IMG/VR virus record: IMGVR_UViG_3300024259_002152
Span: 62,001-126,000 of that record
Length of the DNA stretch: 64,000 bases
Reading direction: 5' to 3' (one strand)
In this document: one piece after another, positions 1 through 64,000 of the stretch
How the letters are laid out: each line of letters opens with the position of its first letter
How positions within the stretch are numbered: the first letter of the stretch is position 1
Translations under genes and position numbers: made by a program
Notes under the pieces: generated by a model
The model's input: only the letters and a program-made list of their open reading frames with translations
What the model was told of the DNA's origin: nothing
Databases searched by the model: none

Positions 1-1
1 G

Positions 2-136
2 CTCCCAGAAGAAGTTTATCAAAAATATCAAAGCAATAAATTATCTAAAAGTTTGGATATTGATAGATTTAAACAAAATTATGATAAAGATGATACTAAT
101 TTTAAATTTGGGAACCCAGGATATTATAGGAAATAA
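2..136 (+). CDS. 3' end of an upstream gene (partial, ...KFGNPGYYRK*)
   Basis: Open frame from position 2 to TAA at 134-136, two nt before the next ATG at 139. Confidence 0.7.
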   Translation, partial: LPEEVYQKYQSNKLSKSLDIDRFKQNYDKDDTNFKFGNPGYYRK

Positions 137-138
137 TT

Positions 139-2397
139 ATGGCTATAGATTTAACATCTAATACTATTGCTCAGTATAAAATGAATGATAATTCTGCGAA
201 TACTGTTGTTATAGATTCTGCTAGAAATTATAACGGAATGTATGGCGGAGCAAATACTGACGCTAAAAGTGTTGTGGGAGTTATTAATACTGCTTTGTCT
301 TTTAATGGGATCAATAACTATATTGATACTAATCAAACATTTCAGTCTACTTTACAAAATAGTTTTTCTATAAATTTGTGGTGCAAAGATATTGGTGAAG
401 GTACCAATCAGCAGCATTTTGTGGCGGTAAGTTGGGGTTTATATATTTTAGAATTCTTTAAAACAGGAACGACTGTTGGAATAAATTATACTACTCAAGC
501 TCCTGTGCCTGTTTCAGCTATTATTACCAATACACCATTAACATCTTGGAGTATGGTTACTGCTGTTGTGGAAAATTTAGATGGCTCTAATACTAGAGCT
601 TTATTATACATCAATGGGGATTTAGTAAAAATTGGAACAACAATGGGTATACCCATGTCGGATTGGGGGACCGTTGGTACAAATCTTAATGTATATGTAG
701 GTTGTGGCAATATCGTTGGTCATGCAATTGAAAATTTTGATGGTTATCTTGATGATGTAAGAATATTTAATAAAGTATTAACTGTAGATGAAATATCATT
801 TCTTTATAATGATGGGACCGGAACCGAGTTATCATCTTCTGGAAATATTGATCTTATTAGCGCTCCTAGTATTATTTATCCAAATGGTGGAGAAACTTTT
901 ACAGAAGGAGATATAAATATTCAATGGGTAGAACCAGGAAATTTATCTACCACCGAGTTGATATGGTATGAAATTTTTATAACTGATGATTATGATCCTC
1001 ATAAAAAATCAGAGTTGATTCAAATAGCAACGATTCCTTCTGGCAATACGTCTTATAGTTATACTATACAAAAAAATCTTAAAGGGACTAGGAGTCGAAT
1101 TGGCATTAGAGCAACGGACAGTACTGGGCTGAGAAGTAATATGTCTTTCTCTGCGGATTATTTTATCATTACTAATGAAAGTCTACCATCTCCTTCTATG
1201 ATAGAACCAGTTAAAGGAGATACTTATTTTTCATATGTGCCTTTTATATTTGATCATAATGCAGTTATGGGCAGATCTTCACAAAGGAGTTTTTATCAGA
1301 TATATTATAAATCTGATAATCAAGATTTGGATTGGACTTTATTAAAGAGTAATATCATGGTCGGTTCAGATCCTATTAATATCGATGTAAGTAATTTTAT
1401 AACTAATTCTGATTATGTTTTTAAAATAGAGTTGGTTGATGGGGATAATGTTTCTTCTCCTGTTTTTATTGATAATATTAATATTAATAATATTAATTTG
1501 TTTCTTATTGATACTACTCCACCTTCTGGAACTGTTCGGATAGTAGATAATGAAGAATATACTAAGGATAAGAGTTTGATACTTAGAATATCGGCAAGTG
1601 ATGAAGTAACTTTTGTGAAAGATGTTCAGATTCAGCAAACTAATACACAATCTCAGTTATCAGTTACTGGAGAATATGTCCCTCTTACTCCTTTGTTGAC
1701 ATGGGATATCAAAGAGGAGATAGCGGGTGGGGGAGTTATTGATGGGGTTAAATTAATACAGGCTAGATTTAGAGATTATGGGGGGAATACTGTAACAGCT
1801 AGTCAGGAAAAATATTTTAGGACTTATAAAAATTTGGAAAACAGGGAAGTAACCTCTTTATTCTATGATCATGCTCAAGATAATTTATATTTTTCTTTTG
1901 CTGGTGATTTAATTTCCTCTGCTTCGGCGGAATTGTATAGAAATTTAACTTTTATATCTACGCTAGATGGAGATGCTACTGCTTTAGAAGTATATAATAA
2001 CGTGTTATATGTCGCTATAAAAGACGATGAAAATAAAGGTATTTTACAAAGGTTGACAGGCGGGTCTATTAATACTATTGCTGATAATGAAGATGAATTT
2101 TTAGATGTGTCAGAAACTGTTATAAATTCCTTATATTCTGCTGATTCAGTTATAAATGCAATGGAAGTGTTTGATAATGTTTTATTTTTAGGGTTGGATA
2201 ATGGGGAAATATTGAGTTTTAAGGGGGCAACAGTTTCTTCGGAAAATGATGATTATCTTAATCTTAAAAGTGTCAGAAACATAAGGACTGACGGTATTAT
2301 GTTATATATATTTTTCTATAATACTACAGAGATGTTGGTGATGAGCCAAGATTCTAGCGGAGATTATGTTTTTAGCACGGTGGATACGGAGAATTAA
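139..2397 (+). CDS. Putative virion structural/adhesin protein: N-terminal LamG/ConA-like domain followed by FN3/Ig-like segments
   Basis: 752 aa. IAQYKMND...ALSFNGINNYIDT...FSINLW...WSMVTAV...LYINGDL...FDGYLDDVRIFNKVLT is a typical LamG-like pattern; PSIIYPNGGE and Ig-like strands follow. Confidence 0.75.
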   Translation: MAIDLTSNTIAQYKMNDNSANTVVIDSARNYNGMYGGANTDAKSVVGVINTALSFNGINNYIDTNQTFQSTLQNSFSINLWCKDIGEGTNQQHFVAVSWGLYILEFFKTGTTVGINYTTQAPVPVSAIITNTPLTSWSMVTAVVENLDGSNTRALLYINGDLVKIGTTMGIPMSDWGTVGTNLNVYVGCGNIVGHAIENFDGYLDDVRIFNKVLTVDEISFLYNDGTGTELSSSGNIDLISAPSIIYPNGGETFTEGDINIQWVEPGNLSTTELIWYEIFITDDYDPHKKSELIQIATIPSGNTSYSYTIQKNLKGTRSRIGIRATDSTGLRSNMSFSADYFIITNESLPSPSMIEPVKGDTYFSYVPFIFDHNAVMGRSSQRSFYQIYYKSDNQDLDWTLLKSNIMVGSDPINIDVSNFITNSDYVFKIELVDGDNVSSPVFIDNININNINLFLIDTTPPSGTVRIVDNEEYTKDKSLILRISASDEVTFVKDVQIQQTNTQSQLSVTGEYVPLTPLLTWDIKEEIAGGGVIDGVKLIQARFRDYGGNTVTASQEKYFRTYKNLENREVTSLFYDHAQDNLYFSFAGDLISSASAELYRNLTFISTLDGDATALEVYNNVLYVAIKDDENKGILQRLTGGSINTIADNEDEFLDVSETVINSLYSADSVINAMEVFDNVLFLGLDNGEILSFKGATVSSENDDYLNLKSVRNIRTDGIMLYIFFYNTTEMLVMSQDSSGDYVFSTVDTEN

Positions 2398-2399
2398 CG

Positions 2400-3410
2400 A
2401 TGGCGACATTAAAATTATATTTAACTAGTTTAGAGCCAGATATGAATCAAACTATTTATTCTCAGTCAATAGGAGGGTATATTAGTAATTCTCTTATTTA
2501 TCCAGAAACTACTTTGGCAGCATCAATGGACTTATATAGTACTAATTTAAGTCTTGCTACCCCCGCTTCAGGAAGTTGGTCAGAATGGCAAGGAATAGAA
2601 TACATTAACGTTGGGAACGAGCTTATGAAAGTTCCTGCTGTAGTTAATGGTTCTATTGTGGTTACTCAAAGAGCTTATAATAATATTTATAATATCCATC
2701 TTTCAGGGGATGTAGCGAGAGCATCAGCATCTAAAGAGTTATTTAATGATAATTTTAATGATAGTTATAAACAATATAGATGTATTGCAATAAAGAATGT
2801 TTCTACAGATTCTACCGATCCTTCCAATGAACAAGTTGCTTATAATTTAGCAGTATATATAAAACAAAATAGTAGGAGTGTTAACTCTTCTATCAAAATA
2901 TCTTTAGAAAGGCCTTCTAGTGGATATATAACAGGGACTGCTACTAGTTGGAGCACAATGCAATTGATTGATACTTCTTTAATTGGTGTTTATGATGATG
3001 ATTATTTTAAAGAATCTTATTTAAAAATAACAAGTGGTGGGGCCATTGGCCAGGGGAAAATAATTAGTAGTTTTGATAATGATACTGGGACTTTTACTTT
3101 TTATAGTTCTTTTTCATCTGCTTTTGATTTTTCTGGGACTGTGGAGTATGAAATATTACCTGCTCCTGCTCAAAGAATTAAAACTGGAACGGTTTCTCCT
3201 GTGGTGGGAAATATTAATGTGACACAGTTTTTTATTCCTGATTCAAATACTCCGTTAACTTTTTATGAGCAGCCTAGTGTTTTTAATATGGGTGATTTAT
3301 TTCCAAATGATATCATGTACGTATGGGTTGAAAGATATGTGGAAAAAGGTAGTGCTGAGTTTTTAAATAATGATTTTGTTATAAACGCTAGATATAAGGT
3401 AACAGAATAA
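2400..3410 (+). CDS. Hypothetical structural protein
   Basis: 336 aa inside the tightly packed structural operon; SIGGYIS...YRCIAIKN pattern that I associate with phage tail-associated proteins. Confidence 0.55.
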   Translation: MATLKLYLTSLEPDMNQTIYSQSIGGYISNSLIYPETTLAASMDLYSTNLSLATPASGSWSEWQGIEYINVGNELMKVPAVVNGSIVVTQRAYNNIYNIHLSGDVARASASKELFNDNFNDSYKQYRCIAIKNVSTDSTDPSNEQVAYNLAVYIKQNSRSVNSSIKISLERPSSGYITGTATSWSTMQLIDTSLIGVYDDDYFKESYLKITSGGAIGQGKIISSFDNDTGTFTFYSSFSSAFDFSGTVEYEILPAPAQRIKTGTVSPVVGNINVTQFFIPDSNTPLTFYEQPSVFNMGDLFPNDIMYVWVERYVEKGSAEFLNNDFVINARYKVTE

Positions 3411-3411
3411 T

Positions 3412-4392
3412 ATGTTTATAAATGATTTGAAATTTTTAGTAAGATTTAGTTCTTCTTCTATGTTTGAAGAAGTTAGTCAAACAAATTTAGTACCTATAGG
3501 AGATAATATAACTCCGTCTATTTCTACTGGTGGGTATTTAATGCAGAATGACCAATATTTACTTGGTGATGGGATTGGATCGAATGGTTATAATTTGAGT
3601 GTTACTGATGAATATGCTCTTGGTTTTTGGTTATATTCTGCCAGTCCAGGTCTTGTGATTGATTCCCTTTCTGGAGTCTTAGTATCTATTGAAATGCCTG
3701 TATTGAATTTTGTAGATGTGAGTAGCGCAGAACATACAATTATAGAGATAACAGAGCATACTCAAACTTCTGGTAATAATTCTTTGAAGTTATCAGAGAG
3801 AGGAGGGTATTCTGTTTTTACAGAAGAATACTTACCTAATAAATGGCATTATTTCTGGGTGTCTCGTATCACAGGTCATTTGAGAATTTTTGTAGATGGG
3901 TCTGAACAAACTCTGCAAGATGAAACAGGATCTCGTTCTTCAAATTTAATGGAAGGGTTAGGTTCTCTTTTAAATCTATATGTAAATCATAGTTTAGATG
4001 GTTACTCTACTAGTGTTGCTAAAAACACAGGTATTATTGATGATATATTCTTTTTAAATGTTAGAAATAGTTCTCAAACAGATATTCAGAGATCTATTAA
4101 TGATGGCGTGCTTTATGTAGTAGATGATATTTTTACGGGAACTAATATTGTTAAATCAGATATTTATATGAATGATCCAGAAACGATTACCATTAATTCT
4201 ATGATTGATGATTTAAGCTATATTTTCATAGGTAGAAATGATGGCAAAATAATGAGAGGATCGTCTTTATTCTGGGAGACAAGAAGGTCTTTTTCTGATT
4301 CTGCTGAATTTTCTGGTTTTGACTTTAGCGGATCATCTAGTGGTCAAACTGGAGGTTTTTTAAGATTGATTAATGATACTATAAGGTTATAA
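3412..4392 (+). CDS. Hypothetical structural protein with divergent LamG-like domain
   Basis: 326 aa; YALGFWLY, NKWHYFWVSR, LRIFVDG, IIDDIFFLN resemble a ConA-like fold. Confidence 0.55.
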   Translation: MFINDLKFLVRFSSSSMFEEVSQTNLVPIGDNITPSISTGGYLMQNDQYLLGDGIGSNGYNLSVTDEYALGFWLYSASPGLVIDSLSGVLVSIEMPVLNFVDVSSAEHTIIEITEHTQTSGNNSLKLSERGGYSVFTEEYLPNKWHYFWVSRITGHLRIFVDGSEQTLQDETGSRSSNLMEGLGSLLNLYVNHSLDGYSTSVAKNTGIIDDIFFLNVRNSSQTDIQRSINDGVLYVVDDIFTGTNIVKSDIYMNDPETITINSMIDDLSYIFIGRNDGKIMRGSSLFWETRRSFSDSAEFSGFDFSGSSSGQTGGFLRLINDTIRL

Positions 4393-4394
4393 AA

Positions 4395-6482
4395 ATGAAT
4401 TTGCAATTAACATTAAAATTAAATAATCAGGCAGTCACTGATCATACTTTTAGAATCAGAATATTGAATGATTATCCGATATGGAGCTGGGTATTTGATA
4501 CGGTTGATAAGGTTTCTATAGACCCTAATACTGGAGTTGTTACTGATGTAGGGGATTTCAGTCAAGTAGGTTATGAAATAAAAATAGGTACTTCTGATTA
4601 TGGTATAGGGACTATTGATTTTGTAGGAGATGTGGTTAGAACGGGGTATACAACTAGTCAAGAGTTATTTTGGTCATATAAAGGTTTGTCTTTGGCAAGA
4701 GGGGTTAAGTATTATGGCCAAATATATGCTATTGATGAGTTGAGTAGATCGACTGATATCTCTACTTTTTCATTTTTTTATAATGAGTTGCCATTTGTAA
4801 ATAATGTGGTTATTTCTCCTGCTAATCCCGCTCCTACTGATAATCTTATATTAACTTATGATTTTTTTGACGTGGACGGAGATTTAGAGTCAGGAACAAT
4901 TATAAGATGGTTTAAAAATGGAGTACATCAGAGACAATTTGATAATGCTACTAGTATAGTTTCCTCTTTTTTACAGAATGAAGATATATGGAATGCTGAT
5001 GTGTATCCGTCAGATGGATTTGAGTATGGAGTGAGAGTAACTTCTCCTCAAATAAAAATAGCAGCTACAGCTATTACTGTTTCTGAGTTAGCGGTATTGC
5101 CTTCGCATCCTAATCCTAATGATATTTTAAAAGCTGCTTATGAAACTAGTAGCGAATTAGAGTCTAGTAATGTATCTATTAGATGGTACATTAATAATAG
5201 AATTTTCCAGGATTTCAATGACCAGCAGTTTGTTAGACTTAATATAGAAGAAAATGATCAAGTTCGATTTGAAATTAAACATAATGATGCTTCTGTTTAT
5301 ACCTCTTCTTCTATAGTTACGGTTGTAGCTTCTGATTTTATTGTTACAGGCATACAAATAGATGGCAAAAGCGATCCTTTAGATGTTTCTACAATAACTC
5401 CCCATGTTAGATGGAAGAGATTTATTCCGGATGGTAAAAGTGTGAATTATATATCTATAAAAATAGGAACTTTTTTTGAGGCGAATAATATATATTCTAC
5501 AGTTATTACGGGAGATAGAAATACATTTACGATTCCTACAAATATTTTAGAAAAAGGTAGAGATTATTACATTGGTATTGCTTTGAGCGATACTTCAACT
5601 TTTAACAAGTATTCTACAAGTCATTTTAGAGTTAGGGGCAGTAGGTGGGAAGAGGATGTTTCTAACTCAACAGGATGGACTTTTGAGGTTATGTTTGTAG
5701 TTAATGCAGGAGGTACTTCCGAAGATTATCAAACTATTAGGATTAATGATGGTGATAGATTTGCAGAAGTTAGGATATATAATAGTAAAATATCTTTGAT
5801 TTCTGGTTCTCAGTTAGAATACACAGTATCAACGACTACCAACAATTTTTTAACAGTAGCTGCTCGAGATGATGATATAAAGATTTATTTAAATCGAGAT
5901 TTAATAATAAATGGAGAAGGAATTTTTACGCAAACTTCTAATATAAAAAGATTAGAGATATCTCATGATAATGCGACTTCTCTATTTTCGGTTGATTATA
6001 AATATTTTTTCTATACAACTTCAGGATATTTTCTGCCTGATGTTTCAAGTGAATATACTAATTTGCAATTTCATGATTACATCGAATTTCAGAACAATGA
6101 AGTGATTGCTTTGCAGGGGTATGTTGGAGGTAAATATGTTTTTGGTCTTAACTCAGACAGCGAAAATGAGAGTAGCACTATTTATGCGATTAGGGCAGGA
6201 GATATTAAAGAAACAGGAACAATTGCTCGAACATATTCTCCTATTAATAGGATAAATAAATCTCCAGATGGAAAATTTACTGTGGCCGCTCATGCAAAAG
6301 GGGCTACTATTATTACGGGATATTTGATAAATCCTTTTAATCATTCAATGATTTTTGTTGATGCTAATAATAATTTAAATGAGACGTTTCCCACAGCAAG
6401 CGGGTGGGAATTAGTTGAGAATATTAATATCGATTCTGCTTATTTTCAATCAGATGGTTTTCATATAGATACTATCCAATAA
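4395..6482 (+). CDS. Structural protein with Ig/FN3-like repeats
   Basis: 695 aa; repeated P(A/S)xP(A/N)PxDxL...Y...I.W(F/Y).N modules and LEKGRDYYIGI FN3-like strand. Confidence 0.6.
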   Translation: MNLQLTLKLNNQAVTDHTFRIRILNDYPIWSWVFDTVDKVSIDPNTGVVTDVGDFSQVGYEIKIGTSDYGIGTIDFVGDVVRTGYTTSQELFWSYKGLSLARGVKYYGQIYAIDELSRSTDISTFSFFYNELPFVNNVVISPANPAPTDNLILTYDFFDVDGDLESGTIIRWFKNGVHQRQFDNATSIVSSFLQNEDIWNADVYPSDGFEYGVRVTSPQIKIAATAITVSELAVLPSHPNPNDILKAAYETSSELESSNVSIRWYINNRIFQDFNDQQFVRLNIEENDQVRFEIKHNDASVYTSSSIVTVVASDFIVTGIQIDGKSDPLDVSTITPHVRWKRFIPDGKSVNYISIKIGTFFEANNIYSTVITGDRNTFTIPTNILEKGRDYYIGIALSDTSTFNKYSTSHFRVRGSRWEEDVSNSTGWTFEVMFVVNAGGTSEDYQTIRINDGDRFAEVRIYNSKISLISGSQLEYTVSTTTNNFLTVAARDDDIKIYLNRDLIINGEGIFTQTSNIKRLEISHDNATSLFSVDYKYFFYTTSGYFLPDVSSEYTNLQFHDYIEFQNNEVIALQGYVGGKYVFGLNSDSENESSTIYAIRAGDIKETGTIARTYSPINRINKSPDGKFTVAAHAKGATIITGYLINPFNHSMIFVDANNNLNETFPTASGWELVENINIDSAYFQSDGFHIDTIQ

Positions 6483-6497
6483 AGATTTGGAGCAAAC

Positions 6498-9400
6498 ATG
6501 AGTTTATATAGTAATTTAATTGCACAGTGGAAATTTAATGGTAGTCTTTTAGAAACAAAAGGCAATCATCCTGGCTCATGGACAGGTGGTTATGGTAATG
6601 AAACATACAGCTTTGGAGTCAATGGGGATCTTGATAGCTCTATAGATTTAATTGGAGTTAATGACTATGTCCGTATAGCTGACGATTCAAGATTGCAATT
6701 GAGTGAATTCTCTATATCTTTATGGATTCATCCTAGCGATTTGGGTAATGGTGATACACTTGTGTATTACGGAGAGACGACTAGTCCAAGTCAAGGAGAT
6801 GATGGATGGGGGATATATTACAAAAGCGGGTATATTCGCCTAACTGTTGGAGATAGGTCAAATTATTCTTCTTTTCCAGAAGCTATTGTTGGACCTATGG
6901 CTATGTGGCATCATATTGTTTGTACATATGATGGGGCTATTGGTAAGGTGTATGTTGATTCTAATAAAGGGGAGGATGGTGGACTAACTTTTAACGGATA
7001 TGGCAATTCAACTTTTGTTATTGGGGATGATGGTTCTAGATTATATCATACCAATAGTTTGTTCGATAATGTATGTTATTTTAACAGGGTATTAGACCAA
7101 GATGAAATAAATATTTTATACAATTCTGGGAATGGTATAGAGGATTTGACGGTATTTGATGATTCGTTAGCAATTGATTCTGCTATTAATGAATATGGAG
7201 ATGAAGCCAATAAAGGAGGAACATGGTATTATACTCAAAATAAGTTTGGTTCTGATTGGGTTAATAAGGTAGATAATTCAAAAGGGTGGACAGTAGATTT
7301 TAATTTGAGAGTAGAAAATGTTGTAGATAGCGATTGGATTATTGATGAAAATAACAAGGGCAGAGGAATAGGATTGTACGTAAACGACGGGACAAAACAA
7401 GAAACAATCAATTTTCTCATGCAGCAAATTGTTTTTGCTAATGCTAATCATACTGAAATTTATGACACAACTCAAGAAATAAATTATAGGTTAACTGGTC
7501 AAAATAATAATTTGAAACTTTATGCTCGTCCTGCATCTGATGCTACTTACAAACAAATATCAGATGTTAATTTCACCATGGACGCCACAGTAAATGGTAA
7601 TTCTTTAAATCCTGTTGTTTTTGAAGATACCAATAGTAATTTACATGTTGTGTGGTGGGATGATGGAGGAAATCTAGGTTCTATTTATTATTCTAAATTT
7701 AATGGAACGACATGGACAAATCCTGAAGAAATTGTTTCTTTGGATAATGGGGTTCAATTTCCTTCGATTGTTGTTGATGGGGAAGAAACTGTTTATGTTT
7801 CTTTCGAATCAAAACAGACTGAAGGGAGCGTAATAGGTTTCGTTTATAGAAATAATTTGGGATGGAGTGAGCCATATTATACAGGTGTGGATATAGGCTA
7901 TTGTAAATATCCTCAAATGACACTGGATAGTTTATCTAATCCTTGCGTTGTTTGGGAGGATCATAGAAGAACTCATCAAGAAATATATTTGAATATATTT
8001 TTGGCAGATGAGCTGAGATGGAGAGGGGAAGAAAAAGTATCTACTAATTTATTTGGTAGTTATCGTCCATCCATTTCTTCTTATATGGATGATTTATTTA
8101 TCACATGGTCATCAGTTTCTCAAGATGTTACTTCTCATATAGAGATAATGAGATATAATGTTTTGAATTCTTCCAAATTGTCTGCCGTTACAATCTCTAG
8201 GACTGATAGTAGAGCTGATCATTCTAATGTTCTTTGTAATGTTGGTGGAAAAGTGTTTGTGGTCTGGCATGATAATCCTGATGGTAAATATAAGATTTAT
8301 TCAACTATTTTATCTCCGTCTTTAGATGTTTTAACGAATGAATTTGCTATTGTAGAGGGTCATGGAGGGGCCAAGTATCCTACTTTATCAGAGCAACTTG
8401 CTACAGGTTATATTTATATAGCGTGGCAAGATTATAAGACTGGTGATTATAATGAATTTGGTATAGATCTTGATCCGTCAGATCTTGATCCATACGGGGA
8501 ACGCTCAGTGCAATCTTTAGAGCCTTCTGATTCAGCTATATTTGTTGCTCTTTATAATGGGAATTATCTGTCTAGTGGTAATGGATCTTTTGATGTAAAG
8601 ATGGTATTTGATGACGATAGAAATTCTTATGCTCCTGCCATTCCTATATTTTTTAATGGAGAATTGCCAATATTGTATGAGTCATATTTATTTGATGAAT
8701 ATGGTTTTTTAAATAATAATGATCTGTTACGTAGAGTTAGATGTGCTTTTTATTCTTTAGATAGGAGTAGTGCGGAATTTTTGGCTGACAACGTAACTAT
8801 ATCAGATCCGTCATCTAGAATATTTAATATTCATAGAGATTATATTTTAAATGAGAATATATCGACTAAGGAAATACGATTTGGAGATTTTTCTGATGTT
8901 ATAGATTCTCATTATGTGTTTAAGGAGTTTAAATATTACATAGACGACGCTGTTGAACCATATGATATTAAAGAAATAGATTATAGCTCGATAGGAATCG
9001 ATTCTATATCTGCATCAGATGCTGTTATTAATAATTATGGTGATGCATGGATTGTTGGTATTTGCGGGGCTTATTTTTACTATAATCATCAGAGTAGGTC
9101 TCTGGAAATAGGGAGAGATTTGCCAGGAATAGAAGATGATATAGATAATGAAGATATAGCATCATGGAGCAATATGAAAGCAATATCTTTTGATGTATAT
9201 AATAATTTATTTATTGGTGGTTATGGCAGTGATGATAAGGGATTAATAAGGTATAGTTTTAATCATGTTGATGGATTTAAAGATTTGTCAATAACAGATC
9301 TTCCAAGCGATGTAGTTATTACATCTATGATATTTGATAAGGATAATAGATTATATGTAGGAACATCTTCATTAGTGGATGGTGTCTCATCTGGGCTTTA

Positions 9401-12400
9401 TGGCTTTGATTTGTCTTATACCGAGATAGTGACTGACGGGATTGCTGATATAACAATTAATGCTACTGGGTTTAGAAATAGCGGAGGAGAGGTAAGTCTA
9501 ACATCGATATTCTCAGAGTTCCCAAATGTTTTGACAGATACTATATCTTCATTGAAAGTAGATGATAATAATAATATTTGGATTTGTACTAATAGTGGTT
9601 TGTATAGGCTTTATAAGAATAAGGCATTATGTTTTACGACTTCTAATGGATTGCCTTCTAATAAAATAAATGATATAGCTGTTAGGAATACAGCGATAAG
9701 ATATATTGCTACTGCTAATGGTATAGCTAAAATGGTAGGATTTAATTTTGATAATTTTATAACATCCGAAGATGAAACTATATGGAATAATAATGTTAAA
9801 AGTATAATGTGGAAAAATCCTAATGTTTTATTAGCTGGTACTATGTCAAGATTGAATCAGATCATTATTAATGATGTTGATGAAACATATTCTACAGCAA
9901 TTTATGAACCTGCATCTTCTATTAATGTGTCTCCAGATGATTTGCAAACATATTATTTAGATAATCCTACAATTGCTGAAGATGACATTGTTGAAGTCTA
10001 TATAAATGGAAATAAAATACATTACGGATATGTTGTTAGTATTGATAAAAAAACGATAAGATTTGGAATGTCTCTTAATAATGATGATATTGTGGAAGTG
10101 GTTGCTAGGAGTGATTTAGAAGTTGTTTCTGATTTTTCCCAGACTATTGCCGAAAGAACAGATATTGGTAGCACTTTATTAAAGATTAAAGATATTGCTG
10201 TTAGGGATAATCAAGATGGAACTGGAGATGTATTTGTTATTTCGGAAGGGTCCGAGAATGAGGTAAAAATAAATGATGCTGATAGTGTTCTACCTTTTGA
10301 TAGAGTTCATCTTGATACTCATGCTCCAATTTTTTTAAACAGTGGTGAGGGAATTAAAATAGGAGAACAAATTGATAGAAGTGTTGTTCGTATTAATATC
10401 GGAGGAGCAACAGATGATGTGTTTGAGACGGAGGGTGATTCTACCACTTCTTTAGTATCAGCAGGATCTGGTATAGATAGTATGATAATATCTAATAATG
10501 AAGAATTTTTAGATAATGACGGTATTACTCCGTTGGTTGCTATTCCATTTTCTAATTCTGCGACTCATGATTTAGGTTTGTCATTAGAAAATATTGTTAA
10601 GAATCTAACTTTGACTAGCGGGGAGGGTTCAGTTATTTCATACATATCAGATGAAAATGAATTATATGTAGGAGTTTCTAAACCAGCTATTGTTTATAAA
10701 TATAATTGGGATACAGAAGTGTGGGATGAGTTGTATACTTACGATACGGACCAATATGTTGATTTTATAGAAAAATATAATAACAATCTTATGATAAGTA
10801 TAGGTCACGATACAGATCCTGCTATTATTTATACTTACACGTATAATAGTGGAACTTTGCAAGCTAATAGTGTTTTACCTTTATTTGAATCTAGAGCTTA
10901 TTCTTCTCATATTCTAGATGGTAAGTTTTATATTGGAACTGGTATAGGATCTGGAGATGAATATACTAGTGGCTCTGGATCAAGTGGAGCCATCTATTTG
11001 TTTGATGATGGAACTACGCAAGCCATAGATCCTTCTTTATCTAAAGTAGTAGATGATCTAGATGAAAATGTTTATGGTTTAACGAGTGCTTTAGGTAGTT
11101 CTAATTTGTTAGCATCAACAGGTCCGAGTGCTTATATCTATGAAGTTGATATAGAAAATCAGGCTTCATTTATTATTTATAACTCTACTGAGGCTATTGT
11201 TTCTCTAAATCATCAGGGAGATATAGGAGAAACTTTTGCTGGATCAGAAACGAGTGGAGTTATTAGAAGATCAATTACTTCTAATAATACTTATGATATA
11301 TCTTTTAGAACAACGCCTGGCAAAGTAAGTGTTTTAAAGATTTTTCCTGTTATTACGGGGATTGAAGGGGCAACGAGTTATTCTTCTACTTTTGCTGCTG
11401 TGGGTAATGTTATTTATTATTTGTCTGATGCTGGGACATGGGTATGGAAATATACCCATAACGAAATTATCAACGATATGACATTTGATAATAGATCTAT
11501 TTCTAATGTATTATATGTAATTTCTGATACTGGTGTTACAAAAATTAATCCTCTAGTTTCAGAAAAAGTTGTATACTTAAAACTGATTGATAGAGCAGGT
11601 AATGCGTCTGTTCTCGATGTTTCTCTTGAATCTGACGGGAGCGTAGATGTAGATAGTAGTAAGTTTGTGGATGGGGTTGCTATAGCAAGTTTGGTTGATT
11701 TTGTAAGTGAAAATATGATTTTTGAGTTAGACGAATTAGGAAATAATCTTTATACTTTAACTGGTGATAGTAGATTTTATTCTGCTGGAAAAATAGAAGA
11801 GGAGAAGGGAGAATATGTTAGTGAAATATTTGATGGTACAAATGATCTTGTTAAATGGGAAACTCTTTCATGGCAAGTAACAGAATTATTTGATACTCAA
11901 GTTTTGATATATGTTAGAACTTCGACATCTTCTAATGATATATTAACAGCAGCATGGCAAGGTCCGTATTCTAGTTTGCAATCTGCTGGAGTCGCTCTGA
12001 GTCATTTGCTTGGTCAATTTATACAATTTAAAGCAGTGTTAATAAGTAATGCAAAGGGTATGTCTCCTACTTTTCATAGGGCAACTATTAGAGCAATTAC
12101 AAGTGAATCGGTTCATTTCTTTACTACTAATTTTGCGATGCCAACAAAACTTAATAAAGGTATTATAACTAGTAAGAAAGTAGTCCCTGTGGCGGCAGAT
12201 GTTGTTTTCGGTCTTAATACAACGAATTCTATTGATTGGACTGAGTATCAGGAGGTTGATGAAAATAGGATATTTAATATTAATCAAACAGGTCATAATT
12301 TAAGAGTAGGGATTAAATTTATAAGTCCTAATCGTTCTACGATAGATACAACAGATTTTGGAGAATATGGTCCATATGATTCTAATTTATATGTTAATAC

Positions 12401-13163
12401 AATAGATTTTGATGTTCTTAATGATACAGGGGTGGTACAGAATTATCATTTTAAGGTTACTTTATTTAGTGATGTTTATCTTAGGGATGAAGTTTTTTCA
12501 GCTTCGTCTTCTGATAGTCCTGACGGATTTAGCGTAAATGGTGTAGCTGTTCCTGAAGGCGGGGTTAGTTTGCTTCATGGAGAGACAGCAGAAGTGTTAT
12601 TTGCTGTTTCTGGAGCGGCTAATATTGATTGCGAAACTTATTATTTTGTAAGGGTAGAATATATATATAACTCTACGTCTTATACTTTGTCTGAAGATAG
12701 ATCATTTGTTGCTAGTTGCACATCTTCATTTATTGATACTATTGATTTTAATTTTACTAATAATGATACAGTATTAAATAACTATCATTTTAGAATAAAA
12801 TTTTATCAAGATTTAGAGAGAACTAATGAATATGCTACAGTTTTTAGCGGAAATGATAGAACTGGATGGATGGTTGATGATGTTTTAATTCCTGAGGATG
12901 GTGCGACCGTGGCATCTGGTCAAACAGTTGGTGTGGTTTATAGACCAGATGCAGATGATTTTTCTTCAGGTTCTATTTATTATATTACAATAGAAGCACA
13001 TGACGGAGATGACTACGTATTCTCTGATAGCTCTTATAGTTTTCAAGTTAGAGATGTTCAAAGCGCAGAGGTGTGTGGAGAATATGCTGATGTTCCTATT
13101 GTGGAGAATTTTGGTCTTATGTTTGAACTAGATAACAACGAATTTATCACTTTGAATATTTAA
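6498..13163 (+). CDS. Giant adhesin/tail-appendage protein: N-terminal LamG, beta-propeller repeats, duplicated C-terminal domain
   Basis: 2221 aa; IAQWKFNG...FSISLWI...WHHIVCTYDG...FDNVCYFNRVLD (LamG); SSLKVDDNNNIWICTNSGLY and GLPSNKINDIAV (propeller blades). Confidence 0.7.
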   Translation: MSLYSNLIAQWKFNGSLLETKGNHPGSWTGGYGNETYSFGVNGDLDSSIDLIGVNDYVRIADDSRLQLSEFSISLWIHPSDLGNGDTLVYYGETTSPSQGDDGWGIYYKSGYIRLTVGDRSNYSSFPEAIVGPMAMWHHIVCTYDGAIGKVYVDSNKGEDGGLTFNGYGNSTFVIGDDGSRLYHTNSLFDNVCYFNRVLDQDEINILYNSGNGIEDLTVFDDSLAIDSAINEYGDEANKGGTWYYTQNKFGSDWVNKVDNSKGWTVDFNLRVENVVDSDWIIDENNKGRGIGLYVNDGTKQETINFLMQQIVFANANHTEIYDTTQEINYRLTGQNNNLKLYARPASDATYKQISDVNFTMDATVNGNSLNPVVFEDTNSNLHVVWWDDGGNLGSIYYSKFNGTTWTNPEEIVSLDNGVQFPSIVVDGEETVYVSFESKQTEGSVIGFVYRNNLGWSEPYYTGVDIGYCKYPQMTLDSLSNPCVVWEDHRRTHQEIYLNIFLADELRWRGEEKVSTNLFGSYRPSISSYMDDLFITWSSVSQDVTSHIEIMRYNVLNSSKLSAVTISRTDSRADHSNVLCNVGGKVFVVWHDNPDGKYKIYSTILSPSLDVLTNEFAIVEGHGGAKYPTLSEQLATGYIYIAWQDYKTGDYNEFGIDLDPSDLDPYGERSVQSLEPSDSAIFVALYNGNYLSSGNGSFDVKMVFDDDRNSYAPAIPIFFNGELPILYESYLFDEYGFLNNNDLLRRVRCAFYSLDRSSAEFLADNVTISDPSSRIFNIHRDYILNENISTKEIRFGDFSDVIDSHYVFKEFKYYIDDAVEPYDIKEIDYSSIGIDSISASDAVINNYGDAWIVGICGAYFYYNHQSRSLEIGRDLPGIEDDIDNEDIASWSNMKAISFDVYNNLFIGGYGSDDKGLIRYSFNHVDGFKDLSITDLPSDVVITSMIFDKDNRLYVGTSSLVDGVSSGLYGFDLSYTEIVTDGIADITINATGFRNSGGEVSLTSIFSEFPNVLTDTISSLKVDDNNNIWICTNSGLYRLYKNKALCFTTSNGLPSNKINDIAVRNTAIRYIATANGIAKMVGFNFDNFITSEDETIWNNNVKSIMWKNPNVLLAGTMSRLNQIIINDVDETYSTAIYEPASSINVSPDDLQTYYLDNPTIAEDDIVEVYINGNKIHYGYVVSIDKKTIRFGMSLNNDDIVEVVARSDLEVVSDFSQTIAERTDIGSTLLKIKDIAVRDNQDGTGDVFVISEGSENEVKINDADSVLPFDRVHLDTHAPIFLNSGEGIKIGEQIDRSVVRINIGGATDDVFETEGDSTTSLVSAGSGIDSMIISNNEEFLDNDGITPLVAIPFSNSATHDLGLSLENIVKNLTLTSGEGSVISYISDENELYVGVSKPAIVYKYNWDTEVWDELYTYDTDQYVDFIEKYNNNLMISIGHDTDPAIIYTYTYNSGTLQANSVLPLFESRAYSSHILDGKFYIGTGIGSGDEYTSGSGSSGAIYLFDDGTTQAIDPSLSKVVDDLDENVYGLTSALGSSNLLASTGPSAYIYEVDIENQASFIIYNSTEAIVSLNHQGDIGETFAGSETSGVIRRSITSNNTYDISFRTTPGKVSVLKIFPVITGIEGATSYSSTFAAVGNVIYYLSDAGTWVWKYTHNEIINDMTFDNRSISNVLYVISDTGVTKINPLVSEKVVYLKLIDRAGNASVLDVSLESDGSVDVDSSKFVDGVAIASLVDFVSENMIFELDELGNNLYTLTGDSRFYSAGKIEEEKGEYVSEIFDGTNDLVKWETLSWQVTELFDTQVLIYVRTSTSSNDILTAAWQGPYSSLQSAGVALSHLLGQFIQFKAVLISNAKGMSPTFHRATIRAITSESVHFFTTNFAMPTKLNKGIITSKKVVPVAADVVFGLNTTNSIDWTEYQEVDENRIFNINQTGHNLRVGIKFISPNRSTIDTTDFGEYGPYDSNLYVNTIDFDVLNDTGVVQNYHFKVTLFSDVYLRDEVFSASSSDSPDGFSVNGVAVPEGGVSLLHGETAEVLFAVSGAANIDCETYYFVRVEYIYNSTSYTLSEDRSFVASCTSSFIDTIDFNFTNNDTVLNNYHFRIKFYQDLERTNEYATVFSGNDRTGWMVDDVLIPEDGATVASGQTVGVVYRPDADDFSSGSIYYITIEAHDGDDYVFSDSSYSFQVRDVQSAEVCGEYADVPIVENFGLMFELDNNEFITLNI

Positions 13164-13164
13164 T

Positions 13165-16100
13165 ATGCCTTTCAAAACAACATACTATGATTTAGAAGCC
13201 TTTAAAACAGGAGATATTTACTCTTCTAGAGTAGATAAAAGAAGATTCACCATTATAGATAATGAGATGGCTTTTATTTCTGACTATATAGGTTCTGGAC
13301 TTATTTTTGGATGGGACATCACAAATAATAAAGACGGAACAATATCAATTTCTAATGGTATGGGATTAATTAATAGAAGAGTAGTAGAGTCATTTGGAGG
13401 TTTTGAGGCAACATTAACTAATAATTCAATTCACTATTTGGTGATTGAGGCAAGAGACGGGGTTGTTGGTGGTCGTAGTGGCCATTCTAATATCGCCCAG
13501 GTTACCGCTATAGACACAATTTCTCCTGCATCTCCTTTAGGAGTTCAAAAAGAGAGTAGTATATTAGCCTATTTGGCTTCTTTGCCTTCTGTTAGTGATG
13601 AGTTGAGGAATTATTTGAGGAATTTAATGGACAAAGGGGAAGAAGATGATACTTTAGAATTAACTCCCTATAAAGAAGTTGCTTTTAGTTGGAGCGCTAA
13701 TACAGAGATTGATTTTAGTCATTATAAAATAACTAGTGGTTTTGGCAGTGATATAACTACTCTTGGAACTACTACAGAATTAATATATGTTGATATTAAT
13801 TTAGAACAAAATACGCATTATGAGTATCAAGTTATAGCGGTTGATTTTAGTGGTAATGAAAGTGATTCTACAGATATAAATATATCAACAGATGTAGATG
13901 CTAGGATTCCTGCTTCTCCTCTTTTTGTGCAGGTATTTCCAGGAGATGAAACTTTACAAGTTATTTGGGATAATGCTCCTACTGATAATGTTCCTAATTA
14001 TAGGGTCGAGGTCCAAGAATTAGATGTGGATTATAATTCTGTAGGAGACCCTACTATTAGTATTGTTTCTGCTGAGGAAGATGTTGAATTTGGTTCTAGT
14101 TATGTAGTATTTGAAAATCTTAGTTTAAATACTAATTATCAGGTGACAGTCTATTCTGTTAGTAGGGCTGGAAATTTATCTGACGGAGCTTCCAAAAGGG
14201 TTTTGTTGAAAAGTAATCCTGGAGCTGGGGAAGTTAATAATATTGAATTAGAATTTTCTGTCAGCACTTTTGAGAATGTCGGAGTAGAAACAAAGGTATC
14301 ATGGAAATATCAACGTTTAAACCCCTCTATATCTTATGCTGATAAATTTTTAGTAACTTTTATTGAGAACGGAAATAGATTTTCTGAGCCTATAGAGGTA
14401 TTAGAAACAGTTGCCAACGTGTCATGTCCAGGAGGAGATGAAACAAATGGTAAATGTTATGAAATGGATGTCAAATATATTCCTTATATGAATAATGATG
14501 TTTTAGAATATGAGTCTATTAAGCAATATGAATCCTATGTAGTTGTTGTACAAACTGAGGACGAAGATGGTAATATTAGTGCTGGGTCAATTATTAGGGT
14601 TGCCAAAACTCCTGTTTCTGATTTGCTTCCTGCTGTTACTAGTTTTAGCATAGAGAGAGCAACTGATAATGATTTGTTATTATTATGGAATAATCCTGTT
14701 CAGACTTATTTTTCGCATAATCTGATAACGGTTAATATAATAGATGTAACTACGACTGATGTGGTAGGAGCTAATTATGTAACAGATCTGTTAATAGGGA
14801 AAGCCAATAGCTTTATTATACCTTCGTCTCAATTTAGTATTAATTTTAGATATACTATCTCTATTATTCCATATGATGCTTTTGGAGCAGAGGGGAATGA
14901 TTTTTCGTATATTAAGCAATTTACAGAATCTCCTAATGTATTAAGACCATCTGTTCCTATTGGTTTAACAATAGATACTGGAGATAAGGAGTTAGAATTA
15001 GCGTGGGACAAAGACACAAAAGATGAGGATATAGAATTTTATAAGGTTTATAGAGCAGTATATTCTCTATATCAGAGGGCTAGTTCTTTTTCTAATATAG
15101 CGACTCTTGTATCTTCTTTGACTACTTTTGTAGATTACACAGTAATAAACAGTACAAGTTATTCATATTTTGTAACTTCCGTTGATACTCATGGCACAGA
15201 ATCATTAAATCCAATAGATGATGGCCATATATCTACAAATACGGTTTCTGCTACTCCTAGCGAAAGCGCTTCGTTATCACCACCAGAAGGGTTAATTGTT
15301 GCTGCTTCCAGTAATAATACTGATGCTGAATTATCCTGGGATGCAAGTGCTGGGACTTTTGATGGCTATGAAATTTTGAGATCGGTAGGTAATAATTATT
15401 CTTTTGAAGTTATAGATCAAGTGCTTGTATCCGAATTGAGCTATATCGATACTGACACTTTATTGAAGCACGATGAAGTTTATTATTATATGGTTAGAAA
15501 ATATAGGGATGAAGTTTTTCTTATTGTGAAGAGTTCTTCTGTATTAACTGACAATCAAATATCGATAGGTAAGGTTACTACTTCCAGTGGCACAAGTAGT
15601 GTGATTATTGATCTTTCATCTGTGGTTAATATTTTAAACTTAGAAGATCCTTTAACAGATTTAACTAATGCCGCCATAGATGTCCATCATCATGATAACG
15701 ATAATGATGAAGGTATTGATAAGAGAATCGAGCTTCGGTCAAATGTTCATATATCAGATTGGACTACAAATGATTATAAGGTGTACACTACGGAAGAAGA
15801 TATAGAAGGAGCAGTTAATTATTATTTGCAGATTTCAGGAACATTAAATACAGAATATTTTACAATTAATGGAGTAACCAATACGGCAGCATTAAGACAG
15901 GCTCAAGCTGGAGAATCTCCTATTTTATTTGAAGTAGATGAAGATAATAATCAAATAATTTTTAATGAACCATTGTTTTCTCAAAATGGGTCGTTTTCTG
16001 CTCCTTATTCGGCAGCTCCTTCTTTAGCTTTAGAATTGTTAGGTATATCTGAAGTTGATAATCTCCTCCCAGAAATTAAAGTGGAGAACATTAGTGCTTC

Positions 16101-19068
16101 TCAGTTTAGTAGTGGCAGATTTGAATCTACACAAATGCCGACTATTAATCATGATGGGAGAAAATCAGAAAGATTGTTGCCTCTACGTCTACCTATGCAA
16201 ACTATAGATAAGTTTATTTATAGTTTATCAGCTATTTATGATGATTCGTTTAGAAATAAAATGGGTGATTCTGTAACTTTTTATGATATTATAACTACAG
16301 ATAGTGAAGTTTTATTATCAGCCACTAGTAATGGGGTATGGATAAGTGAAAATTATGGAAACGATTGGGAGCAAGCTTCTGATTTCCTTGTGGCAGTTCA
16401 TAAATTATATAAATCTGTGAATGAGGAATATTATGCTTTAACTAATTATGGTGTTTATAAAAATAATGGAACAAGTTTTAGAACGTGGGATTTGATGGAA
16501 GGTTTAGAATTTGTAAAAAGTGTAAGAGATATAATTGAGGATGGTAGTGGTAATATATATATTAGTACGGATATGGGGGTATTTAAATTAAATAGTGAGC
16601 TTATTCCATACATAGAAGATACTTGGCAAAAAATGCCTATATTTGGAGCTAAAAGTTCAGAATCATATGCGATCACTTATGATGGAGACTATGACAGAGG
16701 GTCTATTGCTGGGGTTGGAAGGCTTCTTGTGAGTAATGAGATTGGTTTGGTTCAATCTATCGATGAGGGGTTAACATGGAGTTACATATCTGATCTAGAG
16801 GCATTTATTAAAATTAGAGATTTTATAATAGATGGAAATTATATATTTGCATTGTCAGATAATGCAATTTATAGAGAACTAAAAGGAAATGACACATTTA
16901 TAAAAATTGCAGAAATAGATTCGTCTAGAACTAAAGATATGATTATTTTTGCAGGTCAGTTATATATTACCACAGATAATGGGTTGAAAAAAACAATAAC
17001 TGGAGATATATATATTGACGAAAATATTTCAATTGTGCCTACGTTTGAAAATCTAAATATAAACAATACTGTTGTTCCTGCTACCACGATAAATAATATT
17101 AATGATAATATGATGGTTGGATCAGATAGGTTATTATACATTGTAGAAGTATCTGGTAATTCTTGGTTGCAATATGAACAAAAAGAAACAGTTGTTCCAA
17201 GTATATATGTAGATGATGTATTGCAGAAATTAGGATTTTATTATAATAATAGTGGTTCAAATCATAATATTAGTTTTGATGAAATATTAGATGAAGAAAG
17301 TGCAGTAGTAGTTGCTAATAAGTATGATATATATACTACTGAGTTTGGAGGATGGGCATATAATAAATATGACGCTAAATTTAAAATATATAATAATAAT
17401 TCGTTATTTGGGGAATCAAGAGATGAAATATCAGTAGATATCAATCAGTTTGCTGTTGTAGTGTTTCCTACTTATGATGATAATAATGCTCATAAAATAG
17501 GAGCGGATAAATATAAAACAGATGTAGAAGCAAATATTACAACTATAACTACTGAAGAATTACCAACAGGAGATGATCTTATTAGTTTGATTTCCGATAC
17601 ATATCAAAATTTTGAATTATTTTTATCTCAACTTTATGAAGAAGCTAGAGTTGTGACTGATTCAAATGGTCAAACATCTAATTTTGTCCTTCCTGCTATA
17701 AACACTGATATAATAACTAAAAGGAATAGTACTTCTAATGCTGGGGAAGTGATAGAAATAGAAGAACCAGTGTATACAGTAATTAATTCAGAAAGATCAA
17801 CTTCTTACACTACATTAGTTAACGTTGTAGATGGATTTTTTACTTTTGGTTTGCCTTTTGATAAGTATGATACTTTGACAGCGGACATATTTGATGTTAC
17901 AATCAAAAATGCAGGAGATAATTCACATAGAGAGTTAGAAGATGTTTTTGAAGAGGCTTATTCTGGTCCTCCTTCTTATTTGTCTCAAGTTCAGCAAGTT
18001 AATTTGGTAAAAATGGGGCTATTTACAGAAAAAACATATCCAGGAGAACAGGAGCTGATTAGTCCATTGACTCAATTCAAAGCTGTTATTCCAGATACTA
18101 ATAGCGGATGGTATGATTCTTTAAATTCTACTATTAACTATGATGTTCAAGAGGTCAACGAGACAACAACACTGTCAATAAGTTATCCTTCAGCAGTGAG
18201 ATATATATCTGAAACGGGTTTGGTTTTAGTTGGCGGTAAAAGTGGCGTTTTGTCTATTCATCATGACACTCTAGAAGTTAATGAAGTTAATTTTGGCTCT
18301 ATTGGTGACGAATTAGTAAGAGAAATATTACAAACAAATAACAATGTATATATATTGATTGATAGTGATATATTTGTTTCTTCTGATAATGGTGCAACAT
18401 GGGCAGAATATAATAGAAGTGGATTGCCTAATAATTTGTATTCTATGGGATTTATTAGTAATAACCTTTTAGTCGGTGCAGAAGACGGTATTTACATAAA
18501 ATTGTCGGATTCAGATGCGATTGATTGGGAAAAGGTTAAGGATTCCGAAACTCCCGTAGAAATTATTTATAGTTCTAATATATTATTTGCAGTTGTTGGT
18601 GTTGTGAACACGCAGGATAATACAATTGATAAAAAGATATTTTTAACGTCTAATGGATTTACTTATACAGATACTACGATAGGAAAAGATCTAGATATAA
18701 CAGATATTGATAGACACGGTTTTGTTAATACTTATGTTTCTACTAATCAAGGACTATATTCTGATAATGGGACATTTAACAGTTTGACTCCATTACTAGA
18801 ATCTGTGGATTTGGGTGGTCTTATCGAAGACGGTGATACTATCAATAACACAACTACAGATGATGCCAATAAAGTTGTGATTGGAGCTAGTAATGGATCG
18901 TTTGGATTAATAACAGATAATGTATTAAATATAAAGGAAAATACATCGTTAGATGTTATTCATAAAGTTCTTATTGTGGATGAAGAAGAATGGTTATTTG
19001 GTCAGAATTTATTTAAAGTACCTTTCTTGGATTATCCGATTAGATTAACAACAGGCGCTCCTATGTAG
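13165..19068 (+). CDS. Giant structural protein with FN3 domains and BNR/Asp-box propeller repeats
   Basis: 1967 aa; FN3 patterns (FSWSAN...YEYQVIAVDFSGNES; ELAWDK...FYKVYR...YSYFVTSVD); Asp-boxes ISENYGNDW, QSIDEGLTW, VSSDNGATW. Confidence 0.7.
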   Translation: MPFKTTYYDLEAFKTGDIYSSRVDKRRFTIIDNEMAFISDYIGSGLIFGWDITNNKDGTISISNGMGLINRRVVESFGGFEATLTNNSIHYLVIEARDGVVGGRSGHSNIAQVTAIDTISPASPLGVQKESSILAYLASLPSVSDELRNYLRNLMDKGEEDDTLELTPYKEVAFSWSANTEIDFSHYKITSGFGSDITTLGTTTELIYVDINLEQNTHYEYQVIAVDFSGNESDSTDINISTDVDARIPASPLFVQVFPGDETLQVIWDNAPTDNVPNYRVEVQELDVDYNSVGDPTISIVSAEEDVEFGSSYVVFENLSLNTNYQVTVYSVSRAGNLSDGASKRVLLKSNPGAGEVNNIELEFSVSTFENVGVETKVSWKYQRLNPSISYADKFLVTFIENGNRFSEPIEVLETVANVSCPGGDETNGKCYEMDVKYIPYMNNDVLEYESIKQYESYVVVVQTEDEDGNISAGSIIRVAKTPVSDLLPAVTSFSIERATDNDLLLLWNNPVQTYFSHNLITVNIIDVTTTDVVGANYVTDLLIGKANSFIIPSSQFSINFRYTISIIPYDAFGAEGNDFSYIKQFTESPNVLRPSVPIGLTIDTGDKELELAWDKDTKDEDIEFYKVYRAVYSLYQRASSFSNIATLVSSLTTFVDYTVINSTSYSYFVTSVDTHGTESLNPIDDGHISTNTVSATPSESASLSPPEGLIVAASSNNTDAELSWDASAGTFDGYEILRSVGNNYSFEVIDQVLVSELSYIDTDTLLKHDEVYYYMVRKYRDEVFLIVKSSSVLTDNQISIGKVTTSSGTSSVIIDLSSVVNILNLEDPLTDLTNAAIDVHHHDNDNDEGIDKRIELRSNVHISDWTTNDYKVYTTEEDIEGAVNYYLQISGTLNTEYFTINGVTNTAALRQAQAGESPILFEVDEDNNQIIFNEPLFSQNGSFSAPYSAAPSLALELLGISEVDNLLPEIKVENISASQFSSGRFESTQMPTINHDGRKSERLLPLRLPMQTIDKFIYSLSAIYDDSFRNKMGDSVTFYDIITTDSEVLLSATSNGVWISENYGNDWEQASDFLVAVHKLYKSVNEEYYALTNYGVYKNNGTSFRTWDLMEGLEFVKSVRDIIEDGSGNIYISTDMGVFKLNSELIPYIEDTWQKMPIFGAKSSESYAITYDGDYDRGSIAGVGRLLVSNEIGLVQSIDEGLTWSYISDLEAFIKIRDFIIDGNYIFALSDNAIYRELKGNDTFIKIAEIDSSRTKDMIIFAGQLYITTDNGLKKTITGDIYIDENISIVPTFENLNINNTVVPATTINNINDNMMVGSDRLLYIVEVSGNSWLQYEQKETVVPSIYVDDVLQKLGFYYNNSGSNHNISFDEILDEESAVVVANKYDIYTTEFGGWAYNKYDAKFKIYNNNSLFGESRDEISVDINQFAVVVFPTYDDNNAHKIGADKYKTDVEANITTITTEELPTGDDLISLISDTYQNFELFLSQLYEEARVVTDSNGQTSNFVLPAINTDIITKRNSTSNAGEVIEIEEPVYTVINSERSTSYTTLVNVVDGFFTFGLPFDKYDTLTADIFDVTIKNAGDNSHRELEDVFEEAYSGPPSYLSQVQQVNLVKMGLFTEKTYPGEQELISPLTQFKAVIPDTNSGWYDSLNSTINYDVQEVNETTTLSISYPSAVRYISETGLVLVGGKSGVLSIHHDTLEVNEVNFGSIGDELVREILQTNNNVYILIDSDIFVSSDNGATWAEYNRSGLPNNLYSMGFISNNLLVGAEDGIYIKLSDSDAIDWEKVKDSETPVEIIYSSNILFAVVGVVNTQDNTIDKKIFLTSNGFTYTDTTIGKDLDITDIDRHGFVNTYVSTNQGLYSDNGTFNSLTPLLESVDLGGLIEDGDTINNTTTDDANKVVIGASNGSFGLITDNVLNIKENTSLDVIHKVLIVDEEEWLFGQNLFKVPFLDYPIRLTTGAPM

Positions 19069-19077
19069 GAAAATTAA

Positions 19078-21036
19078 ATGGCTTATGCTCAGATACAAAA
19101 GATAGAGAATCCGAATCCTGGAGCTGCTCATGGTTTTGGGCAGAGATCTGTCATTGACGGGTATCATATAATAGTGGCTCGCGACGGTCATGATAGAGCG
19201 GATTTGTATAAAAGAAATGTTGGAGGAGCATGGATATATCAGGACGATAATGCTTACAAATGGGGTCAGTCCATGCATAATAATTATTTTACGTCTAATC
19301 TGACAGCCGTTAGTCAAGGCGGTTATATATGGCATAAAGATGATTTCAACACCACTTTGAGATATTTTAATCCTACAGATTTTGTTTCGACTTCTGATTT
19401 TCCTAAGTCATCCGCCATCTCAGATGATTTGGTGATTTTTGGAGATTATGGATATAACTTAAATCGAGGAGCAGTAGTTGTTTTTGAAAGGATAGGTTTA
19501 GATACGTGGACTGCTAACGATGATTATACTTTGTTAACTCCGGATATAAGCAATGAAAATGATTATTTTGGCTATTCGGTTGCGACTAATGGTGAATCAA
19601 TTATAGTTGGAGCCTATGGGGATAATCAAGGCAAGGGAACGGTTTATATTTTTCAAAAAGATGCGGATACGGGGTTATGGGAGCAAACTCAAAAATTGTT
19701 TGCTTCTGATGGGGAATCTAACGATCGTTTTGGTGAATCTGTTTCTGCTTCTGGAGATTATTTTATTGCAGGAGCCAGCTTAAAGGATAGTTTAAATGGG
19801 GATGTAAATTCTGGAGCTGCATATGTGTTTAAATATTCTACAGGTTGGTATGAGGTTGATAGGTTAGTAGGTATTGGTGAAGATGATTATGAAGGGAATC
19901 ATTTTGGAGAATCTGTTTATATTAATGGAGATCATATTATAGTTGGTTCTCCTGAAGCTAGAAGTGGGAGAGGTGTGGCAGATATTTTTTACAAGAAAAG
20001 AAGCTGGGGTCATTTAACAAAACTTGTAGGGTCGGATTCGTCAGTAAATGATAACTTCGGTACTTCTGTATCTATTTCTGGAAGATTTGCTGCGGTTGGT
20101 TCTCCTAGCTACGAATCGGCTACTACTGGGGGCGCGGTTTATTTGTATGAAGATTCCCCCGTAAGATTGAGATTAGCACAAGAGTTTGAAGTTAATAGTC
20201 AGTTTGTACCGACTAAAGCATCTGTTTATTTAAAAAGGGTAGGAAAAAATACGAGTAATTATTGGCCTATTTATAATACTGTTAAAACTGTTATAGATGC
20301 CACCAATTTTTCCACCATAGATAAAGAAAATAATATTGTTATATTTGGTGACACGGTTTCTGGATTTACTGGTAATGGGTATATGATTCTTAGTAGTGAT
20401 AATCCGTCTTTTTCTGATTTTGATATGAGTGTTATAAATTATCCTATTAGAGCAATAACTCCCGATACGTATAATCTATGGATTAGATGTATAAATATTA
20501 ATACTAATATTTTTGAAGCAGAAATATTAATAGATGGGATAACATTTAAAACTATCGATACTCTCATAGATAATCCTTCTGATGGGTTGGAGTGGACTTG
20601 GGTGAATACTACTCTTGTTTTGCCTGATGCTAGAGAACATATTTTAGGAATAAAGATGAAGGAAAATGGGTCTGCTATTGATAAAATATATATAGAGGCT
20701 GATAATACAACCCCTTATACAGAAGGTCCTGATTATAGTCTTAGTCCATATTTAACTGCTCATATGCAAGTTTATGATTCTCTTCGTGGAGAACCAGGAA
20801 TCTCTCTTTATATTTATGATTATAAGAATAGTATAACAGAAATTATTCAAGACGATTGGTATAATTTTGATATAAAAGTATTGGACAATATCCACGGGTA
20901 TAATGAAGCAAATGATTTTACAGAAGATTATTATTTAGTTATGTCAGTGGCAGGCTCTAACACTTCTAATTTTATTATTTGGGAATTGATTGATAATGAT
21001 GAATATGTGGCACCATCATCAGCAATTAAGTTTTAA
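19078..21036 (+). CDS. FG-GAP repeat beta-propeller protein with C-terminal carbohydrate-binding-like domain
   Basis: 652 aa; DYFGYSVATNGESIIVGA, DRFGESVSASGDYFIAGA, NHFGESVYINGDHIIVGS, DNFGTSVSISGRFAAVGS. Confidence 0.8.
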   Translation: MAYAQIQKIENPNPGAAHGFGQRSVIDGYHIIVARDGHDRADLYKRNVGGAWIYQDDNAYKWGQSMHNNYFTSNLTAVSQGGYIWHKDDFNTTLRYFNPTDFVSTSDFPKSSAISDDLVIFGDYGYNLNRGAVVVFERIGLDTWTANDDYTLLTPDISNENDYFGYSVATNGESIIVGAYGDNQGKGTVYIFQKDADTGLWEQTQKLFASDGESNDRFGESVSASGDYFIAGASLKDSLNGDVNSGAAYVFKYSTGWYEVDRLVGIGEDDYEGNHFGESVYINGDHIIVGSPEARSGRGVADIFYKKRSWGHLTKLVGSDSSVNDNFGTSVSISGRFAAVGSPSYESATTGGAVYLYEDSPVRLRLAQEFEVNSQFVPTKASVYLKRVGKNTSNYWPIYNTVKTVIDATNFSTIDKENNIVIFGDTVSGFTGNGYMILSSDNPSFSDFDMSVINYPIRAITPDTYNLWIRCININTNIFEAEILIDGITFKTIDTLIDNPSDGLEWTWVNTTLVLPDAREHILGIKMKENGSAIDKIYIEADNTTPYTEGPDYSLSPYLTAHMQVYDSLRGEPGISLYIYDYKNSITEIIQDDWYNFDIKVLDNIHGYNEANDFTEDYYLVMSVAGSNTSNFIIWELIDNDEYVAPSSAIKF

Positions 21037-21047
21037 AGGGATGTTTA

Positions 21048-24000
21048 ATGTCGTTTAGTTTATTAGAATATTATAAAGCTCTAAATGGAGAGTCAACAGA
21101 GAGTAGTAATGTATGGCATATTAATTATACTAAAAGGCATGCTTATAGAATATCTAGCGATTTTGATGCTATAGATGAACATAATAAAAAGATCAATTTA
21201 CCTCCGTCAGAGGCAGAAACAGATCTTGTGAATGTATTTTCTGACAAGTTGGGGCAGAAGTTAAAAAATACTAAGATTACAGATAATGGGGATGGAACGG
21301 AGAGTATAGATTTAGAGCTAGATGATAGGATTGTAACTATTATTATGGACCAAAGTGGCAGTATGACATGGAATGACCATAACAATTTTCGTCATGATGT
21401 GGCGACTGATTTAGTTAATAAAATAGAGATCAATTATCCAGGAGATATCACATATAATCTTATAGAATATGGTGCTGATATTATTAATGTTTTATTTTTT
21501 GGGATTATTGAGAATGATTCTTTTGATCCTAATGATATTGATAGTCTTAGTAAAATGATAAAAGCAGATGATCTTGCTAATTATGATGGAATGAGAATTA
21601 TTAGGAATGATGATCATTATCCTACTTCTGTTCTTGATGGGGAAATAGTGGATGATGGATTTATTAGCAGAATTAAAGATAGCGGATTGGTAGAGGGGCA
21701 TACATATTATTATACTATTTATACTTATGATAAAGATTATAAGTTCAGTGAGGGTGTTAGAGTTAAAGTAACTTCGAGAGCAAGAGTAGTTCCTAGATCT
21801 ATTTCTAATTTTAGGACAGTGGTAAATTCAGAAGATTTAACTAAAGGTGTTCCTTTTACAGGTTATGGTATTAATAGGGATGATAATACTGTGGGTATCT
21901 GGCACATGGATGAGGGAGAAGGAAAGTTTTTATATGATTTTAGTGATAATGATAATATATTAGAGCATAGTAAAGAAAATCCTATTTGGTATGAAAGTAG
22001 ATTTGTTCCTGCAGGGACTTCGGGACTATTTTTTGATGGGGTGGGTGATTATGCTTATTTGGATGGGGTTTCAGAGTTGGAACTTTCATCTCAAACATCT
22101 ACTACAGTATGTGCTTGGATTTATCCATATTCTGTTGATGGTCTTTATGTTATTGCTAGCTCTATGCAGGCAGATACTATTTCTTTTATTCTTTATACGC
22201 TTAATGGAAGATTACATCTTATCCAGAATTATGGAGACGTTCGATATAATGCTTATAGTAATGATGCTCTAATAGAGGTTAATAAATGGCAGCATGTTTG
22301 TGTAACTACTACTGGCGGAATATTTACATTATATATTAATGGGATTGAAATATCCTATGGTCTAACAACCGCATCACCAGTGCTAATAGGAACAACTAAT
22401 CTTCGTTTTTCTATTGGAGTTTATCGTTCGGACTCTTTTCCATTTCTTTATTATTTTAGAGGCAAAATAACAGAATTTAGTATTCATAATACCGTAAGGG
22501 ATCTGGCATACATACAATCTCAAGTGGTTTCTAATCCTATTTTAAATTCAGAAGGAGGTCAAGTAGATAGCGAGTTTTCAGGAATAAAGGAAGATAATGG
22601 AGATAGACTGGCAGTTTTTAAATATAATGTTCCTAAAGATTATAACTATGTTGGAGGAGAAATTTCTGTTGTAAGAAATGAAAAGCATATTCCTTCATGG
22701 GAGGAAGACGGAGATATAATTTATCAAGTTGACGACCCTGGTTCGGGGGAATTCTTTATATCTAATGTTGATGATTTTGTGCTGGGAGAGAAATATTATT
22801 ATAGATTATTTACTAAAAACTCTTTGGGTAATGTTAGCTTTCTGTCGGATTCTCCCTCATTGACTGTAGAAATTCCAGAAGCGGCTACAGATGACTACTT
22901 TTTAGATTTAGATACTTCTGTTCTTTTAAATCCTTCAGGAGATCCTATTGGTACTAAAGGTGATGCTATAGACTCACCTGAATCTCCAGATGTTGGCCAG
23001 TTAATTACTTCTGGAAATGGGAAGGTTTACTTAAGATGGAAACAAAATGACCCTATAGATAGTAGAATAGCAAGAGTTAAAATATTTTATTCTTCTTCGG
23101 ACTTTCCTGTTGTGAATATTAATGGTGGATCAAGTGGGCGGTTAGTTTTTACTGGATTGACGACAGATGAAAAATTTGTTCATAGGAATATTCCTAACGA
23201 TATTAATGCTTACTATACAATAGTTAATACTGATAAGTATGGAAGATCTTCTAATTATAATGAAGATGGTGTTCAAGTAGAAGATTTCTTACATGCTTCG
23301 GTGGTGCCTACTTCTTCTGCCAATGAAAATACATTTCCATTGATAGAAATTGAAAATGTTAATTATGAATTGGTTGATAGTAATACTATTACTATAGGGT
23401 GGGACCAACCTCAAAAAAGTATAGAAGATATAGAAGCATATTTTGATCAAACAATATATGTATATGGCGCTATTTCAGATGAATTTGGAGATGCTATTTC
23501 AGAAGATACTCCTATTAAAATGAGTATCACTGCTGCTATTAGTAGAGAGACACAAGCAGATGATATTTTTGGTGGTGGAGTATTAACTCAATTTGAAGAT
23601 ATAGAAGCTTATGATTTTTTTGTTACAAAAACTAATGATGGATTCTTTAAAGGCGTATTAAGGATGACCTCTAATGTTTCTATTATGGCCCAAATAAGAG
23701 AAGCTACTTTTCAGATACAATTGAAAGCGTTAATTCCTAGAGAGGGAGGGTATACGCCTCCTAATGATAATACTATAAGTGGAGATCCTATATCAGAATA
23801 TGCTAGTTTGATCGAACAGTTAGCAGGGGAAGAAGAAAGCACATCCACATCGAGTGATAATTTTTATGAATATTATTCTAAAACGATACAAGTTCATTAT
23901 ACTAATCCTTGGGAAGTAGAATTAGTAGGTAGAGATAATCAGAAGGTTTATCAAAGATGTTATTGTGTAAAAACGGATGAAAAGACTTCTGAGAAAGTTC

Positions 24001-27000
24001 TTAATGTAGAATCAGCATCTTTTCATGGTATATATATGAAAGCAACAAATCCGTTTGTTGCACGAGCAAAGGTAAAATATAAAGGACAACCTCTGGAATC
24101 GGGAAATATACAATTGGCGGTATGGGACGCTGATTCTACGGAGCTTTGTAAAAATTCATGTTCTGGTTCCTCTTCCTCTCCTTCTTCATCTTATGAAGGA
24201 CCAAAGCTTCAGCCTAGCATAACGGTTCCTCCTCCTGATTCTATTTTGTCTATTATTCAAGGTCAAGAAGAAACCTATGATGGCAGCGGAGTATATACTG
24301 ACATATCATACGTTGATATACCCTTATATGCCCCAGAAGCGTTTCAAGCTGTTAGACTATTTGTGAAAGGAGAAAAAGCGGGATATTCTTCTGTTAAAGA
24401 TATATACATTCTGTTTCAGAGTATATTGCTGATTGATATAGATACGAATTCTGAGGGTCTTACTGTTGATGGAAAGGATATTGCTGAATTTAGATCTAAT
24501 GCTTTCATTATAAATCCAGATTATCCTAATTATTATATTCCTGATTCTCTTGATGCGTCGTTAGTAACATATCCTGAAGATTTAACAGTTGTCCAATGGG
24601 ATGTTGAGTTTATACAGGCGATAGATGGGGCAGCAGGTAGCGGACCGAGATCTATTTACTCAACTGATAGTGTTCCATTAACTAATGGTGTTTACTCTTA
24701 CACTCGTAGTGGAACTGCTAGAAATGTGTTTTTAGGACCTGTTCCCAAAGGGGATGAAAAGATTAATGAAGATCATGAGATTAAGGCATCAATTGTATAT
24801 CAGGGTTTGTCATCGTTTGCTAAAACATTCTTTAGTGTTGGTCCTTATGATCCTGAAGAATTTGATAGAACATCAGCCAGATTTTTGATGGAGATAGATG
24901 GTGGATGGGAAGGAGATCTTCCTAATCAATTGTATGGAGGTGGAGGGTGGTCAACAGCGGAAAATTGGCCTTTATGGACCGATGGTATTCATTACAAGAA
25001 AATTAAAATAAGTAGAAATCCAAGAATTGCCGAGTCAGGCACAGCAGCGGGAGAGTTTGCTTATGCGAATTGTTTTAGAGATTGTGCGTCAGATGATGAT
25101 AATGAATTATTAGAGTTAAGTTCTGGGCAGATAGTGGAAGTTTCATTAGGGGGGGTTACTGGTCCTGTTTCTAGTGCTATTGTTGATAGCACGAATCTTC
25201 TTAATTCTGAAGTAGAAATTTTACATGGAGAAATATATGAAGTAGAGGACGCCTATACTGGTTTGCATTATCTGGAAGTTGGTGATGAAGGATTTATAGA
25301 TAACGGAACTGCGTTTATTGAGTTAAATGCAGAAGATGTCTCAGATGTTACTTATTTTTATATAAGAATAAATAAAACTATTTCTGATTCAGGAAAAATT
25401 TCAGATGAATTCTGTGACGAACCAGAACCTGTGGTTATTAATGATTGTCTTTGTCTTAATGGGAGTGATGGGATCACAGAATGTGATGTGCCAGCATGGG
25501 AACCGACTTCGTATGTGAATGGAAAAACCACTGTATTTTTAAATAATAATCCATTGGTTTTAAATGGGGGAGGAAATATGTATAATGGTATTCCTCCGTG
25601 TCCTATATGTATGAACGAACCTTTGCTTATGGAAACTGTATGGAGAAAAGTTACAGATTATTTTTATGACACAGATTTAGGTAACCCTTCAAATGATTTT
25701 CTTTATCCTGTTGACACTTTTACAGATAGTAATAATTTTACAGATGATAATGGAGAAACTCTTGTAAAGCATACTTCGGATGTCACAATCAGGGTTAAAG
25801 TTTTATGGAGAGGTCAAAATGTTCCTGATGGCACTCCTGTTTATGTTTCTGTTGGAGATAATACAGCTTCTTCGTTGTTTGTTGCTAGCCAAAATGTATA
25901 TTATACACAAACAATTAGTACTGATTATAGTTATGTAGATGTTCTTATTAATGCTCGCAGATATATAGATTCAACAAGGACTGAGCAAATCGAGATATTT
26001 TCTACTTATGATGAAAGCGATAAAACGGTAAGGCATATAGGGCAAAATTATTCTCTTACTTTAGATAAAAAGAATAAAGAAATAGAAGAACCTCCAGTGC
26101 TTCCAGTAGATCCAAGTACAGGTATTGCTATAGATCCTGTCCCAATTACCCCATATTCTCCAACAATGGACAGATATAGTATTACGGATAATGGATGGGA
26201 TAGAGTTTCCAATATGAGCGAAGCGAGAGGTAATGGTTTTTCCGGATCTGTAGGAAATTTTATTTATTATATAGGAGGGTTATTAGGAAATAGTCTTAAT
26301 ATATCTGATAAAAATGAACAATATGATATTCTTAATGATGAATGGAATGATGTAACAAAAATGACGATTCCTCGTTTTGGGGGTATGTCAGTTACTATCG
26401 GAGATGATATATATACGATAGGAGGAATTTTTTCTAATGATAAGACTGGCGGGAATCTTGGTGTAAGTATTTTAGTAGAAGTATATCATGCTGATGTTGA
26501 TATGTGGGAGGAACTCGAGCATATGCCGATAATAGCCGAGGGAAGTGCTTTTGAAAAAGAATTAGGAGTTGCATTTGGATCTGCATCTCATGTTATGATG
26601 GGAAAGAAGAATTATATATATATTGTTGGTGGAGTAAAAGATGCAATCGTAACTGCTGACCAATTTACTATAAGAGAACATAATCAAAGGATTTTAAGAT
26701 ATTGTGTAGAAGATGATGAATGGGAATATTCTAATATTTTGAGAAGTAATGAGTTAAATACTTATGAGAGAATTTCTCCTTTATCGATTGTTTTTGATAA
26801 TAAATTAATAGTATTTAATGGGGCTATTTTAGAGGGTAATAATTTTACCTATCCATCAGAAGAGTTTTATATAGATCTGTCAGGATCATTTGTTACTCCA
26901 TCTTCTGGGGAGTGGTTGACTTTGGGAAGCAATTGGTTACGTAGTGCCTCGGTTCCTAAGGCTCAGTCAGCAATGACAGAATACAATTTGAATCCCTCCG

Positions 27001-27275
27001 CTGATCATGCTGATTATTATATTTTTGGCGGGTTTAACAATAATTCTCCAAGTTTAGATATTACAGAAAAAATTACTGCTCAAGATAGTGGTTTTGAATA
27101 TTATTCTAGCTATAATATGCCAAATCCTTCAGTAGATTTGGAAAAAATGCTTATAGGTAAACATGGAGCTAGTGCAGAATTTTCTGATGTGGATGGTTCT
27201 CCGTTTATTTATCTTATGGGTGGTTATACAGTTAATAGAGATGATGATTATGTTGATATTTCTTTTGACCTTTAG
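21048..27275 (+). CDS. Giant multidomain protein: VWA N-half (DxSxS), LamG, FN3-like, C-terminal Kelch propeller
   Basis: 2075 aa; IIMDQSGS (21342-21362); VGIWHMDEGEG...KWQHVCVT...IYINGIE (LamG); Kelch repeats IYYIGG, IYTIGG, IYIVGG, YYIFGG, IYLMGG with W-x-x-x-x-x-M spacers. Confidence 0.75.
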   Translation: MSFSLLEYYKALNGESTESSNVWHINYTKRHAYRISSDFDAIDEHNKKINLPPSEAETDLVNVFSDKLGQKLKNTKITDNGDGTESIDLELDDRIVTIIMDQSGSMTWNDHNNFRHDVATDLVNKIEINYPGDITYNLIEYGADIINVLFFGIIENDSFDPNDIDSLSKMIKADDLANYDGMRIIRNDDHYPTSVLDGEIVDDGFISRIKDSGLVEGHTYYYTIYTYDKDYKFSEGVRVKVTSRARVVPRSISNFRTVVNSEDLTKGVPFTGYGINRDDNTVGIWHMDEGEGKFLYDFSDNDNILEHSKENPIWYESRFVPAGTSGLFFDGVGDYAYLDGVSELELSSQTSTTVCAWIYPYSVDGLYVIASSMQADTISFILYTLNGRLHLIQNYGDVRYNAYSNDALIEVNKWQHVCVTTTGGIFTLYINGIEISYGLTTASPVLIGTTNLRFSIGVYRSDSFPFLYYFRGKITEFSIHNTVRDLAYIQSQVVSNPILNSEGGQVDSEFSGIKEDNGDRLAVFKYNVPKDYNYVGGEISVVRNEKHIPSWEEDGDIIYQVDDPGSGEFFISNVDDFVLGEKYYYRLFTKNSLGNVSFLSDSPSLTVEIPEAATDDYFLDLDTSVLLNPSGDPIGTKGDAIDSPESPDVGQLITSGNGKVYLRWKQNDPIDSRIARVKIFYSSSDFPVVNINGGSSGRLVFTGLTTDEKFVHRNIPNDINAYYTIVNTDKYGRSSNYNEDGVQVEDFLHASVVPTSSANENTFPLIEIENVNYELVDSNTITIGWDQPQKSIEDIEAYFDQTIYVYGAISDEFGDAISEDTPIKMSITAAISRETQADDIFGGGVLTQFEDIEAYDFFVTKTNDGFFKGVLRMTSNVSIMAQIREATFQIQLKALIPREGGYTPPNDNTISGDPISEYASLIEQLAGEEESTSTSSDNFYEYYSKTIQVHYTNPWEVELVGRDNQKVYQRCYCVKTDEKTSEKVLNVESASFHGIYMKATNPFVARAKVKYKGQPLESGNIQLAVWDADSTELCKNSCSGSSSSPSSSYEGPKLQPSITVPPPDSILSIIQGQEETYDGSGVYTDISYVDIPLYAPEAFQAVRLFVKGEKAGYSSVKDIYILFQSILLIDIDTNSEGLTVDGKDIAEFRSNAFIINPDYPNYYIPDSLDASLVTYPEDLTVVQWDVEFIQAIDGAAGSGPRSIYSTDSVPLTNGVYSYTRSGTARNVFLGPVPKGDEKINEDHEIKASIVYQGLSSFAKTFFSVGPYDPEEFDRTSARFLMEIDGGWEGDLPNQLYGGGGWSTAENWPLWTDGIHYKKIKISRNPRIAESGTAAGEFAYANCFRDCASDDDNELLELSSGQIVEVSLGGVTGPVSSAIVDSTNLLNSEVEILHGEIYEVEDAYTGLHYLEVGDEGFIDNGTAFIELNAEDVSDVTYFYIRINKTISDSGKISDEFCDEPEPVVINDCLCLNGSDGITECDVPAWEPTSYVNGKTTVFLNNNPLVLNGGGNMYNGIPPCPICMNEPLLMETVWRKVTDYFYDTDLGNPSNDFLYPVDTFTDSNNFTDDNGETLVKHTSDVTIRVKVLWRGQNVPDGTPVYVSVGDNTASSLFVASQNVYYTQTISTDYSYVDVLINARRYIDSTRTEQIEIFSTYDESDKTVRHIGQNYSLTLDKKNKEIEEPPVLPVDPSTGIAIDPVPITPYSPTMDRYSITDNGWDRVSNMSEARGNGFSGSVGNFIYYIGGLLGNSLNISDKNEQYDILNDEWNDVTKMTIPRFGGMSVTIGDDIYTIGGIFSNDKTGGNLGVSILVEVYHADVDMWEELEHMPIIAEGSAFEKELGVAFGSASHVMMGKKNYIYIVGGVKDAIVTADQFTIREHNQRILRYCVEDDEWEYSNILRSNELNTYERISPLSIVFDNKLIVFNGAILEGNNFTYPSEEFYIDLSGSFVTPSSGEWLTLGSNWLRSASVPKAQSAMTEYNLNPSADHADYYIFGGFNNNSPSLDITEKITAQDSGFEYYSSYNMPNPSVDLEKMLIGKHGASAEFSDVDGSPFIYLMGGYTVNRDDDYVDISFDL

Positions 27276-27283
27276 GGAATAAA

Positions 27284-30200
27284 ATGGCTACAACTAATGA
27301 ATATAAAATAATTGTAGATAAGATAGATGGTAAAAAATCTATTTCTATTCCTGTGGACTTTAAAAAGAACGGGGTATATATTCCCGATGTGCTTGATGTT
27401 ATTGTTAGGGGTTTCTTAAAATTTGAAGAGACCGTGACTCAAACATCAGAAGATAGTTTAAACGAATTAGAAGATAAAACGGTAGTTCATCCTGTTGTTT
27501 TTTCAAGTGATACTATTCGTATTAGTAATGGTCGATGTGTCATTGTTCTTTTGCCAAGATCAGAAGATTTGTTTGAGGAAACGAGTACAGTTCAATCTAG
27601 AGCAGGGGAAACGATTACTGATAGTATGATCATATCAGATGGTGGGGTTAGAGCAGATGAGCAGATTACTGATCCAGATAAAATTCCAGTAGTTATTAAG
27701 ATAGAGACAGGAGTTACAAGAAAACCTTATAAAATATCTTTACAGGTTACTGTTACTTCTGTAAATGATGATAGTTTTTATATCCAAACTATTGATAGGG
27801 GAACTAGTCCTAAAATAGAAGAAGTATCTGCTTCTAAATCATTATTCCATAAGGCTACAGCTAGAATTTCTAGTAACTTAATCATTAATTGTGAAACCGA
27901 TCTTGAATGGATACCTTCGGTTAACTCTATTTTGGGAAGTAATAATGGTTCCCAAAATATTATTTTAGATGAAATAGAAAAGTTAAAAAATTCGACACCT
28001 CTCGGTACTTCTACAATGTTTGATGCTGTAGTTGCTGGTGATAGAATATTATCTGATAGCGATGTTAATAATAGTAAAAAAACTATCTATTTATTTACTG
28101 ATAATGAAGCAAATATTTCAGTTGCTTCTATACAAAACGCCATTGATGAAACTAATGATATAGATGGGAATAAAGAGGTTCCTATTCTTGTAGGTAATAT
28201 GGCAATTTCTGATAATGCTACTTTGTCCATAAAAGCTAATAGATCAGATACTAAGACTATTAATCAGTTGGCTTTTGAGACAGGAGGGCAAAGTATAACG
28301 GTAGCAGATGAAGATTATTTAGATGATATTGTTGGAATATTTTATAGAGAAGCTGTTGGATCAATGGGGTATGGAACTTATGAATTTATTAATGATTTCG
28401 GAGAGGAAGTTTTAATCAATAGAATTTCTGCCAGTTTTACTATACCTTCTTCTGATTCTAATGCTACATGGACAATAGAAACAAGTTTAGATGGATATAA
28501 TTACACAGCAATAAATCTTAATTATAATTCCACAGATAGTGTTTCTTTTAGCAATCTTCTAGTAAGATATATAAGATTTAAAATCATTATGGTTACAGGA
28601 ATTAGTTCAGTACCTGTGGATGAATATGGAACAACTCCTGCCACTCCTTCTTTAGAATCAATAGAAATAGTATTTAATGCTAATAAGGTAGCTTATTTGT
28701 ATCTAAACAAAGAAGATGTTACGGTCCCTCCGTATCAAATAACATTGGGAGTAGATGCTAATGAAATAAATGATGATCAAATTAAAGTAGGAGTGGCTAA
28801 ATCAGATGCTGTTAATTGGAATGATTATTTCACAGAATCTCAACCCACTGTTGATCAAAATGGTAAAGTAGTTATACCCATAAGATTTTCACAGGACGTT
28901 ACACAATTTGAGCACGAACCATTAAGAAAAATAGATAATTTTGCAACAAAAACGGAATATGGAAGATGGGATCAGAATGCTAGAGTTATTATATATGATA
29001 AGAATAATGCTCCAATGCCAACAGATTACTATAATACTCACCCGAGAGAAGGAAGAATAGTTTTTAATACGGCACTCCCTTCTGATTATCAAGATGGCGA
29101 TTATAAGATAGGTATTTTGAATGTGGGAGAGTATAAGGTTGGTCTAGAATTAACTAATAAAACAGAAACAGATACATTAGATATTTATGGAATAGGATAC
29201 GAATATACTACAGGTAAAAATTTATTGCCGCCTGTCTCTAAGGCGTCTCCTGAAGTACAACAAGTTGCTATTTCTAATGAAACTCCTAATAGATTTAGTC
29301 TTATTACGCTTACCTATATCTATTTTGACTCTAACTTTGATCCAGAAGATACTTCTAAAAGAGTTATTACATGGTATATAAATGGAGTGCCAAATGCAGC
29401 TTTAAATAATATGATACAATGGAATAATATTAATGATTTTCAAGATCCTTTATATACTACCACTGCTTTGGAATATCCCGACATTGATGATTTAAATGGT
29501 CTTACAATATCCGAATGGGTTCAACAACAAACAGTATCACTAATAAAAGCGGGAGATATTATTCATGCTGAAGTTAATGTGAGTGATGGAGAATTGTTGA
29601 GCGATAAAGGGACATCTATTCCTGTAACAGTAATTGAATCTGTTCCTGTTTTAACTGGTTTAAATATTAAGGGTAGAGATCCTGATGGGAATATTATTTC
29701 GAGGATAGCGACTAATACTGATGCTATAATAGATCCTCCTTTGACAGAATCATTCTTTAGTGATAGTGGTGGAGATAATCAGTCGCAAATAATATGGTAT
29801 GTTAATGATGAAATATTTAAGCAAGGTGTTTATGGAGATACTTTGCCTGAAGGACAACCTCCAATAACAGAAATAAGAGTTAATGAGATAGCTTCAGGGA
29901 CTTTGATTGATTATGGTTTAAGAATTACTAATTCTATTTATGTTCAGGTCATTCCCAAAACAAGTAGTACTGATGGGGCATTGGTAACAAGTCCTGCTAT
30001 TATCGTACAAAATGCTATACCCACAGTTTTTGATTTAACATATCTTACTAATGTATTTGTTCCAACAAATGATATTATTCTAGATTATGAATTTTTTGAT
30101 TTTGAGGTGATCGCTCTAGGAGATGTTGATGAAACGTTACAGGAAGATCAGACTATGGTTAGATGGTATAGGAAAAACCCAGGAGATAATAATTTTACCT

Positions 30201-30427
30201 TGGTTTATGGTTTTAATGATGTAGACAATGGGCTGCAAGAGACATTTTATGTCGAAGAATATCGAGGATTTATTACTACTAATATAGCAGAGACAAATAC
30301 TACTGTGAGTAAGGACATATTGTTTGAGAATCAAAAATTTTACTGTGTTATAACTCCATTTGATACGATCGATTATGGAACTCCTGTGAGTTCAGAAACT
30401 GTTACAATCACATCATCTACTAATTAA
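27284..30427 (+). CDS. Structural protein containing the C-terminal half of a VWA domain and Ig-like repeats
   Basis: 1047 aa; TPLGTSTMFDAV...KKTIYLFTDNE...INQLAFETGGQS; no DxSxS motif seen; Ig-like modules resembling those of 4395..6482. Confidence 0.65.
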   Translation: MATTNEYKIIVDKIDGKKSISIPVDFKKNGVYIPDVLDVIVRGFLKFEETVTQTSEDSLNELEDKTVVHPVVFSSDTIRISNGRCVIVLLPRSEDLFEETSTVQSRAGETITDSMIISDGGVRADEQITDPDKIPVVIKIETGVTRKPYKISLQVTVTSVNDDSFYIQTIDRGTSPKIEEVSASKSLFHKATARISSNLIINCETDLEWIPSVNSILGSNNGSQNIILDEIEKLKNSTPLGTSTMFDAVVAGDRILSDSDVNNSKKTIYLFTDNEANISVASIQNAIDETNDIDGNKEVPILVGNMAISDNATLSIKANRSDTKTINQLAFETGGQSITVADEDYLDDIVGIFYREAVGSMGYGTYEFINDFGEEVLINRISASFTIPSSDSNATWTIETSLDGYNYTAINLNYNSTDSVSFSNLLVRYIRFKIIMVTGISSVPVDEYGTTPATPSLESIEIVFNANKVAYLYLNKEDVTVPPYQITLGVDANEINDDQIKVGVAKSDAVNWNDYFTESQPTVDQNGKVVIPIRFSQDVTQFEHEPLRKIDNFATKTEYGRWDQNARVIIYDKNNAPMPTDYYNTHPREGRIVFNTALPSDYQDGDYKIGILNVGEYKVGLELTNKTETDTLDIYGIGYEYTTGKNLLPPVSKASPEVQQVAISNETPNRFSLITLTYIYFDSNFDPEDTSKRVITWYINGVPNAALNNMIQWNNINDFQDPLYTTTALEYPDIDDLNGLTISEWVQQQTVSLIKAGDIIHAEVNVSDGELLSDKGTSIPVTVIESVPVLTGLNIKGRDPDGNIISRIATNTDAIIDPPLTESFFSDSGGDNQSQIIWYVNDEIFKQGVYGDTLPEGQPPITEIRVNEIASGTLIDYGLRITNSIYVQVIPKTSSTDGALVTSPAIIVQNAIPTVFDLTYLTNVFVPTNDIILDYEFFDFEVIALGDVDETLQEDQTMVRWYRKNPGDNNFTLVYGFNDVDNGLQETFYVEEYRGFITTNIAETNTTVSKDILFENQKFYCVITPFDTIDYGTPVSSETVTITSSTN

Positions 30428-30438
30428 GAATTATTAAC

Positions 30439-30467
30439 TTAAAAGTGAAAAAATATCGATTTATAAT
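30439..30467 (+). promoter_or_regulatory. Putative promoter (motif copy 1): TTAAAAGTGAAA-...-TATAAT
   Basis: TTAAAA at 30439-44, 17-nt spacer, TATAAT at 30462-67; lies in the gap after the structural operon. Confidence 0.65.
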
Positions 30468-30505
30468 ATAGTTAATATTTTTGGTTTGTAAAATGGGAGA
30501 TAAAA

Positions 30506-30760
30506 ATGAGGTATAAAATAGGTGATAGAATTAAAATAAGGACCTGGGAAAATATGATGAAAGAGTATGGTTCTTTTCCTGATGGAAAAGAAATTATGCT
30601 TGATAGTCCATTATATTTTGCGTCCGAGGTAGAGGAAGAAATAAATAAAAATTTCCCAGATAGAATTTTAACAGTCTTAAGCGCAGTAAGTGGGTTTTAT
30701 ACAATGGAAAAAACCATTCATGCATTCACTGATGAGATGATAGAGGGATTAGTAGAATAA
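30506..30760 (+). CDS. Small KOW/SH3-like phage protein, paralog of 52684 and 53671, without C-terminal tag
   Basis: MRYKIGDRIKIRTWENM...DRILTV...FTDEMIEGLVE aligns with MKYKVGDKVRIKIWEDM...DRILTI...WTEDMIEGIVE. Confidence 0.7.
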   Translation: MRYKIGDRIKIRTWENMMKEYGSFPDGKEIMLDSPLYFASEVEEEINKNFPDRILTVLSAVSGFYTMEKTIHAFTDEMIEGLVE

Positions 30761-30770
30761 TATTAGATTT

Positions 30771-31478
30771 ATGATTATAGATATAATATTATTAACTTAC
30801 AATAATGTAGAAAATACTAAACAATGTATAAATAATCTTTACAAATTTACTGATAATTTTGGTTTAGTTATTTTAGATAATCACTCCACAGATGGTACTG
30901 TTGATTATTTGAAAAAAATATCAGACCAAAATGATAATATAACTTTATTCCTTTCTGATCTTAATTTGGGTATTATTAATGGCAGGAATAGTGCGTACAA
31001 ATTATCAAAAGGAACTGACTATATCGTTTTTCTCGATAATGATCAATATGTTCAAAAAGATTGGTTGGATAGTTATTTAAAATTAATGATAGATAAAGAA
31101 TTTGATTTGATTGGTTGTGAAGCATGGAAAATGAGAGAAAAAGATTTTTACCCATATAAAAAAATAATAGATAACAATGACACTTTTTCCTATGTCGGCG
31201 CTGGTGGATTAATGATTAAGAATAAGATATTCGAAAAATTAGGATTATTCGATGAAGATTATGATTTTATCTATTTTGAAGATCCTAGTTTATGCTTTAA
31301 GGCACATTATCAGGGATATAAAATAGGATGGAATTATAATCCAATAATAGACCATAATCATAAGGGGGCATTGTTAAGCAATGAGAATAGGAAATATTTT
31401 CTGAACAATTGGAAAGTATTTCAGAATAAATGGCAGGGAAAAAGAATCCCTATCTTCTCAAATACTGTTGAAAAGTGA
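30771..31478 (+). CDS. Glycosyltransferase family 2
   Basis: IILLTYN, ILDNHSTDGT, NLGIINGRN, YIVFLDND (DxD), FDEDYDFIYFED. Confidence 0.9.
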   Translation: MIIDIILLTYNNVENTKQCINNLYKFTDNFGLVILDNHSTDGTVDYLKKISDQNDNITLFLSDLNLGIINGRNSAYKLSKGTDYIVFLDNDQYVQKDWLDSYLKLMIDKEFDLIGCEAWKMREKDFYPYKKIIDNNDTFSYVGAGGLMIKNKIFEKLGLFDEDYDFIYFEDPSLCFKAHYQGYKIGWNYNPIIDHNHKGALLSNENRKYFLNNWKVFQNKWQGKRIPIFSNTVEK

Positions 31479-31502
31479 AAAAGTATCATATAAAAGTATA
31501 AT
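31468..31502 (+). promoter_or_regulatory. Putative promoter (copy 2), ATG at predicted +1
   Basis: TTGAAAAGTGAAA at 31468; ATG at 31503 is 35 nt downstream; the -10 position reads TAAAAG (weak). Confidence 0.6.
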
Positions 31503-32594
31503 ATGAAACTAGGAATATTTTGTAATTTTTCATATAAGCATGTTGGTGGCTCTGAAAATGTTATTAAGAACATATCGGACAGATTAGTCAACGATTTTGA
31601 TTATGAGGTAAATGTTTATAGTTTCAGCGTTAATGCTCCTTTTTACGAGAATAAGGTTAGATATTTTCCTTGTAAAAAGGGAGATGGACTGTTTGCTCAG
31701 ATTGCTCAAAACGACCATATCTTTATTTATAGTGATTCTTTTTGGCAGCTCGATACATTACTCCAAAATATCGATAAAATCGATTGTAGGGCATCCTTGG
31801 CACTCGTAGGTGCTTACCATTTACAATCTCATCCTGAATCTTTTAGATTATTAAAAGAGAATATAGAGAAATTTAATCTTATTACCCATTCTGAGACAAC
31901 TCCTGACTATAAGTGGTGTATTGACAATAACTTACCTGTTAAAGTGGTGCCCAACGGGGTTGATTTGTCTGAATTTTGGGAAAATAGAGTAAATTTTCGT
32001 GAAAAGTATAAAATAAAAGAAAAATATATTATTCTTAGCGTTTTTTCATATTTTTTTGGCAAAGGGTTTGAAATTCTTCCCAAAATAGCTGAAAAACTAT
32101 CAGAGCATTTAGATGATTTTTTAATTCTACAATGCTCAAACACCTCCCAGTACCCCTATGATAAACCATTTTTTGAGAGGACAAAAAAACAAAGTAGAGG
32201 ACTACCTATAAGGTTTTTAAGGGATATTCCTAGGGAAGATATTGTTTCGGCTTTTAATTGTTCTGATGTGTTTTTATCGCCAAGTAAGAAAGAAGTTGCT
32301 CCTATTGTTATTCTAGAATGTAGAGCGGCGAAATTGCCTTATGTTTCTTTTGCTGTGGGGAATGTTGGAGAACAAGGAGGAATTCCTTTGATAGTCCAAC
32401 AAAAGGATAATAAGGGTTATGCTATAGTTGAGAAGAGAGATATTGATCATTTTTCTGCTGCTATACTTCAACTATTGACCTGTAAAGATGAGAGATATAA
32501 AAATATAGTAATAGAAAAAGGACAACACTTTATAAACAACATTGATTGGGACAATATAGTTCTTTTGTATGATAGAGAATTTAGACATGAATAA
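31503..32594 (+). CDS. Glycosyltransferase family 4 (GT-B)
   Basis: GGSENV, VVPNGVDL, SDVFLSPSKKEVAPIVILECRAAKLPYV. Confidence 0.9.
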   Translation: MKLGIFCNFSYKHVGGSENVIKNISDRLVNDFDYEVNVYSFSVNAPFYENKVRYFPCKKGDGLFAQIAQNDHIFIYSDSFWQLDTLLQNIDKIDCRASLALVGAYHLQSHPESFRLLKENIEKFNLITHSETTPDYKWCIDNNLPVKVVPNGVDLSEFWENRVNFREKYKIKEKYIILSVFSYFFGKGFEILPKIAEKLSEHLDDFLILQCSNTSQYPYDKPFFERTKKQSRGLPIRFLRDIPREDIVSAFNCSDVFLSPSKKEVAPIVILECRAAKLPYVSFAVGNVGEQGGIPLIVQQKDNKGYAIVEKRDIDHFSAAILQLLTCKDERYKNIVIEKGQHFINNIDWDNIVLLYDREFRHE

Positions 32595-32901
32595 ATTAAT
32601 AGGAACTACTGTATTTTATTGGCATGATGCTAAAAAGGAAATGCCAAAGTATGATAGGCCAGTTCTCTTAAAAAGAGAGCCACGTGATAAAGGCAATCCA
32701 ACAAGAGAGAATTTTATTAGTGCATGTCGGAAAATAGATTGGTCCGACGGGCAGGATTATTGGGATTATGTTGGGAAGGTATTTGAAGAATATGAGTTTA
32801 ATGTTGTTGGTTGGGCATATCTGGCAGAAATGGTATCTAATGATATATCAGAGAATAAGACAAGTGAAATAAATGATAGATTTGAGATATTAGATTTATA
32901 G
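32569..32901 (+). CDS. DUF551-like small phage protein with C-terminal RFEILDL tag (start probably ATG 32587)
   Basis: WHDAKKEMP...VVGWAYL pattern; ends INDRFEILDL*. Confidence 0.65.
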   Translation: MIENLDMNKLIGTTVFYWHDAKKEMPKYDRPVLLKREPRDKGNPTRENFISACRKIDWSDGQDYWDYVGKVFEEYEFNVVGWAYLAEMVSNDISENKTSEINDRFEILDL

Positions 32902-32914
32902 AAAAGGAGAAAAA

Positions 32915-33103
32915 ATGAGCAAAACATGTAAAGAATGTAAAGGTAAGGGAAAGATAAAAAAGAAAGAATGTGATACCTGTCATGGGTTTGGATGGGTAGA
33001 ATGTCGCTGTGGGTCATATTGTTGTAAAGAGTGTAATCCAGCCAGTAATGAGGAATCAACTATGTTATTTCCTGGTTGTTCGTTCGGAAAGTGTAACGAT
33101 TAG
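32915..33103 (+). CDS. Small Cys-rich (DnaJ-type CxxCxGxG) zinc-finger protein
   Basis: CKECKGKG, CDTCHGFG, additional Cys; AGGAG RBS upstream. Confidence 0.65.
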   Translation: MSKTCKECKGKGKIKKKECDTCHGFGWVECRCGSYCCKECNPASNEESTMLFPGCSFGKCND

Positions 33104-33106
33104 ATT

Positions 33107-33820
33107 ATGAGCACTCCATTAGTTAGTGTAATTACGACAGCATATAATTGTGAAAAATATATAAAAGAGTCTATAAATTCTATTATTAATCAGACTTTTA
33201 GAGACTTTGAGATTGTCGTTTATAACGATGCTTCTACGGATAAAACGTGGGACATTGTTTTTCATATGGATTTATTTTGTGATCATAATATTTTTAGAGG
33301 AGATAAAAATGTGGGTTGTGGAGAAGGGAGAAATAGGGCGATAAAACAAGCAAGAGGGAAATATATAGCGATACAGGATGCTGATGATATAAGTCTTCCA
33401 GAGAGATTGGAGAAAGAAGTCAATTTTTTAGAAGAGAATGATGATATATTTTGTGTGGGAGCATGGGCCATAAAGATAAAAGAAGATGGTAGTTTTATCG
33501 AATCTATGACATATCCTCGTTCTGCACATGAAAAAATATATGAAGATATAATAGTTAAAAAAAATAATCCTATTATTGATCCTTCTTGTATGTATAGGAG
33601 GGGATTGTTTAATGAATTAGGGGGTTATGATGGTCGATGGAAACTAGTTCCTGATTTTAATCTGTGGGCTAGAGCGGCTAAAGCAGGTTTTAAATTTTTC
33701 AATTTTCAGGAAGCATTGGTGTATTATCGTCAACATCCTAATAGTGTGACAAATAAGAGTGAAATGGCTGTCGTTAGAGAGCATTACAGGATGTGTAAAG
33801 AGGTTTTAGGGAATAAATAA
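33107..33820 (+). CDS. Glycosyltransferase family 2
   Basis: PLVSVITTAYN, YNDASTD, ARGKYIAIQDADD, DFNLWAR. Confidence 0.92.
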   Translation: MSTPLVSVITTAYNCEKYIKESINSIINQTFRDFEIVVYNDASTDKTWDIVFHMDLFCDHNIFRGDKNVGCGEGRNRAIKQARGKYIAIQDADDISLPERLEKEVNFLEENDDIFCVGAWAIKIKEDGSFIESMTYPRSAHEKIYEDIIVKKNNPIIDPSCMYRRGLFNELGGYDGRWKLVPDFNLWARAAKAGFKFFNFQEALVYYRQHPNSVTNKSEMAVVREHYRMCKEVLGNK

Positions 33821-33876
33821 AGGTTTTTGATAAGATGTATTGGAATAATATAAATGGGATACTTTGATACGGAGAT

Positions 33877-34350
33877 ATGAATATGCAAGAGATACCCAAC
33901 TGGATTGTCAAAGTAGTCGAGACGGAAAAATTAGAATGTCGAAACTGTAAAATGGTATTTAGTGTTGATAATCTGATGTCAATTAGTGTTCAAGAAAGCA
34001 GTAAATCTCCTCATAAAGATACTTTATGTATAGGTTTATATTGTCATGACTGTAAAGAATTGATGATTTTTGAATTAAAAGAAATGAGTTTGATTGATTT
34101 TGCATTTGAGATACTAGACCAAGAGACATCTAATAAGATTCAGAAGAAATCCAAAGATGATTCTCCAGCATTGGCAAATAAATCAGGAAAAAAGAGAATC
34201 AAAAGAATAAATTCTAAAAGCAAAATAACACGTAAAGAGGTAGATGATATAAAGAAGTTTTTAGGTGATAAGAATTTATCTCATGAAGAATTTTTAATAG
34301 CTTTAGGGATGTTGCCAGAAGATATTAAGAAATATAATTATAAAAAATAG
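33877..34350 (+). CDS. Hypothetical protein with zinc ribbon
   Basis: CRNC...CHDC; Lys-rich C-terminus. Confidence 0.6.
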   Translation: MNMQEIPNWIVKVVETEKLECRNCKMVFSVDNLMSISVQESSKSPHKDTLCIGLYCHDCKELMIFELKEMSLIDFAFEILDQETSNKIQKKSKDDSPALANKSGKKRIKRINSKSKITRKEVDDIKKFLGDKNLSHEEFLIALGMLPEDIKKYNYKK

Positions 34351-34358
34351 AGAATAAC

Positions 34359-35414
34359 ATGAGTAAAATAAGTGATTTCAAAATAGCCGAATCTATTCTT
34401 AGGAAGATATGTAGAAAGTATAATGTTAATTTTATAGATGTTCCAATCTCTTTTGAAGAACAGGTATCAGGATCTTTGTTTATCGGAGAAACAAGAAACG
34501 TAGCTCATACAACATTTAAGATTGTAGCGGAGTATATGGAGAATTCGTTAGATATTTTAGATATTCAGCTAATGCCAGATAGAGATGATTTTCTTATTGT
34601 TTTAGCCTCTAATCTGAGAACTTTTATGTATGGGGATGATCCTGATTGCGATTTTGTAGATGAGGCTCATGTTTTGAGATTGTATCAATTCCCTATGGTT
34701 TGGATTTTATTAAAAGACATTATTTGTCCTTTACATAATAAAGAGCTGATCAATTTTAAAATTATTTGTGATGGTAATCCAGAACTAGATATTGCTAAAT
34801 ATTATAAGAAAGAAGATTTACCATCGAAAGAGATATCAGATGAGTCATTTATTTTTGTGAATATAATTAATAATAGGGTTGTTCAGAATGCTTTTATTTT
34901 CATAGAGGTATTAAAAGCGTATGGACTATCTCCGATAGAGGTTGTTAAAAATATATATGAAACAGATGTGTATGATAAATATAAGGGTTTGCTTGAGATT
35001 GCTTTAGAGGAAGAAGAGGTATCTGATTTCGAGTGTGCAATTATGGCTAATTTGGGTATTAATTTTTATGCTTTAATTTCTAATAAAATGGCACGCATCA
35101 ACTCTAATTCCATTAAGACTGCTCAAAATTCGGTTCCAGGATTGCCGAATCAATTTTGGCAGTTAGGGGTATTAGAGCAAATGATTGAGCCTGCACGTGG
35201 TGACGATTGGACGGTTTATAATAATTTAGAGCCATATGTTAAGGATTTCTGGGACAAAGTGGAAGACGTGAGGAAGAAAAGGGTCGCAAATGGTCATGAT
35301 GATGGTGTGCCATTTAATGTCCTTTTACGTCTAAAGCAAAAGCAGACCGTAGGTTATAAAACAGATCCAACATTAACTATTCAGTCTTTATTGTCATCTG
35401 ATAGGGTCTGGTAA
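34359..35414 (+). CDS. Hypothetical protein
   Basis: 351 aa ORF in operon; no motif recognised. Confidence 0.6.
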   Translation: MSKISDFKIAESILRKICRKYNVNFIDVPISFEEQVSGSLFIGETRNVAHTTFKIVAEYMENSLDILDIQLMPDRDDFLIVLASNLRTFMYGDDPDCDFVDEAHVLRLYQFPMVWILLKDIICPLHNKELINFKIICDGNPELDIAKYYKKEDLPSKEISDESFIFVNIINNRVVQNAFIFIEVLKAYGLSPIEVVKNIYETDVYDKYKGLLEIALEEEEVSDFECAIMANLGINFYALISNKMARINSNSIKTAQNSVPGLPNQFWQLGVLEQMIEPARGDDWTVYNNLEPYVKDFWDKVEDVRKKRVANGHDDGVPFNVLLRLKQKQTVGYKTDPTLTIQSLLSSDRVW

Positions 35415-35420
35415 ATACCC

Positions 35421-35449
35421 TTGAAAAGTGAAAGTAATAGAAATATTAT
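35421..35449 (+). promoter_or_regulatory. Putative promoter (copy 3)
   Basis: TTGAAAAGTGAAA at 35421, 17-nt spacer, TATTAT at 35444-49; ATG at 35456. Confidence 0.65.
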
Positions 35450-35487
35450 TGTAGAATGTTTGGTTGTTAATTATCGAGGTAGATAAA

Positions 35488-35808
35488 ATGAATAGCGATG
35501 AATATGTTGTTTTTTTGACGAGTGTTTTAATTAAAATAGAAAATGCTATTAATTTATTAGAGCATAAACCTGCTAAACATATACCGGCATATCATAAAAT
35601 GCTAGGAGTTCAGCAAAAATTAGCAGGTTTGGACTGCGATTATAGAAGTAAATTATTTTCACAGTTAATAGTAACGAGAGGGATAATTAGTTATTTGACT
35701 AATGGTCAGTATGAAAATGCTCTTGTTCAAATAATGAATTTAAAGGGAGATTTAATAAACATTTGTTTAGAAATAAAGAATGAAAAAGATACAGTCAAAA
35801 AAGTTTAA
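35488..35808 (+). CDS. Hypothetical protein (ORF track start 35464; ATG 35488 has GAGGT RBS)
   Basis: Helical ORF; RBS GAGGT upstream of ATG 35488. Confidence 0.6.
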   Translation: MNSDEYVVFLTSVLIKIENAINLLEHKPAKHIPAYHKMLGVQQKLAGLDCDYRSKLFSQLIVTRGIISYLTNGQYENALVQIMNLKGDLINICLEIKNEKDTVKKV

Positions 35809-35950
35809 AAAATTACAAGCAGATTTAATAGAGCATCCTCCAATTAGTGAAGAAGATGATAATAATCTGATTAAAGATAAAAAAAAGAAAAAGATTTATC
35901 AATTAAATTATTTTGTTGATGATATTGATATTAATGATGTCGTAGAGTAG
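35780..35950 (+). CDS. Small 56-aa ORF missed by the track (MKKIQSKKFKKLQADLIEHPPISEEDDNNLIKDKKKKKIYQLNYFVDDIDINDVVE)
   Basis: Translated by hand; fills the gap between 35808 and the helicase start. Confidence 0.55.
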   Translation: MKKIQSKKFKKLQADLIEHPPISEEDDNNLIKDKKKKKIYQLNYFVDDIDINDVVE

Positions 35951-35969
35951 GAGAGTAGGAGTTTGCAAT

Positions 35970-37514
35970 TTGAGTACTAATCAGTTAATCCTACGCGTTG
36001 ATCATAATTCAACGTATGTAGCAGGTAGGATGAGCAGTGAAATATATGATAAATTTAAGAGAGAATTAGGTTATCTTCCAGAAAATTCTTTTTGGATGAT
36101 TAAGAATAGTTCTGAAAACGCTAAAGAACACGAGAAGTGGAAAAAAGAGTGGGACGGCAATATTTCTGCTGTTTGTTGGAATAAACAATTCTGCCATTGT
36201 CATATAAAAAAAAGCGGCTTACATTTTCAATCGGGATTACTATCTAAGGCGGTAGATTTTTTTAGGGCCAATGGAGTGTCCTTTAGAAGAATAGATATTA
36301 GGAGTAAAACTGAAAAAACAAATAGATATTCTATGTCTAGTGAATTTGAATCGAGGGATTATCAGCAGGATCTTATTGATAAAATAATAGGAACGCAGCA
36401 AATCCAAGGTATAGATAGAGGTATTATTAAGGCAGCAACAGGGTCTGGGAAAACTGGTATTGCTTGTGGTGTTATAGCAGGGGTAGGAGTGGCTCCTGCT
36501 GTATTTTATGTGCCTAGTATTGATCTCTTAAGACAGGCTAAGGATGAGCTAGAAAGATTTATAAGGCAAAATAATCTAGGTATAGAAGTTGGGATAATTG
36601 GTGGGGGCAGTAAGGATATAAAAGACATTAATGTTATGACCATACAAACAGCAGTTAGAGCATTGGGTGGAGTATGGGTGAAATTTGATGATGAAGATGA
36701 TACCAAAGATGATACGGACATTGATGATGTTAAAGAAAATGTTAGGGATTTAATTAGAAATTCAAAACTAATGATATGCGACGAAGTGCAACATTGGGCG
36801 GCTGAGACCTGCCAGATAATATCTGATGCTTCTTCTTCTTGTCAGTATAGGTATGGTTTATCGGCAACACCTTATAGAGATCAAGGAGATGATATATTAA
36901 TTCATGGATGCTTTGGAAAAACTATTCAGGATATTAGCGCTTCTTTTTTAATTAAGAAGGGATATCTTATTAAGCCTACAATCTATTTTATAAAAATTAG
37001 TAATATGAGAGGACTAAGGACTGCAACATATGCTAATGTTTATAAGCAAGCTATTATAGAAAATTCATATAGAAATAATAAAATAGTAGAAATGGCTAAT
37101 CGTTGTTTAGCGGGAGGTAGAAAAGTTCTTATTCTTGTGAAGCAAATAAAGCATGGAAAGATGTTGGAAAAATTAATGCCAGGAAGTGCTTTTATATATG
37201 GAGGCACAGCTAAAAAGAAAAGAAAATCTCATCTGGACCATATGAGGAAAGGAGATCCTCAGATTACTATTGCTAGTGTAATTTTCGATGAGGGTATTGA
37301 TGTTAGGCCTTTAGATACTTTGATTTTAGCAGGAGCGGGTAAATCTCCTACTAGAGCTTTGCAAAGAATAGGGAGAATCTTAAGACCTTATGAGGGTAAG
37401 AAAGATGCGATAGCTATTGATTTTATGGACAATTGTAAATACATGCAAAGTCATAGCAAAAAGAGGTTAAATATCTATAAAACAGAAGAAGAGTTTGAGA
37501 TTATAGGAGATTAG
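35970..37514 (+). CDS. Superfamily 2 DNA helicase (UvsW/XPB-like)
   Basis: AATGSGKT, ICDEVQH, GLSATPYR, FDEGIDV, QRIGRILR; TTG start after AGGAG. Confidence 0.92.
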   Translation: MSTNQLILRVDHNSTYVAGRMSSEIYDKFKRELGYLPENSFWMIKNSSENAKEHEKWKKEWDGNISAVCWNKQFCHCHIKKSGLHFQSGLLSKAVDFFRANGVSFRRIDIRSKTEKTNRYSMSSEFESRDYQQDLIDKIIGTQQIQGIDRGIIKAATGSGKTGIACGVIAGVGVAPAVFYVPSIDLLRQAKDELERFIRQNNLGIEVGIIGGGSKDIKDINVMTIQTAVRALGGVWVKFDDEDDTKDDTDIDDVKENVRDLIRNSKLMICDEVQHWAAETCQIISDASSSCQYRYGLSATPYRDQGDDILIHGCFGKTIQDISASFLIKKGYLIKPTIYFIKISNMRGLRTATYANVYKQAIIENSYRNNKIVEMANRCLAGGRKVLILVKQIKHGKMLEKLMPGSAFIYGGTAKKKRKSHLDHMRKGDPQITIASVIFDEGIDVRPLDTLILAGAGKSPTRALQRIGRILRPYEGKKDAIAIDFMDNCKYMQSHSKKRLNIYKTEEEFEIIGD

Positions 37515-37518
37515 GACA

Positions 37519-38472
37519 TTGATGATGGCACAAAAAGATGCTAAAGATATTCTCAGAGATATAAAGGCAGATATAGAAGGGGTAGACCCTAAAGACATAC
37601 AGTTTCAAGACTTACGTAAAAGAAGAAATAAAAAAAAGAAAGTAGAAAAATCTAATGAAAGTGAAAGTGGAAGTGGTATAATTGGAAACACTGAAGGTTT
37701 CTCACTTTTGGAAGTAGAGACTAAATGTTGCGATTATAGAGATATAAGTAAGAAAGGAAAGTTGAGAGAAAAGGGTAGTCTTGAGGAGTGGGGACCTTTT
37801 GATTTTTTTAAATTTGCTCATAAATTATATGTTAATCGATATCAGATAGAGTGGGATTTAAATATGGGGGGAAGTAGTCTTGAGATTAACCGGATTAAAG
37901 ATAAGTTTGTTGATGTTTTCGGTTATTGTTGTAATTTAATGATATATGATTATATTGTTTATTTTTTCGAATATCATATTGATTATTTTAAGAATAAAGA
38001 TGGTTTTTATTTTAGCCAAATGAAAACAGATTGGATAATTCTAACATTTCAAGAGACATATGATTTTAGAGAGCGTTTCGTTAATTATATGACGCAGAAA
38101 AAACAAAAGAATAAGAAATATCAATTAACACATGATGAAATTCAAAAATCTTATGATATGGGCGATACAACTTTAATTGGGAATTATGGAATTGTTATCG
38201 CTTTAAACTGGCTTTTGAAGATAAAGAAGATTAACAAAAAAGATGCGATAAAGGTTGTCGTTGATGCATGTAAAGATATGTATAAAAAGCATTTGATAGA
38301 TGTTGTCCAAAGCGCAACGGAGATATATTCTCCATATCCTGTTAATCTAATATTCAAAAGTCCTCAACTTGTTCTAAATAAAATAGATAAAAATATTAAA
38401 CTTAAAGTAGAGTTTAATGATAATAATCAAATGGAATTTTTACAAAAGGGAGATAATACGAAAGGTGCTTAA
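37519..38472 (+). CDS. Hypothetical protein
   Basis: 317 aa; basic N-terminus; TAATG-coupled to infC. Confidence 0.6.
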   Translation: MMMAQKDAKDILRDIKADIEGVDPKDIQFQDLRKRRNKKKKVEKSNESESGSGIIGNTEGFSLLEVETKCCDYRDISKKGKLREKGSLEEWGPFDFFKFAHKLYVNRYQIEWDLNMGGSSLEINRIKDKFVDVFGYCCNLMIYDYIVYFFEYHIDYFKNKDGFYFSQMKTDWIILTFQETYDFRERFVNYMTQKKQKNKKYQLTHDEIQKSYDMGDTTLIGNYGIVIALNWLLKIKKINKKDAIKVVVDACKDMYKKHLIDVVQSATEIYSPYPVNLIFKSPQLVLNKIDKNIKLKVEFNDNNQMEFLQKGDNTKGA

Positions 38473-38981
38473 TGGAACGAACATATAATGTTAACGGCCA
38501 GATCGAAGCAGATATAGTTAATTTGGTTTTGACTGATGGACAAGTTAAGAAGGCTATTAGTTTATCTGATGCACTAGACATTGCTGAAGATGAAGGGTTA
38601 GATGTTGTAGAAGTATCTTCAAATGGGGAAAATGGTATTCCTGTTTGTAAGATGATAGATTATGGCAAAATGATGTATCAACAAAGAAAAAAGAAAAAGA
38701 ATCAAAAGCAAATACAGCATGTTAAAGAGATTAAATATAATTTAAATATTGGTTCTCATGATCTTGGCATTAGACATACAAAGATATTAAAGTTTTTATC
38801 AAAAAAATATACTGTTAAATATACTTTGGAACTTAATGGCAGAGAAAGGAATATGATTGATAGTGCTGTAGTTACAATTAATAAAAATTTGGAAGAATTT
38901 AGAGATGTGGCGACATGGAAACCTCCAAAAGTTTCAACAGGTAGAAGAGTAACGATATCTACCACTCTTGTCCCAGTATAG
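38472..38981 (+). CDS. infC: Translation initiation factor IF-3 homolog
   Basis: VNGQI...ALDIAEDEGLDVVEVS...PVCKMIDYGKMMYQQRKK...VKEIK...HDL...KFL...GRE. Confidence 0.9.
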   Translation: MERTYNVNGQIEADIVNLVLTDGQVKKAISLSDALDIAEDEGLDVVEVSSNGENGIPVCKMIDYGKMMYQQRKKKKNQKQIQHVKEIKYNLNIGSHDLGIRHTKILKFLSKKYTVKYTLELNGRERNMIDSAVVTINKNLEEFRDVATWKPPKVSTGRRVTISTTLVPV

Positions 38982-38983
38982 TG

Positions 38984-39012
38984 TTGAAAAGTGAAAAGTA
39001 AGTTGTTAATTT
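38984..39012 (+). promoter_or_regulatory. Putative promoter (copy 4)
   Basis: TTGAAAAGTGAAA at 38984; -10 position TAATTT at 39007-12. Confidence 0.6.
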
Positions 39013-39043
39013 AGTAGTAGTGTTTTTAGAAAAGGATTAATAG

Positions 39044-40702
39044 ATGAAACCGATTAGTAAAAAAGTGAGCGAAGCGACATTAGACGAGATGTGTACGAAA
39101 AAATTTAAGGATGATTTTACAAATATTTTACGTTGTCGTTATCCTTTATTTTATATCACTCACAATGAGGAAAAAAGATTAACACAATTTTTGACTCACT
39201 TTTGTAAGGTCAAAGGTTATGAATGCTTTTTATGGGATAGCTATAATGGGCTTGTAAATTTGTTTAGTGGAGAAGAGGTGGCAGGTACTACTGAGGATCT
39301 GAAAAATAATCCTCTGGCTATTCTCGATCATGTTATTGGGGAAGGTAGAACTTTTGAGAAAAAGAAAACAAGTGTTCTAGAGAAGAAGGAGAAGGGTTGT
39401 AATGGGATAATTTATGTCCTGTTGGACTTTTTTAATTTTATCCAAGCAAATCCAGATATTGAAAGACGTTTTGTAGCATTGTCTAATTTGAATTCTATTG
39501 TTAGTACTGTTTGTACAGGTCCGTATTATCAGTCCACCGATGTGATTCAAAACATTTTACCGATGATTGAGTTTCCTTTTGCTAACAAAAAAGAAATTCG
39601 TCATGCTTTATATGATGTGGTTCATGGTGCTGAAAGAAAGATTCCTACTATTGCTAAAGAGACTAAGGCAATGGAAGAAGAACTGATTAGTGCTGTTTCT
39701 GGTTTGACTCTTATGGAGGCACAAACGGCATTTAGTAAATCTCTTGTGTCGCGCCATACTTGGGACACAGATCTCATTTTAGAGGAAAAGAAACAGATTA
39801 TCAGTAAAAGTGGCATGTTGGAGTATTTTGATAAAACTGTTTCGATGGAAGATATCGGAGGATTAAAGAATTTAACCACATGGATAAAAGAGAGAAAAAA
39901 ATGTTTTTCACAAGAGGCAGAAGATTATGGGATAAAGAAGCCTAGGGGTCTGTTGACTATTGGTATGCCTGGGTGCGGGAAGTCTTTAGTATGTAAAGCC
40001 ATTAGTAGTGTATGGAAAATGCCTTTATTAAGGTTGGACTTTGGTAAGCTTTTTGGGAATCTTGTTGGTGATTCTGAGAAGAATGCTCGGGAAGCCATTA
40101 AACAGGCCGAAGCAATTGCTCCCTCGATTTTGTGGATAGATGAAATTGAGAAAGCTATTTCTGGAGTTAATTCTAGTGGTCGCTCAGATGGAGGAACTAC
40201 AAGTCGAGTGTTGTCCACTTTCCTAACATGGATGCAGGAAAAAACCTCTCCTGTATTTGTGGTTGCTACTGCTAATAATCATGATGCGATACCTCCTGAA
40301 TTTTTGAGAGCAGGTCGTTTTGACGAGATCTTTTTTGTTGATTTGCCGAATATAGATGAGAGAGAAGAGATTTTTAATGTTCTTCTCAGACTTAGGGAAA
40401 TTAACACCAAAAAGATTAACATACCTTTATTGGCAGAAAAAAGTTCTGGGTATAGTGGTGCCGAGATTGAAAAAGGGATCGATAATGCTATGCTAGTCGG
40501 CTTTAGCGATTCAGCTAGGCCAATTGATAGTGACGACATTGTTACTGCTCTTGGTCAATTTAAATCTTTGTTTGAAATGAGACAAGCAGATTTTGAAGAG
40601 CTTAGAGAATGGGCAACAAATAAATGTCGTATGGCAAACGATGAACCTAAGAGAATCGTTAATCTAGGACAAGATAATTCTGCTAAAGATTTGGATTTAT
40701 GA
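39044..40702 (+). CDS. Ycf46-like AAA+ ATPase (degenerate N-terminal AAA domain plus intact C-terminal AAA domain)
   Basis: GMPGCGKS, ILWIDEIEK, ATANN...PPEFLRAGRFDEIFFVDLP; ends KDLDL*. Confidence 0.88.
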   Translation: MKPISKKVSEATLDEMCTKKFKDDFTNILRCRYPLFYITHNEEKRLTQFLTHFCKVKGYECFLWDSYNGLVNLFSGEEVAGTTEDLKNNPLAILDHVIGEGRTFEKKKTSVLEKKEKGCNGIIYVLLDFFNFIQANPDIERRFVALSNLNSIVSTVCTGPYYQSTDVIQNILPMIEFPFANKKEIRHALYDVVHGAERKIPTIAKETKAMEEELISAVSGLTLMEAQTAFSKSLVSRHTWDTDLILEEKKQIISKSGMLEYFDKTVSMEDIGGLKNLTTWIKERKKCFSQEAEDYGIKKPRGLLTIGMPGCGKSLVCKAISSVWKMPLLRLDFGKLFGNLVGDSEKNAREAIKQAEAIAPSILWIDEIEKAISGVNSSGRSDGGTTSRVLSTFLTWMQEKTSPVFVVATANNHDAIPPEFLRAGRFDEIFFVDLPNIDEREEIFNVLLRLREINTKKINIPLLAEKSSGYSGAEIEKGIDNAMLVGFSDSARPIDSDDIVTALGQFKSLFEMRQADFEELREWATNKCRMANDEPKRIVNLGQDNSAKDLDL

Positions 40703-41541
40703 GAAATATAGAAAAGGTTAAAAAACAGTTAATCTGTGATTTCGCTCAGAAATATTTTAATAAGGAAGAAATAGATTTAACAGAACAAGAGTTTAAAGTT
40801 ATTTCATTTAATGCGGAATTATGGGCATATGTAAAAAGTGTAGTCCCCGATGGGTTTGGGGATTACACTATTTTTAATTTTAATGGTTGTGCTACAGATA
40901 AAAAAGACAATAGTAAAACTAATATTATTTCTAATAAAGTTGCCTCGATTGCCAGGGATAAAGTATGCGCATATTGCTGGGGCTTAAGATGGGAAGAGAT
41001 ATTGCAGCAAAAAAAGAAAGATGAAAATTCCATCGAATCTTTTTTAAGAGATAGTAATATTATGATGCAGAGGGTAGAGAATGGTAATAATATAGTTATT
41101 CATGGGCTATCAGATCGACCTATCGGGAGAACAATGCTTGCTTCTATCGTAATGAAAGAAGCTATAAGATTAAGGGTTACTCATCATATACGAGGACATA
41201 CTTATGACTGGGTAGATTTTTCCAAGCTATTTCAAGCGATAGAGCAAGACTCAATGGAGTTGGCAGATTACAAGAGTTGTGATTGGTTGGTGGTTGATAA
41301 TATTATAAAAAAATCTCGAAGCGAAAAACAAACTACTTTAATGAGCGATTTGGTTGATCCTTTTTTTCTCGATAGATATTATAATAGACAACCTACAATC
41401 CTAGTGTTTAAATTTGATATAAGAGACAAATTGCTGAATATGGAAAAGGCATTTGGAGTCGGTATCGGTAGAATTATCGATAGTAGAAGAACATTTAAAA
41501 TTGCTTTAAGCGAGAATTTAATTAATAATTATATAGTATGA
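40699..41541 (+). CDS. DnaC/IstB-like helicase loader with degenerate P-loop
   Basis: NIVIHGLSDRPIGRTMLASIV, CDWLVVDNI, RYYNRQPTI; immediately upstream of DnaB. Confidence 0.65.
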   Translation: MRNIEKVKKQLICDFAQKYFNKEEIDLTEQEFKVISFNAELWAYVKSVVPDGFGDYTIFNFNGCATDKKDNSKTNIISNKVASIARDKVCAYCWGLRWEEILQQKKKDENSIESFLRDSNIMMQRVENGNNIVIHGLSDRPIGRTMLASIVMKEAIRLRVTHHIRGHTYDWVDFSKLFQAIEQDSMELADYKSCDWLVVDNIIKKSRSEKQTTLMSDLVDPFFLDRYYNRQPTILVFKFDIRDKLLNMEKAFGVGIGRIIDSRRTFKIALSENLINNYIV

Positions 41542-43145
41542 GTGAATTACTTAATATCCAAGAAGAAAGGGAGTTAATTTATTTATTACTTCATCATAAA
41601 GATGCAATTGATCGTTTTTATGATGCTGGGTTATCTCCTGATCAATTTAGTGAAGAAAATCGTCCGATTCTTCTTTCTATTATCGATTCGTATGATAAAA
41701 ACGGTGTTTTATTAACTCGAAAATCGTTTAAAGAAAAGTTGAAACTTAACACCGTTCCAAAAGAGAGAATATCACAAGAACTAGCTTTTAATTCATGTTA
41801 TGCAGCATCATCAGATATAGAAGATCTGCCCATGCTGATGAATAAAGTTATTGATCGTAATATTGATAATTCTATTACCAGTGTTTTGGAAAAGTTTGTT
41901 AAAAGCAGAAAGAAAGTTGGTAATGTTCCCGCAATTAAAAGTTTAGTAAATGATTGTGATGATATTTTAAGCGGGGCAAAAGTTACGGATGAAAAATCTT
42001 ACTATGAAGATATTCGAGTGTTATCAGAAGTACAGGTTAAATATCTTGAGGATGTTCGTAGTGGCAAGATTAAAGAAGATCCTATTATCCTGAGTGGGAT
42101 AAGGGAAATGGACTATACTATGGTTACAGGATTCGAGAAAGGAACTCTCACATTAATATGCGCTGATGTTGGCGGATTTAAAAGTGCTATGATGCTGAAT
42201 GTGGGTCTAAATGTCTGGAGTCAGGGGTTTGACGTTTTATTTGTTCCTCTTGAGATGCATAGAGATCAGATGTGGCGACGAGCTTGTGCCAGGGAGGCAA
42301 GAATACGATCAGAATTAATTACAAGAAATATTAAAGATCTGACTGATGATCAGATGCAGCAGATTAGAGATATGAATAAAGTATGGAATGATATTCCTGC
42401 TAAATTTTATATGATGCAAGAACCAGGGAATACAACTGTTCTTAAAATACAAAGACAAATAGAAAGAAATATAGAACTTATCAGACCTAAACTTGTAGTA
42501 ATAGATTATGTAGCTAATCTCGAAGCACATAAAAATAGATATGGTAGAAACGATCTTGAAATTGGAGATATGTTAAAAACCATGAGACAGATGGGAAAAG
42601 ATTTAGATTTTGCTGTTTTGTCTGCGGCACAATTGGGTAGAGAAGCATTAAAAAGAGTTAGAAAAGCTAGTGGGGATAGAGATAAAACTTCCATTAATTC
42701 AGAAGATATAAGAGGTTCTCATGAATATGCTGCTGATGCTGATAATATTTTTGCACAATTAAAAAATGTTTCACAGCCATCTTCGTTGTTAGATATTTTT
42801 TGTGTGAAATCAAGAAATGGTCCAACAGTTTTTGAGAATGGAAAAGTGAGAGCGACACTTGATATACATCCAGAATATGGTTTGATTTGTAGTTCTCCTT
42901 ATAATAAAACCTCTGATGATCCAGGGGAGAATGATGAGAATGAAAAAATTACTGCTGACACAAATGCTCTTATGGATCAGATAGAGAAGGATGGAGTAGT
43001 TATGAATAAAGCATTTGAAGAACCTGATAATTTATATGAGCCTAATTATGATGATTATAATTGTGAGGATAGCTCTGATGATAATACAGATATAGAAAAA
43101 TCTATTAATGATGGAGAATCAGGAGATGATTTTGAGTTTGATTAA
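41538..43145 (+). CDS. dnaB: Replicative DNA helicase (DnaB-like)
   Basis: LICADVGGFKS, FVPLEM, LVVIDYV, LSAAQLGR, IRGSHEYAADAD, KSRNGP. Confidence 0.88.
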   Translation: MSELLNIQEERELIYLLLHHKDAIDRFYDAGLSPDQFSEENRPILLSIIDSYDKNGVLLTRKSFKEKLKLNTVPKERISQELAFNSCYAASSDIEDLPMLMNKVIDRNIDNSITSVLEKFVKSRKKVGNVPAIKSLVNDCDDILSGAKVTDEKSYYEDIRVLSEVQVKYLEDVRSGKIKEDPIILSGIREMDYTMVTGFEKGTLTLICADVGGFKSAMMLNVGLNVWSQGFDVLFVPLEMHRDQMWRRACAREARIRSELITRNIKDLTDDQMQQIRDMNKVWNDIPAKFYMMQEPGNTTVLKIQRQIERNIELIRPKLVVIDYVANLEAHKNRYGRNDLEIGDMLKTMRQMGKDLDFAVLSAAQLGREALKRVRKASGDRDKTSINSEDIRGSHEYAADADNIFAQLKNVSQPSSLLDIFCVKSRNGPTVFENGKVRATLDIHPEYGLICSSPYNKTSDDPGENDENEKITADTNALMDQIEKDGVVMNKAFEEPDNLYEPNYDDYNCEDSSDDNTDIEKSINDGESGDDFEFD

Positions 43146-43147
43146 TA

Positions 43148-43771
43148 ATGAATTTTCATATCAATAAAATATTAGAAGAAAAGACTATTACTTCTTACCT
43201 CGAAGAGAAGGGAGTGCTTCCTCAGAAAAAAACAGGAGATAAATATGTTTATCGTTGTCCTGTTCATCAGGGGGATAATGATCCATCTTTTATTGTTTAT
43301 CCTGTTGGGACAAAAAGTAGAAATTATCAGACATATTACTGCTTTGGCTGTCATTCAGGGATTACTTTAATTAATTTAAAAAGTGATCTCGAGGGAATAA
43401 GCACGAAAGAATCTGTTCGGCATTTTCTTAAAGATGTAAAAATAGATAGTCAAGATGTGATGCAGTCTATTATAGATGATCTTAAAAAGAATGAATCAGG
43501 TATTGAGGACAATAAGAGTGTTGAATTTTTATTGTTATTGATTAATACTACGTGTCGGAGACATATCGTAGAGCAATGTCAGAAGGATGAAGAGGAAATA
43601 ACTTTTTTTGAGAAGTTTTTTCAGAGGGTTAATGATATAGCTAGAGCTAGAGATGTGGATCTATTGGAAAAGGTGGTTGATCTTTTACCTAGGGGAAATG
43701 AAAAAAGGACACAGAGTTATAATAAGAGAAACGAAATGCAGGAAGTATCTTCTTTAACTTGGAAAATATAG
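43148..43771 (+). CDS. Stand-alone primase zinc-binding domain (CHC2)
   Basis: CPVHQGDNDPSF...YYCFGCHSG; no Toprim domain in this ORF. Confidence 0.85.
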   Translation: MNFHINKILEEKTITSYLEEKGVLPQKKTGDKYVYRCPVHQGDNDPSFIVYPVGTKSRNYQTYYCFGCHSGITLINLKSDLEGISTKESVRHFLKDVKIDSQDVMQSIIDDLKKNESGIEDNKSVEFLLLLINTTCRRHIVEQCQKDEEEITFFEKFFQRVNDIARARDVDLLEKVVDLLPRGNEKRTQSYNKRNEMQEVSSLTWKI

Positions 43772-43772
43772 T

Positions 43773-44195
43773 ATGGATAATGAGTTTATAATTAATTTTA
43801 CAGATATAACTCTTAATGAAACTGATGGAATTTTTGAAGATACAAAGAAGATAATGCTAAATGAAACTCCCCGTAGTGATAAGTGGGTATTGAGAAGTTT
43901 TATTACTATTGTTAGCAATAGTGGTGAAGGGTCAATGGAAATTCAATGTCATGGAGATAAGAATATATATATACTAGATTATGAGCCATCGATAGGAGAT
44001 TTATATTATAATCCTGATATACAGGCGATATCTATGTGGGCTCAAGAAAATGGATGGAATATTCCTCAACCTCATCCTGATTTAATTAAATCAAATAAAG
44101 AATTTTGGAAGTATTTTTACGATACGCTTGTGATAGATTCGGATTATCTCGATAAATTATATGGAGGTAGGCCTCAAATAGATGGGAGCAAATAA
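43773..44195 (+). CDS. Hypothetical protein
   Basis: 140 aa ORF, coupled to neighbours. Confidence 0.6.
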   Translation: MDNEFIINFTDITLNETDGIFEDTKKIMLNETPRSDKWVLRSFITIVSNSGEGSMEIQCHGDKNIYILDYEPSIGDLYYNPDIQAISMWAQENGWNIPQPHPDLIKSNKEFWKYFYDTLVIDSDYLDKLYGGRPQIDGSK

Positions 44196-44422
44196 TGAAT
44201 GCAGAAATAGCAATAGAAAAAGGGTATAAATATTTTTGCTTAAATTGTAATAGACCTTATAAAGAAATTCCTACTCAATGGGAAGAAAAGAATAATTGTT
44301 TAGGCGCAGAGATAGATATGTGTAGTTGTGGTTGTGATTTATTTATGTCTTTTGAAGAGTATTTAAAAAAGCAACAAGACGAAGGTCCAATAGAAAGCAG
44401 AATGGATATTTTGGATTTATAA
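44195..44422 (+). CDS. Small zinc-ribbon protein with C-terminal tag (IESRMDILDL)
   Basis: CLNC...CSCGC; tag at 44399-44422. Confidence 0.7.
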   Translation: MNAEIAIEKGYKYFCLNCNRPYKEIPTQWEEKNNCLGAEIDMCSCGCDLFMSFEEYLKKQQDEGPIESRMDILDL

Positions 44423-44424
44423 TT

Positions 44425-45381
44425 ATGAGTGAATTAGCAATTTTTTCAGGAAGATCGAATCCCAAACTAACACAAAATATTTGTGATTATGTTGGTGTAG
44501 ATATGGGGAAGGCGACTATCTCTAATTTTCCAGATGGGGAAACGATGGTAAAAATAGAGGAGAATGTGAGGGGAAAAGATTGTTTTGTTGTTCAATCTAC
44601 TAATGACCCAGTTAATCAAAACATCATGGAACTTTTGATTTTTATTGATTGTTTAAAGAGAGCGTCGGCAAATAGTATTAATGTTGTTATCCCTTATTAT
44701 GGCTATGCTAGACAAGATAGGAAAACTGAAGGCAGAACTCCTATTACTGCTAAAATGGTAGCAGATTTAATTACTACTCTTGGCGCTAAAAGGATTTTGA
44801 CTATAGATATTCATGCAAGGCAGATTGAAGGATTTTTTAATATACCTGTAGATCATCTTCAAGCTTTTCCCGTATTTGTAGATTATTTTAAGAATAGGGA
44901 TTTAGATAATTATGTTGTTTTATCTCCCGATGTTGGGAATATGAAAACTGCTGATTTGTATGCACAAGAATTAAATCTCGAATTAACAGTTATAGATAAA
45001 AAAAGAATAAATGGGGAAAAAACAGTTGCTCGTAAATTAATGGGAGATGTAAAAGATAAGCATGTATTAATGTTTGATGATATGATTTCTACAGCAGGAA
45101 CTATATGCGAGGCGGCCAAAAAAGCTAAGAAAGAGGGAGCAAAAAGTATAGCAGTCACAGCAACTCATGGATTGTTTTCGGGAGTGGCTTATCAAAGGAT
45201 GCCTGAAAGCGAGATCGATGAGGTAATAGTCTCCGATACTGTTGCTCGTACAAAAAGTATATATTATCCTGAAATTAAAGTAATCTCTATTGCTAAATTA
45301 TTAGGAGAGGCAATTATAAGGATTCACGACAATAGATCTGTGAGTGTTTTATTGGAGAGTAATTATGAAAATTGTATGTGA
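44425..45381 (+). CDS. prs: Ribose-phosphate pyrophosphokinase (PRPP synthetase)
   Basis: FPDGE, ELLIFID, IPYYGYARQDRK, DIHARQIEGFF, VLSPDVG, FDDMISTAGT, ATHGLFS. Confidence 0.95.
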   Translation: MSELAIFSGRSNPKLTQNICDYVGVDMGKATISNFPDGETMVKIEENVRGKDCFVVQSTNDPVNQNIMELLIFIDCLKRASANSINVVIPYYGYARQDRKTEGRTPITAKMVADLITTLGAKRILTIDIHARQIEGFFNIPVDHLQAFPVFVDYFKNRDLDNYVVLSPDVGNMKTADLYAQELNLELTVIDKKRINGEKTVARKLMGDVKDKHVLMFDDMISTAGTICEAAKKAKKEGAKSIAVTATHGLFSGVAYQRMPESEIDEVIVSDTVARTKSIYYPEIKVISIAKLLGEAIIRIHDNRSVSVLLESNYENCM

Positions 45382-45598
45382 CAAATGTGAGTATATTATT
45401 GATAAAGATATACATGATATAGATGGAAATTTAATAGAAGAGTATAAGAATGTATTTGGGACTATTTGTCCTAACTGTAAGATAAAAATAGAACCTTTTC
45501 AGAAATCTTCTTTTGAAGAACAGAGAGAAATTAAAATGGAGAGATTAAGAGAACAGATGAGAGATAAGCTTAGAAAGAATATAAAAGGAGAAAACTAA
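45365..45598 (+). CDS. Small zinc-ribbon protein (track start 45344; ATG 45365 more likely)
   Basis: CDKC...CPNC. Confidence 0.6.
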   Translation: MKIVCDKCEYIIDKDIHDIDGNLIEEYKNVFGTICPNCKIKIEPFQKSSFEEQREIKMERLREQMRDKLRKNIKGEN

Positions 45599-46197
45599 TG
45601 CCTATAGAAGAAAAAGCTCAATTATTAGAATTTAATTGCACTCTGGAGGGAATGCCAGATATTGTATGGAATATAAAATATGATCCAAATAGTAAGATTG
45701 GCCTTCAGGTTTCAGGTAATGGGCAGGAATTTCATTGTCCTGTAGAATTGTTTGGAGATGTGGCAGATTTTCTTCAAAATAAACAAATTTTAAAACCTAA
45801 TAATGTGCTTACCCGTTCTGCTACTGTGCCAACTCGTATTCCAGGAATTCGTGAAGGTAGTTTTGCTGCTGGTTTGTTGCCTCCTCAAATAGATGGGCAA
45901 GTTGATACTGCTGCTCCAATAAATGCTGCTCCAATGGACGCATTATCATCCTTCGATATAACCGAAGGGCAGGAGGTAGATGCTCCCACAGAGAGAGCAA
46001 ATGAAAATGTTGGTGTAGAAGTTGGTAATAAGGTGATAACGTCTGACACTAAGACAAACATTATAGATAGACCTGTTATTCGAACAAGGGTTACTCAGGC
46101 TGACCCCACTAGTGCCGAACGAGATGCTGCAGCAATAAGAGGTTCGGATACGGCTGGGGGAAAAAAGATAATTAAGAAAAGGCATGAATCAGAATAA
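45598..46197 (+). CDS. Hypothetical protein
   Basis: 199 aa, TAATG coupling at both ends. Confidence 0.6.
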   Translation: MPIEEKAQLLEFNCTLEGMPDIVWNIKYDPNSKIGLQVSGNGQEFHCPVELFGDVADFLQNKQILKPNNVLTRSATVPTRIPGIREGSFAAGLLPPQIDGQVDTAAPINAAPMDALSSFDITEGQEVDAPTERANENVGVEVGNKVITSDTKTNIIDRPVIRTRVTQADPTSAERDAAAIRGSDTAGGKKIIKKRHESE

Positions 46198-46412
46198 TGG
46201 AATATAAATGTCAAACAGTTGATATGTCTCGTATGATCGTGGGTTCAATGGGCTTTTTTAGTCCTATTTGTGAAAGTTGTTCTACTCAAGATTGTAGCAA
46301 TCCTATCGAAAAAACAAAAGTTAGTATTATGGGGGTTGTAAAAGAAGTAAAGGTCTATAGTAGAGGTAGTCAATCTAGATTTGTTGTTCAATGTGAAGGA
46401 TATATGCCATAA
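46197..46412 (+). CDS. Small Cys-containing hypothetical protein
   Basis: CESC..DC motif; TAATG coupling. Confidence 0.6.
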   Translation: MEYKCQTVDMSRMIVGSMGFFSPICESCSTQDCSNPIEKTKVSIMGVVKEVKVYSRGSQSRFVVQCEGYMP

Positions 46413-47203
46413 TGTTTAAATCGATTTGTTTGTCAGAAGCTTATTTAAAAGATCATAGACTTCGTAAAGACGCTCAAAAGCAATATGAATTAACTCAGAA
46501 AAATATTCATAAAATCAAGCAAATTGCTCTTAAGATGATATCTTATCCTGAGTACCAATTGGCTTATGATTATGTTGATAATTTATTTCCCAGAGTTAAA
46601 GTAAAAGAAATTTCTATTTATAAGGTTGCAGCAAAAGATTTGGCAAAGATGGGATATTCTGGAGCAGAGGGATTTTATGATCCTGTGTCTAAGATAATTG
46701 TAGCTTGCGGTGCTCGCAAATTATCTCAACCTGTTAATAAGAAATATTATATAACAGCCAAGATAGAGAGAGATGAAGTTATTGTTCATGAATTATGTCA
46801 TTACTGTTATGTCTTTGAGGGGAAAAGATCTCTTAGTAGTGAAATCAGAGAAGAATTTGCTTATGGTTGGTCAGTTGGGTATCTCAGACAAAAAGGTTAT
46901 AGTGATGAGCAAATTGTTAGATATAATTTCTTACCGTATTTGGTGGGGTTGTCGTATGACGAGGCTATAAAAAATATATTAGTGAGAAATAATATAAGCA
47001 CTTATGCATATAATAATCATTCTCGATATCAAAGAAAAGAATTTGAGAGAACATATTTTGGTAGAATTTTTGATAGAGCTAAAGAAATAGCTATGGAGAG
47101 AGGATTGAAGTTGATTGATATTTATTCCAAAAAAATAGAAGAAGGGACAGGGTTAATAGACGAAGAAGTCGATTGTGATCGATTTGATATTTTAGATTTA
47201 TGA
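46412..47203 (+). CDS. HExxH (zincin-like) metallopeptidase with C-terminal tag (DRFDILDL)
   Basis: GAEGFYDP...VIVHELCHY...EEFAY. Confidence 0.7.
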   Translation: MFKSICLSEAYLKDHRLRKDAQKQYELTQKNIHKIKQIALKMISYPEYQLAYDYVDNLFPRVKVKEISIYKVAAKDLAKMGYSGAEGFYDPVSKIIVACGARKLSQPVNKKYYITAKIERDEVIVHELCHYCYVFEGKRSLSSEIREEFAYGWSVGYLRQKGYSDEQIVRYNFLPYLVGLSYDEAIKNILVRNNISTYAYNNHSRYQRKEFERTYFGRIFDRAKEIAMERGLKLIDIYSKKIEEGTGLIDEEVDCDRFDILDL

Positions 47204-47445
47204 AGAAACAAGTTATTGATAAAGATGATAGGATGTGGATAGGACTAGGTTTTAAGTCCTTTGCCCGATTTTTTGGTTTAAGTATCGAAGAAGCTTATAA
47301 AATCATTTCTAATCCTAATGAGGTTTTTGAAGAAATGATAGAAGAAATGGATTCTTCATTAAATGAATATGAAAATTTCATGGTTAAGACAATGAGAATG
47401 GATGAGAAAGAAGAACTGACTCGGCTTGATATTTTAGATTTATAG
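47200..47445 (+). CDS. Hypothetical protein with C-terminal tag (TRLDILDL)
   Basis: 81 aa; ATGA overlap with the upstream tag. Confidence 0.7.
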   Translation: MKKQVIDKDDRMWIGLGFKSFARFFGLSIEEAYKIISNPNEVFEEMIEEMDSSLNEYENFMVKTMRMDEKEELTRLDILDL

Positions 47446-47456
47446 GGGAAAACAAT

Positions 47457-47717
47457 ATGCCAATTTATGAGTACGAACACCCTGAGACAGGGGAGATATT
47501 TAGAGAAATAAGAAAAGTGAAAGAGAGAGATAATCCTTTTATATCTAAAGATGGAAAGATATGTAAAAGGATAACATTTCCTGGGGGAATAAAAGGTTGG
47601 AAGAAGAATAGGGAAGTTTTCGAAGCTGATCCTGCGTATGTTAAGCAGTCCAACCCCAAGTTCGTTCAATTCCAAGACGGTCATAAAGAGAGATATGACT
47701 CTACAAAACACTGTTGA
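47457..47717 (+). CDS. FmdB-family zinc-ribbon-like protein lacking most of the Cys ligands
   Basis: MPIYEYEHPETGEIF resembles MPIYEYxCxxCG of FmdB proteins. Confidence 0.65.
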   Translation: MPIYEYEHPETGEIFREIRKVKERDNPFISKDGKICKRITFPGGIKGWKKNREVFEADPAYVKQSNPKFVQFQDGHKERYDSTKHC

Positions 47718-47748
47718 AAAGTGAAAGATAAAAAGACATAATAGATGG
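47714..47748 (+). promoter_or_regulatory. Putative promoter (copy 5), ATG at predicted +1
   Basis: TTGAAAAGTGAAA at 47714, 17-nt spacer, CATAAT at 47737-42, ATG at 47749. Confidence 0.7.
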
Positions 47749-48108
47749 ATGAGATTTATACGTAAAGAGTTTATAGTTACTACTATATTTAATAAAGAAT
47801 TAACAGAGAGGGACGAAGTCCTAATCGTTTTTAACAATTTATTAAATGAGAGGATAGAGTTCGCTATGACTATGAAGAAGTATATGCCTATGCAACAAGA
47901 CTATTTCAATATGAGTTTTGAAAAAGTTAGGGTGAAGAGAATCAACGATGATGATACTGTTGATTTGTTAGCTTTCAAGAGTGGGGTTAAAACTAACATA
48001 AAGGGGGTTCCTTTTGATCATATCATAGAAGTAAATGCGACTACTAAAAAACATAAAATTTTAGATATTGACTCCGATTTAAATCGTTTTGATATATTAG
48101 ACTTGTAA
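47749..48108 (+). CDS. Hypothetical protein with C-terminal tag (NRFDILDL)
   Basis: 119 aa. Confidence 0.7.
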   Translation: MRFIRKEFIVTTIFNKELTERDEVLIVFNNLLNERIEFAMTMKKYMPMQQDYFNMSFEKVRVKRINDDDTVDLLAFKSGVKTNIKGVPFDHIIEVNATTKKHKILDIDSDLNRFDILDL

Positions 48109-48815
48109 TGACAGAAGAAGTAAAAAAAGAAGTAAAAGAATTAATAGATCAATATAAATTAGATTGTTCTATTGAAGAGTTTAAAAACAAAGCAAATTGG
48201 GAAAAAATTTCTCATTATGACTTCCTTTCAGAAGATTTTATTAGAGAATTTCAAGATGAAGTACATTGGGAATATCTTTGTTTTTATCAACTATTGCCAG
48301 AAGACTTTATTAGAGAATTTAAAGACGAGGTACATTGGGATAATGTTTTTATATGTCAAAAAATATCAGAGAATTTTATTAGAGAATTTAAGGATAAAGC
48401 AAGTTGGAGAGAAATTTCTTATTATCAAGAATTATCAGAGAATTTTATTAGAGAATTTAAAGATGAAGTAAATTGGAACAATATTTGTCAGAAACAAAAG
48501 TTATCAGAGAATTTTATTAGAGAATTTCAGGATAGGGTAAATTGGCATTGGACTCCCTTTTATCAAACCTTATCAGAAGATTTTATTAGAGAGTTTCAAG
48601 ATAAAGTAGATTGGGTGGCTGTATCTTTTTGTCAAGTATTATCAGAAGATTTTATCAGGGATTTTAGAGACAAGATTTCTTTAGGGTATTTATCGAGTAA
48701 TCAAAAAATAAATGTCTCAGAAGAATTTCGAAAAGGAATAAAAAATGGAAAAATATTACCTCCTCCAATAAAACCATTTTCTTTTGGTAATAGAGTAGAA
48801 ATGTTGGACTTATAA
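48108..48815 (+). CDS. 23-aa tryptophan-repeat protein (7 repeats) with C-terminal tag (NRVEMLDL)
   Basis: W-x6-Q-x-LSE[D/N]FIREF-x-D-x-V-x repeated; tag at 48792-48815. Confidence 0.85.
   Translation: MTEEVKKEVKELIDQYKLDCSIEEFKNKANWEKISHYDFLSEDFIREFQDEVHWEYLCFYQLLPEDFIREFKDEVHWDNVFICQKISENFIREFKDKASWREISYYQELSENFIREFKDEVNWNNICQKQKLSENFIREFQDRVNWHWTPFYQTLSEDFIREFQDKVDWVAVSFCQVLSEDFIRDFRDKISLGYLSSNQKINVSEEFRKGIKNGKILPPPIKPFSFGNRVEMLDL
48198..48680 (+). repeat. Seven imperfect 69-bp tandem repeats (core TCAGA[A/G][G/A]ATTTTATTAGAGAATTT)
   Basis: Visible in DNA and in protein; first Trp codon at 48198. Confidence 0.85.
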
Positions 48816-49162
48816 TGTATAGAGTTGTAGTATTAAAAGAGAAAGATAATAGTTGTTCAGGTTGTTTTGGAAAATCACTTGGATTCTGCTCGAGTTATCA
48901 GTGCCTTACAGGAAATACCTCTTCTGATAGGTCCACTACTGCTTGTATTAATAAAAACAAAGATATTAATAGATATGTCCAGGGTTTTTTGAGATCAAAA
49001 GCACAAGTCCTAAATGACTATAATAGCACAGAAGAAGTTATTAATTCGTTCATAAGATATCTAGAAAATATTGGTAGTACAGATGATGATGCTATTATTG
49101 TAGAAGAAAAGGAAGAAAAAGAAGAAATTATTGAAGACAGATTCGAAATGTTGGATTTGTAA
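48815..49162 (+). CDS. Cys-cluster hypothetical protein with C-terminal tag (IEDRFEMLDL)
   Basis: CSGC...C...C...C; 115 aa. Confidence 0.7.
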   Translation: MYRVVVLKEKDNSCSGCFGKSLGFCSSYQCLTGNTSSDRSTTACINKNKDINRYVQGFLRSKAQVLNDYNSTEEVINSFIRYLENIGSTDDDAIIVEEKEEKEEIIEDRFEMLDL

Positions 49163-49650
49163 TGACAGAAAAAGTAAAAAAAGAAGTAGAAGAAATAATA
49201 AAAGAATATAAATCACAAGTTTCTGTTAGTTATATTCGGGCATTTGAAGATCAGAAATTTGAAAGTCAGGCATTTTGGCAGTCTATTTCTCAATTCCAAA
49301 TTTTATCAGAAGATTTTATTAGAGAATTTCAAGATAAAGTATGGTGGTATGCTATTTCTTGGCATCAAAAATTATTAGAAGATTTTATTAGGGAATTTAA
49401 AGATGAAATAAATTGGTATCAAATTTTTTTACATCAAAAATTATCAGAAGGTTTTATTAGGGAGATTACTGAGAACTTGAAAGACGACAAGAAGTTTTAT
49501 TATGAAGAAAATTTAAGATGTTTACTTAGAAACAAAAATATACCAAATCAAATAAGAAAAGAGATAAATAATTATGGAAAAATATTACCTCCTCGTGGTC
49601 CAATAAAATTATTTTCTTTTAGTGATAGAGCAGAAATGTTGGACTTATGA
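49162..49650 (+). CDS. Tryptophan-repeat protein paralog (3 repeats) with tag (DRAEMLDL)
   Basis: Shares N-terminus MTExVKKEV and C-terminal GKILPP...FSF with 48108. Confidence 0.8.
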   Translation: MTEKVKKEVEEIIKEYKSQVSVSYIRAFEDQKFESQAFWQSISQFQILSEDFIREFQDKVWWYAISWHQKLLEDFIREFKDEINWYQIFLHQKLSEGFIREITENLKDDKKFYYEENLRCLLRNKNIPNQIRKEINNYGKILPPRGPIKLFSFSDRAEMLDL

Positions 49651-50165
49651 CAGAAGAATTAAAAAAAGAAATAGAAGAAATAATAAGAATTGAGAATCTT
49701 AGTTGTTCTGTAGAAGAATTTATTATAGAGGCAAATGATCCTATTTATAGAATTCCCATAGAAGAAGTTCCTTCTATGGAGGGGAAGAAAAGGGTGTGTA
49801 TAAAAACTACTCTGTGGAGTAGAATTTGTCAACATTGTAGTTTATCAGAAGATTTGATGAGAGAATTTATTGAATTACTTCATTGGCCTGGTGTATCTTG
49901 TCATCAAAAATTATCAATAGAATTTGTTAGAGAGTTTAAACACAAAATTCATTGGTATTGGCATACTCATAGAACAGATTTGTCTTATGATTTTATTTTA
50001 GAATTTGAAAAATATTTAGATTGGGAATATTTGATGAAAAAGAAATATTATATATCTGATAATCAAGGTTTTTTTAATGGTGATTTAGATTTTTCTTTAG
50101 AAGAATATAAAAGATTTAAAGAAGAAAATAAAATTCATAGTAGATTTGGTATTTTGGACTTATGA
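49647..50165 (+). CDS. Divergent tryptophan-repeat protein (3 repeats) with tag (SRFGILDL)
   Basis: WSRICQHCSLSEDLMREF, WPGVSCHQKLSIEFVREF, WYWHTHRTDLSYDFILEF. Confidence 0.75.
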   Translation: MTEELKKEIEEIIRIENLSCSVEEFIIEANDPIYRIPIEEVPSMEGKKRVCIKTTLWSRICQHCSLSEDLMREFIELLHWPGVSCHQKLSIEFVREFKHKIHWYWHTHRTDLSYDFILEFEKYLDWEYLMKKKYYISDNQGFFNGDLDFSLEEYKRFKEENKIHSRFGILDL

Positions 50166-50189
50166 AGAAATGGTTGAAGGAAAGAGGTT

Positions 50190-51605
50190 ATGAAATACAA
50201 TAATAAAGATTTTGTTCACTTTCACACACATTCGGAATTTAGTCAGTTTGACGGTTTGGCCAAGGTAGATGATCTTGTTCTTCAAGCTCGAAAGATGGGA
50301 TTTCCATCATTAGCACTTACGGACCATGGATCGGTTATGGGCTGGGTTAAATTTCTCCAGGCAGCAAGAGCTACTAAGGACAAAAAAGGGAAAGATATTC
50401 CTTACGCTCCTATTAAACCTATCCTTGGTTGTGAATTTTATCTGGCTCGAAAAATGAGTATAGGTCAAAATGAGGAGAAAAGAGATACTGATCTTATAAA
50501 AAAATGGCAGCCCGATGGGAGAAGAGGAAATAGACATTTGAATCTCTATGCTATGAATTTTGAAGGATATAAGAATGTATGTCGTATGTCCCAAAGGTCT
50601 TTTACCGAGGGTTTTTATTATGATGCACGTATCGATATTGATTTAATATCAAAACACTCTAAAGGAGTAATGTGTGGTTCAGCATGTCTATCTAGCGTTA
50701 TTAACGCTAATTTAATGTATGGTCGTTACAACCAAGCTAAACAGGTTTGTGGTGTTTTGAATGAGATATTTGATGGTAATTTTTTTCTAGAAATAATGTA
50801 TCATGGGATTAGGGAAGAAAGAGAAATTATTCCTTTAATCTTAAAATTATCATCAGAATTAGATATTCCTGTAGTTGCTACGAATGATTCTCACTACATT
50901 TATAAGGATCAAGGAGAATCTCAAGAAGTCCTATTGTGTATGTCTCAGCAAAGATGTGTTAAAGATCCAAAGAGATTAAAATTTGGTCATATGGAGTTCT
51001 ATCTAAAAAGTGCAGAAGAAATGGGCAGGATGTTTGGGCATATCCCTCATAGTTTGACTAATTCTGTTGCTCTTGCGGAGAGAATTAATACTAAAGATAT
51101 AGAAGATAACCTTTTTGGGGGCATGAGACTGCCAAAGTTCGATATACCTGAAAAGTATAAAAGTCCTTATGATTATTTATCTGATTTAGCATGGCAAGGC
51201 ATGAAAAGAATAGGTTGGGATCAGAGTAAAGAGCATGTTGAAGCACTAAAAAAAGAGTTAGAAGATGTTCTGGTCGCTCAAGAAAATAATAATTATGATT
51301 TCTCAACTTATTTTCTAATTGTTCGTGATTACATTCTTGACGCAAAGGAAAAGGGTGTTTTGGTGGGTTGCGGTAGAGGGAGTGGTTATGCTAGTGTGCT
51401 ATTAAGATGTATTGAAATTACTTATGGAGTTGATCCATTAAAATATGGACTTCTTTGGGAAAGGTTTTTAGGATTTGATTCTAAGAAGTTTATTAAAGAG
51501 TCAGATTTCGGCTTTGAAGAAGATTTGGTGCAGGCGGCGGCAGATAAAGATTTAGGAGGAGATAGAGAGTTAGAAGATGATTTGGGAGGGGTAGATAGAT
51601 ATTAA
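50190..51605 (+). CDS. dnaE: DNA polymerase III alpha, N-terminal fragment (PHP domain to ERFL)
   Basis: FVHFHTHSEFSQFDG, LTDHG, PILGCEFY, ATNDSHY, YFLIVRDYI, VGCGRGS, DPLKYGLLWERFL, then an acidic tail and stop. Confidence 0.93.
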   Translation: MKYNNKDFVHFHTHSEFSQFDGLAKVDDLVLQARKMGFPSLALTDHGSVMGWVKFLQAARATKDKKGKDIPYAPIKPILGCEFYLARKMSIGQNEEKRDTDLIKKWQPDGRRGNRHLNLYAMNFEGYKNVCRMSQRSFTEGFYYDARIDIDLISKHSKGVMCGSACLSSVINANLMYGRYNQAKQVCGVLNEIFDGNFFLEIMYHGIREEREIIPLILKLSSELDIPVVATNDSHYIYKDQGESQEVLLCMSQQRCVKDPKRLKFGHMEFYLKSAEEMGRMFGHIPHSLTNSVALAERINTKDIEDNLFGGMRLPKFDIPEKYKSPYDYLSDLAWQGMKRIGWDQSKEHVEALKKELEDVLVAQENNNYDFSTYFLIVRDYILDAKEKGVLVGCGRGSGYASVLLRCIEITYGVDPLKYGLLWERFLGFDSKKFIKESDFGFEEDLVQAAADKDLGGDRELEDDLGGVDRY

Positions 51606-51619
51606 AGATTGGAAAAATA

Positions 51620-51880
51620 ATGACAGACAAAAAAGAAAAATTTAATATAGGGTGGGGAGACAGACGGGTAGGAGTTATTGGAAAAGATGGAGAAATGATA
51701 GGCAATTTTGTTGTTTTTGACCCCAAAACAAGAATGTTGAAATCTGTTGATGAAAAAGGAGAAGTAGTAAATTTAATTATGGATGCCGATTGTAGGACAT
51801 GGATTCCAGAAGAAATAGAGAAAAAAGAAACAGAAGAGGATATAGGGATAGAGAATCGTTCAGATATTTTGGATATTTGA
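51620..51880 (+). CDS. Hypothetical protein with tag (IENRSDILDI)
   Basis: 86 aa. Confidence 0.7.
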   Translation: MTDKKEKFNIGWGDRRVGVIGKDGEMIGNFVVFDPKTRMLKSVDEKGEVVNLIMDADCRTWIPEEIEKKETEEDIGIENRSDILDI

Positions 51881-51997
51881 AGAAAGTAGATAGATATTAG
51901 TGCAGAGAAGAAAGAGATAATATATCTAAACTTTAGTAATGAATGTTCTATTTGGAAGATTAGTTCTATCATTAACAAAAGGGATGTGAAACATTTT

Positions 51998-52153
51998 ATG
52001 ATAGATGATAATAAATGTTTTGTTATAGGGTGTCTTGGTGTTAATGAAGAAGCATATGTAGGAGAATATGTGTTTTTCAGAGATTTTAATCATTGTCTGA
52101 GGTTTAAAAAAATAGAAGCAATTCATGATAGATTTGAGATAATGGACTTATAG
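51998..52153 (+). CDS. Small ORF missed by the track, with tag (MIDDNKCF...IHDRFEIMDL); frame is open back to 51890
   Basis: Hand translation: 51 aa from ATG 51998; no stop between 51890 and TAG 52151-53. Confidence 0.65.
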   Translation: MIDDNKCFVIGCLGVNEEAYVGEYVFFRDFNHCLRFKKIEAIHDRFEIMDL

Positions 52154-52162
52154 GAGAAAAAA

Positions 52163-52687
52163 ATGAAGAGATCGTGTCATATTTGCAAACATGGTGTTAT
52201 AGTTGAATATAAATATGAAGATGATTATGACGAGGACTATATTTTTAAAGGATCGGTTATATTTTGTATTGCAAATCCTCCTCTTTTTGTAGGGGATGAT
52301 GATCATCGTTTTGGGAATGATCTTCAGATCGTAGAAGGAGAAAAGGAGATAAAGGAATATTGTTATTATCCTGTTGTTTATAGAAATGATAATGAGAATA
52401 TAGAAGAAGATGATGAAGATGATGAATATTATGGTAATGGAGAGATAAGTGTTGCTCCTTGTTCTCTTTATTGTGAATCGGCCACTAATAAAACTAAATA
52501 TACGAAGAAATTGGAGAAAATAGAAAAAGAAAAGCAAGAGCAAATAAAAAAAGCAGAAACTAAGAAGAAAGCAGAAGCCAAGAAAAAAGCCGATAAGTTA
52601 CAACGTAAAAAAAATAATAAAAAACGGAAACTAAAAGAGCAAGAAGAAATGAAATTAAAAAACAGATTTGAAATATTGGATATATGA
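52163..52687 (+). CDS. Cys-containing protein with Lys-rich coiled coil and tag (NRFEILDI)
   Basis: CHIC..., KKAE repeats; AGGAG RBS overlaps the preceding stop. Confidence 0.7.
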   Translation: MKRSCHICKHGVIVEYKYEDDYDEDYIFKGSVIFCIANPPLFVGDDDHRFGNDLQIVEGEKEIKEYCYYPVVYRNDNENIEEDDEDDEYYGNGEISVAPCSLYCESATNKTKYTKKLEKIEKEKQEQIKKAETKKKAEAKKKADKLQRKKNNKKRKLKEQEEMKLKNRFEILDI

Positions 52688-53010
52688 AATACAAAGTAGG
52701 AGATAAAGTAAGGATTAAGATATGGGAAGACATGTTAATAGAGTTGTGTAATTATTGGGAGACTCTAGAACAGGCAAGAAACCGTCTTGAGGATCAACAT
52801 ATCTGTCTTGAAAAGGAACTTAACAAGGTAAATGTTGATAGGATTTTGACTATTGAAAGTATAGAAAAACGTGAAGGTTATTATTGTTATCGTACAAAGG
52901 AGAAAGGTTGGGAATGGACTGAGGATATGATAGAAGGGATAGTAGAAGACGTGATAGAGGACCGAATTGAGGATAGAATAGAAAGTAGATTTGAGATATT
53001 GGATATATGA
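52684..53010 (+). CDS. KOW/SH3-like small protein with tag (IEDRIEDRIESRFEILDI)
   Basis: Paralog of 30506 and 53671. Confidence 0.75.
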   Translation: MKYKVGDKVRIKIWEDMLIELCNYWETLEQARNRLEDQHICLEKELNKVNVDRILTIESIEKREGYYCYRTKEKGWEWTEDMIEGIVEDVIEDRIEDRIESRFEILDI

Positions 53011-53402
53011 AATTTATAGAAGTAATAGATTATAATAAGTCATATCCTCAAGGTATTTTTGTAAAAATTCCTATCAAAGATATAAAGAAATTTCATAAGG
53101 TTGAAAAATATACTAGATATTATATAGATTTAGATGATTCAGAACGTTTGTTAAAACGTAAGTATAAAGAACACCTTGGTAATCACATGTTTATCGAGAA
53201 ATCTGAAAATGGTCAATATTATAGTGCTGGGATTATGATTAATCATAAAACACAGATACAATGCCAATCGTCATGTGGTGGTAGTATATATTTTTATTTT
53301 TCAGATTTGGATTATGAAGAATTTGAGGGAGAAGCTCGGTTGTATGATTTGTCGTTACATATTGCCGATATTAATTATAGATTTGAGATATTGGATATAT
53401 AA
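53007..53402 (+). CDS. Hypothetical protein with tag (DINYRFEILDI)
   Basis: 131 aa; ATGA overlap. Confidence 0.7.
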   Translation: MKFIEVIDYNKSYPQGIFVKIPIKDIKKFHKVEKYTRYYIDLDDSERLLKRKYKEHLGNHMFIEKSENGQYYSAGIMINHKTQIQCQSSCGGSIYFYFSDLDYEEFEGEARLYDLSLHIADINYRFEILDI

Positions 53403-53404
53403 AA

Positions 53405-53671
53405 GTGACAGATAAAGAATTTTTACAGATGGTGAGAAATTCATTTGCTCAGGTTCGTAATAAGGGTAATTTGCCTACTGGTCCTGAGCTAATTGAATCA
53501 TTATTATCAGTTCAACCTATGACTGATGAATTAGTTGCAGAGGGATATACTAATGAATTAATAAAATTAGGAAGTTCTAATTTGCAGCGTAAAAAAGTTA
53601 TTATTACAGCATATATGGATATTAATTATAGATTTGAAATATTGGATATACAAAAACAGGAGATAAAGTAA
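53405..53671 (+). CDS. Hypothetical protein; tag extended by QKQEIK
   Basis: GTG start; ...RFEILDI then CAA where sister copies have TAA/TGA/TAG. Confidence 0.65.
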   Translation: MTDKEFLQMVRNSFAQVRNKGNLPTGPELIESLLSVQPMTDELVAEGYTNELIKLGSSNLQRKKVIITAYMDINYRFEILDIQKQEIK

Positions 53672-53940
53672 TGAAATATAAAACAGGAGATAAAGTAAGG
53701 ATAAAGACAAAGGGTCAGATGGAGAAAGAATTTGGCTATTATGACGAAGAAAGCAAATTCATAAATTGTGATCAACATTTTTCTTCTATTATGGAAGAGG
53801 CACTGAATCGGCTAGATAGTGATAGAATTCTTACTATTAATCATTTAGAATATTTTCAAAATGTTAATTATTATTACATGAGGGAAATAGAGGGATTTTG
53901 GACTGATGATATGATAGATGAGTTAGTAAATGATAAATAG
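53671..53940 (+). CDS. KOW/SH3-like small protein; tag lies just downstream in the +1 frame (possible frameshift)
   Basis: MKYKTGDKVRIK...; 53930-53962 reads MINRFEILDI* in the +1 frame. Confidence 0.7.
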   Translation: MKYKTGDKVRIKTKGQMEKEFGYYDEESKFINCDQHFSSIMEEALNRLDSDRILTINHLEYFQNVNYYYMREIEGFWTDDMIDELVNDK

Positions 53941-53971
53941 ATTTGAGATATTGGATATATAGGAATAAAAG

Positions 53972-54505
53972 ATGAGTGAAGTAAGTAAATTATCAGAAGA
54001 AGATCTTAAAAAAATAGCGGATATGATGGTTGATCAGGCAGTAGTGCCGTCTCCTAAAGCAATTATTAAAATAGAAAATGAGACTGTTCCTGAAACTGAT
54101 ACAATTAAAAGATATAAAAGGTCTAATAAACAATTACGGACAAAAGTAGAAAGACAGATTAGCGAAATAGCCAAACAGGAAGCAGAGATAAAAGAGTTGC
54201 AGGTAAGTGCTTATCTTAATACGGATGAGGCTAAAGATACGATCAATAAAAAATTAAGAGAAGAAAAACAAGCATTAAAGCTAAAAATGGAAGAGCAGGG
54301 ATTAAATTTTGAAAAAGAGCGCAAAGAAATAATAGAGACAAGAAGTAAGATTTATGAGTTAGAACGAACAATAGGGAGTAATAAGAAAGAGATTGAGGGG
54401 CTAAGAACAGAAGTGGATCAATTAATGAATGATAATAGAGAACTTCAAGCAGAGATAGATGCTAGAATTAAAGCAGATGGTAGATTTAATATAATGGATT
54501 TATAA
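53972..54505 (+). CDS. Coiled-coil protein with tag (GRFNIMDL)
   Basis: 177 aa, heptad-rich. Confidence 0.75.
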   Translation: MSEVSKLSEEDLKKIADMMVDQAVVPSPKAIIKIENETVPETDTIKRYKRSNKQLRTKVERQISEIAKQEAEIKELQVSAYLNTDEAKDTINKKLREEKQALKLKMEEQGLNFEKERKEIIETRSKIYELERTIGSNKKEIEGLRTEVDQLMNDNRELQAEIDARIKADGRFNIMDL

Positions 54506-54506
54506 T

Positions 54507-54541
54507 TTGCAAAGTGAAAGTTTTGAAAATATATTTAGAGA
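54507..54541 (+). promoter_or_regulatory. Putative promoter (copy 6) for DnaE C-fragment, ATG at predicted +1
   Basis: TTGCAAAGTGAAA at 54507, 17-nt spacer, TATATT at 54530-35, ATG at 54542. Confidence 0.7.
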
Positions 54542-56515
54542 ATGGCAGATTTAGCAGATATTAAAAAAGAGATAATAGGATATATCACTAAAAAGCACTC
54601 CAAGAGCGATAAATTACCAAAAATTATTTCTAAAGTGAAAGAAGAACTCGATGTTTTAGAATCGACTGACGGTTTAGAAGGCAAGAATAATTTAGAAGTA
54701 TTTTATAATACATGGAAGAGCCACAAGGGAGAGGTGGGTCATAAAAATGACATTAATAGTTGGGCTGCTTTCTTCCTGGGGATAACGGAAGTAAAACCTG
54801 ATGGAGATTTTCTTCCGACTAGGCGTGCTTTTGCTAGGGCGGGATTCCCTGATATTGACACTGATTTTGATTACGAGAATAGGGATACTGTTTATTCTTA
54901 TATAATTGATAAGTATGGAAGAGAGAATGTAGGGAATATTGGCACTCACGGATTATTGAAATTTAAATCATGTGTGACCAGGGTGACTAAAGCTTTAGAT
55001 CTAGCAAATGCTTATCACAAAGGTAGTGATGCTTTTGTTAGCGAAAATGCTGCTAAGGTAACAGAAATTTTATCTCCTTTTCCGAAAATGGGACTAGTGA
55101 AAGTTACTGACGATGATGGTGAAAGTTACCTTATAAAAACTTTCCAAGATGCTTATGATCATTGTCCAGATTTTAGACATTATGTTGACAAATATGAGAG
55201 TAGTCATTTCAAAGAATATATGGAGCATATAGAAGGGACATTTGCTAATTTCGGCTGCCATGCTGCAGGAATAGTTGTTTCTGATATTCCTCTTGATGAA
55301 ATTGCTCCTTTGAGAAATGCTAAAAAGGGAGTTCTTGCCACTCAATTCCCTAATGAAGATTTGGAATCAATAGGTCTTATTAAATTTGATGATCTTGCTC
55401 TTTCTACTTTATCCATTGTGAAAAAAACAGTAAAAATGGTAAAAGAACATTGGGGAATAGAAGTAGATCTAGAAAATCTGCCTATGGAAGATGATGCTAC
55501 TTTCGAATTATATCGTAGAGGAAATTTGGGTGGAGTTTTTCAGTGTGAAAATAGTGGCATGCAAAAAACTATGAGAGATATAGGAGTAGATCGTTTTGAA
55601 GATATTATAGCGGGACTAGCTCTTTATCGTCCTGGACCTATGGATAGTATTCCTGAGTATTGTGCAAGAAAGCATGAAGAAAATGAAATTAGTTACTTTC
55701 ATAGGTCAATTGAGCCATTTGTAAAATCTTATTTAGAAAGCACATATGGAATCTTATGTTATCAAGAGCAAGTTATGCAGATTTGTAATAGTCTTGCAGG
55801 TTTTACTATTACTGATGGCTACATAATGATTAAGTCGATTGGTAAGAAAAAAGAATACTTAATGAAGCGTTTTGAAGAACAATTTATTTTAGGTTGTGAA
55901 AGAAATAAAGTGCCGTCAGATGTTGCTAAGCAATATTGGGATAAATTTATAGTTCCTTTCTCTGGTTATGGGTTTAATTTGGCTCATAGTGCTTGTTATG
56001 GTTATAATTCTTACACTACAGCATATCTAAAAGCTAATTATCCTGATGAATTTATATGTTCTTTATTAGATGTGACGATAAATAGTTCTCAGGGTGAAAG
56101 GTATGATAAAGTTTCAGCATTTGAGAGGGAATTTAAAAGAAAGATGGGTGTTAAATTTCTTCCCAGAGATATAAATAAGTGTAAAGTATCATTTACTATC
56201 GAAAAAAGAAAAGATCTTGCAGAAGGTGTAAAAAAAACAGAAATACGTCCTAGTCTTTTATGTAAAGGGCTTTTAACTAAATCTGCCAAGAACATAGAAG
56301 AAAATCAACCTTATGAAGATATGAGAGATATAGTTAGAAAAACTGATTCTTCGTTAGTTGATACTAGGGTTATAGACGCTTTGGCTACAGGGGGATATTT
56401 AGGTAAAAAGCATATAGAAGACTCTTCTGTTATAGTAAAAGATTTTGTCATGATCAGAGAGGATATGAAAAAAACTGCTAAAAGAGGGGTAGAAACTATT
56501 GATATATTTGGTTAA
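54542..56515 (+). CDS. dnaE: DNA polymerase III alpha, C-terminal fragment (catalytic Asp residues, fingers, HhH)
   Basis: GFPDIDTDF, YIIDKYG, GCHAAGIVVS, GLIKFDDLAL, GVFQCE, LALYRPGPM, TYGILCYQEQVMQI, YGFNLAHS, LKANYP. Confidence 0.93.
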   Translation: MADLADIKKEIIGYITKKHSKSDKLPKIISKVKEELDVLESTDGLEGKNNLEVFYNTWKSHKGEVGHKNDINSWAAFFLGITEVKPDGDFLPTRRAFARAGFPDIDTDFDYENRDTVYSYIIDKYGRENVGNIGTHGLLKFKSCVTRVTKALDLANAYHKGSDAFVSENAAKVTEILSPFPKMGLVKVTDDDGESYLIKTFQDAYDHCPDFRHYVDKYESSHFKEYMEHIEGTFANFGCHAAGIVVSDIPLDEIAPLRNAKKGVLATQFPNEDLESIGLIKFDDLALSTLSIVKKTVKMVKEHWGIEVDLENLPMEDDATFELYRRGNLGGVFQCENSGMQKTMRDIGVDRFEDIIAGLALYRPGPMDSIPEYCARKHEENEISYFHRSIEPFVKSYLESTYGILCYQEQVMQICNSLAGFTITDGYIMIKSIGKKKEYLMKRFEEQFILGCERNKVPSDVAKQYWDKFIVPFSGYGFNLAHSACYGYNSYTTAYLKANYPDEFICSLLDVTINSSQGERYDKVSAFEREFKRKMGVKFLPRDINKCKVSFTIEKRKDLAEGVKKTEIRPSLLCKGLLTKSAKNIEENQPYEDMRDIVRKTDSSLVDTRVIDALATGGYLGKKHIEDSSVIVKDFVMIREDMKKTAKRGVETIDIFG

Positions 56516-56519
56516 TAGT

Positions 56520-56548
56520 TTGCAAAGTGATTGTTATTATATTAGAAG
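56520..56548 (+). promoter_or_regulatory. Putative promoter (copy 7)
   Basis: TTGCAAAGTGATT at 56520; -10 position TAGAAG at 56543-48; ATG 40 nt downstream. Confidence 0.55.
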
Positions 56549-56559
56549 AGTAATTATAT

Positions 56560-56742
56560 ATGAATATTATAAAGTGTCCTAAGTGTGAGAGCACAGACTT
56601 ATTCATATATGATACAAAAGGATGCATTGAGGATGGGGAGATCATCGAGGAAACAGAATGTTTGTGTTGTGATTTCACTTTTACTGTTAAAGCTCAATTA
56701 TCAAAAATTGAGATAGAGATAGGAATAAAAATAGGAGATTAA
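56560..56742 (+). CDS. Small zinc-ribbon protein
   Basis: CPKC...CLCC. Confidence 0.65.
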   Translation: MNIIKCPKCESTDLFIYDTKGCIEDGEIIEETECLCCDFTFTVKAQLSKIEIEIGIKIGD

Positions 56743-56744
56743 TT

Positions 56745-57056
56745 ATGGCAGAAGAAAATAAGACTACTTTGAGATTAGAGATAGATAGAACTATTCAGCC
56801 GAAACAATTTGAGTCGATTAAAGTTATCGTAGATGTGCAGGAAAGTTTTTATTGGAAAGATGAAAAAGATAGAACGAATAAGATAAAAGCTCATACTGAA
56901 AAAATATCAGAAGATTTTGTTTCTACCTTTAATCATGTTGTTAAGAGGATAGGGGAAGAGGATAGGTGTATTGGTAAGGTTATCACTGGTGGTGATGTTT
57001 CTATTGAGGAAAAAAAACAAATTATTTCTTCAGATGATGAGTTTGATTTTGATTAA
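56745..57056 (+). CDS. Hypothetical protein with acidic tail (DDEFDFD)
   Basis: 103 aa. Confidence 0.65.
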   Translation: MAEENKTTLRLEIDRTIQPKQFESIKVIVDVQESFYWKDEKDRTNKIKAHTEKISEDFVSTFNHVVKRIGEEDRCIGKVITGGDVSIEEKKQIISSDDEFDFD

Positions 57057-57068
57057 TAGGTGTAAAGT

Positions 57069-58256
57069 ATGACAAGTGAAAATAGTCTAAAAGAATTTGA
57101 AGAGATGTTTGATCTATCTTCTAAGGATGAAGATAACGGTCAAGCAGAGGAATATGGACATAGTGCTAATTCTGAGGCATCTTTTGATGAATTAGAGGGA
57201 GAGTTAAGCAATGATATAAAAGATGTTTCTGATAAAGGGGCAGCTTTAGAAGTTGTAGAAAATGTTCATGATATTATAAGAGATGTTTCTTCTAAAACCG
57301 AAGAAGAGCAAGAGGCAGATACTGTTTCTCCTGAATCGGAAAAATCAGAGGAGGTAGATACAGATAGTATAGCAGGTATTGTAGAGAGCATGCAGGGTGA
57401 GGATGATTTTGATTGTTTGCCAGATCAGTGTATTCCAGAAAAAAATACTGAGAAGGAAGAAGTATCAGAAGAAGTAGTCGATCTTGCTAAAAATATTGCT
57501 GATTTTCATACAGAAGCAAAGAAAGATGGAAAGGAGGAGGAAACGTCTTTTGATCAAGTTAATGTAGAGAGCGATTCTATGCTTGATGGAGATCAGGTTA
57601 AATGGTCTCTAAAGAGTCCTGCTGGTATGTATGATCCATTTTATAGGCAAAAGAAAAGGGTATTGGATAGTTGTCTTGTTGGTGGCCAAGTGGAATTTAC
57701 TAGGTGGGACAAAGAGTTACAAGATGCCCAGGTTGATGTAGTTAGTGAAGTATTCGATAAGGAAGTAATTACAAAACAGATGGAAGATGTTCAGCAGTTT
57801 AGGAACAGAGTTAAATACATTGGTGTAAGAGTTAATAATCAACATTTTTTATTCGATAGGTTTGTGCCTTTGCTAAGGGGATTTTTGGCACGTATTCAAT
57901 ATCTCAAACCCGTTTTAAAACAAGATGGTCTTATTCTAGAGCATATGGGTGATGTTGAAATGTATTTTGAGAGATTAAGAGGTTTATATAAATCTGTCTC
58001 TGATACTGAAAAGAATTTAGCAGCAGCTTATGAAATGTTGAGTAGAAAAGTCACTATTTGTATGGATTTGCCTCCTGTTGAGAGACATGGTAAACCAGAG
58101 TATAAATCATATCGTTCTAAATTTTCGGAAAATACAATAAATACAGAAGCTGCAGCAGCATCTTCTGAGATGGACGGTTTTGATGATCTTCCTGATAATG
58201 CTAAAGCAGGTGATTCAGGGAATAAAAACGGGACAATAGGATGGGATGATATTTAA
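57069..58256 (+). CDS. Acidic low-complexity N-terminus plus helical C-domain (possible UvsY-like recombination mediator)
   Basis: Helical/coiled-coil C-half and position before SSB and RecA; mediator role is inferred from context only. Confidence 0.4.
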   Translation: MTSENSLKEFEEMFDLSSKDEDNGQAEEYGHSANSEASFDELEGELSNDIKDVSDKGAALEVVENVHDIIRDVSSKTEEEQEADTVSPESEKSEEVDTDSIAGIVESMQGEDDFDCLPDQCIPEKNTEKEEVSEEVVDLAKNIADFHTEAKKDGKEEETSFDQVNVESDSMLDGDQVKWSLKSPAGMYDPFYRQKKRVLDSCLVGGQVEFTRWDKELQDAQVDVVSEVFDKEVITKQMEDVQQFRNRVKYIGVRVNNQHFLFDRFVPLLRGFLARIQYLKPVLKQDGLILEHMGDVEMYFERLRGLYKSVSDTEKNLAAAYEMLSRKVTICMDLPPVERHGKPEYKSYRSKFSENTINTEAAAASSEMDGFDDLPDNAKAGDSGNKNGTIGWDDI

Positions 58257-58264
58257 TTTTTAGA

Positions 58265-58301
58265 AATCACTTTAAAAGTGATTGTAAAACGATTATAAAA
58301 T
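58265..58301 (+). promoter_or_regulatory. Putative promoter (copy 8) overlapped by palindrome AATCACTT-TAA-AAGTGATT
   Basis: TTAAAAGTGATT at 58272; inverted repeat 58265-72 / 58276-83; TATAAAAT downstream. Confidence 0.6.
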
Positions 58302-58338
58302 AAAGTGTAATGTAATTTTTTTGATAGGAGTTTAAATT

Positions 58339-59043
58339 ATGGCAGAGTATGTTCAATGGGGCGCAGTCCCACAAGGCGGTGGCAATGGAGAGAAATCGGA
58401 GTATCTGAAGCTAAAGAGTGGCAATACGTATAAAATTCGCCCAGTGTTTGACCCTGTGGTATTTTATAAGTATTTTCACAAACATGAAGGCAAATTAAGA
58501 ACAGCTATTTGTGCAAAACCTGATGTTTGCCCTGTTAGAGACAGGCATCCGGATCTTAAAAAACCTTCTAAACGTTATGCGGCTTACGTTATTGATCGAG
58601 CTGATGGTAAAGTAAAGATTCTTGAAGCTCCTCAAACTGTTTTCCGTCCAATTGGTAGCAGTTTTGAAGCTACAGGGAAAAATCCTGGTAGTGGAAAAGA
58701 TGGTAGTGATTGGCAGATCAAAGTTACAGGAACGGGTTTGAATACTACTTATGATGTGGCGTTTGCAGGTAATACCCCTCTCACTCAAGAGGAGATAGCA
58801 TTGTTCAAGGAAGCCTTGGACGGGGATAAGCTAAAGCTTCAGAAGCTTTATAAGGTTGATACTCCACCAGAAATTGAAGAAAAGTTGTTTGGAGATCTCA
58901 ATAAAACAGAAGCTGAGCCTTCTGTTGATATGGGCTTTGATAGCTCACCTGATTCAACACCTGATTCAACACCTGATTCAACACCTGTTGCAACAGCAGA
59001 CACTGCGACAGATAGTGGAGATGATTGGGAAAGCAACTTTTAA
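58339..59043 (+). CDS. ssb: Single-stranded DNA-binding protein (T4 gp32-like) with acidic tail
   Basis: YLKLKSG.TYKIRPV...HKH...C...CPV...RYAAYVIDR.DGKVKILE...GTGLNTTYDV; ends GDDWESNF. Confidence 0.75.
   Translation: MAEYVQWGAVPQGGGNGEKSEYLKLKSGNTYKIRPVFDPVVFYKYFHKHEGKLRTAICAKPDVCPVRDRHPDLKKPSKRYAAYVIDRADGKVKILEAPQTVFRPIGSSFEATGKNPGSGKDGSDWQIKVTGTGLNTTYDVAFAGNTPLTQEEIALFKEALDGDKLKLQKLYKVDTPPEIEEKLFGDLNKTEAEPSVDMGFDSSPDSTPDSTPDSTPVATADTATDSGDDWESNF
58948..58987 (+). repeat. (CCTGATTCAACA)x3 tandem repeat encoding PDST in the SSB linker
   Basis: Exact 12-bp units read directly. Confidence 0.9.
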
Positions 59044-59057
59044 AGAGGGTTATCAAT

Positions 59058-60188
59058 ATGGCAAAAAGTAAAAGTAATAAAGCGAATGAAGATGAACTTT
59101 TTAAAAACCTAGGAGGTTTTTGTCAGATGGGAGCCAGGGCATCGAGCCCTGGTAACATCCCTACAGGTCATTTTAATTTGGATTTTATTATCCAGTATGG
59201 TCAAGATCCTACCAAAGTGGATTTGAATAGTCTCGAAGGATATGATCCTAAGACTGCTCTTGGAATACCATTAGGAAAATTGGTTGAAATATTTGGAGAA
59301 GAAGGTAGTGGCAAATCATCCTTAGCGTATCGTATTGCAGGCTATGCTCAAAAGATGGGATACAAGACTGCATGGATTGATGTTGAGCATTCTTTTCAAG
59401 AAAATTTAGCATATATTAATGGTTGTGATATTGATAAGTTGATTTATTCCAATATGGTAAATCATGAAAATCCTGATGATGATTATTATGCGGAAGATGT
59501 GATCGATGCTATGCAGCTAATGATGAAAAATGGAGTTCAAGTTATAGTTTTGGACTCTGTTGCTAATTTGATTCCTAAAAGTTTGTTCGAGGCAGCAACT
59601 GAAAAAGAGTTTATGGGGTTGCTGTCAAGATTGTTGAGTAAATCTTTAGGTAAATTAGTTTCTTATGCTGAGAAATATGGAGCATTGCTTGTTTTTATTA
59701 ATCAGTTAAGAGAAAAAATAGGACAAACTTGGGGAGACCCAAGAACAAGTCCAGGTGGTCATTCTTTACATCATAATGCCTCTTTGCGTTTGCGAATGGA
59801 TAAACGAAATGCTAAAGAGGCAGACATCTTTGTTCCAGATCCTGAAACGGGCGAGGATATGTTGATAGGTAGACATTCTAAGGTAGCTCTGATTAAGAAT
59901 AGATTTGCTAAACCGTATAGGGAGTCTCTTGATGTGCCCATTTATTACGAGGCTTATTTTCCAGAGATAGATGATATCGCTTTCGATACGGGTAGACAGA
60001 TAAAACTTATTTCAGTTAGGAAAGGAATCTTTAGTTGGGGTGAGTTAAAAATAGAAGGAAGAAAAGCTTTTATTGATCATATTATAAAAAATAAGCTTAC
60101 AGATAAACTTATTGAAGCAATAAGAGTCAAAGCTTCTGAAAAAGATCTTATCCTGCCTCCCGAGATTGTCCTATATGGATCAGAGTAA
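59058..60188 (+). CDS. recA: RecA/UvsX recombinase (track start 59025; ATG 59058 more likely)
   Basis: IPTG..NLD, GKLVEIFGEEGSGKS, WIDVEH, VIVLDSVANL, FINQLREKIG, SPGGHSLHHNASLRL, KNRFAKPYR. Confidence 0.92.
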   Translation: MAKSKSNKANEDELFKNLGGFCQMGARASSPGNIPTGHFNLDFIIQYGQDPTKVDLNSLEGYDPKTALGIPLGKLVEIFGEEGSGKSSLAYRIAGYAQKMGYKTAWIDVEHSFQENLAYINGCDIDKLIYSNMVNHENPDDDYYAEDVIDAMQLMMKNGVQVIVLDSVANLIPKSLFEAATEKEFMGLLSRLLSKSLGKLVSYAEKYGALLVFINQLREKIGQTWGDPRTSPGGHSLHHNASLRLRMDKRNAKEADIFVPDPETGEDMLIGRHSKVALIKNRFAKPYRESLDVPIYYEAYFPEIDDIAFDTGRQIKLISVRKGIFSWGELKIEGRKAFIDHIIKNKLTDKLIEAIRVKASEKDLILPPEIVLYGSE

Positions 60189-60895
60189 TGAACAAATGGA
60201 TAAATGGGTTTCCTGAAACTGAAAGACATAAAATTGTCAATGCGGCTAAAATAACTCTTTCTAAACCTGAGGGGAAAATTGCTCTTGATTATTTACTTAA
60301 TGAAAGAAAATTTTCTCCTGACATAATTGAAAAGTTCGATATGGGCTATTGCCCTTCAGATGTAAATCATGAAGTAAGAGGTAGAATTATTACTCCTATC
60401 TATAGTGCTTATGGGGAATTGGTCGCCCTATCAACTCGTCATTTAGATAAGAATCATTCTCAAAGATTTTTACACGAATCATTTGATAAAGGTTCTTATC
60501 TTTATGGCTTATTTTACGCGAAAGAAAATATTCAAAGAACTAATAAAGTGATTATTGTTGAGGGAGAGTGTGATGTAGCCTGTTTTCATACTTTTGGGTT
60601 CAATATGACTGTTGGACTATGCGGAAGTGCTTTTACTCTTTTTCAGACGGCTCTTTTAACGAAATATTGTACAGATTATTATCTTTTATTTGATGGAGAT
60701 GAAGCTGGTAGGAGATCGATAAAAAGAGCTATGGAATCTTATGAGAAATATAATCTAAGTGCTTATTCATTAAGGTTCATTCCTGTTTATCTTCCTAAGA
60801 ATTGCGATCCTGACGATTTCCTGATCAGAGAAGGTAAAAAAAACATGATAGAGAAACTAAAAACATCTAAAGAAGATTGTGGATTTAATATTTAA
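60188..60895 (+). CDS. dnaG: DNA primase catalytic (Toprim) core lacking the zinc-binding domain
   Basis: ALDYLLNER, RGRIITPI, SYLYGL, IIVEGECDV, LFDGDEAG, DPDDF. Confidence 0.88.
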   Translation: MNKWINGFPETERHKIVNAAKITLSKPEGKIALDYLLNERKFSPDIIEKFDMGYCPSDVNHEVRGRIITPIYSAYGELVALSTRHLDKNHSQRFLHESFDKGSYLYGLFYAKENIQRTNKVIIVEGECDVACFHTFGFNMTVGLCGSAFTLFQTALLTKYCTDYYLLFDGDEAGRRSIKRAMESYEKYNLSAYSLRFIPVYLPKNCDPDDFLIREGKKNMIEKLKTSKEDCGFNI

Positions 60896-60905
60896 AGGAT
60901 AAATT

Positions 60906-61910
60906 ATGGCAGATAAATATACTCCCCAGGAAGTAACATCAGTAATGAATCTCATAGACACTTATATTAGATGGGACGTTGTTGATAGAAGGGAAGAAAG
61001 AAGTTATGATCATTATCATCCATCAGAGTTTGGTAAATGTTTGAGGATGCAACAGTATAAGCATTATGCATGGAAAGGGCTTATTGATGTAAGTTATCCA
61101 GAACCAGATAGTGAAAAACATAGATTATTCCATAAGGGGCATAACATGCATGATCGTTGGTCTAACTATTTTGATAATATAGGAAATATTTTAATGGGAA
61201 GGTGGAGATGTAAAAATGCTCTCTGTTATATGTTTGATAATGAGGGGCAAGTTAAGAAAGATTATTCTTTAGAGAAAATATATGCGGAGAAAAAAACAAG
61301 AATCGCGAAGGGTAAAAATGGACCAATTTTTAGGCCAAAAAAATGTCTTTGTGGTTGTTCTGATTTTGAATATTTAGAAACCCAGGTGAGAGCACCAGAG
61401 TTACATATAAAAGGTAATGCAGATATAGTTCTTAATTGTAAGAATTTGAAAGAGGAAAGGTTTAAAGGTGTTAGGATTTCTTATAATCAGAAATTCTTAC
61501 CTCTTAAAAATAATAAAATTGTTATTGATATGAAAACATGTGGTAGTAATGCATGGAAGAATCAGATTATGTCGAAAGGGCCTCATAAGGATTATCTTAT
61601 TCAGCTTACTATATATGCTCATATCTTAGATTGTGATTATGGCATAATTGCTTATGAGAATAAAGATAATTCTAAGATGGCCTGGTTCCAAGTTCCAAGG
61701 AATGATACGTGGTGGGAAATTATTCAGGATCAGGCTAGGACTATGGTAGAAATGAGAAAGAATCGAAAGCTTCCTCCTCCCAAATATACTTCGAAAAGAG
61801 ATTATGGTTGCACATATTGCGATTTTAAGAAGCTGTGTAATAAATCGAAAATATGGGATAGTCCAACCTTAGAACAAAAGAGAAGAGAATTTTATAAATC
61901 TTTATTATAA
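60906..61910 (+). CDS. Cas4-like PD-(D/E)XK exonuclease
   Basis: HPSEFGKCLR, GNADIV, IDMKT, QLTIYA, GCTYCDFKKLC. Confidence 0.82.
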   Translation: MADKYTPQEVTSVMNLIDTYIRWDVVDRREERSYDHYHPSEFGKCLRMQQYKHYAWKGLIDVSYPEPDSEKHRLFHKGHNMHDRWSNYFDNIGNILMGRWRCKNALCYMFDNEGQVKKDYSLEKIYAEKKTRIAKGKNGPIFRPKKCLCGCSDFEYLETQVRAPELHIKGNADIVLNCKNLKEERFKGVRISYNQKFLPLKNNKIVIDMKTCGSNAWKNQIMSKGPHKDYLIQLTIYAHILDCDYGIIAYENKDNSKMAWFQVPRNDTWWEIIQDQARTMVEMRKNRKLPPPKYTSKRDYGCTYCDFKKLCNKSKIWDSPTLEQKRREFYKSLL

Positions 61911-61970
61911 AGTTTTTTTGGTAAAAATACGATTATATGGTAGTTTTAGAAATTTATTTTTAAGGAGAAT

Positions 61971-62297
61971 GTGGTTATGACAGAAGGCGTTAATGAAAAA
62001 AATGAGGCAAAAGATGAAACTTTACTTTTGGTTAGTGGAGGCAAGGGGGGAGATAAAGAGTATATTAAAAAACTTTCTAATGCTATTATGCAAGTATATG
62101 CAAAGCACTCAGCAGTAAAGTTGAGGTGTGTAGGAGCAGCTTCTCTTAATAATGGTATTAAATCTTTTATTATTGCCAAGGGAGAAGCAAAAAAGAATGG
62201 GGATAATCTATGGATGAGTCCTAGTTTTACAACTGTTGATTTTAATGGGGAAGAAAAAACAGGTATTCTGTTAGAGGTCTTATCAAAAGAGGAATAA
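61971..62297 (+). CDS. spoVS: SpoVS-family (Alba-like) protein
   Basis: LLVSG...LSNAI...VGAASLNNGIKSFIIAKG...SPSFTTVDFNGEEKTGI matches the SpoVS pattern GAGALNQAVKAVAIARG...PAFTDIQIDGEERTAI. Confidence 0.8.
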   Translation: MVMTEGVNEKNEAKDETLLLVSGGKGGDKEYIKKLSNAIMQVYAKHSAVKLRCVGAASLNNGIKSFIIAKGEAKKNGDNLWMSPSFTTVDFNGEEKTGILLEVLSKEE

Positions 62298-62313
62298 TTT
62301 ATGAGGTGTTAAA

Positions 62314-62976
62314 ATGTCAGAATTTGAAAATGTTTTTAAGCGTAAAGAGCTGCACGATATGTTTGCAGCGGGAGAAATTCGTCCCCTGGACGATTTATAC
62401 CTATTAGAAGATGTAGCTTTAACTATCAAAGAGCTTGAGAAGCAAAAAGATTTTTATAAAGATTATAAGAAGAAAAAATCTCAAGATGTTAGTGATGCTG
62501 TTAAAGTTATTGAGAATAAGGTTGCCTTTTATAAATCTATTATGGTATCTACTCTTGAAAGTAATAATGAGAAAAGTGTTAAATTTCCTGGATCTTGTGC
62601 TGTTTCTTCGAGAAATCAGAAAGCTAAATGGGTTGTTAATGATGAAGAAGAATTTATAGCTGTTTTGAAAGAAGCTCAAAAAGCAGGAGAAGATGTTGAT
62701 GACGTTCTTGAGGAAGTTGTTCAATATAATATTAGAAAAAGAGAAGCTAGTAAGCTGATTGCGATATGGGAGCAAAGTGGCAAATTAGAAGATTTTCTAA
62801 AAAAGGCCAAAAAGAGTAATGATGATATTATAGTGAAAGAGTCTGAGAAAAAAACAGTTTCCATTAAATTTTTGGAAGTAGTAGATGAAGGTATGGACGA
62901 TAGTGCAGAGGATGTTGATATTCCTGTAAAAGAAGGGGCATCTTCTGATAACATGGGAGACTATGATAGTCTTTGA
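62314..62976 (+). CDS. Mu Gam/Gp157-like DNA end-binding protein (putative)
   Basis: N-terminal coiled coil, then KSVKFPGSCAVSSRNQKAKWVVNDEEEFI. Confidence 0.55.
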   Translation: MSEFENVFKRKELHDMFAAGEIRPLDDLYLLEDVALTIKELEKQKDFYKDYKKKKSQDVSDAVKVIENKVAFYKSIMVSTLESNNEKSVKFPGSCAVSSRNQKAKWVVNDEEEFIAVLKEAQKAGEDVDDVLEEVVQYNIRKREASKLIAIWEQSGKLEDFLKKAKKSNDDIIVKESEKKTVSIKFLEVVDEGMDDSAEDVDIPVKEGASSDNMGDYDSL

Positions 62977-62981
62977 TAATT

Positions 62982-63743
62982 ATGAAAGATTTTGAATTTT
63001 ATAAACTGATTCGTCTTTCCGGTAATAACGAGAAGATAGTAAAATCATTCCCTGAATTACACAATCTTTATCATAAGATTCCTGATACGAAGGGGTGTAT
63101 GGAAAATATAAACGCCGAAGGAGGAAGCTGTAATGCTTGGTGTTGTAAGATCCAAACACCCCAACTTTTATATTCAGAGTTTCTTTTGCTCTGGCATTTT
63201 ATATCTAAGAATTGGACTGATGAGCATATATGTGATTTATTTGAGAAATGTATGCTCAATGCTGTTAATCCTGTTCCTTCAAAAGGTTGTGTGTTTTTTG
63301 ATGAAGACACATGTATGTGTAGGATTCATAAAGTAAGACCTTATAATTGTCGAATTTATGGGATTACTTCTAATGAAGAATTTGAGCCAAGATATCAACG
63401 TTTAAAAGAAGAATATAAAACTATTATAGGAGCGGTTGTTAAGCCACAATGCCTTTTGGTATCTACTGTCAATGGTAGTGATATAACTAAAGATAATACT
63501 GATAAATGGTGGGAAAAACTTGCTCAAATAGAAAAATCCATTGGTATTCCTAAAGAGATGATCACAGATTCTATTGGGGGTAGTTATCGAACTCCTCATG
63601 ATCATGTTCTGCTTTATAATATGCCTGAGAATGTTCTTAATGCTTTGGCAGGTATAAAAAAGTATGATGATGAATTTGATAAGAAAAAAATGATTATAGA
63701 ATTAGTGAGGGTAATTAAAGATGTCTTCAGTAGTAAAGGCTAA
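62982..63743 (+). CDS. YkgJ-family cysteine-cluster (putative Fe-S) protein (track start 62973)
   Basis: GC...SCNAWCC...GCVFFDEDTCMCRIHKVRPYNCRIYG. Confidence 0.8.
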   Translation: MKDFEFYKLIRLSGNNEKIVKSFPELHNLYHKIPDTKGCMENINAEGGSCNAWCCKIQTPQLLYSEFLLLWHFISKNWTDEHICDLFEKCMLNAVNPVPSKGCVFFDEDTCMCRIHKVRPYNCRIYGITSNEEFEPRYQRLKEEYKTIIGAVVKPQCLLVSTVNGSDITKDNTDKWWEKLAQIEKSIGIPKEMITDSIGGSYRTPHDHVLLYNMPENVLNALAGIKKYDDEFDKKKMIIELVRVIKDVFSSKG

Positions 63744-64000
63744 AATATTAAATATAACATATGATAGAGAGAATAATCTTTTTCAATTATCATTGAGAGA
63801 TGTAAAAGAACATAAACATATCAATATAGCAGTTAAAGGGACAGATTGGGGAGTGACCCAAGACATCCCAGATGAGATTATAGAAGAATTTTGTAAGAAT
63901 ATGATAGGGCAAGAAAAGAATCTTCATGTAGAAACAGAACAAGCTTCTTTAAGAGACGCGGAAAAAGATGATAAGGGGATAGTCTCTCAGGAGGAAATCA
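63721..64000 (+). CDS. Hypothetical protein, 5' part (MSSVVKAKILNITYDRENN...), truncated by window end
   Basis: Open frame from ATG 63721 to the end of the window. Confidence 0.65.
   Translation, partial: MSSVVKAKILNITYDRENNLFQLSLRDVKEHKHINIAVKGTDWGVTQDIPDEIIEEFCKNMIGQEKNLHVETEQASLRDAEKDDKGIVSQEEI

What the first reader, a model, noticed from the sequence alone, without database searches (positions are those of the whole stretch)
31468..54544. Four promoters put an ATG exactly at +1 (leaderless mRNAs) in a genome that encodes IF3
Seen in sequence: the distance from the first T of the -35 to an ATG is exactly 35 nt at 31468/31503 (GT4), 35421/35456, 47714/47749 (tag array) and 54507/54542 (DnaE-C). 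That is the canonical 6+17+6+6 geometry, and none of these has a clear SD. The copies before 30506, 39044 and 58339 have longer leaders with GGAG/AGGA. Established knowledge: IF3 disfavours leaderless initiation, and the IF2:IF3 ratio tunes it. Inference: the phage uses leaderless transcripts for one gene class, and its own IF3 could act as a translational switch between leaderless and SD-led genes.
Basis: partly seen in the sequence, partly recalled or inferred. Interest (0 to 1): 0.72.

Follow-up and report, generated by a model that had tools for sequence, protein, structure and literature searches.

The report
Conserved promoters that start transcripts at ATG
In an uncultured 350-kb marine phage, three early promoters sit so close to their genes that the messenger RNA should begin at the ATG. 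Related phages have kept this exact spacing, so these leaderless messages are probably real, but their proposed link to the phage's own initiation factor IF3 is untested.

Summary
The 35-nt distance from the first T of the -35 to an ATG is exact at all four sites. Three of the ATGs are true gene starts: 31503 (glycosyltransferase), 47749 (ORF119) and 54542 (C-terminal part of a split DnaE). The fourth, 35456, opens a 4-codon ORF; its gene starts at 35488 behind a GAGGT Shine-Dalgarno (SD) site.

The promoters belong to a family of about 30 sites, all on the + strand: TTGAAA(A)GTGAAA, then TATAAT at a 16-17 nt spacer.

The main evidence is comparative. Upstream of DnaE-C and ORF119 homologues at 68-87% identity, the -35 block and the -10 are conserved. 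The spacer and the 6-nt discriminator have diverged almost to random, and there are no indels, so the ATG stays at the seventh base after the -10. The glycosyltransferase site keeps an offset of 34-36 in four relatives.

Distant relatives have SD-led leaders instead. Leaderless mRNAs are therefore the best reading, at about 0.7 and without transcription-start data.

"One gene class" is not supported, and the IF3 switch is untested. The phage IF3 is intact, but it carries ELNGR where bacterial IF3s have RFRGR, the start-codon-inspection motif. Published variants of that motif permit leaderless initiation, so a permissive IF3 is the more interesting lead.

The parts
47714..47751 (+). Promoter abutting ORF119: -35 TTGAAA 47714-47719, GTGAAA 47721-47726, -10 CATAAT 47737-47742, discriminator AGATGG, ATG 47749 at the predicted +1.
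   Evidence: Offset 35 is kept in 5 of 6 relatives at 71-77% identity, with the spacer and discriminator diverged.
47749..48108 (+). ORF119, function unknown. It ends in the RFDILDL tag. In relatives it lies just upstream of DnaE-N.
54507..54544 (+). Promoter abutting DnaE-C: -35 TTGCAA 54507-54512, GTGAAA 54514-54519, -10 TATATT 54530-54535, discriminator TAGAGA, ATG 54542 at the predicted +1.
   Evidence: Offset 35 is kept in 8 relatives at 71-87% identity, offset 36 in one and 37 in three; none has an SD.
54542..56515 (+). C-terminal part of a split DNA polymerase III alpha (DnaE): pol3_alpha positions 69-259, finger and HHH domains.
   Evidence: Pfam. The N terminus MAD... aligns at residue 1 with homologues.
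31468..31505 (+). Promoter abutting the glycosyltransferase gene: -35 TTGAAA 31468-31473, GTGAAA 31475-31480. The -10 is ambiguous: TATAAA 31489-31494 at spacer 15, TAAAAG 31491-31496 at spacer 17, or TATAAT 31497-31502 touching the ATG. ATG at 31503.
   Evidence: Offset 35 in L134 and L135, 34 in L018, 36 in L136.
31503..32594 (+). Glycosyltransferase (Glycos_transf_1), 363 aa.
   Evidence: Pfam. The N terminus MKLGIFCNF is conserved at residue 1.
35421..35490 (+). SD-led family promoter, not leaderless: -35 35421-35426, -10 TATTAT 35444-35449, a 4-codon mini-ORF 35456-35470 at +1, GAGGT 35476-35480, and the real start ATG at 35488.
   Evidence: Relatives have 31-32 nt leaders with an SD and no ATG at +1.
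38472..38981 (+). Phage IF3, 169 aa, with IF3_N and IF3_C domains. Residues 120-124 (38829-38843) read ELNGR where E. coli has 129-RFRGR-133. It has an ATG start with an AAGGTG SD.
30439..30508 (+). SD-led family promoter: TTAAAA-17-TATAAT, a leader of about 32 nt containing GGGAG, ATG at 30506.
38984..39046 (+). SD-led family promoter directly after IF3: TTGAAA-17-TAATTT, a leader containing AAGGA, ATG at 39044 (AAA+ ATPase).
58272..58341 (+). Weaker family member: TTAAAAGTGATT, then TAAAAT. The leader contains TAGGAG and the ATG at 58339 starts a gp32-like protein.
37655..37682 (+). Family-like site inside the ORF upstream of IF3: ATGAAA-GTGAAA-16-TGGTATAAT. It may be an internal promoter.
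   Evidence: Not followed up.

Best explanation
The window carries 6-8 members of a clade-wide family of sigma-70-type promoters. The consensus is TTGAAA(A)GTGAAA, a 16-17 nt spacer and TATAAT. About 30 copies occur in this 350-kb marine phage contig, all on the coding strand, and they lie before replication, host-takeover, sigma-factor and tRNA genes.

At three promoters (before 31503, 47749 and 54542) the -10 lies 6-8 nt from the ATG of a real gene. RNA polymerase should therefore start at, or within 2 nt of, the A of the ATG. The primary transcript would then have no leader and no Shine-Dalgarno site.

Such mRNAs are translated when ribosomes, mainly 70S, bind a 5'-terminal AUG together with fMet-tRNA.

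**Shown here**
- The motif family and its geometry.
- True N-termini for the three genes.
- Absence of an SD at the three genes.
- Conservation of the exact spacing in relatives.

**Inferred**
- The transcription start position.
- That these mRNAs are translated from the 5' AUG.

The fourth site, 35421, is an ordinary SD-led promoter.
For: **1. Promoter identity.**
- The family is strand-specific, 30 sites against 0, and intergenic.
- It is present in three related contigs.
- Mean pairwise identity among relatives is 0.92-0.97 for the -35 plus GTGAAA block, 0.45-0.52 for the rest of the spacer, 0.81-0.84 for the -10 and 0.31-0.44 for the discriminator. This is the pattern expected of a sigma-70 promoter.

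**2. Conserved geometry.**
- DnaE-C: offset 35 in the window plus 8 relatives (71-87% aa identity), 36 in one and 37 in three.
- ORF119: offset 35 in 5 of 6 relatives. Two of them have a different upstream gene or gap, so the constant is promoter-to-ATG, not stop-to-ATG.
- Glycosyltransferase: offsets 35, 35, 34 and 36 in four relatives.
- No indels occurred although the intervening letters drifted.

**3. SD usage.**
- About 73% of the 453 ORFs have an SD core of at least 4 nt.
- These three genes have none.
- More distant homologues that lack the abutting promoter often carry GGAGG, AAGGAG or AGGA instead.

**4. Sites where read-through cannot supply the mRNA.**
- Genome 10549 lies in a divergent intergenic region, with the ATG on the 11th base after the -10.
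- Genome 20507 lies directly behind a 12-bp terminator hairpin with a T-tract, with the ATG on the 9th base.
- In relative G002, site 94079 reads TGGTATAAT, 6 nt, then the ATG of a protein whose N terminus looks like a KdsC/HAD phosphatase (by eye, not searched). It also lies in a divergent region.

**5. Start codons and spacing classes.**
- All candidate starts are ATG.
- Start distances are bimodal, 7-11 or at least 24, with none between.
Against: - There is no transcription-start or ribosome data. No RNA run was listed and the host is unknown.
- In the window the upstream genes end inside or right at the -35, with no terminator. Read-through transcripts probably exist and could also supply these genes.
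- The -10 hexamers at the abutting sites are sub-consensus: CATAAT, TATATT, and TAAAAG or TATAAA.
- At 31468 a rival GTGAAA-16-TATAAT reading would start transcription inside the gene.
- Genome-wide there is no excess of -10-like hexamers 7-9 nt upstream of gene starts, so this concerns about 5 of 453 genes.
- The layout is absent in relatives at 66% identity or less.
- The predicted 5' structure of these mRNAs is not unusually weak.
Confidence: 0.7

Rival explanations
1. The promoters are real, but they serve the downstream genes. The first gene (glycosyltransferase, ORF119 or DnaE-C) is translated mainly from read-through polycistronic RNA. Initiation there would be SD-independent, or would be re-initiation after the upstream stop 25-37 nt away. 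The ATG at +1 would then be a by-product of tight packing.
For: - The upstream ORFs stop inside or 1 nt before the -35: TGA at 31476-31478, TGA at 47715-47717, TAA at 54503-54505.
- There are no terminators nearby.
- The genome is 93% coding.
- The -10 hexamers are sub-optimal.
Against: - Packing does not explain why a 6-nt discriminator is held without indels in 14 or more diverged sequences.
- It does not explain why the promoter-ATG distance is kept where the upstream gene or gap differs (L129, L131).
- It does not explain the same layout where there is room and no read-through.
Confidence: 0.2
2. The phage IF3 acts as a canonical discriminator that turns down the phage's own leaderless genes as it accumulates, giving a temporal translational switch.
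For: - An intact IF3 with N and C domains is encoded at 38472-38981.
- Excess bacterial IF3 inhibits model leaderless mRNAs (review PMC9031893).
Against: - IF3 lies among the same promoter family, so no separate timing is visible.
- IF3 is present in relatives whatever the layout of these genes.
- The RFRGR motif that inspects the start codon reads ELNGR here. E and L are invariant in 22 clade members, whereas 80 bacterial IF3s all have R or K at position 131.
- Published changes of this motif relieve inhibition of leaderless mRNAs (PMC11775629).
Confidence: 0.08
3. It is chance. In an AT-rich genome, some promoter-like strings happen to be followed by an ATG at offset 35.
For: - Generic sigma-70-like matches are at background level (112 found against 100 expected).
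- Two of the four ATGs on the seventh base genome-wide open only mini-ORFs (35456 and genome 249474).
- The genome-wide binomial P is only about 0.009.
Against: - The offset is conserved across relatives at three loci.
- The control set of 110 chance 14-mer hits gave an ATG at offset 35 once.
- The three ATGs are validated N-termini.
Confidence: 0.02

Closest known systems
Leaderless cI mRNA from the lambda PRM promoter (and other phage and bacterial leaderless mRNAs)
   Same: A sigma-70-type promoter places the A of the AUG at +1. There is no SD, and translation starts from a 5'-terminal AUG (PMC10491246 abstract; review PMC9031893).
   Different: Here it is predicted, not mapped. It concerns lytic-type early genes (a DnaE part, a glycosyltransferase and an unknown protein) of an uncultured jumbo phage. 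The exact spacing is conserved across a clade. TSS maps of jumbo phages phiKZ and AR9 found no leaderless transcripts (PMC8244752; PMC5312081).
In silico leaderless-gene signature: a TATAAT-like signal about 10 nt upstream of start codons (Zheng et al. 2011, PMC3160421, listed)
   Same: The same criterion applies: a -10 box 6-8 nt from the start and no SD.
   Different: In this phage the signature is not genome-wide. It is confined to about 5 members of one promoter family.
Phage-encoded IF3 of huge and jumbo phages (Al-Shayeb 2020, PMC7162821; 121Q-like Asteriusvirus; Vibrio phage 2.275.O; Atu_ph07)
   Same: A full-length IF3 with N and C domains in a phage of about 350 kb or more. Its function is stated to be unknown, or 'redirection of host translation'.
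   Different: It is under 42% identical to any of these. It forms its own clade, with ELxGR in place of RFRGR.
IF3 variants with relaxed proofreading: E. coli R131P, the mitochondrial IF3 KKGK motif, and mycoplasma IF3 with P, F or Y at position 131 (PMC11775629)
   Same: The same five-residue motif is altered, including loss of the basic residue at position 131 in this phage (N) and in about half of its clade.
   Different: The substitution differs in kind: the charge is reversed at 129 (E) and position 130 is L. No biochemical data exist for it, and R133 and Y75 are retained.
Early-promoter families of large lytic phages read by host RNA polymerase (for example T4 early promoters; from general knowledge)
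   Same: Many near-consensus -35/-10 copies, with extra conserved letters beside the -35, all on the coding strand.
   Different: The extra block GTGAAA sits 0-1 nt after the -35 and matches no described element that I could identify. The phage also encodes sigma-like proteins, so which holoenzyme reads the family is unproven.

Membership tests
Leaderless mRNA | Transcription start 0-5 nt from the start codon | not testable with these tools
   It is predicted only from -10 geometry: the seventh base at 47749 and 54542, and the seventh to ninth at 31503. No RNA run was listed.
Leaderless mRNA | The start codon is AUG and is the true N terminus | tested here: met
   It is an ATG at all three sites. 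Homologues align from residue 1. The 35456 ATG fails this test, because it opens a 4-codon ORF.
Leaderless mRNA | No Shine-Dalgarno site upstream of the start | tested here: met
   No SD core at proper spacing lies before 31503, 47749 or 54542. By contrast, 73% of ORFs have a core of at least 4 nt. The gene at site 35421 has GAGGT.
Leaderless mRNA | Selection on the 5'-terminal position of the AUG | tested here: met
   The offset is invariant, with no indels, while the discriminator identity is 0.31-0.44.
Sigma-70-type promoter | -35 TTGACA-like, 16-18 nt spacer, -10 TATAAT-like | tested here: met
   It is weak at 31468, where the hexamer at spacer 17 is TAAAAG and TATAAA sits at spacer 15.
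Sigma-70-type promoter | Hexamers conserved and spacer letters free in relatives | tested here: met
Sigma-70-type promoter | Transcription by host sigma-70 holoenzyme | not testable with these tools
   The host is unknown, and the phage encodes sigma-like proteins.
Translation initiation factor IF3 | IF3_N and IF3_C domains over Pfam cut-offs | tested here: met
   70.6 and 50.5 bits. It aligns over residues 3-159 with the E. coli IF3 chain 8jsg_A, E = 2e-21.
Translation initiation factor IF3 | Conserved 129-RFRGR-133 start-codon inspection motif | tested here: not met
   It reads ELNGR in the window and EL[RNSKH]GR in 22 clade members. In 80 bacterial IF3s, 64 have RFRGR and position 131 is R or K in all.
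Translation initiation factor IF3 | Linker tyrosine (E. coli Y75) | tested here: met
   Y69 is invariant in the clade.
Translation initiation factor IF3 | Autoregulatory non-canonical start codon (AUU in E. coli infC; from general knowledge) | tested here: not met
   The gene has an ATG start at 38472 with an AAGGTG SD. This feature is not universal.

The most novel reading that the evidence does not exclude
This clade of marine jumbo phages pairs two things.
- It holds leaderless early mRNAs under selection. These include the heads of both halves of its split replicative polymerase.
- It encodes an IF3 whose start-codon-inspection motif has changed from RFRGR to ELxGR.

On this reading the phage IF3 is a leaderless-permissive, relaxed-proofreading factor. 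It would replace or outcompete host IF3 on the ribosome and shift initiation toward 5'-terminal AUGs, instead of repressing them.

Other jumbo-phage IF3s (121Q, Vibrio phage 2.275.O, a 735-kb phage) have also lost the basic residue at position 131. This could therefore be a general answer to what phage IF3s are for.
Probability: 0.2. Interest if true: 0.8.

Novelty: new member of a known kind. Interest (0 to 1): 0.55.

Why it matters
- Leaderless mRNAs are rare in well-studied phage-host systems outside a few repressor genes, and TSS maps of jumbo phages phiKZ and AR9 found none. A clade-wide, spacing-conserved leaderless layout on replication genes would show that some large lytic phages rely on SD-independent initiation.
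- It also gives a concrete handle on an open question, namely what phage-encoded IF3 does. The motif change found here (RFRGR to ELxGR, with parallel losses of R131 in other jumbo phages) can be tested directly in a reconstituted translation system with leaderless and SD-led reporters.
- For annotation, gene callers that demand an SD may mis-start such genes. Several database homologues of the glycosyltransferase are called 9-21 residues longer.

Tried and rejected
- **RNA evidence.** One search of any run kind and one RNA-only search were made. Only DNA runs from seawater metagenomes hold the stretch, and no RNA run was listed.
- **Megablast against cultured phages.** No match. Protein-level hits are all under 42% identical for IF3, so no cultured relative or host was found.
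- **Whole-record search of metagenome relatives.** I used exact-protein contig look-ups instead; one returned no DNA.
- **Genome-wide scan for -10-like hexamers upstream of all starts.** There is no peak at 7-9 nt, so a genome-wide leaderless signature was rejected.
- **5' RNA folding.** The first 45 nt of candidate mRNAs are not distinctive.
- **Scan of IMG/VR for the 14-mer.** It gave mostly chance hits in unrelated contigs, useful only as a negative control.
- **Candidates discarded.**
  - Genome 268962: the real start is an SD-led ATG before a signal peptide.
  - Genome 281546: a GTG start with homology beginning only at residue 93.
- **Corrected recollection.** I recalled infC362 as R131P. 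The literature says infC362 is Y75N.
- **Host inference from the IF3 neighbours.** The nearest are Alphaproteobacteria and Chlamydiae at 33-48% identity. This is too distant and is biased by the word patterns used.

Full report
**Context**

The window is bases 62,001-126,000 of a 350,866-bp viral contig from a seawater metagenome. The contig is 33% G+C, and CheckV puts completeness at 73%. By my ORF map, 421 of 453 ORFs lie on the + strand and 93% of the contig is coding. No cultured phage matches it at the DNA level.

**The observation**

All four distances of 35 nt from the first T of the -35 to an ATG are exact. The shared string TTGAAAAGTGAAA occurs four times exactly in the window.

Genome-wide the core AAGTGAAA occurs 60 times on the + strand and 7 times on the - strand. 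The aligned + strand copies give one consensus: TTGAAA, 0-1 nt, GTGAAA, then TATAAT, so that the -35 to -10 spacer is 16-17 nt. Requiring a -10-like hexamer leaves 30 sites on the + strand and none on the - strand.

These sites precede several kinds of gene:
- an AAA+ ATPase, a gp32-like protein, a glycosyltransferase and the DnaE C part (Pfam);
- a sigma-like gene;
- the tRNA array.

The same family is present in three related viral contigs, G001-G003. Generic sigma-70-like matches in this AT-rich DNA are at background level, so only this extended family carries weight.

**Site by site**

- 47714: TTGAAA, 17 nt, CATAAT, 6 nt, ATG. The ATG is the first start of a 119-aa ORF.
- 54507: TTGCAA, 17 nt, TATATT, 6 nt, ATG. 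The ATG starts a 657-aa protein with the DNA_pol3_alpha (positions 69-259), finger and HHH domains. The PHP domain and positions 2-100 of the alpha domain are encoded separately at 50190-51605, so DnaE is split.
- 31468: the ATG starts a 363-aa glycosyltransferase, but the hexamer at a 17-nt spacer is TAAAAG. TATAAA sits at a 15-nt spacer, which puts the ATG on the ninth base after the -10. A perfect TATAAT also touches the ATG and would pair only with GTGAAA as a -35.
- 35421: good promoter geometry, but the ATG opens ATG-TTT-GGT-TGT-TAA. The gene starts at 35488 behind GAGGT. This site is SD-led, contrary to the finding.

**Is it more than chance?**

An ATG on the seventh base after the -10 occurs at 4 of 30 family sites. 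The ATG frequency is 0.027, so the binomial P is about 0.009. Two of those four ATGs are mini-ORFs. All four offset-35 cases lie in this window, so the in-window statistic is post hoc. By itself this is weak.

A control set of 110 chance occurrences of the 14-mer in unrelated viral contigs had an ATG at offset 35 once.

**The decisive evidence is comparative**

*DnaE-C.* A metagenome scan with DnaE-C gave about 25 relatives with usable upstream DNA.
- In the window and eight relatives at 71-87% protein identity, the -35 starts exactly 35 nt before the ATG.
- The distance is 36 nt in one relative and 37 nt in three.
- None has an SD.

*ORF119.* Exact-protein look-ups gave six loci. Five, at 71-77% identity, have offset 35. 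Two of these have a different upstream gene or gap.

*Glycosyltransferase.* Offsets are 35, 35, 34 and 36 in four relatives. Others have 55-63 nt leaders or no promoter.

*Column conservation* (mean pairwise identity):

| Segment | Identity |
|---|---|
| -35 plus GTGAAA | 0.92-0.97 |
| Rest of the spacer | 0.45-0.52 |
| -10 hexamer | 0.81-0.84 |
| 6-nt discriminator | 0.31-0.44 |

There is not a single indel. This is the footprint of a working sigma-70-type promoter, and also of selection to keep the ATG at the seventh base after the -10.

*More distant homologues.* At 66% identity or less, the homologues carry leaders with GGAGG, AAGGAG or AGGA, or have no promoter. The layout is therefore a derived, maintained feature of a sub-clade.

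The three N-termini align at residue 1 with all homologues, which fixes the start codons.

**Further candidates outside the window**

Start distances from the -10 are bimodal: 7-11, or at least 24. Three extra cases cannot be supplied by read-through transcription:
- Genome 10549 lies in a divergent intergenic region, with the ATG on the 11th base.
- Genome 20507 follows a 12-bp terminator hairpin and T-tract, with the ATG of a gene whose N terminus reads like a macro domain (by eye, not searched) on the ninth base.
- In G002, TGGTATAAT, 6 nt, then the ATG of a protein whose N terminus reads like a KdsC/HAD phosphatase (by eye, not searched), again in a divergent region.

Two other short-distance sites were discarded.

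**What argues for caution**

- No RNA run was listed, so the transcription starts are inferred from geometry.
- In the window the upstream ORFs end inside or next to the -35, with no terminator. Read-through RNA probably also covers these genes.
- There is no genome-wide excess of -10-like hexamers 7-9 nt before starts. About 5 of 453 genes are involved, while 73% of ORFs have an SD core of at least 4 nt.
- The 5' folding energy is not distinctive.

**IF3**

ORF 38472-38981 is a full-length IF3. Pfam scores are 70.6 bits for IF3_N and 50.5 bits for IF3_C, and it aligns with E. coli IF3 at E = 2e-21. It starts with ATG behind an SD. It is conserved in G001-G003 at 36-47% identity, next to the same AAA+ ATPase gene, and in 22 metagenomic proteins at 53-77% identity.

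Phage IF3 is already known in huge and jumbo phages, with no assigned role (PMC7162821; PMC11895373 and PMC7824862; 83 phage records).

Excess IF3 inhibits model leaderless mRNAs, although the effects depend on concentration and on the mRNA (PMC9031893). Nothing here shows a switch, however. IF3 sits among the same promoter family, and all four genomes compared have IF3 whatever the layout of these genes.

One new lead came out of the IF3 comparison. E. coli 129-RFRGR-133 inspects the start codon. According to PMC11775629:
- R131P promotes leaderless and non-AUG initiation in vivo;
- the mitochondrial KKGK version of the motif removes the inhibition of leaderless mRNA even at high IF3.

The phage protein aligns ELNGR to this motif. 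In 22 clade members it is EL[RNSKH]GR, with E and L invariant. In 80 bacterial IF3s, 64 read RFRGR, position 131 is always R or K, and position 129 is never E.

Other jumbo-phage IF3s differ at the same motif:

| Phage | Motif |
|---|---|
| Vibrio phage 2.275.O | RLHGR |
| 121Q | KTSGR |
| A 735-kb phage | FFSGR |
| Atu_ph07 | RFKGR |

If anything, then, the phage IF3 looks like a relaxed or permissive variant, not a stricter discriminator. This is inference by analogy and was not tested.

**Verdict**

The leaderless reading is the best explanation, at about 0.7. "One gene class" is unsupported and the IF3 switch is untested. Leaderless phage transcripts are a known kind (lambda cI), so this is a new member of that kind. 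The IF3-motif lead gives it added interest.

Noticed in passing
ORF ends at window 32901, 47203, 48108, 50165, 52153, 52687, 53010, 53402, 53962 and 54505; 28 ORFs across the whole contig: Twenty-eight ORFs end in the same C-terminal heptapeptide, R-F-(E/D/K/G/N)-I-(L/M)-D-(L/I)-stop. They include ORF119 and every small ORF between the two DnaE halves. The tag is also kept upstream of DnaE-C in relatives. Its function is unknown; it could be a degron or a targeting signal.
   Followed up: partly
window 50190-51605 and 54542-56515: The replicative polymerase DnaE is split into an N part (PHP plus the first 100 positions of the alpha domain) and a C part. About 2.9 kb of small tagged ORFs lies between them. 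In some relatives ORF119 lies directly upstream of DnaE-N, so predicted leaderless promoters head both halves.
   Followed up: partly
window 38829-38843 (IF3 residues 120-124); loci L218-L221: The IF3 start-codon-inspection motif RFRGR reads ELNGR here and ELxGR throughout the clade. Three other jumbo-phage IF3s (121Q, Vibrio phage 2.275.O, a 735-kb phage) also lack the basic residue at position 131, which is R or K in all 80 bacterial IF3s examined.
   Followed up: partly
G000:C1:327905-338016 (outside the window): An array of 31 tRNA genes preceded by family promoters. The tRNA-Met at 330879-330969 has initiator-like traits (an unpaired 1:72, GGG/CCC in the anticodon stem, a TTCAAAT T-loop) but also an unusual long extra arm.
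   Followed up: partly
G000:C1:266786-267340 and about 267800-268531; also about 225628: Sigma-factor-like ORFs (Sigma70_r4 over the cut-off, r2 weak). One lies directly behind a family promoter. This fits the family being early promoters that switch on phage sigma factors.
   Followed up: no
window 35456-35470; G000:C1:249474 region: Two SD-led promoters place an ATG at the predicted +1 that opens only a mini-ORF, of 4 and 11 codons. The second ends in ATGA, overlapping the main start. The first is not conserved in relatives and is probably chance.
   Followed up: partly
window 37655-37682: A family-like promoter with an extended -10 (TGGTATAAT) lies inside the ORF about 800 nt upstream of IF3. 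It may be an internal promoter for IF3.
   Followed up: no
window 6498-13163, 13165-19068, 21048-27275 and 27284-30427: Four very large ORFs in a row (2221, 1967, 2075 and 1047 aa). They were not annotated here.
   Followed up: no
L132 / P0061 / P0167 (contig Ga0366840_1000004, 547,943 bp): Homologues of ORF119 and the glycosyltransferase lie on a 548-kb contig that NCBI labels as a Candidatus Asgardarchaeia MAG. It is more likely a related huge-phage contig that was mis-binned.
   Followed up: no
L003 region of G002 (52142): In relative G002 the homologue of the 35488 gene has its promoter only 13 nt from the ATG, with GAGGTGAT filling the gap. The transcript would therefore begin inside the SD.
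   Followed up: no

What the first reader, a model, noticed from the sequence alone, without database searches (positions are those of the whole stretch)
32569..54505. A shared C-terminal tag (I-x-x-R-F-E-I-L-D-L/I-COOH) on 17 mostly unrelated small phage proteins: candidate new targeting/docking system
Seen in sequence: proteins with different bodies (DUF551-like, Zn ribbons, zincin protease, Trp-repeat proteins, KOW-like, coiled coil) end in the same motif. The ends are INDRFEILDL, IESRMDILDL, CDRFDILDL, LTRLDILDL, LNRFDILDL, GNRVEMLDL, IEDRFEMLDL, SDRAEMLDL, IHSRFGILDL, IENRSDILDI, IHDRFEIMDL, KNRFEILDI, IESRFEILDI, INYRFEILDI (x2, one read-through), INRFEILDI (out of frame) and DGRFNIMDL. 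Fifteen of the 17 ORFs between 46412 and 54505 carry it, counting the two imperfect copies; the structural and core replication genes do not. Arg is encoded by AGA, CGA, CGG and CGT, Asp by GAT/GAC and Leu by TTA/TTG, so selection acts on the peptide, and it nearly always sits flush with the stop. Established knowledge: free C-terminal peptides act as addresses (ssrA degrons, SSB tails, HbYX motifs, encapsulin cargo peptides). Inference: this is a universal address that routes a set of accessory effectors to one partner, for example virion packaging/ejection, a phage AAA+ unfoldase or a host hub. I do not recognise it as a named system.
Basis: partly seen in the sequence, partly recalled or inferred. 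Interest (0 to 1): 0.95.

Follow-up and report, generated by a model that had tools for sequence, protein, structure and literature searches.

The report
Shared C-terminal address tail in huge phages
Dozens of small, unrelated proteins of a 351-kb phage and its relatives all end in the same 7-11-residue tail (…P-I-x-N-R-F-E-I-L-D-L), which behaves like a transferable address label for one still unidentified partner and has not been described before as far as I could find.

Summary
R-x-[EDGN]-[IM]-[LM]-D-[LI] occurs 17 times in the six-frame translation, all on the + strand. Fifteen copies lie exactly at an ORF end, against 0.1 expected. Two copies are decayed: one stop loss, one +1 frameshift.

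The window belongs to a 351-kb huge phage. In the pieces I fetched from three such phages (298-548 kb), 119 ORFs in 71 unrelated families carry P-I-x-[NSD]-R-F-[ED]-I-L-D-[LI]-COOH. That is 39% of ORFs up to 200 aa and 3% of larger ones.

More distant relatives with the same replication module keep the tail in genome-specific dialects (RWQILDL, RFELMDL, FDVLDLD). A zincin-like protein keeps it in 101 of 102 homologues, down to 35% identity. AlphaFold puts the tail on a disordered linker.

It is therefore a peptide-level, modular docking tail that changes in step within each genome. The partner is not identified. My ranking:
- p97/Cdc48-like AAA ATPase of the same module: about 0.3
- clamp-type replisome hub: 0.2
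- capsid loading: 0.15
- host hub or protease: 0.15

The closest precedents are the T4 clamp-binding epitopes, the T4 capsid-targeting sequence, and HslU/HbYX tails. None fits fully.

The parts
32569..32901 (+). tagged ORF, 110 aa, ends INDRFEILDL (tail 32878-32898)
   Evidence: no Pfam hit
44195..44422 (+). tagged ORF, 75 aa, Cys-rich, ends IESRMDILDL (tail 44399-44419); orthologue in the 298-kb phage ends IENRLDILDL
46412..47203 (+). tagged zincin-like protein, 263 aa, invariant HELCH, ends CDRFDILDL (tail 47180-47200); conserved across the whole clade with the tail
47200..47445 (+). tagged ORF, 81 aa, ends LTRLDILDL (tail 47422-47442); tagged orthologues in relatives
47749..48108 (+). tagged ORF, 119 aa, ends LNRFDILDL (tail 48085-48105); tagged orthologues in relatives
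48108..48815 (+). tagged Trp-repeat protein, 235 aa (phrog_3532), ends GNRVEMLDL (tail 48792-48812)
48815..49162 (+). tagged ORF, 115 aa, ends IEDRFEMLDL (tail 49139-49159)
49162..49650 (+). tagged Trp-repeat paralogue, 162 aa, ends SDRAEMLDL (tail 49627-49647)
49647..50165 (+). tagged Trp-repeat paralogue, 172 aa, ends IHSRFGILDL (tail 50142-50162)
51620..51880 (+). tagged ORF, 86 aa, ends IENRSDILDI (tail 51857-51877); first ORF between the two DnaE halves
51986..52153 (+). tagged ORF, 55 aa, ends IHDRFEIMDL (tail 52130-52150)
52163..52687 (+). tagged ORF, 174 aa, ends KNRFEILDI (tail 52664-52684)
52684..53010 (+). tagged ORF, 108 aa, ends IESRFEILDI (tail 52987-53007)
53007..53402 (+). tagged ORF, 131 aa, ends INYRFEILDI (tail 53379-53399)
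53405..53671 (+). ORF, 88 aa, with the tail at 53630-53650 followed by CAA instead of a stop; reads on QKQEIK (stop-loss copy)
53671..53962 (+). ORF 53671-53940 (89 aa, paralogue of 52684) plus an orphan tail in the +1 frame (mini-ORF 53930-53962, MINRFEILDI); one extra A in an A-run separates body and tail
53972..54505 (+). tagged ORF, 177 aa, Lys/Glu-rich and probably helical, ends DGRFNIMDL (tail 54482-54502)
39044..40702 (+). p97/Cdc48-like type II AAA ATPase (degenerate D1, active D2, no N domain) with its own flexible tail KDLDL (40685-40699); candidate partner or co-client
50190..51605 (+). DnaE N-terminal fragment (PHP domain), untagged; together with 54542-56515 it brackets one array of tagged ORFs
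54542..56515 (+). DnaE C-terminal fragment, ends ETIDIFG: a different, beta-clamp-motif-like tail

Best explanation
SHOWN. The tail is a short linear docking or recognition peptide. Its core is R-F-[ED]-I-L-D-[LI] at the C-terminus. It is usually preceded by P-I-x-[NSD] and joined to the body by a flexible, polar linker. It is selected as a peptide. It is attached to at least 71 unrelated families of mostly small proteins. Its sequence changes in step across all tagged proteins of a genome.

INFERRED, about 0.8. All tagged proteins of a phage are read by one shared partner. The hydrophobic face (I-9, F-5, I-3/L-2, L0) would fit a groove. Arg-6, and the negative charge after the last hydrophobic residue (the alpha-carboxylate, or an added Asp/Glu), would be read by charged groups.

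COMMITTED GUESS, about 0.3. The partner is the phage's own p97/Cdc48-like AAA ATPase (39044-40702). It is conserved in the same module in every tag-bearing genome seen. It would use the exposed tail plus disordered linker as a recognition and initiation tag, much as ClpX uses ssrA. This would engage the accessory proteins as a class for unfolding, removal or remodelling, for example clearing early accessory proteins at a set time. The tagged zincin-like protein could be its proteolytic partner. Replication enzymes and virion proteins, which lack the tail, would be spared.
For: Peptide-level selection:
- Arg, Phe, Ile and Asp codons in 119 tails follow background usage, and all three stop codons are used.
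- All 95 of 95 ORFs that end in hyd-hyd-D-hyd have Arg at -6.

Modularity:
- 117 bodies fall into 71 BLAST families.
- Trp-repeat relatives in phage G lack the tail.

Class bias: 107 of 271 ORFs up to 200 aa are tagged, against 3 of 103 larger ones.

Shared partner, from genome-specific dialects:
- L196: R-W-[QN]-I-L-D-L in 6 of 7 tails.
- L197: R-F-E-L-M-D-L.
- L200: F-[DE]-V-[LI]-D-L-D without Arg.
- The vertically inherited zincin orthologue follows each dialect.

Conservation: 101 of 102 zincin homologues keep a tail down to 35% identity.

Flexible presentation:
- In the AF2 model of the zincin (pLDDT 84.8), linker 245-256 and tail have low pLDDT, about 40-50.
- The linker is enriched in polar and disorder-promoting residues.

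AAA candidate:
- Sequence and fold match p97/Cdc48 D1-D2: phmmer 3e-55, and Foldseek 7e-22 over about 580 columns.
- It is present in the same syntenic module in W351, B298, C548, L196, L197, L200 and L201.

Negative charge after the motif: extensions are mostly Asp or Glu.
Against: - No binding was tested or modelled. No multimer prediction was available.
- The AAA family extends to many huge phages at about 35% identity, whose neighbourhoods show no such tails. The AAA is therefore not specific to tagged genomes.
- The AAA lacks the N domain that p97 uses for motif-bearing cofactors.
- The AAA carries a tail of the same style, [KR]-x-[LI]-[DE]-[LIF]-COOH. In three of the four lineages where tail and tags could be compared beyond the common form, the departures parallel those of the tags; L184 does not follow (AAA ...QLDI, tag ...LMEI). 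That fits the AAA being another client of a third protein at least as well as it fits the AAA being the receptor.
- No peptidase ring or clamp was found in the roughly 40% of the genome I could read.
- The near-absence of CTN Leu codons in the tail shows some nucleotide-level constraint that this model does not explain.
Confidence: 0.35

Rival explanations
1. Replisome hub docking. The tail works like the T4-family sliding-clamp-binding epitope. It tethers accessory proteins to a sliding clamp, or another ring-shaped replisome hub, on replicating phage DNA. The clamp would act as a tool-belt for more than 100 clients.
For: - RB69 DNA polymerase ends ...SLFDMFDF and gp55 ends ...SLDFLYEDDN.
- The polymerase tail fits the class pattern of the tag at six positions: aromatic-acidic-hyd-hyd-D-hyd-COOH. 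It is nearly identical to the dialect ...TLFDVLDFD of distant zincin homologues.
[quoted passage not shown] All of these features are seen here.
- The conserved tagged genes (zincin, 81-aa, 119-aa) and two arrays lie inside the replication module and between the DnaE halves.
Against: - The phage's own polymerase fragment ends in a different tail: ETIDIFG here, and SCDMFAGTF, GADIFG and SVDMFNFI in relatives. This looks like the canonical beta-clamp motif. In T4 all clamp clients share one motif.
- No helicase, primase, SSB or RecA carries the tag.
- No clamp gene (gp45-like or DnaN-like) was detected by phmmer or hhalign in the held sequence.
- Tagged bodies show none of the usual clamp clients.
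Confidence: 0.2
2. Capsid or ejection cargo signal. The tail loads accessory proteins into the huge procapsid, for delivery with the DNA. It would do this by binding the scaffold, the inner shell surface or the portal. The analogues are the T4 capsid-targeting sequence and encapsulin cargo-loading peptides.
For: - The tagged set is small, fast-evolving, mostly ORFan and arrayed, like the T4 internal-protein loci.
- Neighbours include counter-defence-like genes: an Apyc1-like protein, NADAR and a LAGLIDADG endonuclease.
- Structural proteins themselves are untagged.
- A tagged protease travelling with tagged cargo would parallel the T4 prohead protease (established knowledge).
Against: - The conserved tagged genes sit in the replication module, not with head genes.
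- The signal is C-terminal, with no sign of a processing site.
- The AAA ATPase has a similar tail.
- No virion data exist.
- More than 100 different cargo species per virion would be unprecedented.
Confidence: 0.15
3. Host hub or host protease signal. The tail is read by a host protein. Candidates are an HslV/ClpQ-type or ClpP-type peptidase ring, the ClpX or ClpC N domain, a PDZ protease, or another hub. It would act as a degron, or as a plug or activator of that machine. The dialects would reflect different hosts.
For: - E. coli HslU ends ...EDLSRFIL. By established knowledge this tail inserts into HslV pockets. The core S-R-F-(E)-I-L of the tag resembles it.
- The phage AAA tail is of the same style.
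- The tail is C-terminal and hydrophobic, and a negative charge is kept after the last residue.
- The dialects differ between phages of different GC content, 25-42%.
Against: - The penultimate residue is Asp, not the Tyr of HbYX. The endings do not match the ssrA type LAA.
- A scan of 185,579 species' genomes for the commonest coding form of the tail gave only scattered single hits consistent with chance. So there is no host protein family to mimic.
- The host is unknown.
Confidence: 0.15
4. Mainly a nucleotide-level element. The conserved 21-30 nt at gene 3' ends would serve as a recombination or cassette-capture site, or as a termination-reinitiation signal for the next gene. The peptide would be a by-product.
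For: - Neighbouring tails are nearly identical in DNA (52664-53959).
- Arrays sit at insertion hot spots that split DnaE.
- Leu codons in the tail are TTR in 202 of 207 cases, against about 63% in the background. GAG is enriched.
- ATGA stop/start overlap occurs in 40% of tagged genes and 12% of untagged genes.
Against: - Arg uses six codons at background frequencies. Phe, Ile and Asp codons are also at background.
- The stop codon varies, and substitutions are conservative at the protein level.
- The element is always in frame at an ORF end, and only on the coding strand.
- The tail is kept on an orthologue down to 35% identity while its DNA is rewritten.
- 42% of tagged genes have no overlap with the next gene.
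Confidence: 0.05

Closest known systems
T4-family sliding-clamp-binding epitopes (C-terminal tails of gp43, gp55, gp33)
   Same: - A short hydrophobic and acidic tail at the extreme C-terminus of unrelated phage proteins.
- It sits on a divergent linker of variable length, is interchangeable, and tolerates being internal (PMC2988020).
- The RB69 polymerase tail ...LFDMFDF matches the class pattern of the tag.
   Different: - T4 has three or four clients, and they include the polymerase. Here there are more than 100 clients, and the polymerase (DnaE) carries a different tail.
- The invariant Arg at -6 has no counterpart.
- No clamp was found in the sequence I could read.
T4 capsid targeting sequence on internal proteins; encapsulin cargo-loading peptides
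   Same: One short terminal peptide shared by unrelated, fast-evolving small proteins, which routes them to one place. This comparison rests on established knowledge, not on a test made here.
   Different: - The T4 signal is N-terminal and is cut off by the prohead protease. The tail here is C-terminal, with no evidence of processing.
- The tagged genes lie in the replication module.
- No virion data exist.
C-terminal docking tails of AAA+ unfoldases and activators on peptidase rings (HslU tail, HbYX motif)
   Same: - A flexible C-terminal hydrophobic tail shared by unrelated proteins that dock into the same pockets.
- E. coli HslU ends ...EDLSRFIL, close to S-R-F-E-I-L of the tag.
- The phage's p97-like AAA has a conserved tail of the same style.
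   Different: - The penultimate residue is Asp, not Tyr.
- Those tails sit on a few activators, not on about 40% of the small proteins.
- No HslV-like or proteasome-like gene was found in the held sequence.
ssrA-type C-terminal degrons read by ClpX
   Same: A terminal peptide on a flexible segment, with a negative charge after the last hydrophobic residue, that marks many unrelated proteins for one AAA+ machine.
   Different: - It is genome-encoded, not added by tmRNA.
- The sequence is unrelated (…ILDL against …LAA).
- Extensions of up to 16 residues are tolerated in one subfamily.
p97/Cdc48 cofactor motifs and viral multigene families with a constant docking module (poxvirus ankyrin-PRANC/F-box)
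   Same: Variable bodies joined to one constant short docking element that plugs them into a single hub. A p97-like ATPase is encoded in the same module.
   Different: - This is a resemblance from memory only.
- The phage ATPase lacks the N domain that binds such motifs.
- The tail has no sequence similarity to an F-box.

Membership tests
T4-type sliding-clamp-binding epitope | Short hydrophobic-acidic segment at the extreme C-terminus | tested here: met
   The tail logo from 119 copies, compared with the RB69 gp43 and gp55 tails read from the genome.
T4-type sliding-clamp-binding epitope | Joined to the body by a divergent linker of variable length | tested here: met
   Positions upstream of -11 are not conserved and the linker is enriched in polar residues. 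AF2 gives a low-confidence linker at 245-256.
T4-type sliding-clamp-binding epitope | Carried by the phage's replicative DNA polymerase | tested here: not met
   DnaE C-terminal fragment ends ETIDIFG. Relatives end SCDMFAGTF, GADIFG and SVDMFNFI.
T4-type sliding-clamp-binding epitope | A cognate sliding clamp is present and binds the tail | tested here: inconclusive
   No gp45-like or DnaN-like ORF by phmmer or hhalign in the held loci. Only about 40% of the genome was readable. Binding cannot be tested here.
T4 capsid targeting sequence | N-terminal peptide removed by the prohead protease | tested here: not met
   The motif is at the C-terminus in all copies.
T4 capsid targeting sequence / cargo-loading peptides | Tagged proteins are found inside the capsid | not testable with these tools
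   No virion proteome exists; the phage is uncultured.
HbYX motif | Hydrophobic-Tyr-any residue as the last three residues | tested here: not met
   The penultimate residue is Asp in 119 of 119 copies.
HslU-type tail / peptidase-ring docking | A partner peptidase ring is encoded | tested here: inconclusive
   No HslV-like ORF in the held sequence. The genome is only partly readable and the host is unknown.
ssrA-like C-terminal degron | Free alpha-carboxylate on the last residue of the motif is required | tested here: inconclusive
   101 of 119 copies are flush with the stop. But 18 copies, and 25 of 101 zincin homologues, have 1-16 extra residues, mostly Asp or Glu.
p97/Cdc48 cofactor docking | A p97-like type II AAA ATPase is present | tested here: met
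   phmmer against PDB 3e-55. Foldseek 7e-22 over D1-D2.
p97/Cdc48 cofactor docking | N domain that binds cofactor motifs | tested here: not met
   The N-terminal half is a degenerate AAA domain (D1), and there is no extra N domain.

The most novel reading that the evidence does not exclude
A clade of huge phages has evolved a proteome-scale, genome-encoded address system. One C-terminal peptide is pasted onto hundreds of otherwise unrelated accessory proteins and co-evolves with a single phage-encoded receptor. The receptor could be an unfoldase, a ring hub or the capsid interior. The phage could then recruit, deliver or destroy its whole accessory arsenal as one class. This would be a viral counterpart of cellular sorting signals, with lineage-specific dialects.
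Probability: 0.4. Interest if true: 0.9.

Novelty: new variant of a known kind. Interest (0 to 1): 0.8.

Why it matters
Most genes of huge phages are small ORFans of unknown role. A tail shared by about 40% of them marks them as one functional class. It also gives a direct experimental handle: a peptide of about 11 residues can be used as bait to pull down the partner, and as a label to list the whole class in any related genome.

If the partner is an unfoldase or protease, this would be a phage-encoded global turnover switch. If it is a clamp-like hub, it would be by far the largest client set known for a viral hub. If it is the capsid, it would be a natural cargo-loading tag for very large capsids.

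The genome-specific dialects offer a natural covariation experiment for finding the receptor.

Tried and rejected
- Chance. Rejected by shuffles. The relaxed C-end regex gave 0 hits in about 600 ORFs of distant AAA loci and 1 in about 1000 ORFs of random viral loci.
- A hidden common domain. Rejected: bodies fall into 71 families. Pfam and PHROGs are almost empty for tagged proteins.
- A cellular reservoir or host protein to mimic. The genome-contig scan gave only scattered single hits, mostly out of frame or in tiny ORFs.
- Literature. Searches for the literal motif and for the concept found nothing relevant.
- Orthologues of the zincin by the search for related loci with an alignment. No result.
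- PDB profile searches:
  - 351-aa and 317-aa conserved proteins and the zincin: no hit.
  - 280-aa protein: only weak DnaC/DnaI similarity.
- Clamp hunt with RB69 gp45/gp44/gp62 and E. coli DnaN by phmmer and hhalign. Negative.
- HslV hunt. Negative.
- The 395-aa protein next to the SSB. Judged from the alignment consensus alone not to be clamp-like; no secondary-structure prediction or fold test was run, so I did not fold it.
- The AAA N-terminal region as a separate peptide-binding domain. Rejected: it is a degenerate D1. AF2 shows no docking of the AAA's own tail in cis.
- Promoter and terminator scan. Uninformative.
- DNA-pattern scans of IMG/VR for the RFELMDL and RWQILDL dialects. Only chance hits.
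- Walking along the genome. One look-up failed, and one gave genes but no clamp or peptidase.

Full report
**1. The observation**

All matches are on the + strand, at the listed coordinates.

- Fifteen matches are the last residues of a tiled ORF.
- The copy at 53630-53650 is followed by CAA and reads on for six residues.
- The copy at 53939-53959 lies in the +1 frame directly after ORF 53671-53940. One A fewer in the run before it would give ...V-N-D-N-R-F-E-I-L-D-I-stop.
- Nucleotide shuffles give 0.105 matches per window. Residue-shuffled proteins give 0.026.
- BLASTP of the bodies without their tails finds only two paralogue groups.
- Pfam finds nothing in the tagged window proteins.

**2. 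Context**

All genes are on the + strand, GC is about 32%, and GC skew is strongly positive.

- Window 1-30 kb encodes giant fibre- or adhesin-like proteins.
- 30.7-33.8 kb holds glycosyltransferases.
- From 34 kb there is a replication module. In gene order it holds:
  - an SF2 helicase
  - IF3
  - a classical AAA ATPase
  - a weakly DnaC-like protein
  - DnaB
  - a primase Zn-ribbon; the primase is split, with the Toprim part 16 kb downstream
  - PRPP synthetase
  - DnaE split into 50190-51605 and 54542-56515
  - a weak gp32-like SSB
  - RecA
  - a PD-(D/E)XK nuclease
  - SpoVS
- The tagged arrays lie after a conserved 71-aa ORF (46412-50165) and between the two DnaE halves (51620-54505). 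Single copies lie at 32569 and 44195.

**3. Where else the tail occurs**

A DNA-pattern scan of IMG/VR shows that the window is positions 62004-126003 of a 350,866-bp contig. The same tail is abundant in contigs of 297,710 and 547,943 bp and in three shorter ones. Single hits elsewhere fall in tiny non-coding-frame ORFs.

In the pieces fetched I count 119 distinct tagged ORFs of at least 38 aa, median length 105 aa.

The position frequencies are:

| Position | Residues (of 119) |
|---|---|
| -10 | P 42 |
| -9 | I 89 |
| -7 | N/S/D 102 |
| -6 | R 119 |
| -5 | F 82 |
| -4 | E/D 111 |
| -3 | I 107 |
| -2 | L 108 |
| -1 | D 119 |
| 0 | L 99, I 20 |

- In a non-circular check, all 95 ORFs that merely end in hyd-hyd-D-hyd have Arg at -6.
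- The 117 bodies fall into 71 BLAST families.
- 39% of ORFs up to 200 aa are tagged, against 3% of larger ones. These loci were chosen for tags, so the absolute fraction is inflated.
- Further tagged bodies are almost all ORFans. There is one DUF4116 repeat protein, one DUF551 hit and some zinc ribbons.
- The Trp-repeat bodies belong to a gene family common in Firmicutes jumbo phages. The phage G members lack the tail.
- A scan of one genome per prokaryotic species found no cellular family with the tail.

**4. Peptide or DNA?**

Codons for Arg (six codons), Phe, Ile and Asp in the tails follow the background of the same genes. All three stop codons occur. This is peptide-level selection.

Two departures remain.

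- Leu at -2 and 0 is TTA or TTG in 202 of 207 cases. The background has about 37% CTN, and the last seven codons of untagged genes have 28% CTN.
- GAG is favoured over GAA.

Part of this follows from tight coupling to the next gene. ATGA overlap occurs in 40% of tagged genes and 12% of untagged genes, and the last sense codon ends in A in 77%. The bias at -2 is unexplained.

**5. Depth and co-variation**

The zincin-like tagged protein (46412-47203, invariant HELCH) has 106 homologues in public metagenomes, down to 35% identity. Of the 102 full-length ones, 101 keep a tail.

The tail drifts with distance:
- DRFDILDL
- then GRYGMLDL, GRWGMLDL and NRFSILDL
- then SRFELMEFDD, DRFDLMDLD, GFTFLDLDD and TLFDVLDFD

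Twenty-five homologues have 1-4 extra residues, mostly Asp.

Loci around five of these homologues show the same synteny, including the split DnaE. In each genome the other tagged ORFs speak the same dialect as the orthologue:

| Locus | Dialect |
|---|---|
| L196 | R-W-[QNG]-[IM]-L-D-L |
| L197 | R-F-[ED]-L-M-[DE]-L(-D) |
| L200 | hyd-F-[DE]-[VF]-[LI]-D-L-(E)D, without Arg |
| L201 | R-F-[ED]-L-[MF]-E-[LF]-D |
| L202 | N-R-F-E-L-M-[DE]-I |

Unrelated bodies changing in parallel with a vertically inherited orthologue is what a shared, co-evolving reader predicts. Concerted evolution by recombination between tails could contribute.

**6. Presentation of the tail**

The AF2 model of the zincin, built on 24 sequences, has pLDDT 84.8. 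It has a long C-terminal helix to residue 244, a low-confidence linker at 245-256, and a short low-confidence helix over the tail. Foldseek gives only weak zinc-metalloprotease matches.

The linker region of all tagged proteins is enriched in polar and charged residues.

**7. Candidate partners**

(a) The AAA ATPase at 39044-40702.
- It matches Cdc48/p97 D2 by sequence (3e-55).
- Its AF2 model (pLDDT 86) aligns over about 580 columns with p97 D1-D2.
- Its N-terminal half is a degenerate AAA domain, and there is no N domain.
- It is present in the same place in every tag-bearing genome seen, but also at about 35% identity in many other huge phages.
- It carries its own disordered tail, [KR]-x-[LI]-[DE]-[LIF]-COOH.
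- In three of the four lineages where tail and tags could be compared beyond the common form, that tail departs in parallel with the tags (L184 does not follow: AAA ...QLDI against tag ...LMEI):
  - L200: KEIDLE against ...IDLD
  - L201: RDLEI against ...FELD and ...MEFDD
  - L197: KDLDLT against ...MDLD

(b) A sliding clamp.
- RB69 gp43 ends ...SLFDMFDF and gp55 ends ...SLDFLYEDDN.
- The T4 review describes these epitopes in terms that fit the tail here (PMC2988020).
- However, DnaE here ends in a different, beta-motif-like tail, and no clamp was found.

(c) A peptidase ring. E. coli HslU ends ...EDLSRFIL. No HslV-like gene was found.

(d) The capsid. This cannot be tested here.

**8. Verdict**

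The tail is a real, abundant, peptide-level, modular and co-evolving C-terminal docking motif. It occurs in a clade of huge phages from environmental metagenomes.

- I hold at about 0.8 that it addresses the tagged proteins to one shared partner.
- Which partner is open. I rank them as follows:
  - the p97-like AAA first, at about 0.3
  - a clamp-type replisome hub, at 0.2
  - capsid loading, at 0.15
  - a host hub or protease, at 0.15
  - a mainly nucleotide-level role, at 0.05
- It belongs to the known kind 'shared terminal docking or targeting peptide'. Its sequence, its scale and its dialects are new, and I found no description of it.

Noticed in passing
window 50190-51605 and 54542-56515: DnaE is split into a PHP/N-terminal gene and a C-terminal gene, with nine small ORFs in between. 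The split is conserved in all relatives examined. One relative (L200) has further splits with inteins and LAGLIDADG domains.
   Followed up: partly
window 43148-43771 and 60188-60895: The primase is split. The CHC2 zinc-ribbon gene and the Toprim gene lie 16 kb apart.
   Followed up: no
window 39044-40702: A p97/Cdc48-like type II AAA ATPase with degenerate D1, no N domain and a conserved disordered C-terminal tail (KDLDL). The family is widespread in huge phages (39 IMG/VR loci).
   Followed up: yes
window 38472-38981; 44425-45381; 61971-62297: Phage-encoded translation initiation factor IF3, PRPP synthetase and a SpoVS homologue. The last, together with Shine-Dalgarno sites, hints at a Firmicutes-like host.
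   Followed up: no
window 35970-37514, 41538-43145, 43148-43771, 54542-56515, 56745-57056, 58339-59043, 34359-35414: Nearly every replication protein has its own conserved C-terminal tail class across the clade:
- helicase: EEFEIIGD
- DnaB: acidic plus W/F
- primase Zn: xWxI
- DnaE-C: xIDIFG
- 103-aa protein: DEFDFD or EVDIFS
- gp32-like SSB: DDWESNF
- 351-aa protein: LLSSDRVW

This suggests a replisome wired by tail docking.
   Followed up: partly
window tails, e.g. 47180-47203, 52664-52687: Leu codons inside the tail are almost exclusively TTA or TTG. ATGA stop/start overlaps are 3-4 times more frequent after tagged genes than after untagged ones.
   Followed up: partly
window 53630-53671 and 53930-53962: Two decaying copies of the tail lie in adjacent paralogues. 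One has a stop codon changed to CAA. The other has a one-base insertion in an A-run, which leaves a 10-codon orphan ORF that encodes only the tail. Sequencing error or programmed frameshift is not excluded.
   Followed up: partly
window 6498-30427: Four giant ORFs (2221, 1967, 2075 and 1047 aa) and a 652-aa ORF carry Laminin_G_3, fn3, FG-GAP and Kelch domains. They are probably host-binding fibres or adhesins.
   Followed up: no
L157:12156-12947 (548-kb phage), protein P0038: The same protein is labelled in NCBI as from a 'Candidatus Asgardarchaeia archaeon' MAG. Other homologues are labelled Paceibacterota or Clostridia. This is probably phage DNA binned into MAGs.
   Followed up: no
L028:9465-11161 (same phage genome, 142.8-144.5 kb): A LAGLIDADG endonuclease and a metallo-beta-lactamase-fold protein matching the anti-Pycsar Apyc1 family lie next to tagged ORFs. 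Further downstream are NADAR, NeuB and CTP-transferase, peptide deformylase and radical SAM genes.
   Followed up: no
window 40837-40869: A 14-bp-stem hairpin followed by a T-rich tract lies inside the DnaC-like gene directly downstream of the AAA gene.
   Followed up: no
L006 and L030 (548-kb phage, 138-159 kb): Tandem arrays of 120-175-aa paralogues carry a tail variant, x-I-x-N-R-[SA]-E-[IL]-L-D-L, followed by 1-16 extra residues that usually start with Gly, Glu or Ser.
   Followed up: partly

Follow-up and report, generated by a model that had tools for sequence, protein, structure and literature searches.

Tagged tryptophan-repeat proteins in an accessory cassette of a marine megaphage, predicted as alpha-solenoids with three hypervariable positions per unit

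Trp-repeat genes and their genomic setting

The stretch of DNA analyzed here, referred to as the window, covers 64,000 nucleotides of IMG/VR record IMGVR_UViG_3300024259_002152 and contains three paralogues with tryptophan (Trp) repeats, C, D and E, with an unrelated tagged open reading frame (ORF) between the first two (Table 1). ORFs were called with genetic code 11 only. The distance from Trp to Trp is exactly 23 residues, giving seven canonical units in C, three in D and three in E in addition to degenerate cap units, and a 69-nt period was detected in the DNA by Tandem Repeats Finder at 48228-48670 (6.4 copies, 73% matches) and at 49303-49463 (2.3 copies, 82% matches). The 13 units in a 7+3+3 arrangement noted in a preliminary description of this DNA are thus borne out by both the Trp spacing and the DNA period, and the matches of all three proteins to phrog_3532 place the repeats beyond chance.

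Table 1. Features of the Trp-repeat locus and its borders; positions are those of the window.
Feature	Residues	Positions	Strand	Length (aa)	Basis
Conserved tagged gene, left border of the cassette		47749-48108	+	119	Synteny, blastn
Accessory cassette of four genes (C, 115-aa ORF, D, E)		48116-50199	.		blastn breakpoints, synteny, composition
Trp-repeat paralogue C		48108-48815	+	235	ORF; phrog_3532 E=1.6e-65
Paralogue C, N-cap helix and pseudo-unit	1-30				Trp register
Paralogue C, seven canonical 23-aa units	31-191	48198-48680			Trp register
Paralogue C, degenerate C-cap unit	192-214				Trp register
Paralogue C, Pro-rich linker and tag, predicted disordered	215-235				AF2: residues 214-235 pLDDT <50
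Paralogue C, tag SFGNRVEMLDL, variant of the clade-wide 11-mer		48780-48812	+		
Unrelated tagged ORF with Cys-rich N-terminus		48815-49162	+	115	No family match; start/stop overlap with both neighbours
Trp-repeat paralogue D		49162-49650	+	162	ORF; phrog_3532 E=5.1e-20
Paralogue D, three canonical units	39-107	49276-49482			Trp register
Trp-repeat paralogue E		49647-50165	+	172	ORF; phrog_3532 E=1.3e-15
Paralogue E, three canonical units	57-125	49815-50021			Trp register
Split DNA polymerase III alpha, N-terminal piece, right border of the cassette		50190-51605	+		ORF, synteny, blastn

All three genes begin with ATGACAGAA, while ATGGAAAAATATTACCTCCTC is present at 48745 and 49574, in C and D. 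The N-cap and the C-cap and tag of D share about 88% DNA identity with those of C; E is the most divergent of the three, with an insert of about 30 residues behind the N-cap and a C-terminal region of its own. The shared caps reported previously therefore hold for the N-cap start of all three paralogues, but at the C-cap the DNA is common to C and D only. As had also been noted, all three proteins terminate in a tag, R-x-[EG]-[MI]-L-D-L (SRFGILDL in E), related to an 11-mer found across the clade with the consensus [ED]-P-I-x-[NSD]-R-F-[ED]-I-L-D-L. The family in this phage is larger than the three paralogues of the block, which are real, as two further tagged Trp-repeat paralogues are present in the phage record (G000, 10587-11057 and 11937-12521), making five in two clusters.

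In a blastn comparison with the nearest relative (L002), homology stops at 48115 and restarts at 50200, and the relative carries 540 nt with two other ORFs at this site instead. GC content is 27.7% in 48001-50000 compared to approximately 32-33% nearby, and the five Trp-repeat paralogues of this phage compare with one or two in its relatives. In this phage clade, the block represents an accessory cassette that has expanded in one lineage. The phage itself is a marine megaphage of roughly 480 kb; the words "motif", "repeat" and "C-terminal" are all absent from the marine megaphage paper (PMC9723777).

Family membership and predicted fold

Judged by sequence, C, D and E are ordinary members of an already named viral "tryptophan repeat gene family", a name that dates from the first entomopoxvirus genomes. 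Searches with tblastn matched proteins of the Bacillus jumbo phage BpSp annotated as "tryptophan repeat gene family protein" (E=4e-31) as well as proteins of phages G and LPJP1, and searches of BFVD matched MSV027, MSV205, AMV029 and a family-named MySEV protein at 33-43% identity (E=1e-15 to 1e-19; 40-43% and E~1e-18 for MSV027 and AMV029), in addition to family members from phage G. In total, 2297 homologues were found at E<=1e-3. No credible match to C, D or E was found in Pfam, NCBIfam or PADLOC, with nothing but noise in Pfam at E<=1, and no structure, partner or function for the family was found in the literature searched.

The entomopoxvirus proteins (MSV027, MSV205, AMV029) and the jumbo-phage proteins have the same 23-residue unit, invariant Trp and L-S-E-x-F-I-x-x-F core as the proteins described here, the entomopoxvirus members at 37-43% identity and TM 0.70-0.75. 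Tandem arrays of paralogues with differing unit numbers, as in the cassette, are also present in BpSp (gp123-127), phage G (gp556-563) and Listeria phage LPJP1, although these three genomes contain roughly 26-35 matching places compared to only five copies in this phage. This phage has a marine bacterium as its host, unlike the named family members, and its proteins carry a Pro-rich linker behind the C-cap and then an 11-residue tag, specific to the clade, that unrelated proteins share.

The closest sequence relatives, at 50-60% identity, are bacterial and metagenomic proteins in which the Trp repeats are combined with DUF7666 (PF24703). They share the N-cap form MKKSVKKEI...LNCSVEEF with the window proteins, and in both the repeat module is N-terminal to another element. 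A DUF7666-type C-terminal domain is present in 103 of the 120 best matches, whereas the window proteins are without it; no credible copy was found in the megaphage clade, where the phage record has only one match, below threshold and interrupted by stop codons. Clusters in Atlas that share the fold carry fusions to F-box, DarT or DUF7666 domains, and the entomopoxvirus protein AMV254 is reported to combine Trp repeats with an F-box (PMC7728225). Pfam searches gave no F-box match in C, D or E, and among the Atlas clusters the domain was seen in giant-virus relatives only.

An AlphaFold (AF2) model of paralogue C (pLDDT 89.5, pTM 0.78) predicts an alpha-solenoid in which each unit forms two short helices, at unit positions 1-7 (helix A) and 12-17 (helix B), and a disordered tag-bearing tail. 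The solenoid proposed in the preliminary description is thus predicted with high confidence; what had been missed is that the family already has a name, as the phrog_3532, BpSp and MSV027 matches make clear. No related solved structure was found: Foldseek returned zero matches in the PDB at E<=1e-3, a structural search with VIA-align returned generic solenoids only (Z<=5.7), and a PDB sequence profile search returned only spurious matches to engineered OspA. One of the best structural matches was the leucine-rich repeat variant (LRV) protein (1lrv_A; Z 5.3, rmsd 5.2 over 169 residues), a similarly short two-helix repeat solenoid with 24-residue units, but its score equals that of PPR, DARPin and HEAT chains and falls within the generic-solenoid range, and its consensus and repeat length differ from those of the Trp repeat. 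The Pfam LRV models (LRV, LRV_2) did not match C, D or E at E<=1, and LRV_2 (PF25591) is found in 17% of the members of one related Atlas cluster.

Variable positions and the binder hypothesis

The 23-residue unit reads W1-x-x-I4-S5-x-Y7-Q8-x-L10-S11-E12-x-F14-I15-R16-E17-F18-x-D20-x-V22-x. Across 693 units from 120 homologues, most scaffold positions have an entropy of 0.1-0.8 bits, whereas for positions 2, 3 and 6 it is 3.7-3.9 bits, and the claim of a fixed scaffold with a few fast-changing positions holds family-wide. All six residues after the Trp had been described as hypervariable, which is the case for positions 2, 3 and 6 (3.2, 3.2 and 2.8 bits in the 13 units of the window) but not for positions 4 and 5. 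These latter two have 1.8-2.0 bits in the window, where their changes are conservative (I/L/V with one T and one H at position 4; S/C/F/T/P at position 5), and family-wide Ile4, Ser5 and Gln8 are conserved at 89%, 93% and 91%. The charged residues E12, R16 and E17 are conserved at 90-98%, and tyrosine makes up 15.3% of residues at positions 2, 3 and 6 compared to 6.2% over whole proteins. From this conservation pattern, W1, I4, S5, L10, F14, I15, F18 and V22 would form the core and E12, R16 and E17 a conserved charged side of helix B, while helix periodicity would place positions 2, 3 and 6 along helix A facing outward, as one ridge.

A predicted solenoid with a single row of fast-evolving residues suggests that these are probably protein binders, a role that we consider plausible. 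In the explanation that we regard as probable for the locus as a whole, the 23-residue units of these family members would stack as an alpha-solenoid through their two short helices, capped by the conserved N-terminal helix and the degenerate C-terminal unit of the model, with positions 2, 3 and 6 aligned unit after unit as an outward ridge made of the family's fastest-evolving, Tyr-rich positions. The proteins would bind host or phage proteins, either as adaptors or to inhibit them, with the ridge setting specificity; the disordered Pro-rich linker joins the solenoid to the 11-mer, which may dock all of its approximately 40 carrier proteins to one common partner, and the genes are carried as an accessory cassette. 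A similar logic, in which each unit of a conserved scaffold varies at a few surface positions, is found in poxvirus ankyrin/F-box (PRANC) proteins and in designed repeat binders (DARPins, armadillo). The PRANC type also forms multigene families in large viruses with adaptor fusion, as in the F-box fusions among Trp-repeat relatives, but these proteins are unrelated in sequence, have another repeat geometry and are compared here with a presumed binding function.

It is unlikely that the proteins are true solenoids in which positions 2, 3 and 6 are simply unconstrained, acting through the helix-B side or as generic spacers or scaffolds and lacking programmable specificity. Nei-Gojobori comparisons between units gave a pN/pS of 1.1-1.4 at the variable sites, which is not clearly above 1, and as both rates are near saturation this decides neither for nor against positive selection; for the scaffold, the values of 0.28-0.5 indicate purifying selection and therefore genuine coding sequence. 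One pair of orthologues (G001 and G005) was identical at 0/9 residues of positions 2, 3 and 6 compared to 37/60 other repeat sites (p=5e-4), while another pair, identical at 4/9 and 27/60, showed no excess change. Fast change at exposed sites fits relaxed constraint too, and the conserved E12, R16 and E17 could themselves be the functional surface. Against an unconstrained ridge stand the Tyr enrichment at the variable sites, the fusion of relatives to F-box or DarT domains, as would be expected of a target-recognition module, and the extensive arrays of paralogues that many big viruses carry.

The Trp-repeat genes reveal no new kind of system. Their family ranks among the large multigene families of big DNA viruses, including entomopoxviruses, giant viruses and jumbo phages, to which we add a fold predicted with confidence, a map across the family with only three hypervariable positions per unit and the side of the helix on which they are expected, evidence for the accessory status of the genes and their expansion in a single lineage, and their link to a clade-wide C-terminal tag. 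Together, the fold, the position map, the cassette and the tag link make the binder hypothesis directly testable.

The C-terminal tag and repeat-number change

The tag is a more unusual feature than the Trp repeats themselves. It was found on 37 ORFs of the phage record and on 44 of a complete 548-kb relative (G005), or about 40 unrelated small proteins per genome, among them a further repeat family (DUF4116) and a protein combining an HExxH motif with a weak SprT-like match. Synonymous codon variation across the tags indicates that the constraint is on the protein and not on the DNA. In the window, replication genes and small accessory ORFs surround the tagged genes, which occur even inside the split dnaE, and none of the large ORFs in the first half is tagged. 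In more distant relatives, acidic extensions follow the motif, which is thus not strictly terminal. Searches of the literature for "RFEILDL" yielded no match, and the candidate receptors ClpP, S41 tail-specific protease, beta-clamp and DUF7666 were all absent from the phage genomes. The tails of BpSp proteins (LFKLKEL) had raised the idea that the tag derives from the C-terminus of the Trp family itself, and this was dropped because LPJP1 and G show such tails to be the amphipathic C-cap helix of the family, which in the window proteins lies upstream of the linker and tag. By analogy from general knowledge, encapsulin cargo-loading peptides and the ClpX-binding tail of SspB are likewise terminal peptides behind flexible linkers on unrelated proteins, with zero sequence similarity to the tag.

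A bolder reading, which we consider rather improbable, is that the Trp-repeat solenoids are substrate adaptors and that the 11-mer, as a phage counterpart of the F-box, connects them and any other binder or small effector to a single shared machine, for example a protease, the inside of the capsid or some other hub. If true, this would amount to a general phage "address label" system for approximately 40 accessory proteins that can be interchanged, including several repeat binders (Trp repeat, DUF4116).

More specific roles for the tag are each quite improbable. As a virion-packaging or delivery signal, the latter suggested in the preliminary description, it would send the Trp-repeat proteins into the capsid, from which they would be injected along with the DNA to act as effectors against defences or as binders of host proteins. 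A short C-terminal peptide behind a disordered linker on about 40 unrelated small accessory proteins would be in keeping with this, and by analogy the same layout is found in encapsulin cargo-loading peptides, whose binding partner is a shell of HK97 fold. The placement of tagged window genes in small-ORF arrays among replication genes and inside the split dnaE, the untagged large ORFs and the acidic extensions in distant relatives all speak against packaging, as does the capsid-targeting sequence of phage T4, which differs in being N-terminal and cleaved. Of the 24 runs listed, none is marked as RNA. Little probability is likewise given to a role as degron, or as a tether to some hub such as a protease, with the Trp-repeat proteins bringing bound targets to it in the manner of F-box relatives in eukaryotic viruses, or with the tag limiting the lifetime of early proteins. 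The F-box fusions in giant-virus relatives and AMV254 would suit such a role, as would the DUF4116 and HExxH proteins of the tagged set. Known tethering peptides have a similar terminal layout behind a flexible linker, which the hydrophobic and acidic motif may resemble. Opposing this are the absence of ClpP and S41 proteases, the two types searched for, from G000, G001 and the complete G005, and the lack of a tmRNA in the phage record with which the tag could be compared.

Change of repeat number by recombination, also proposed in the preliminary description, is only partly supported. No recent unit duplication was found, the most similar pair of units having 80% DNA identity. For population variation, 5,301 letters were compared with four seawater runs other than the source, in the form of short, low-depth Logan contigs that break at repeats. 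The contig pieces were 100% identical where placed, with only 4 SNPs in 5.3 kb and none at variable repeat codons. The repeat-number variation anticipated in metagenomic reads was not borne out, as these contigs held no clean variant; contig joints resembling such variants were explained by paralogous N-caps or masked repeats, or had sides of at most 47 letters (most below 36). Active rewriting of the variable positions or the repeat number, by a diversity-generating retroelement or by continuing recombination, is close to refuted: in its favour is only the overall picture of variable positions on a fixed scaffold, and against it stands the lack of any reverse transcriptase (RVT_1) match in the 351-kb record (73% complete), of a near-identical template copy and of change at variable codons among the four samples. 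What stands of the earlier proposal is that unit number differs among paralogues and homologues, with 2-7 units in the paralogues of this phage, 3-8 in the 120 homologues by Trp-to-Trp count, and 2-14 motif matches in BpSp, LPJP1 and G.

New members of the tryptophan repeat family

The four ORFs of the block are tightly packed, with the stop codon of one overlapping the start of the next, and comprise the three Trp-repeat paralogues, C, D and E, and one unrelated ORF (see table). Tandem Repeats Finder reported a 69-nt period at 48228-48670 (6.4 copies, 73% matches) and at 49303-49463 (2.3 copies, 82% matches). The Trp-to-Trp spacing is exactly 23 residues, with seven canonical units in C and three each in D and E, in addition to an N-cap pseudo-unit and a degenerate last unit. 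This register bears out the 13 repeats (7+3+3) of the preliminary description, and the DNA strings quoted there were found in place; the C-cap DNA that it took to be shared occurs in C and D and not in E. Counted from the Trp, the unit consensus is W1-x-x-[ILV]4-[SC]5-x-[YFH]7-Q8-x-L10-S11-E12-x-F14-I15-R16-E17-F18-x-D20-x-V22-x. Scaffold codons compared between units gave a pN/pS of 0.28-0.5, indicating purifying selection, and the paralogues are coding sequences. Periodic other-frame ORFs at 48172-48471 (99 aa) and 49244-49378 (44 aa) arise as by-products of the DNA repetition and are not genes.

Although no Pfam or NCBIfam model was found for C, D or E, phrog_3532 (PHROGs, function unknown) matches all three proteins (E=1.6e-65, 5e-20 and 1e-15), and tblastn against phage records yielded 26 places in Bacillus phage G, 35 in Listeria phage LPJP1 and 33 in Bacillus phage BpSp, where gp123-127 carry the annotation "tryptophan repeat gene family protein". 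Translations from these jumbo phages show the identical 23-residue unit type in tandem paralogue arrays of 2 to 14 units. The family name originates in entomopoxviruses, and matches of the AlphaFold model in BFVD included Amsacta moorei EPV AMV029 (E=4e-19, 43% identity), MSV027 "tryptophan repeat gene family protein" (E=2.8e-18, 40% identity, TM 0.75, rmsd 2.0), several like-named entomopoxvirus proteins and phage G gp558-563. A word search yielded 2297 homologues at E<=1e-3, and ESM Atlas neighbours were nearly all viral (Nucleocytoviricota and Uroviricota). Together, these matches establish that the family was already known and named, and the window proteins are new members of this uncharacterised tryptophan repeat family; neither the literature searched nor the PDB yielded a structure, partner or function for this family.

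Coordinates of the block, the tag and other features (window positions unless a record or stretch is named)
Feature	Location	Strand	Description
Trp-repeat paralogue C	48108-48815	+	235 aa ORF
Unrelated ORF inside block	48815-49162	+	115 aa
Trp-repeat paralogue D	49162-49650	+	162 aa ORF
Trp-repeat paralogue E	49647-50165	+	172 aa ORF
Further tagged Trp-repeat paralogues (n=2)	G000 10587-11057, 11937-12521		
Tag sites 1-5	32878-32901, 44399-44422, 47180-47203, 47422-47445, 48085-48108		
Tag sites 6-10	48792-48815, 49139-49162, 49627-49650, 50142-50165, 51857-51880		
Tag sites 11-15	52130-52153, 52664-52687, 52987-53010, 53379-53402, 54482-54505		
MKYKVGDKVRIK family, window	30506-30760, 52684-53010, 53671-53940		
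MKYKVGDKVRIK family, elsewhere	G000 137797-138096, 254365-254682; L002 12200-12520		
DNA polymerase III alpha, upstream gene	50190-51605		N-terminal piece
DNA polymerase III alpha, downstream gene	54542-56515		NTPase, finger, HHH domains (Pfam E=1e-30 to 1e-48)
Tagged HELCH protein	46412-47203		263 aa
Tagged DUF4116 protein	G000 136685-137800 (L065:5685-6797)		371 aa
Very large ORFs and neighbours	6498-27275		2221, 1967, 2075 aa; neighbours of 650-1050 aa
tRNA gene array	G000 327905-338016		31 genes within 10 kb; no tmRNA

Variable positions and predicted fold

The preliminary description placed six hypervariable residues after the Trp. Across the 13 window units, entropy peaks at positions 2, 3, 6 and 9 (2.8-3.2 bits), is intermediate at 7, 19, 21 and 23, and is low at positions 4 and 5, which change conservatively. 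In 693 units from the 120 best homologues, positions 2, 3 and 6 reach 3.7-3.9 bits and Ile4, Ser5 and Gln8 are 89%, 93% and 91% conserved, so that three of the six residues stand as hypervariable and the other half belong to the scaffold; E12, R16 and E17 are conserved at 90-98%. With positions corrected in this way, the entropy pattern supports the proposed logic of a conserved scaffold with variable positions.

AlphaFold2, run on C with a 45-sequence alignment (A1), returned nine helix pairs (mean pLDDT 89.5, pTM 0.78), with helix A at unit positions 1-7 and helix B at 12-17. The predicted fold is an alpha-solenoid, in agreement with the earlier solenoid claim, and the tail of C (residues 214-235, pLDDT below 50) is predicted to be disordered. 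The closest solved chains are generic solenoids (Z<=5.7), including at Z 5.3 the leucine-rich repeat variant 1LRV, whose repeat is 24 residues rather than 23. On helix A, W1, I4, S5 and Q8 would lie on one side and 2, 3 and 6 on the opposite side; F14, I15 and F18 of helix B, with L10 and V22, would complete the hydrophobic core, and E12, R16 and E17 would form a conserved charged side. Given this helix-A pattern, positions 2, 3 and 6 of successive units should align along the outer face of the helix-A layer.

We infer that these positions form a variable binding ridge through which they would bind proteins of the host or the phage. The anti-defence role proposed in the preliminary description is hypothetical. 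Fusions of the same repeat module to F-box, DarT or DUF7666 in relatives lend some support to the adaptor idea. The main rival explanation is simple lack of constraint at the variable sites, and the pN/pS of 1.1-1.4 at variable codons between units decides neither for nor against positive selection, as pN and pS are both near saturation. Tyr accounts for 15.3% of residues at positions 2, 3 and 6 compared to 6.2% in whole proteins, and 14 of 39 residues at the variable positions of the window's own units are aromatic. A tagged three-unit orthologue is present in the related phage genomes G001, G002 and G005; between G001 and G005, positions 2, 3 and 6 were identical at 0/9 sites versus 37/60 other repeat sites (p=5e-4), and between G002 and G005 no difference was found. 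On this thin evidence, the variable positions change fastest between orthologues too.

Repeat-number change by recombination, also proposed earlier, was not supported: no two units exceed 80% DNA identity, so no unit was duplicated recently, and, as weak evidence, contigs from four other seawater samples, which were short and broke at the repeats, held no clean length variant along 5,301 letters. C and D share ~88% identity in both the N- and the C-cap, more than in their repeats. The contigs were identical wherever they aligned on the 5.3 kb, with four SNPs, none at variable repeat codons; no reverse transcriptase was found in the 73% complete virus record (G000), and programmed hypervariation of the repeats is close to excluded.

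An accessory cassette in a marine megaphage

The window covers positions 62001-126000 of the IMG/VR virus record. This record spans 350,866 bases, and its CheckV completeness of 73% implies a genome near 480 kb; the relative G005 has 547,943 bases and is rated 100% complete. With seawater metagenomes as the sequencing runs containing the stretch, and with a relative of this size, the source is a marine megaphage. The window has ~32% GC with positive GC skew throughout, and its + strand carries essentially all long ORFs, translated with table 11 only. The very large ORFs and their neighbours in its first half, none of them tagged, may be tail or fibre proteins. The record also carries a tRNA gene array.

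In the nearest relative, L002 (DnaE fragment 83% identical), homology spans a 119-aa tagged gene up to window position 48115 and restarts at 50200, the start of dnaE, with 540 nt containing two other ORFs between the breakpoints. This marks the four-gene block as an accessory cassette, and no other 2 kb of the window is as rich in AT (27.7% GC). G000 has five Trp-repeat copies, G001 one, G002 two plus one broken, and G005 one; the broken copy, in L007 (G002:C1:47742-51212) at 1495-1749 and downstream, has one TAG stop after 84 codons. The five copies are a lineage-specific expansion, although those in Gram-positive jumbo phages are much larger.

The DNA polymerase III alpha gene is split in two, with eight small tagged ORFs in the gap. 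Relatives share the split and hold 1-4 different tagged ORFs there, marking the gap as a hotspot of cassette turnover.

The clade-wide C-terminal tag

ORFs ending in R-[FLMVAS]-[DEGN]-[IM]-[LM]-D-[LI] number 15 in the window, including C, D and E as the preliminary description had noted, 37 across the record and 44 in G005, where as many as 15 fall within a single 10-kb stretch. More widely, the motif is an 11-mer with the consensus [ED]-P-I-x-[NSD]-R-F-[ED]-I-L-D-L. Its codons vary synonymously (Arg AGA/CGA/CGG/CGT, Leu TTA/TTG, Asp GAT/GAC), which places the constraint on the peptide. The tagged proteins are of diverse kinds and small size (median 86 aa in G005); among them are the five Trp-repeat proteins. 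In these the tag follows the family's own C-cap helix, whereas 103 of the 120 closest homologues end in a DUF7666-type domain and only one has the tag, identifying it as a clade-specific addition.

We infer that the tag docks the Trp-repeat proteins, along with some 40 further small proteins, onto one shared partner. It may instead serve in delivery, as first suggested, or as a degron or tether; the phages searched encode none of the candidate receptors ClpP, S41 protease, beta-clamp and DUF7666, and no tmRNA. Literature searches for the motif found nothing, and the clade-wide tag is more deserving of separate study than the repeat proteins themselves.

Among other carriers, the 371-aa protein contains eight DUF4116 repeats (Pfam E=2.5e-51), a second repeat family with the same tag. 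The 263-aa protein, conserved in the related stretches L002, L003 and L006, contains HELCH, an HExxH motif, gives a weak match to SprT-like (E=0.12) and may be a metalloprotease. In more distant relatives, a few acidic residues follow the motif. Two proteins, at window 53429-53671 and in L031 (from G005), have six residues beyond the tag, QKQEIK and DKKEIK, which suggests conservation of the stretch just past the usual stop codon as well.

A second paralogue family of roughly 85-110 aa, starting MKYKVGDKVRIK, has copies with and without the tag. Its last window member ends at TAG and is followed in another frame by a perfect tag, NRFEILDI, and stop (53929-53962); removing one A from the run GATAAATAGA would fuse the two. 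The break may reflect faulty assembly, decay of the tag or a site of frameshifting.
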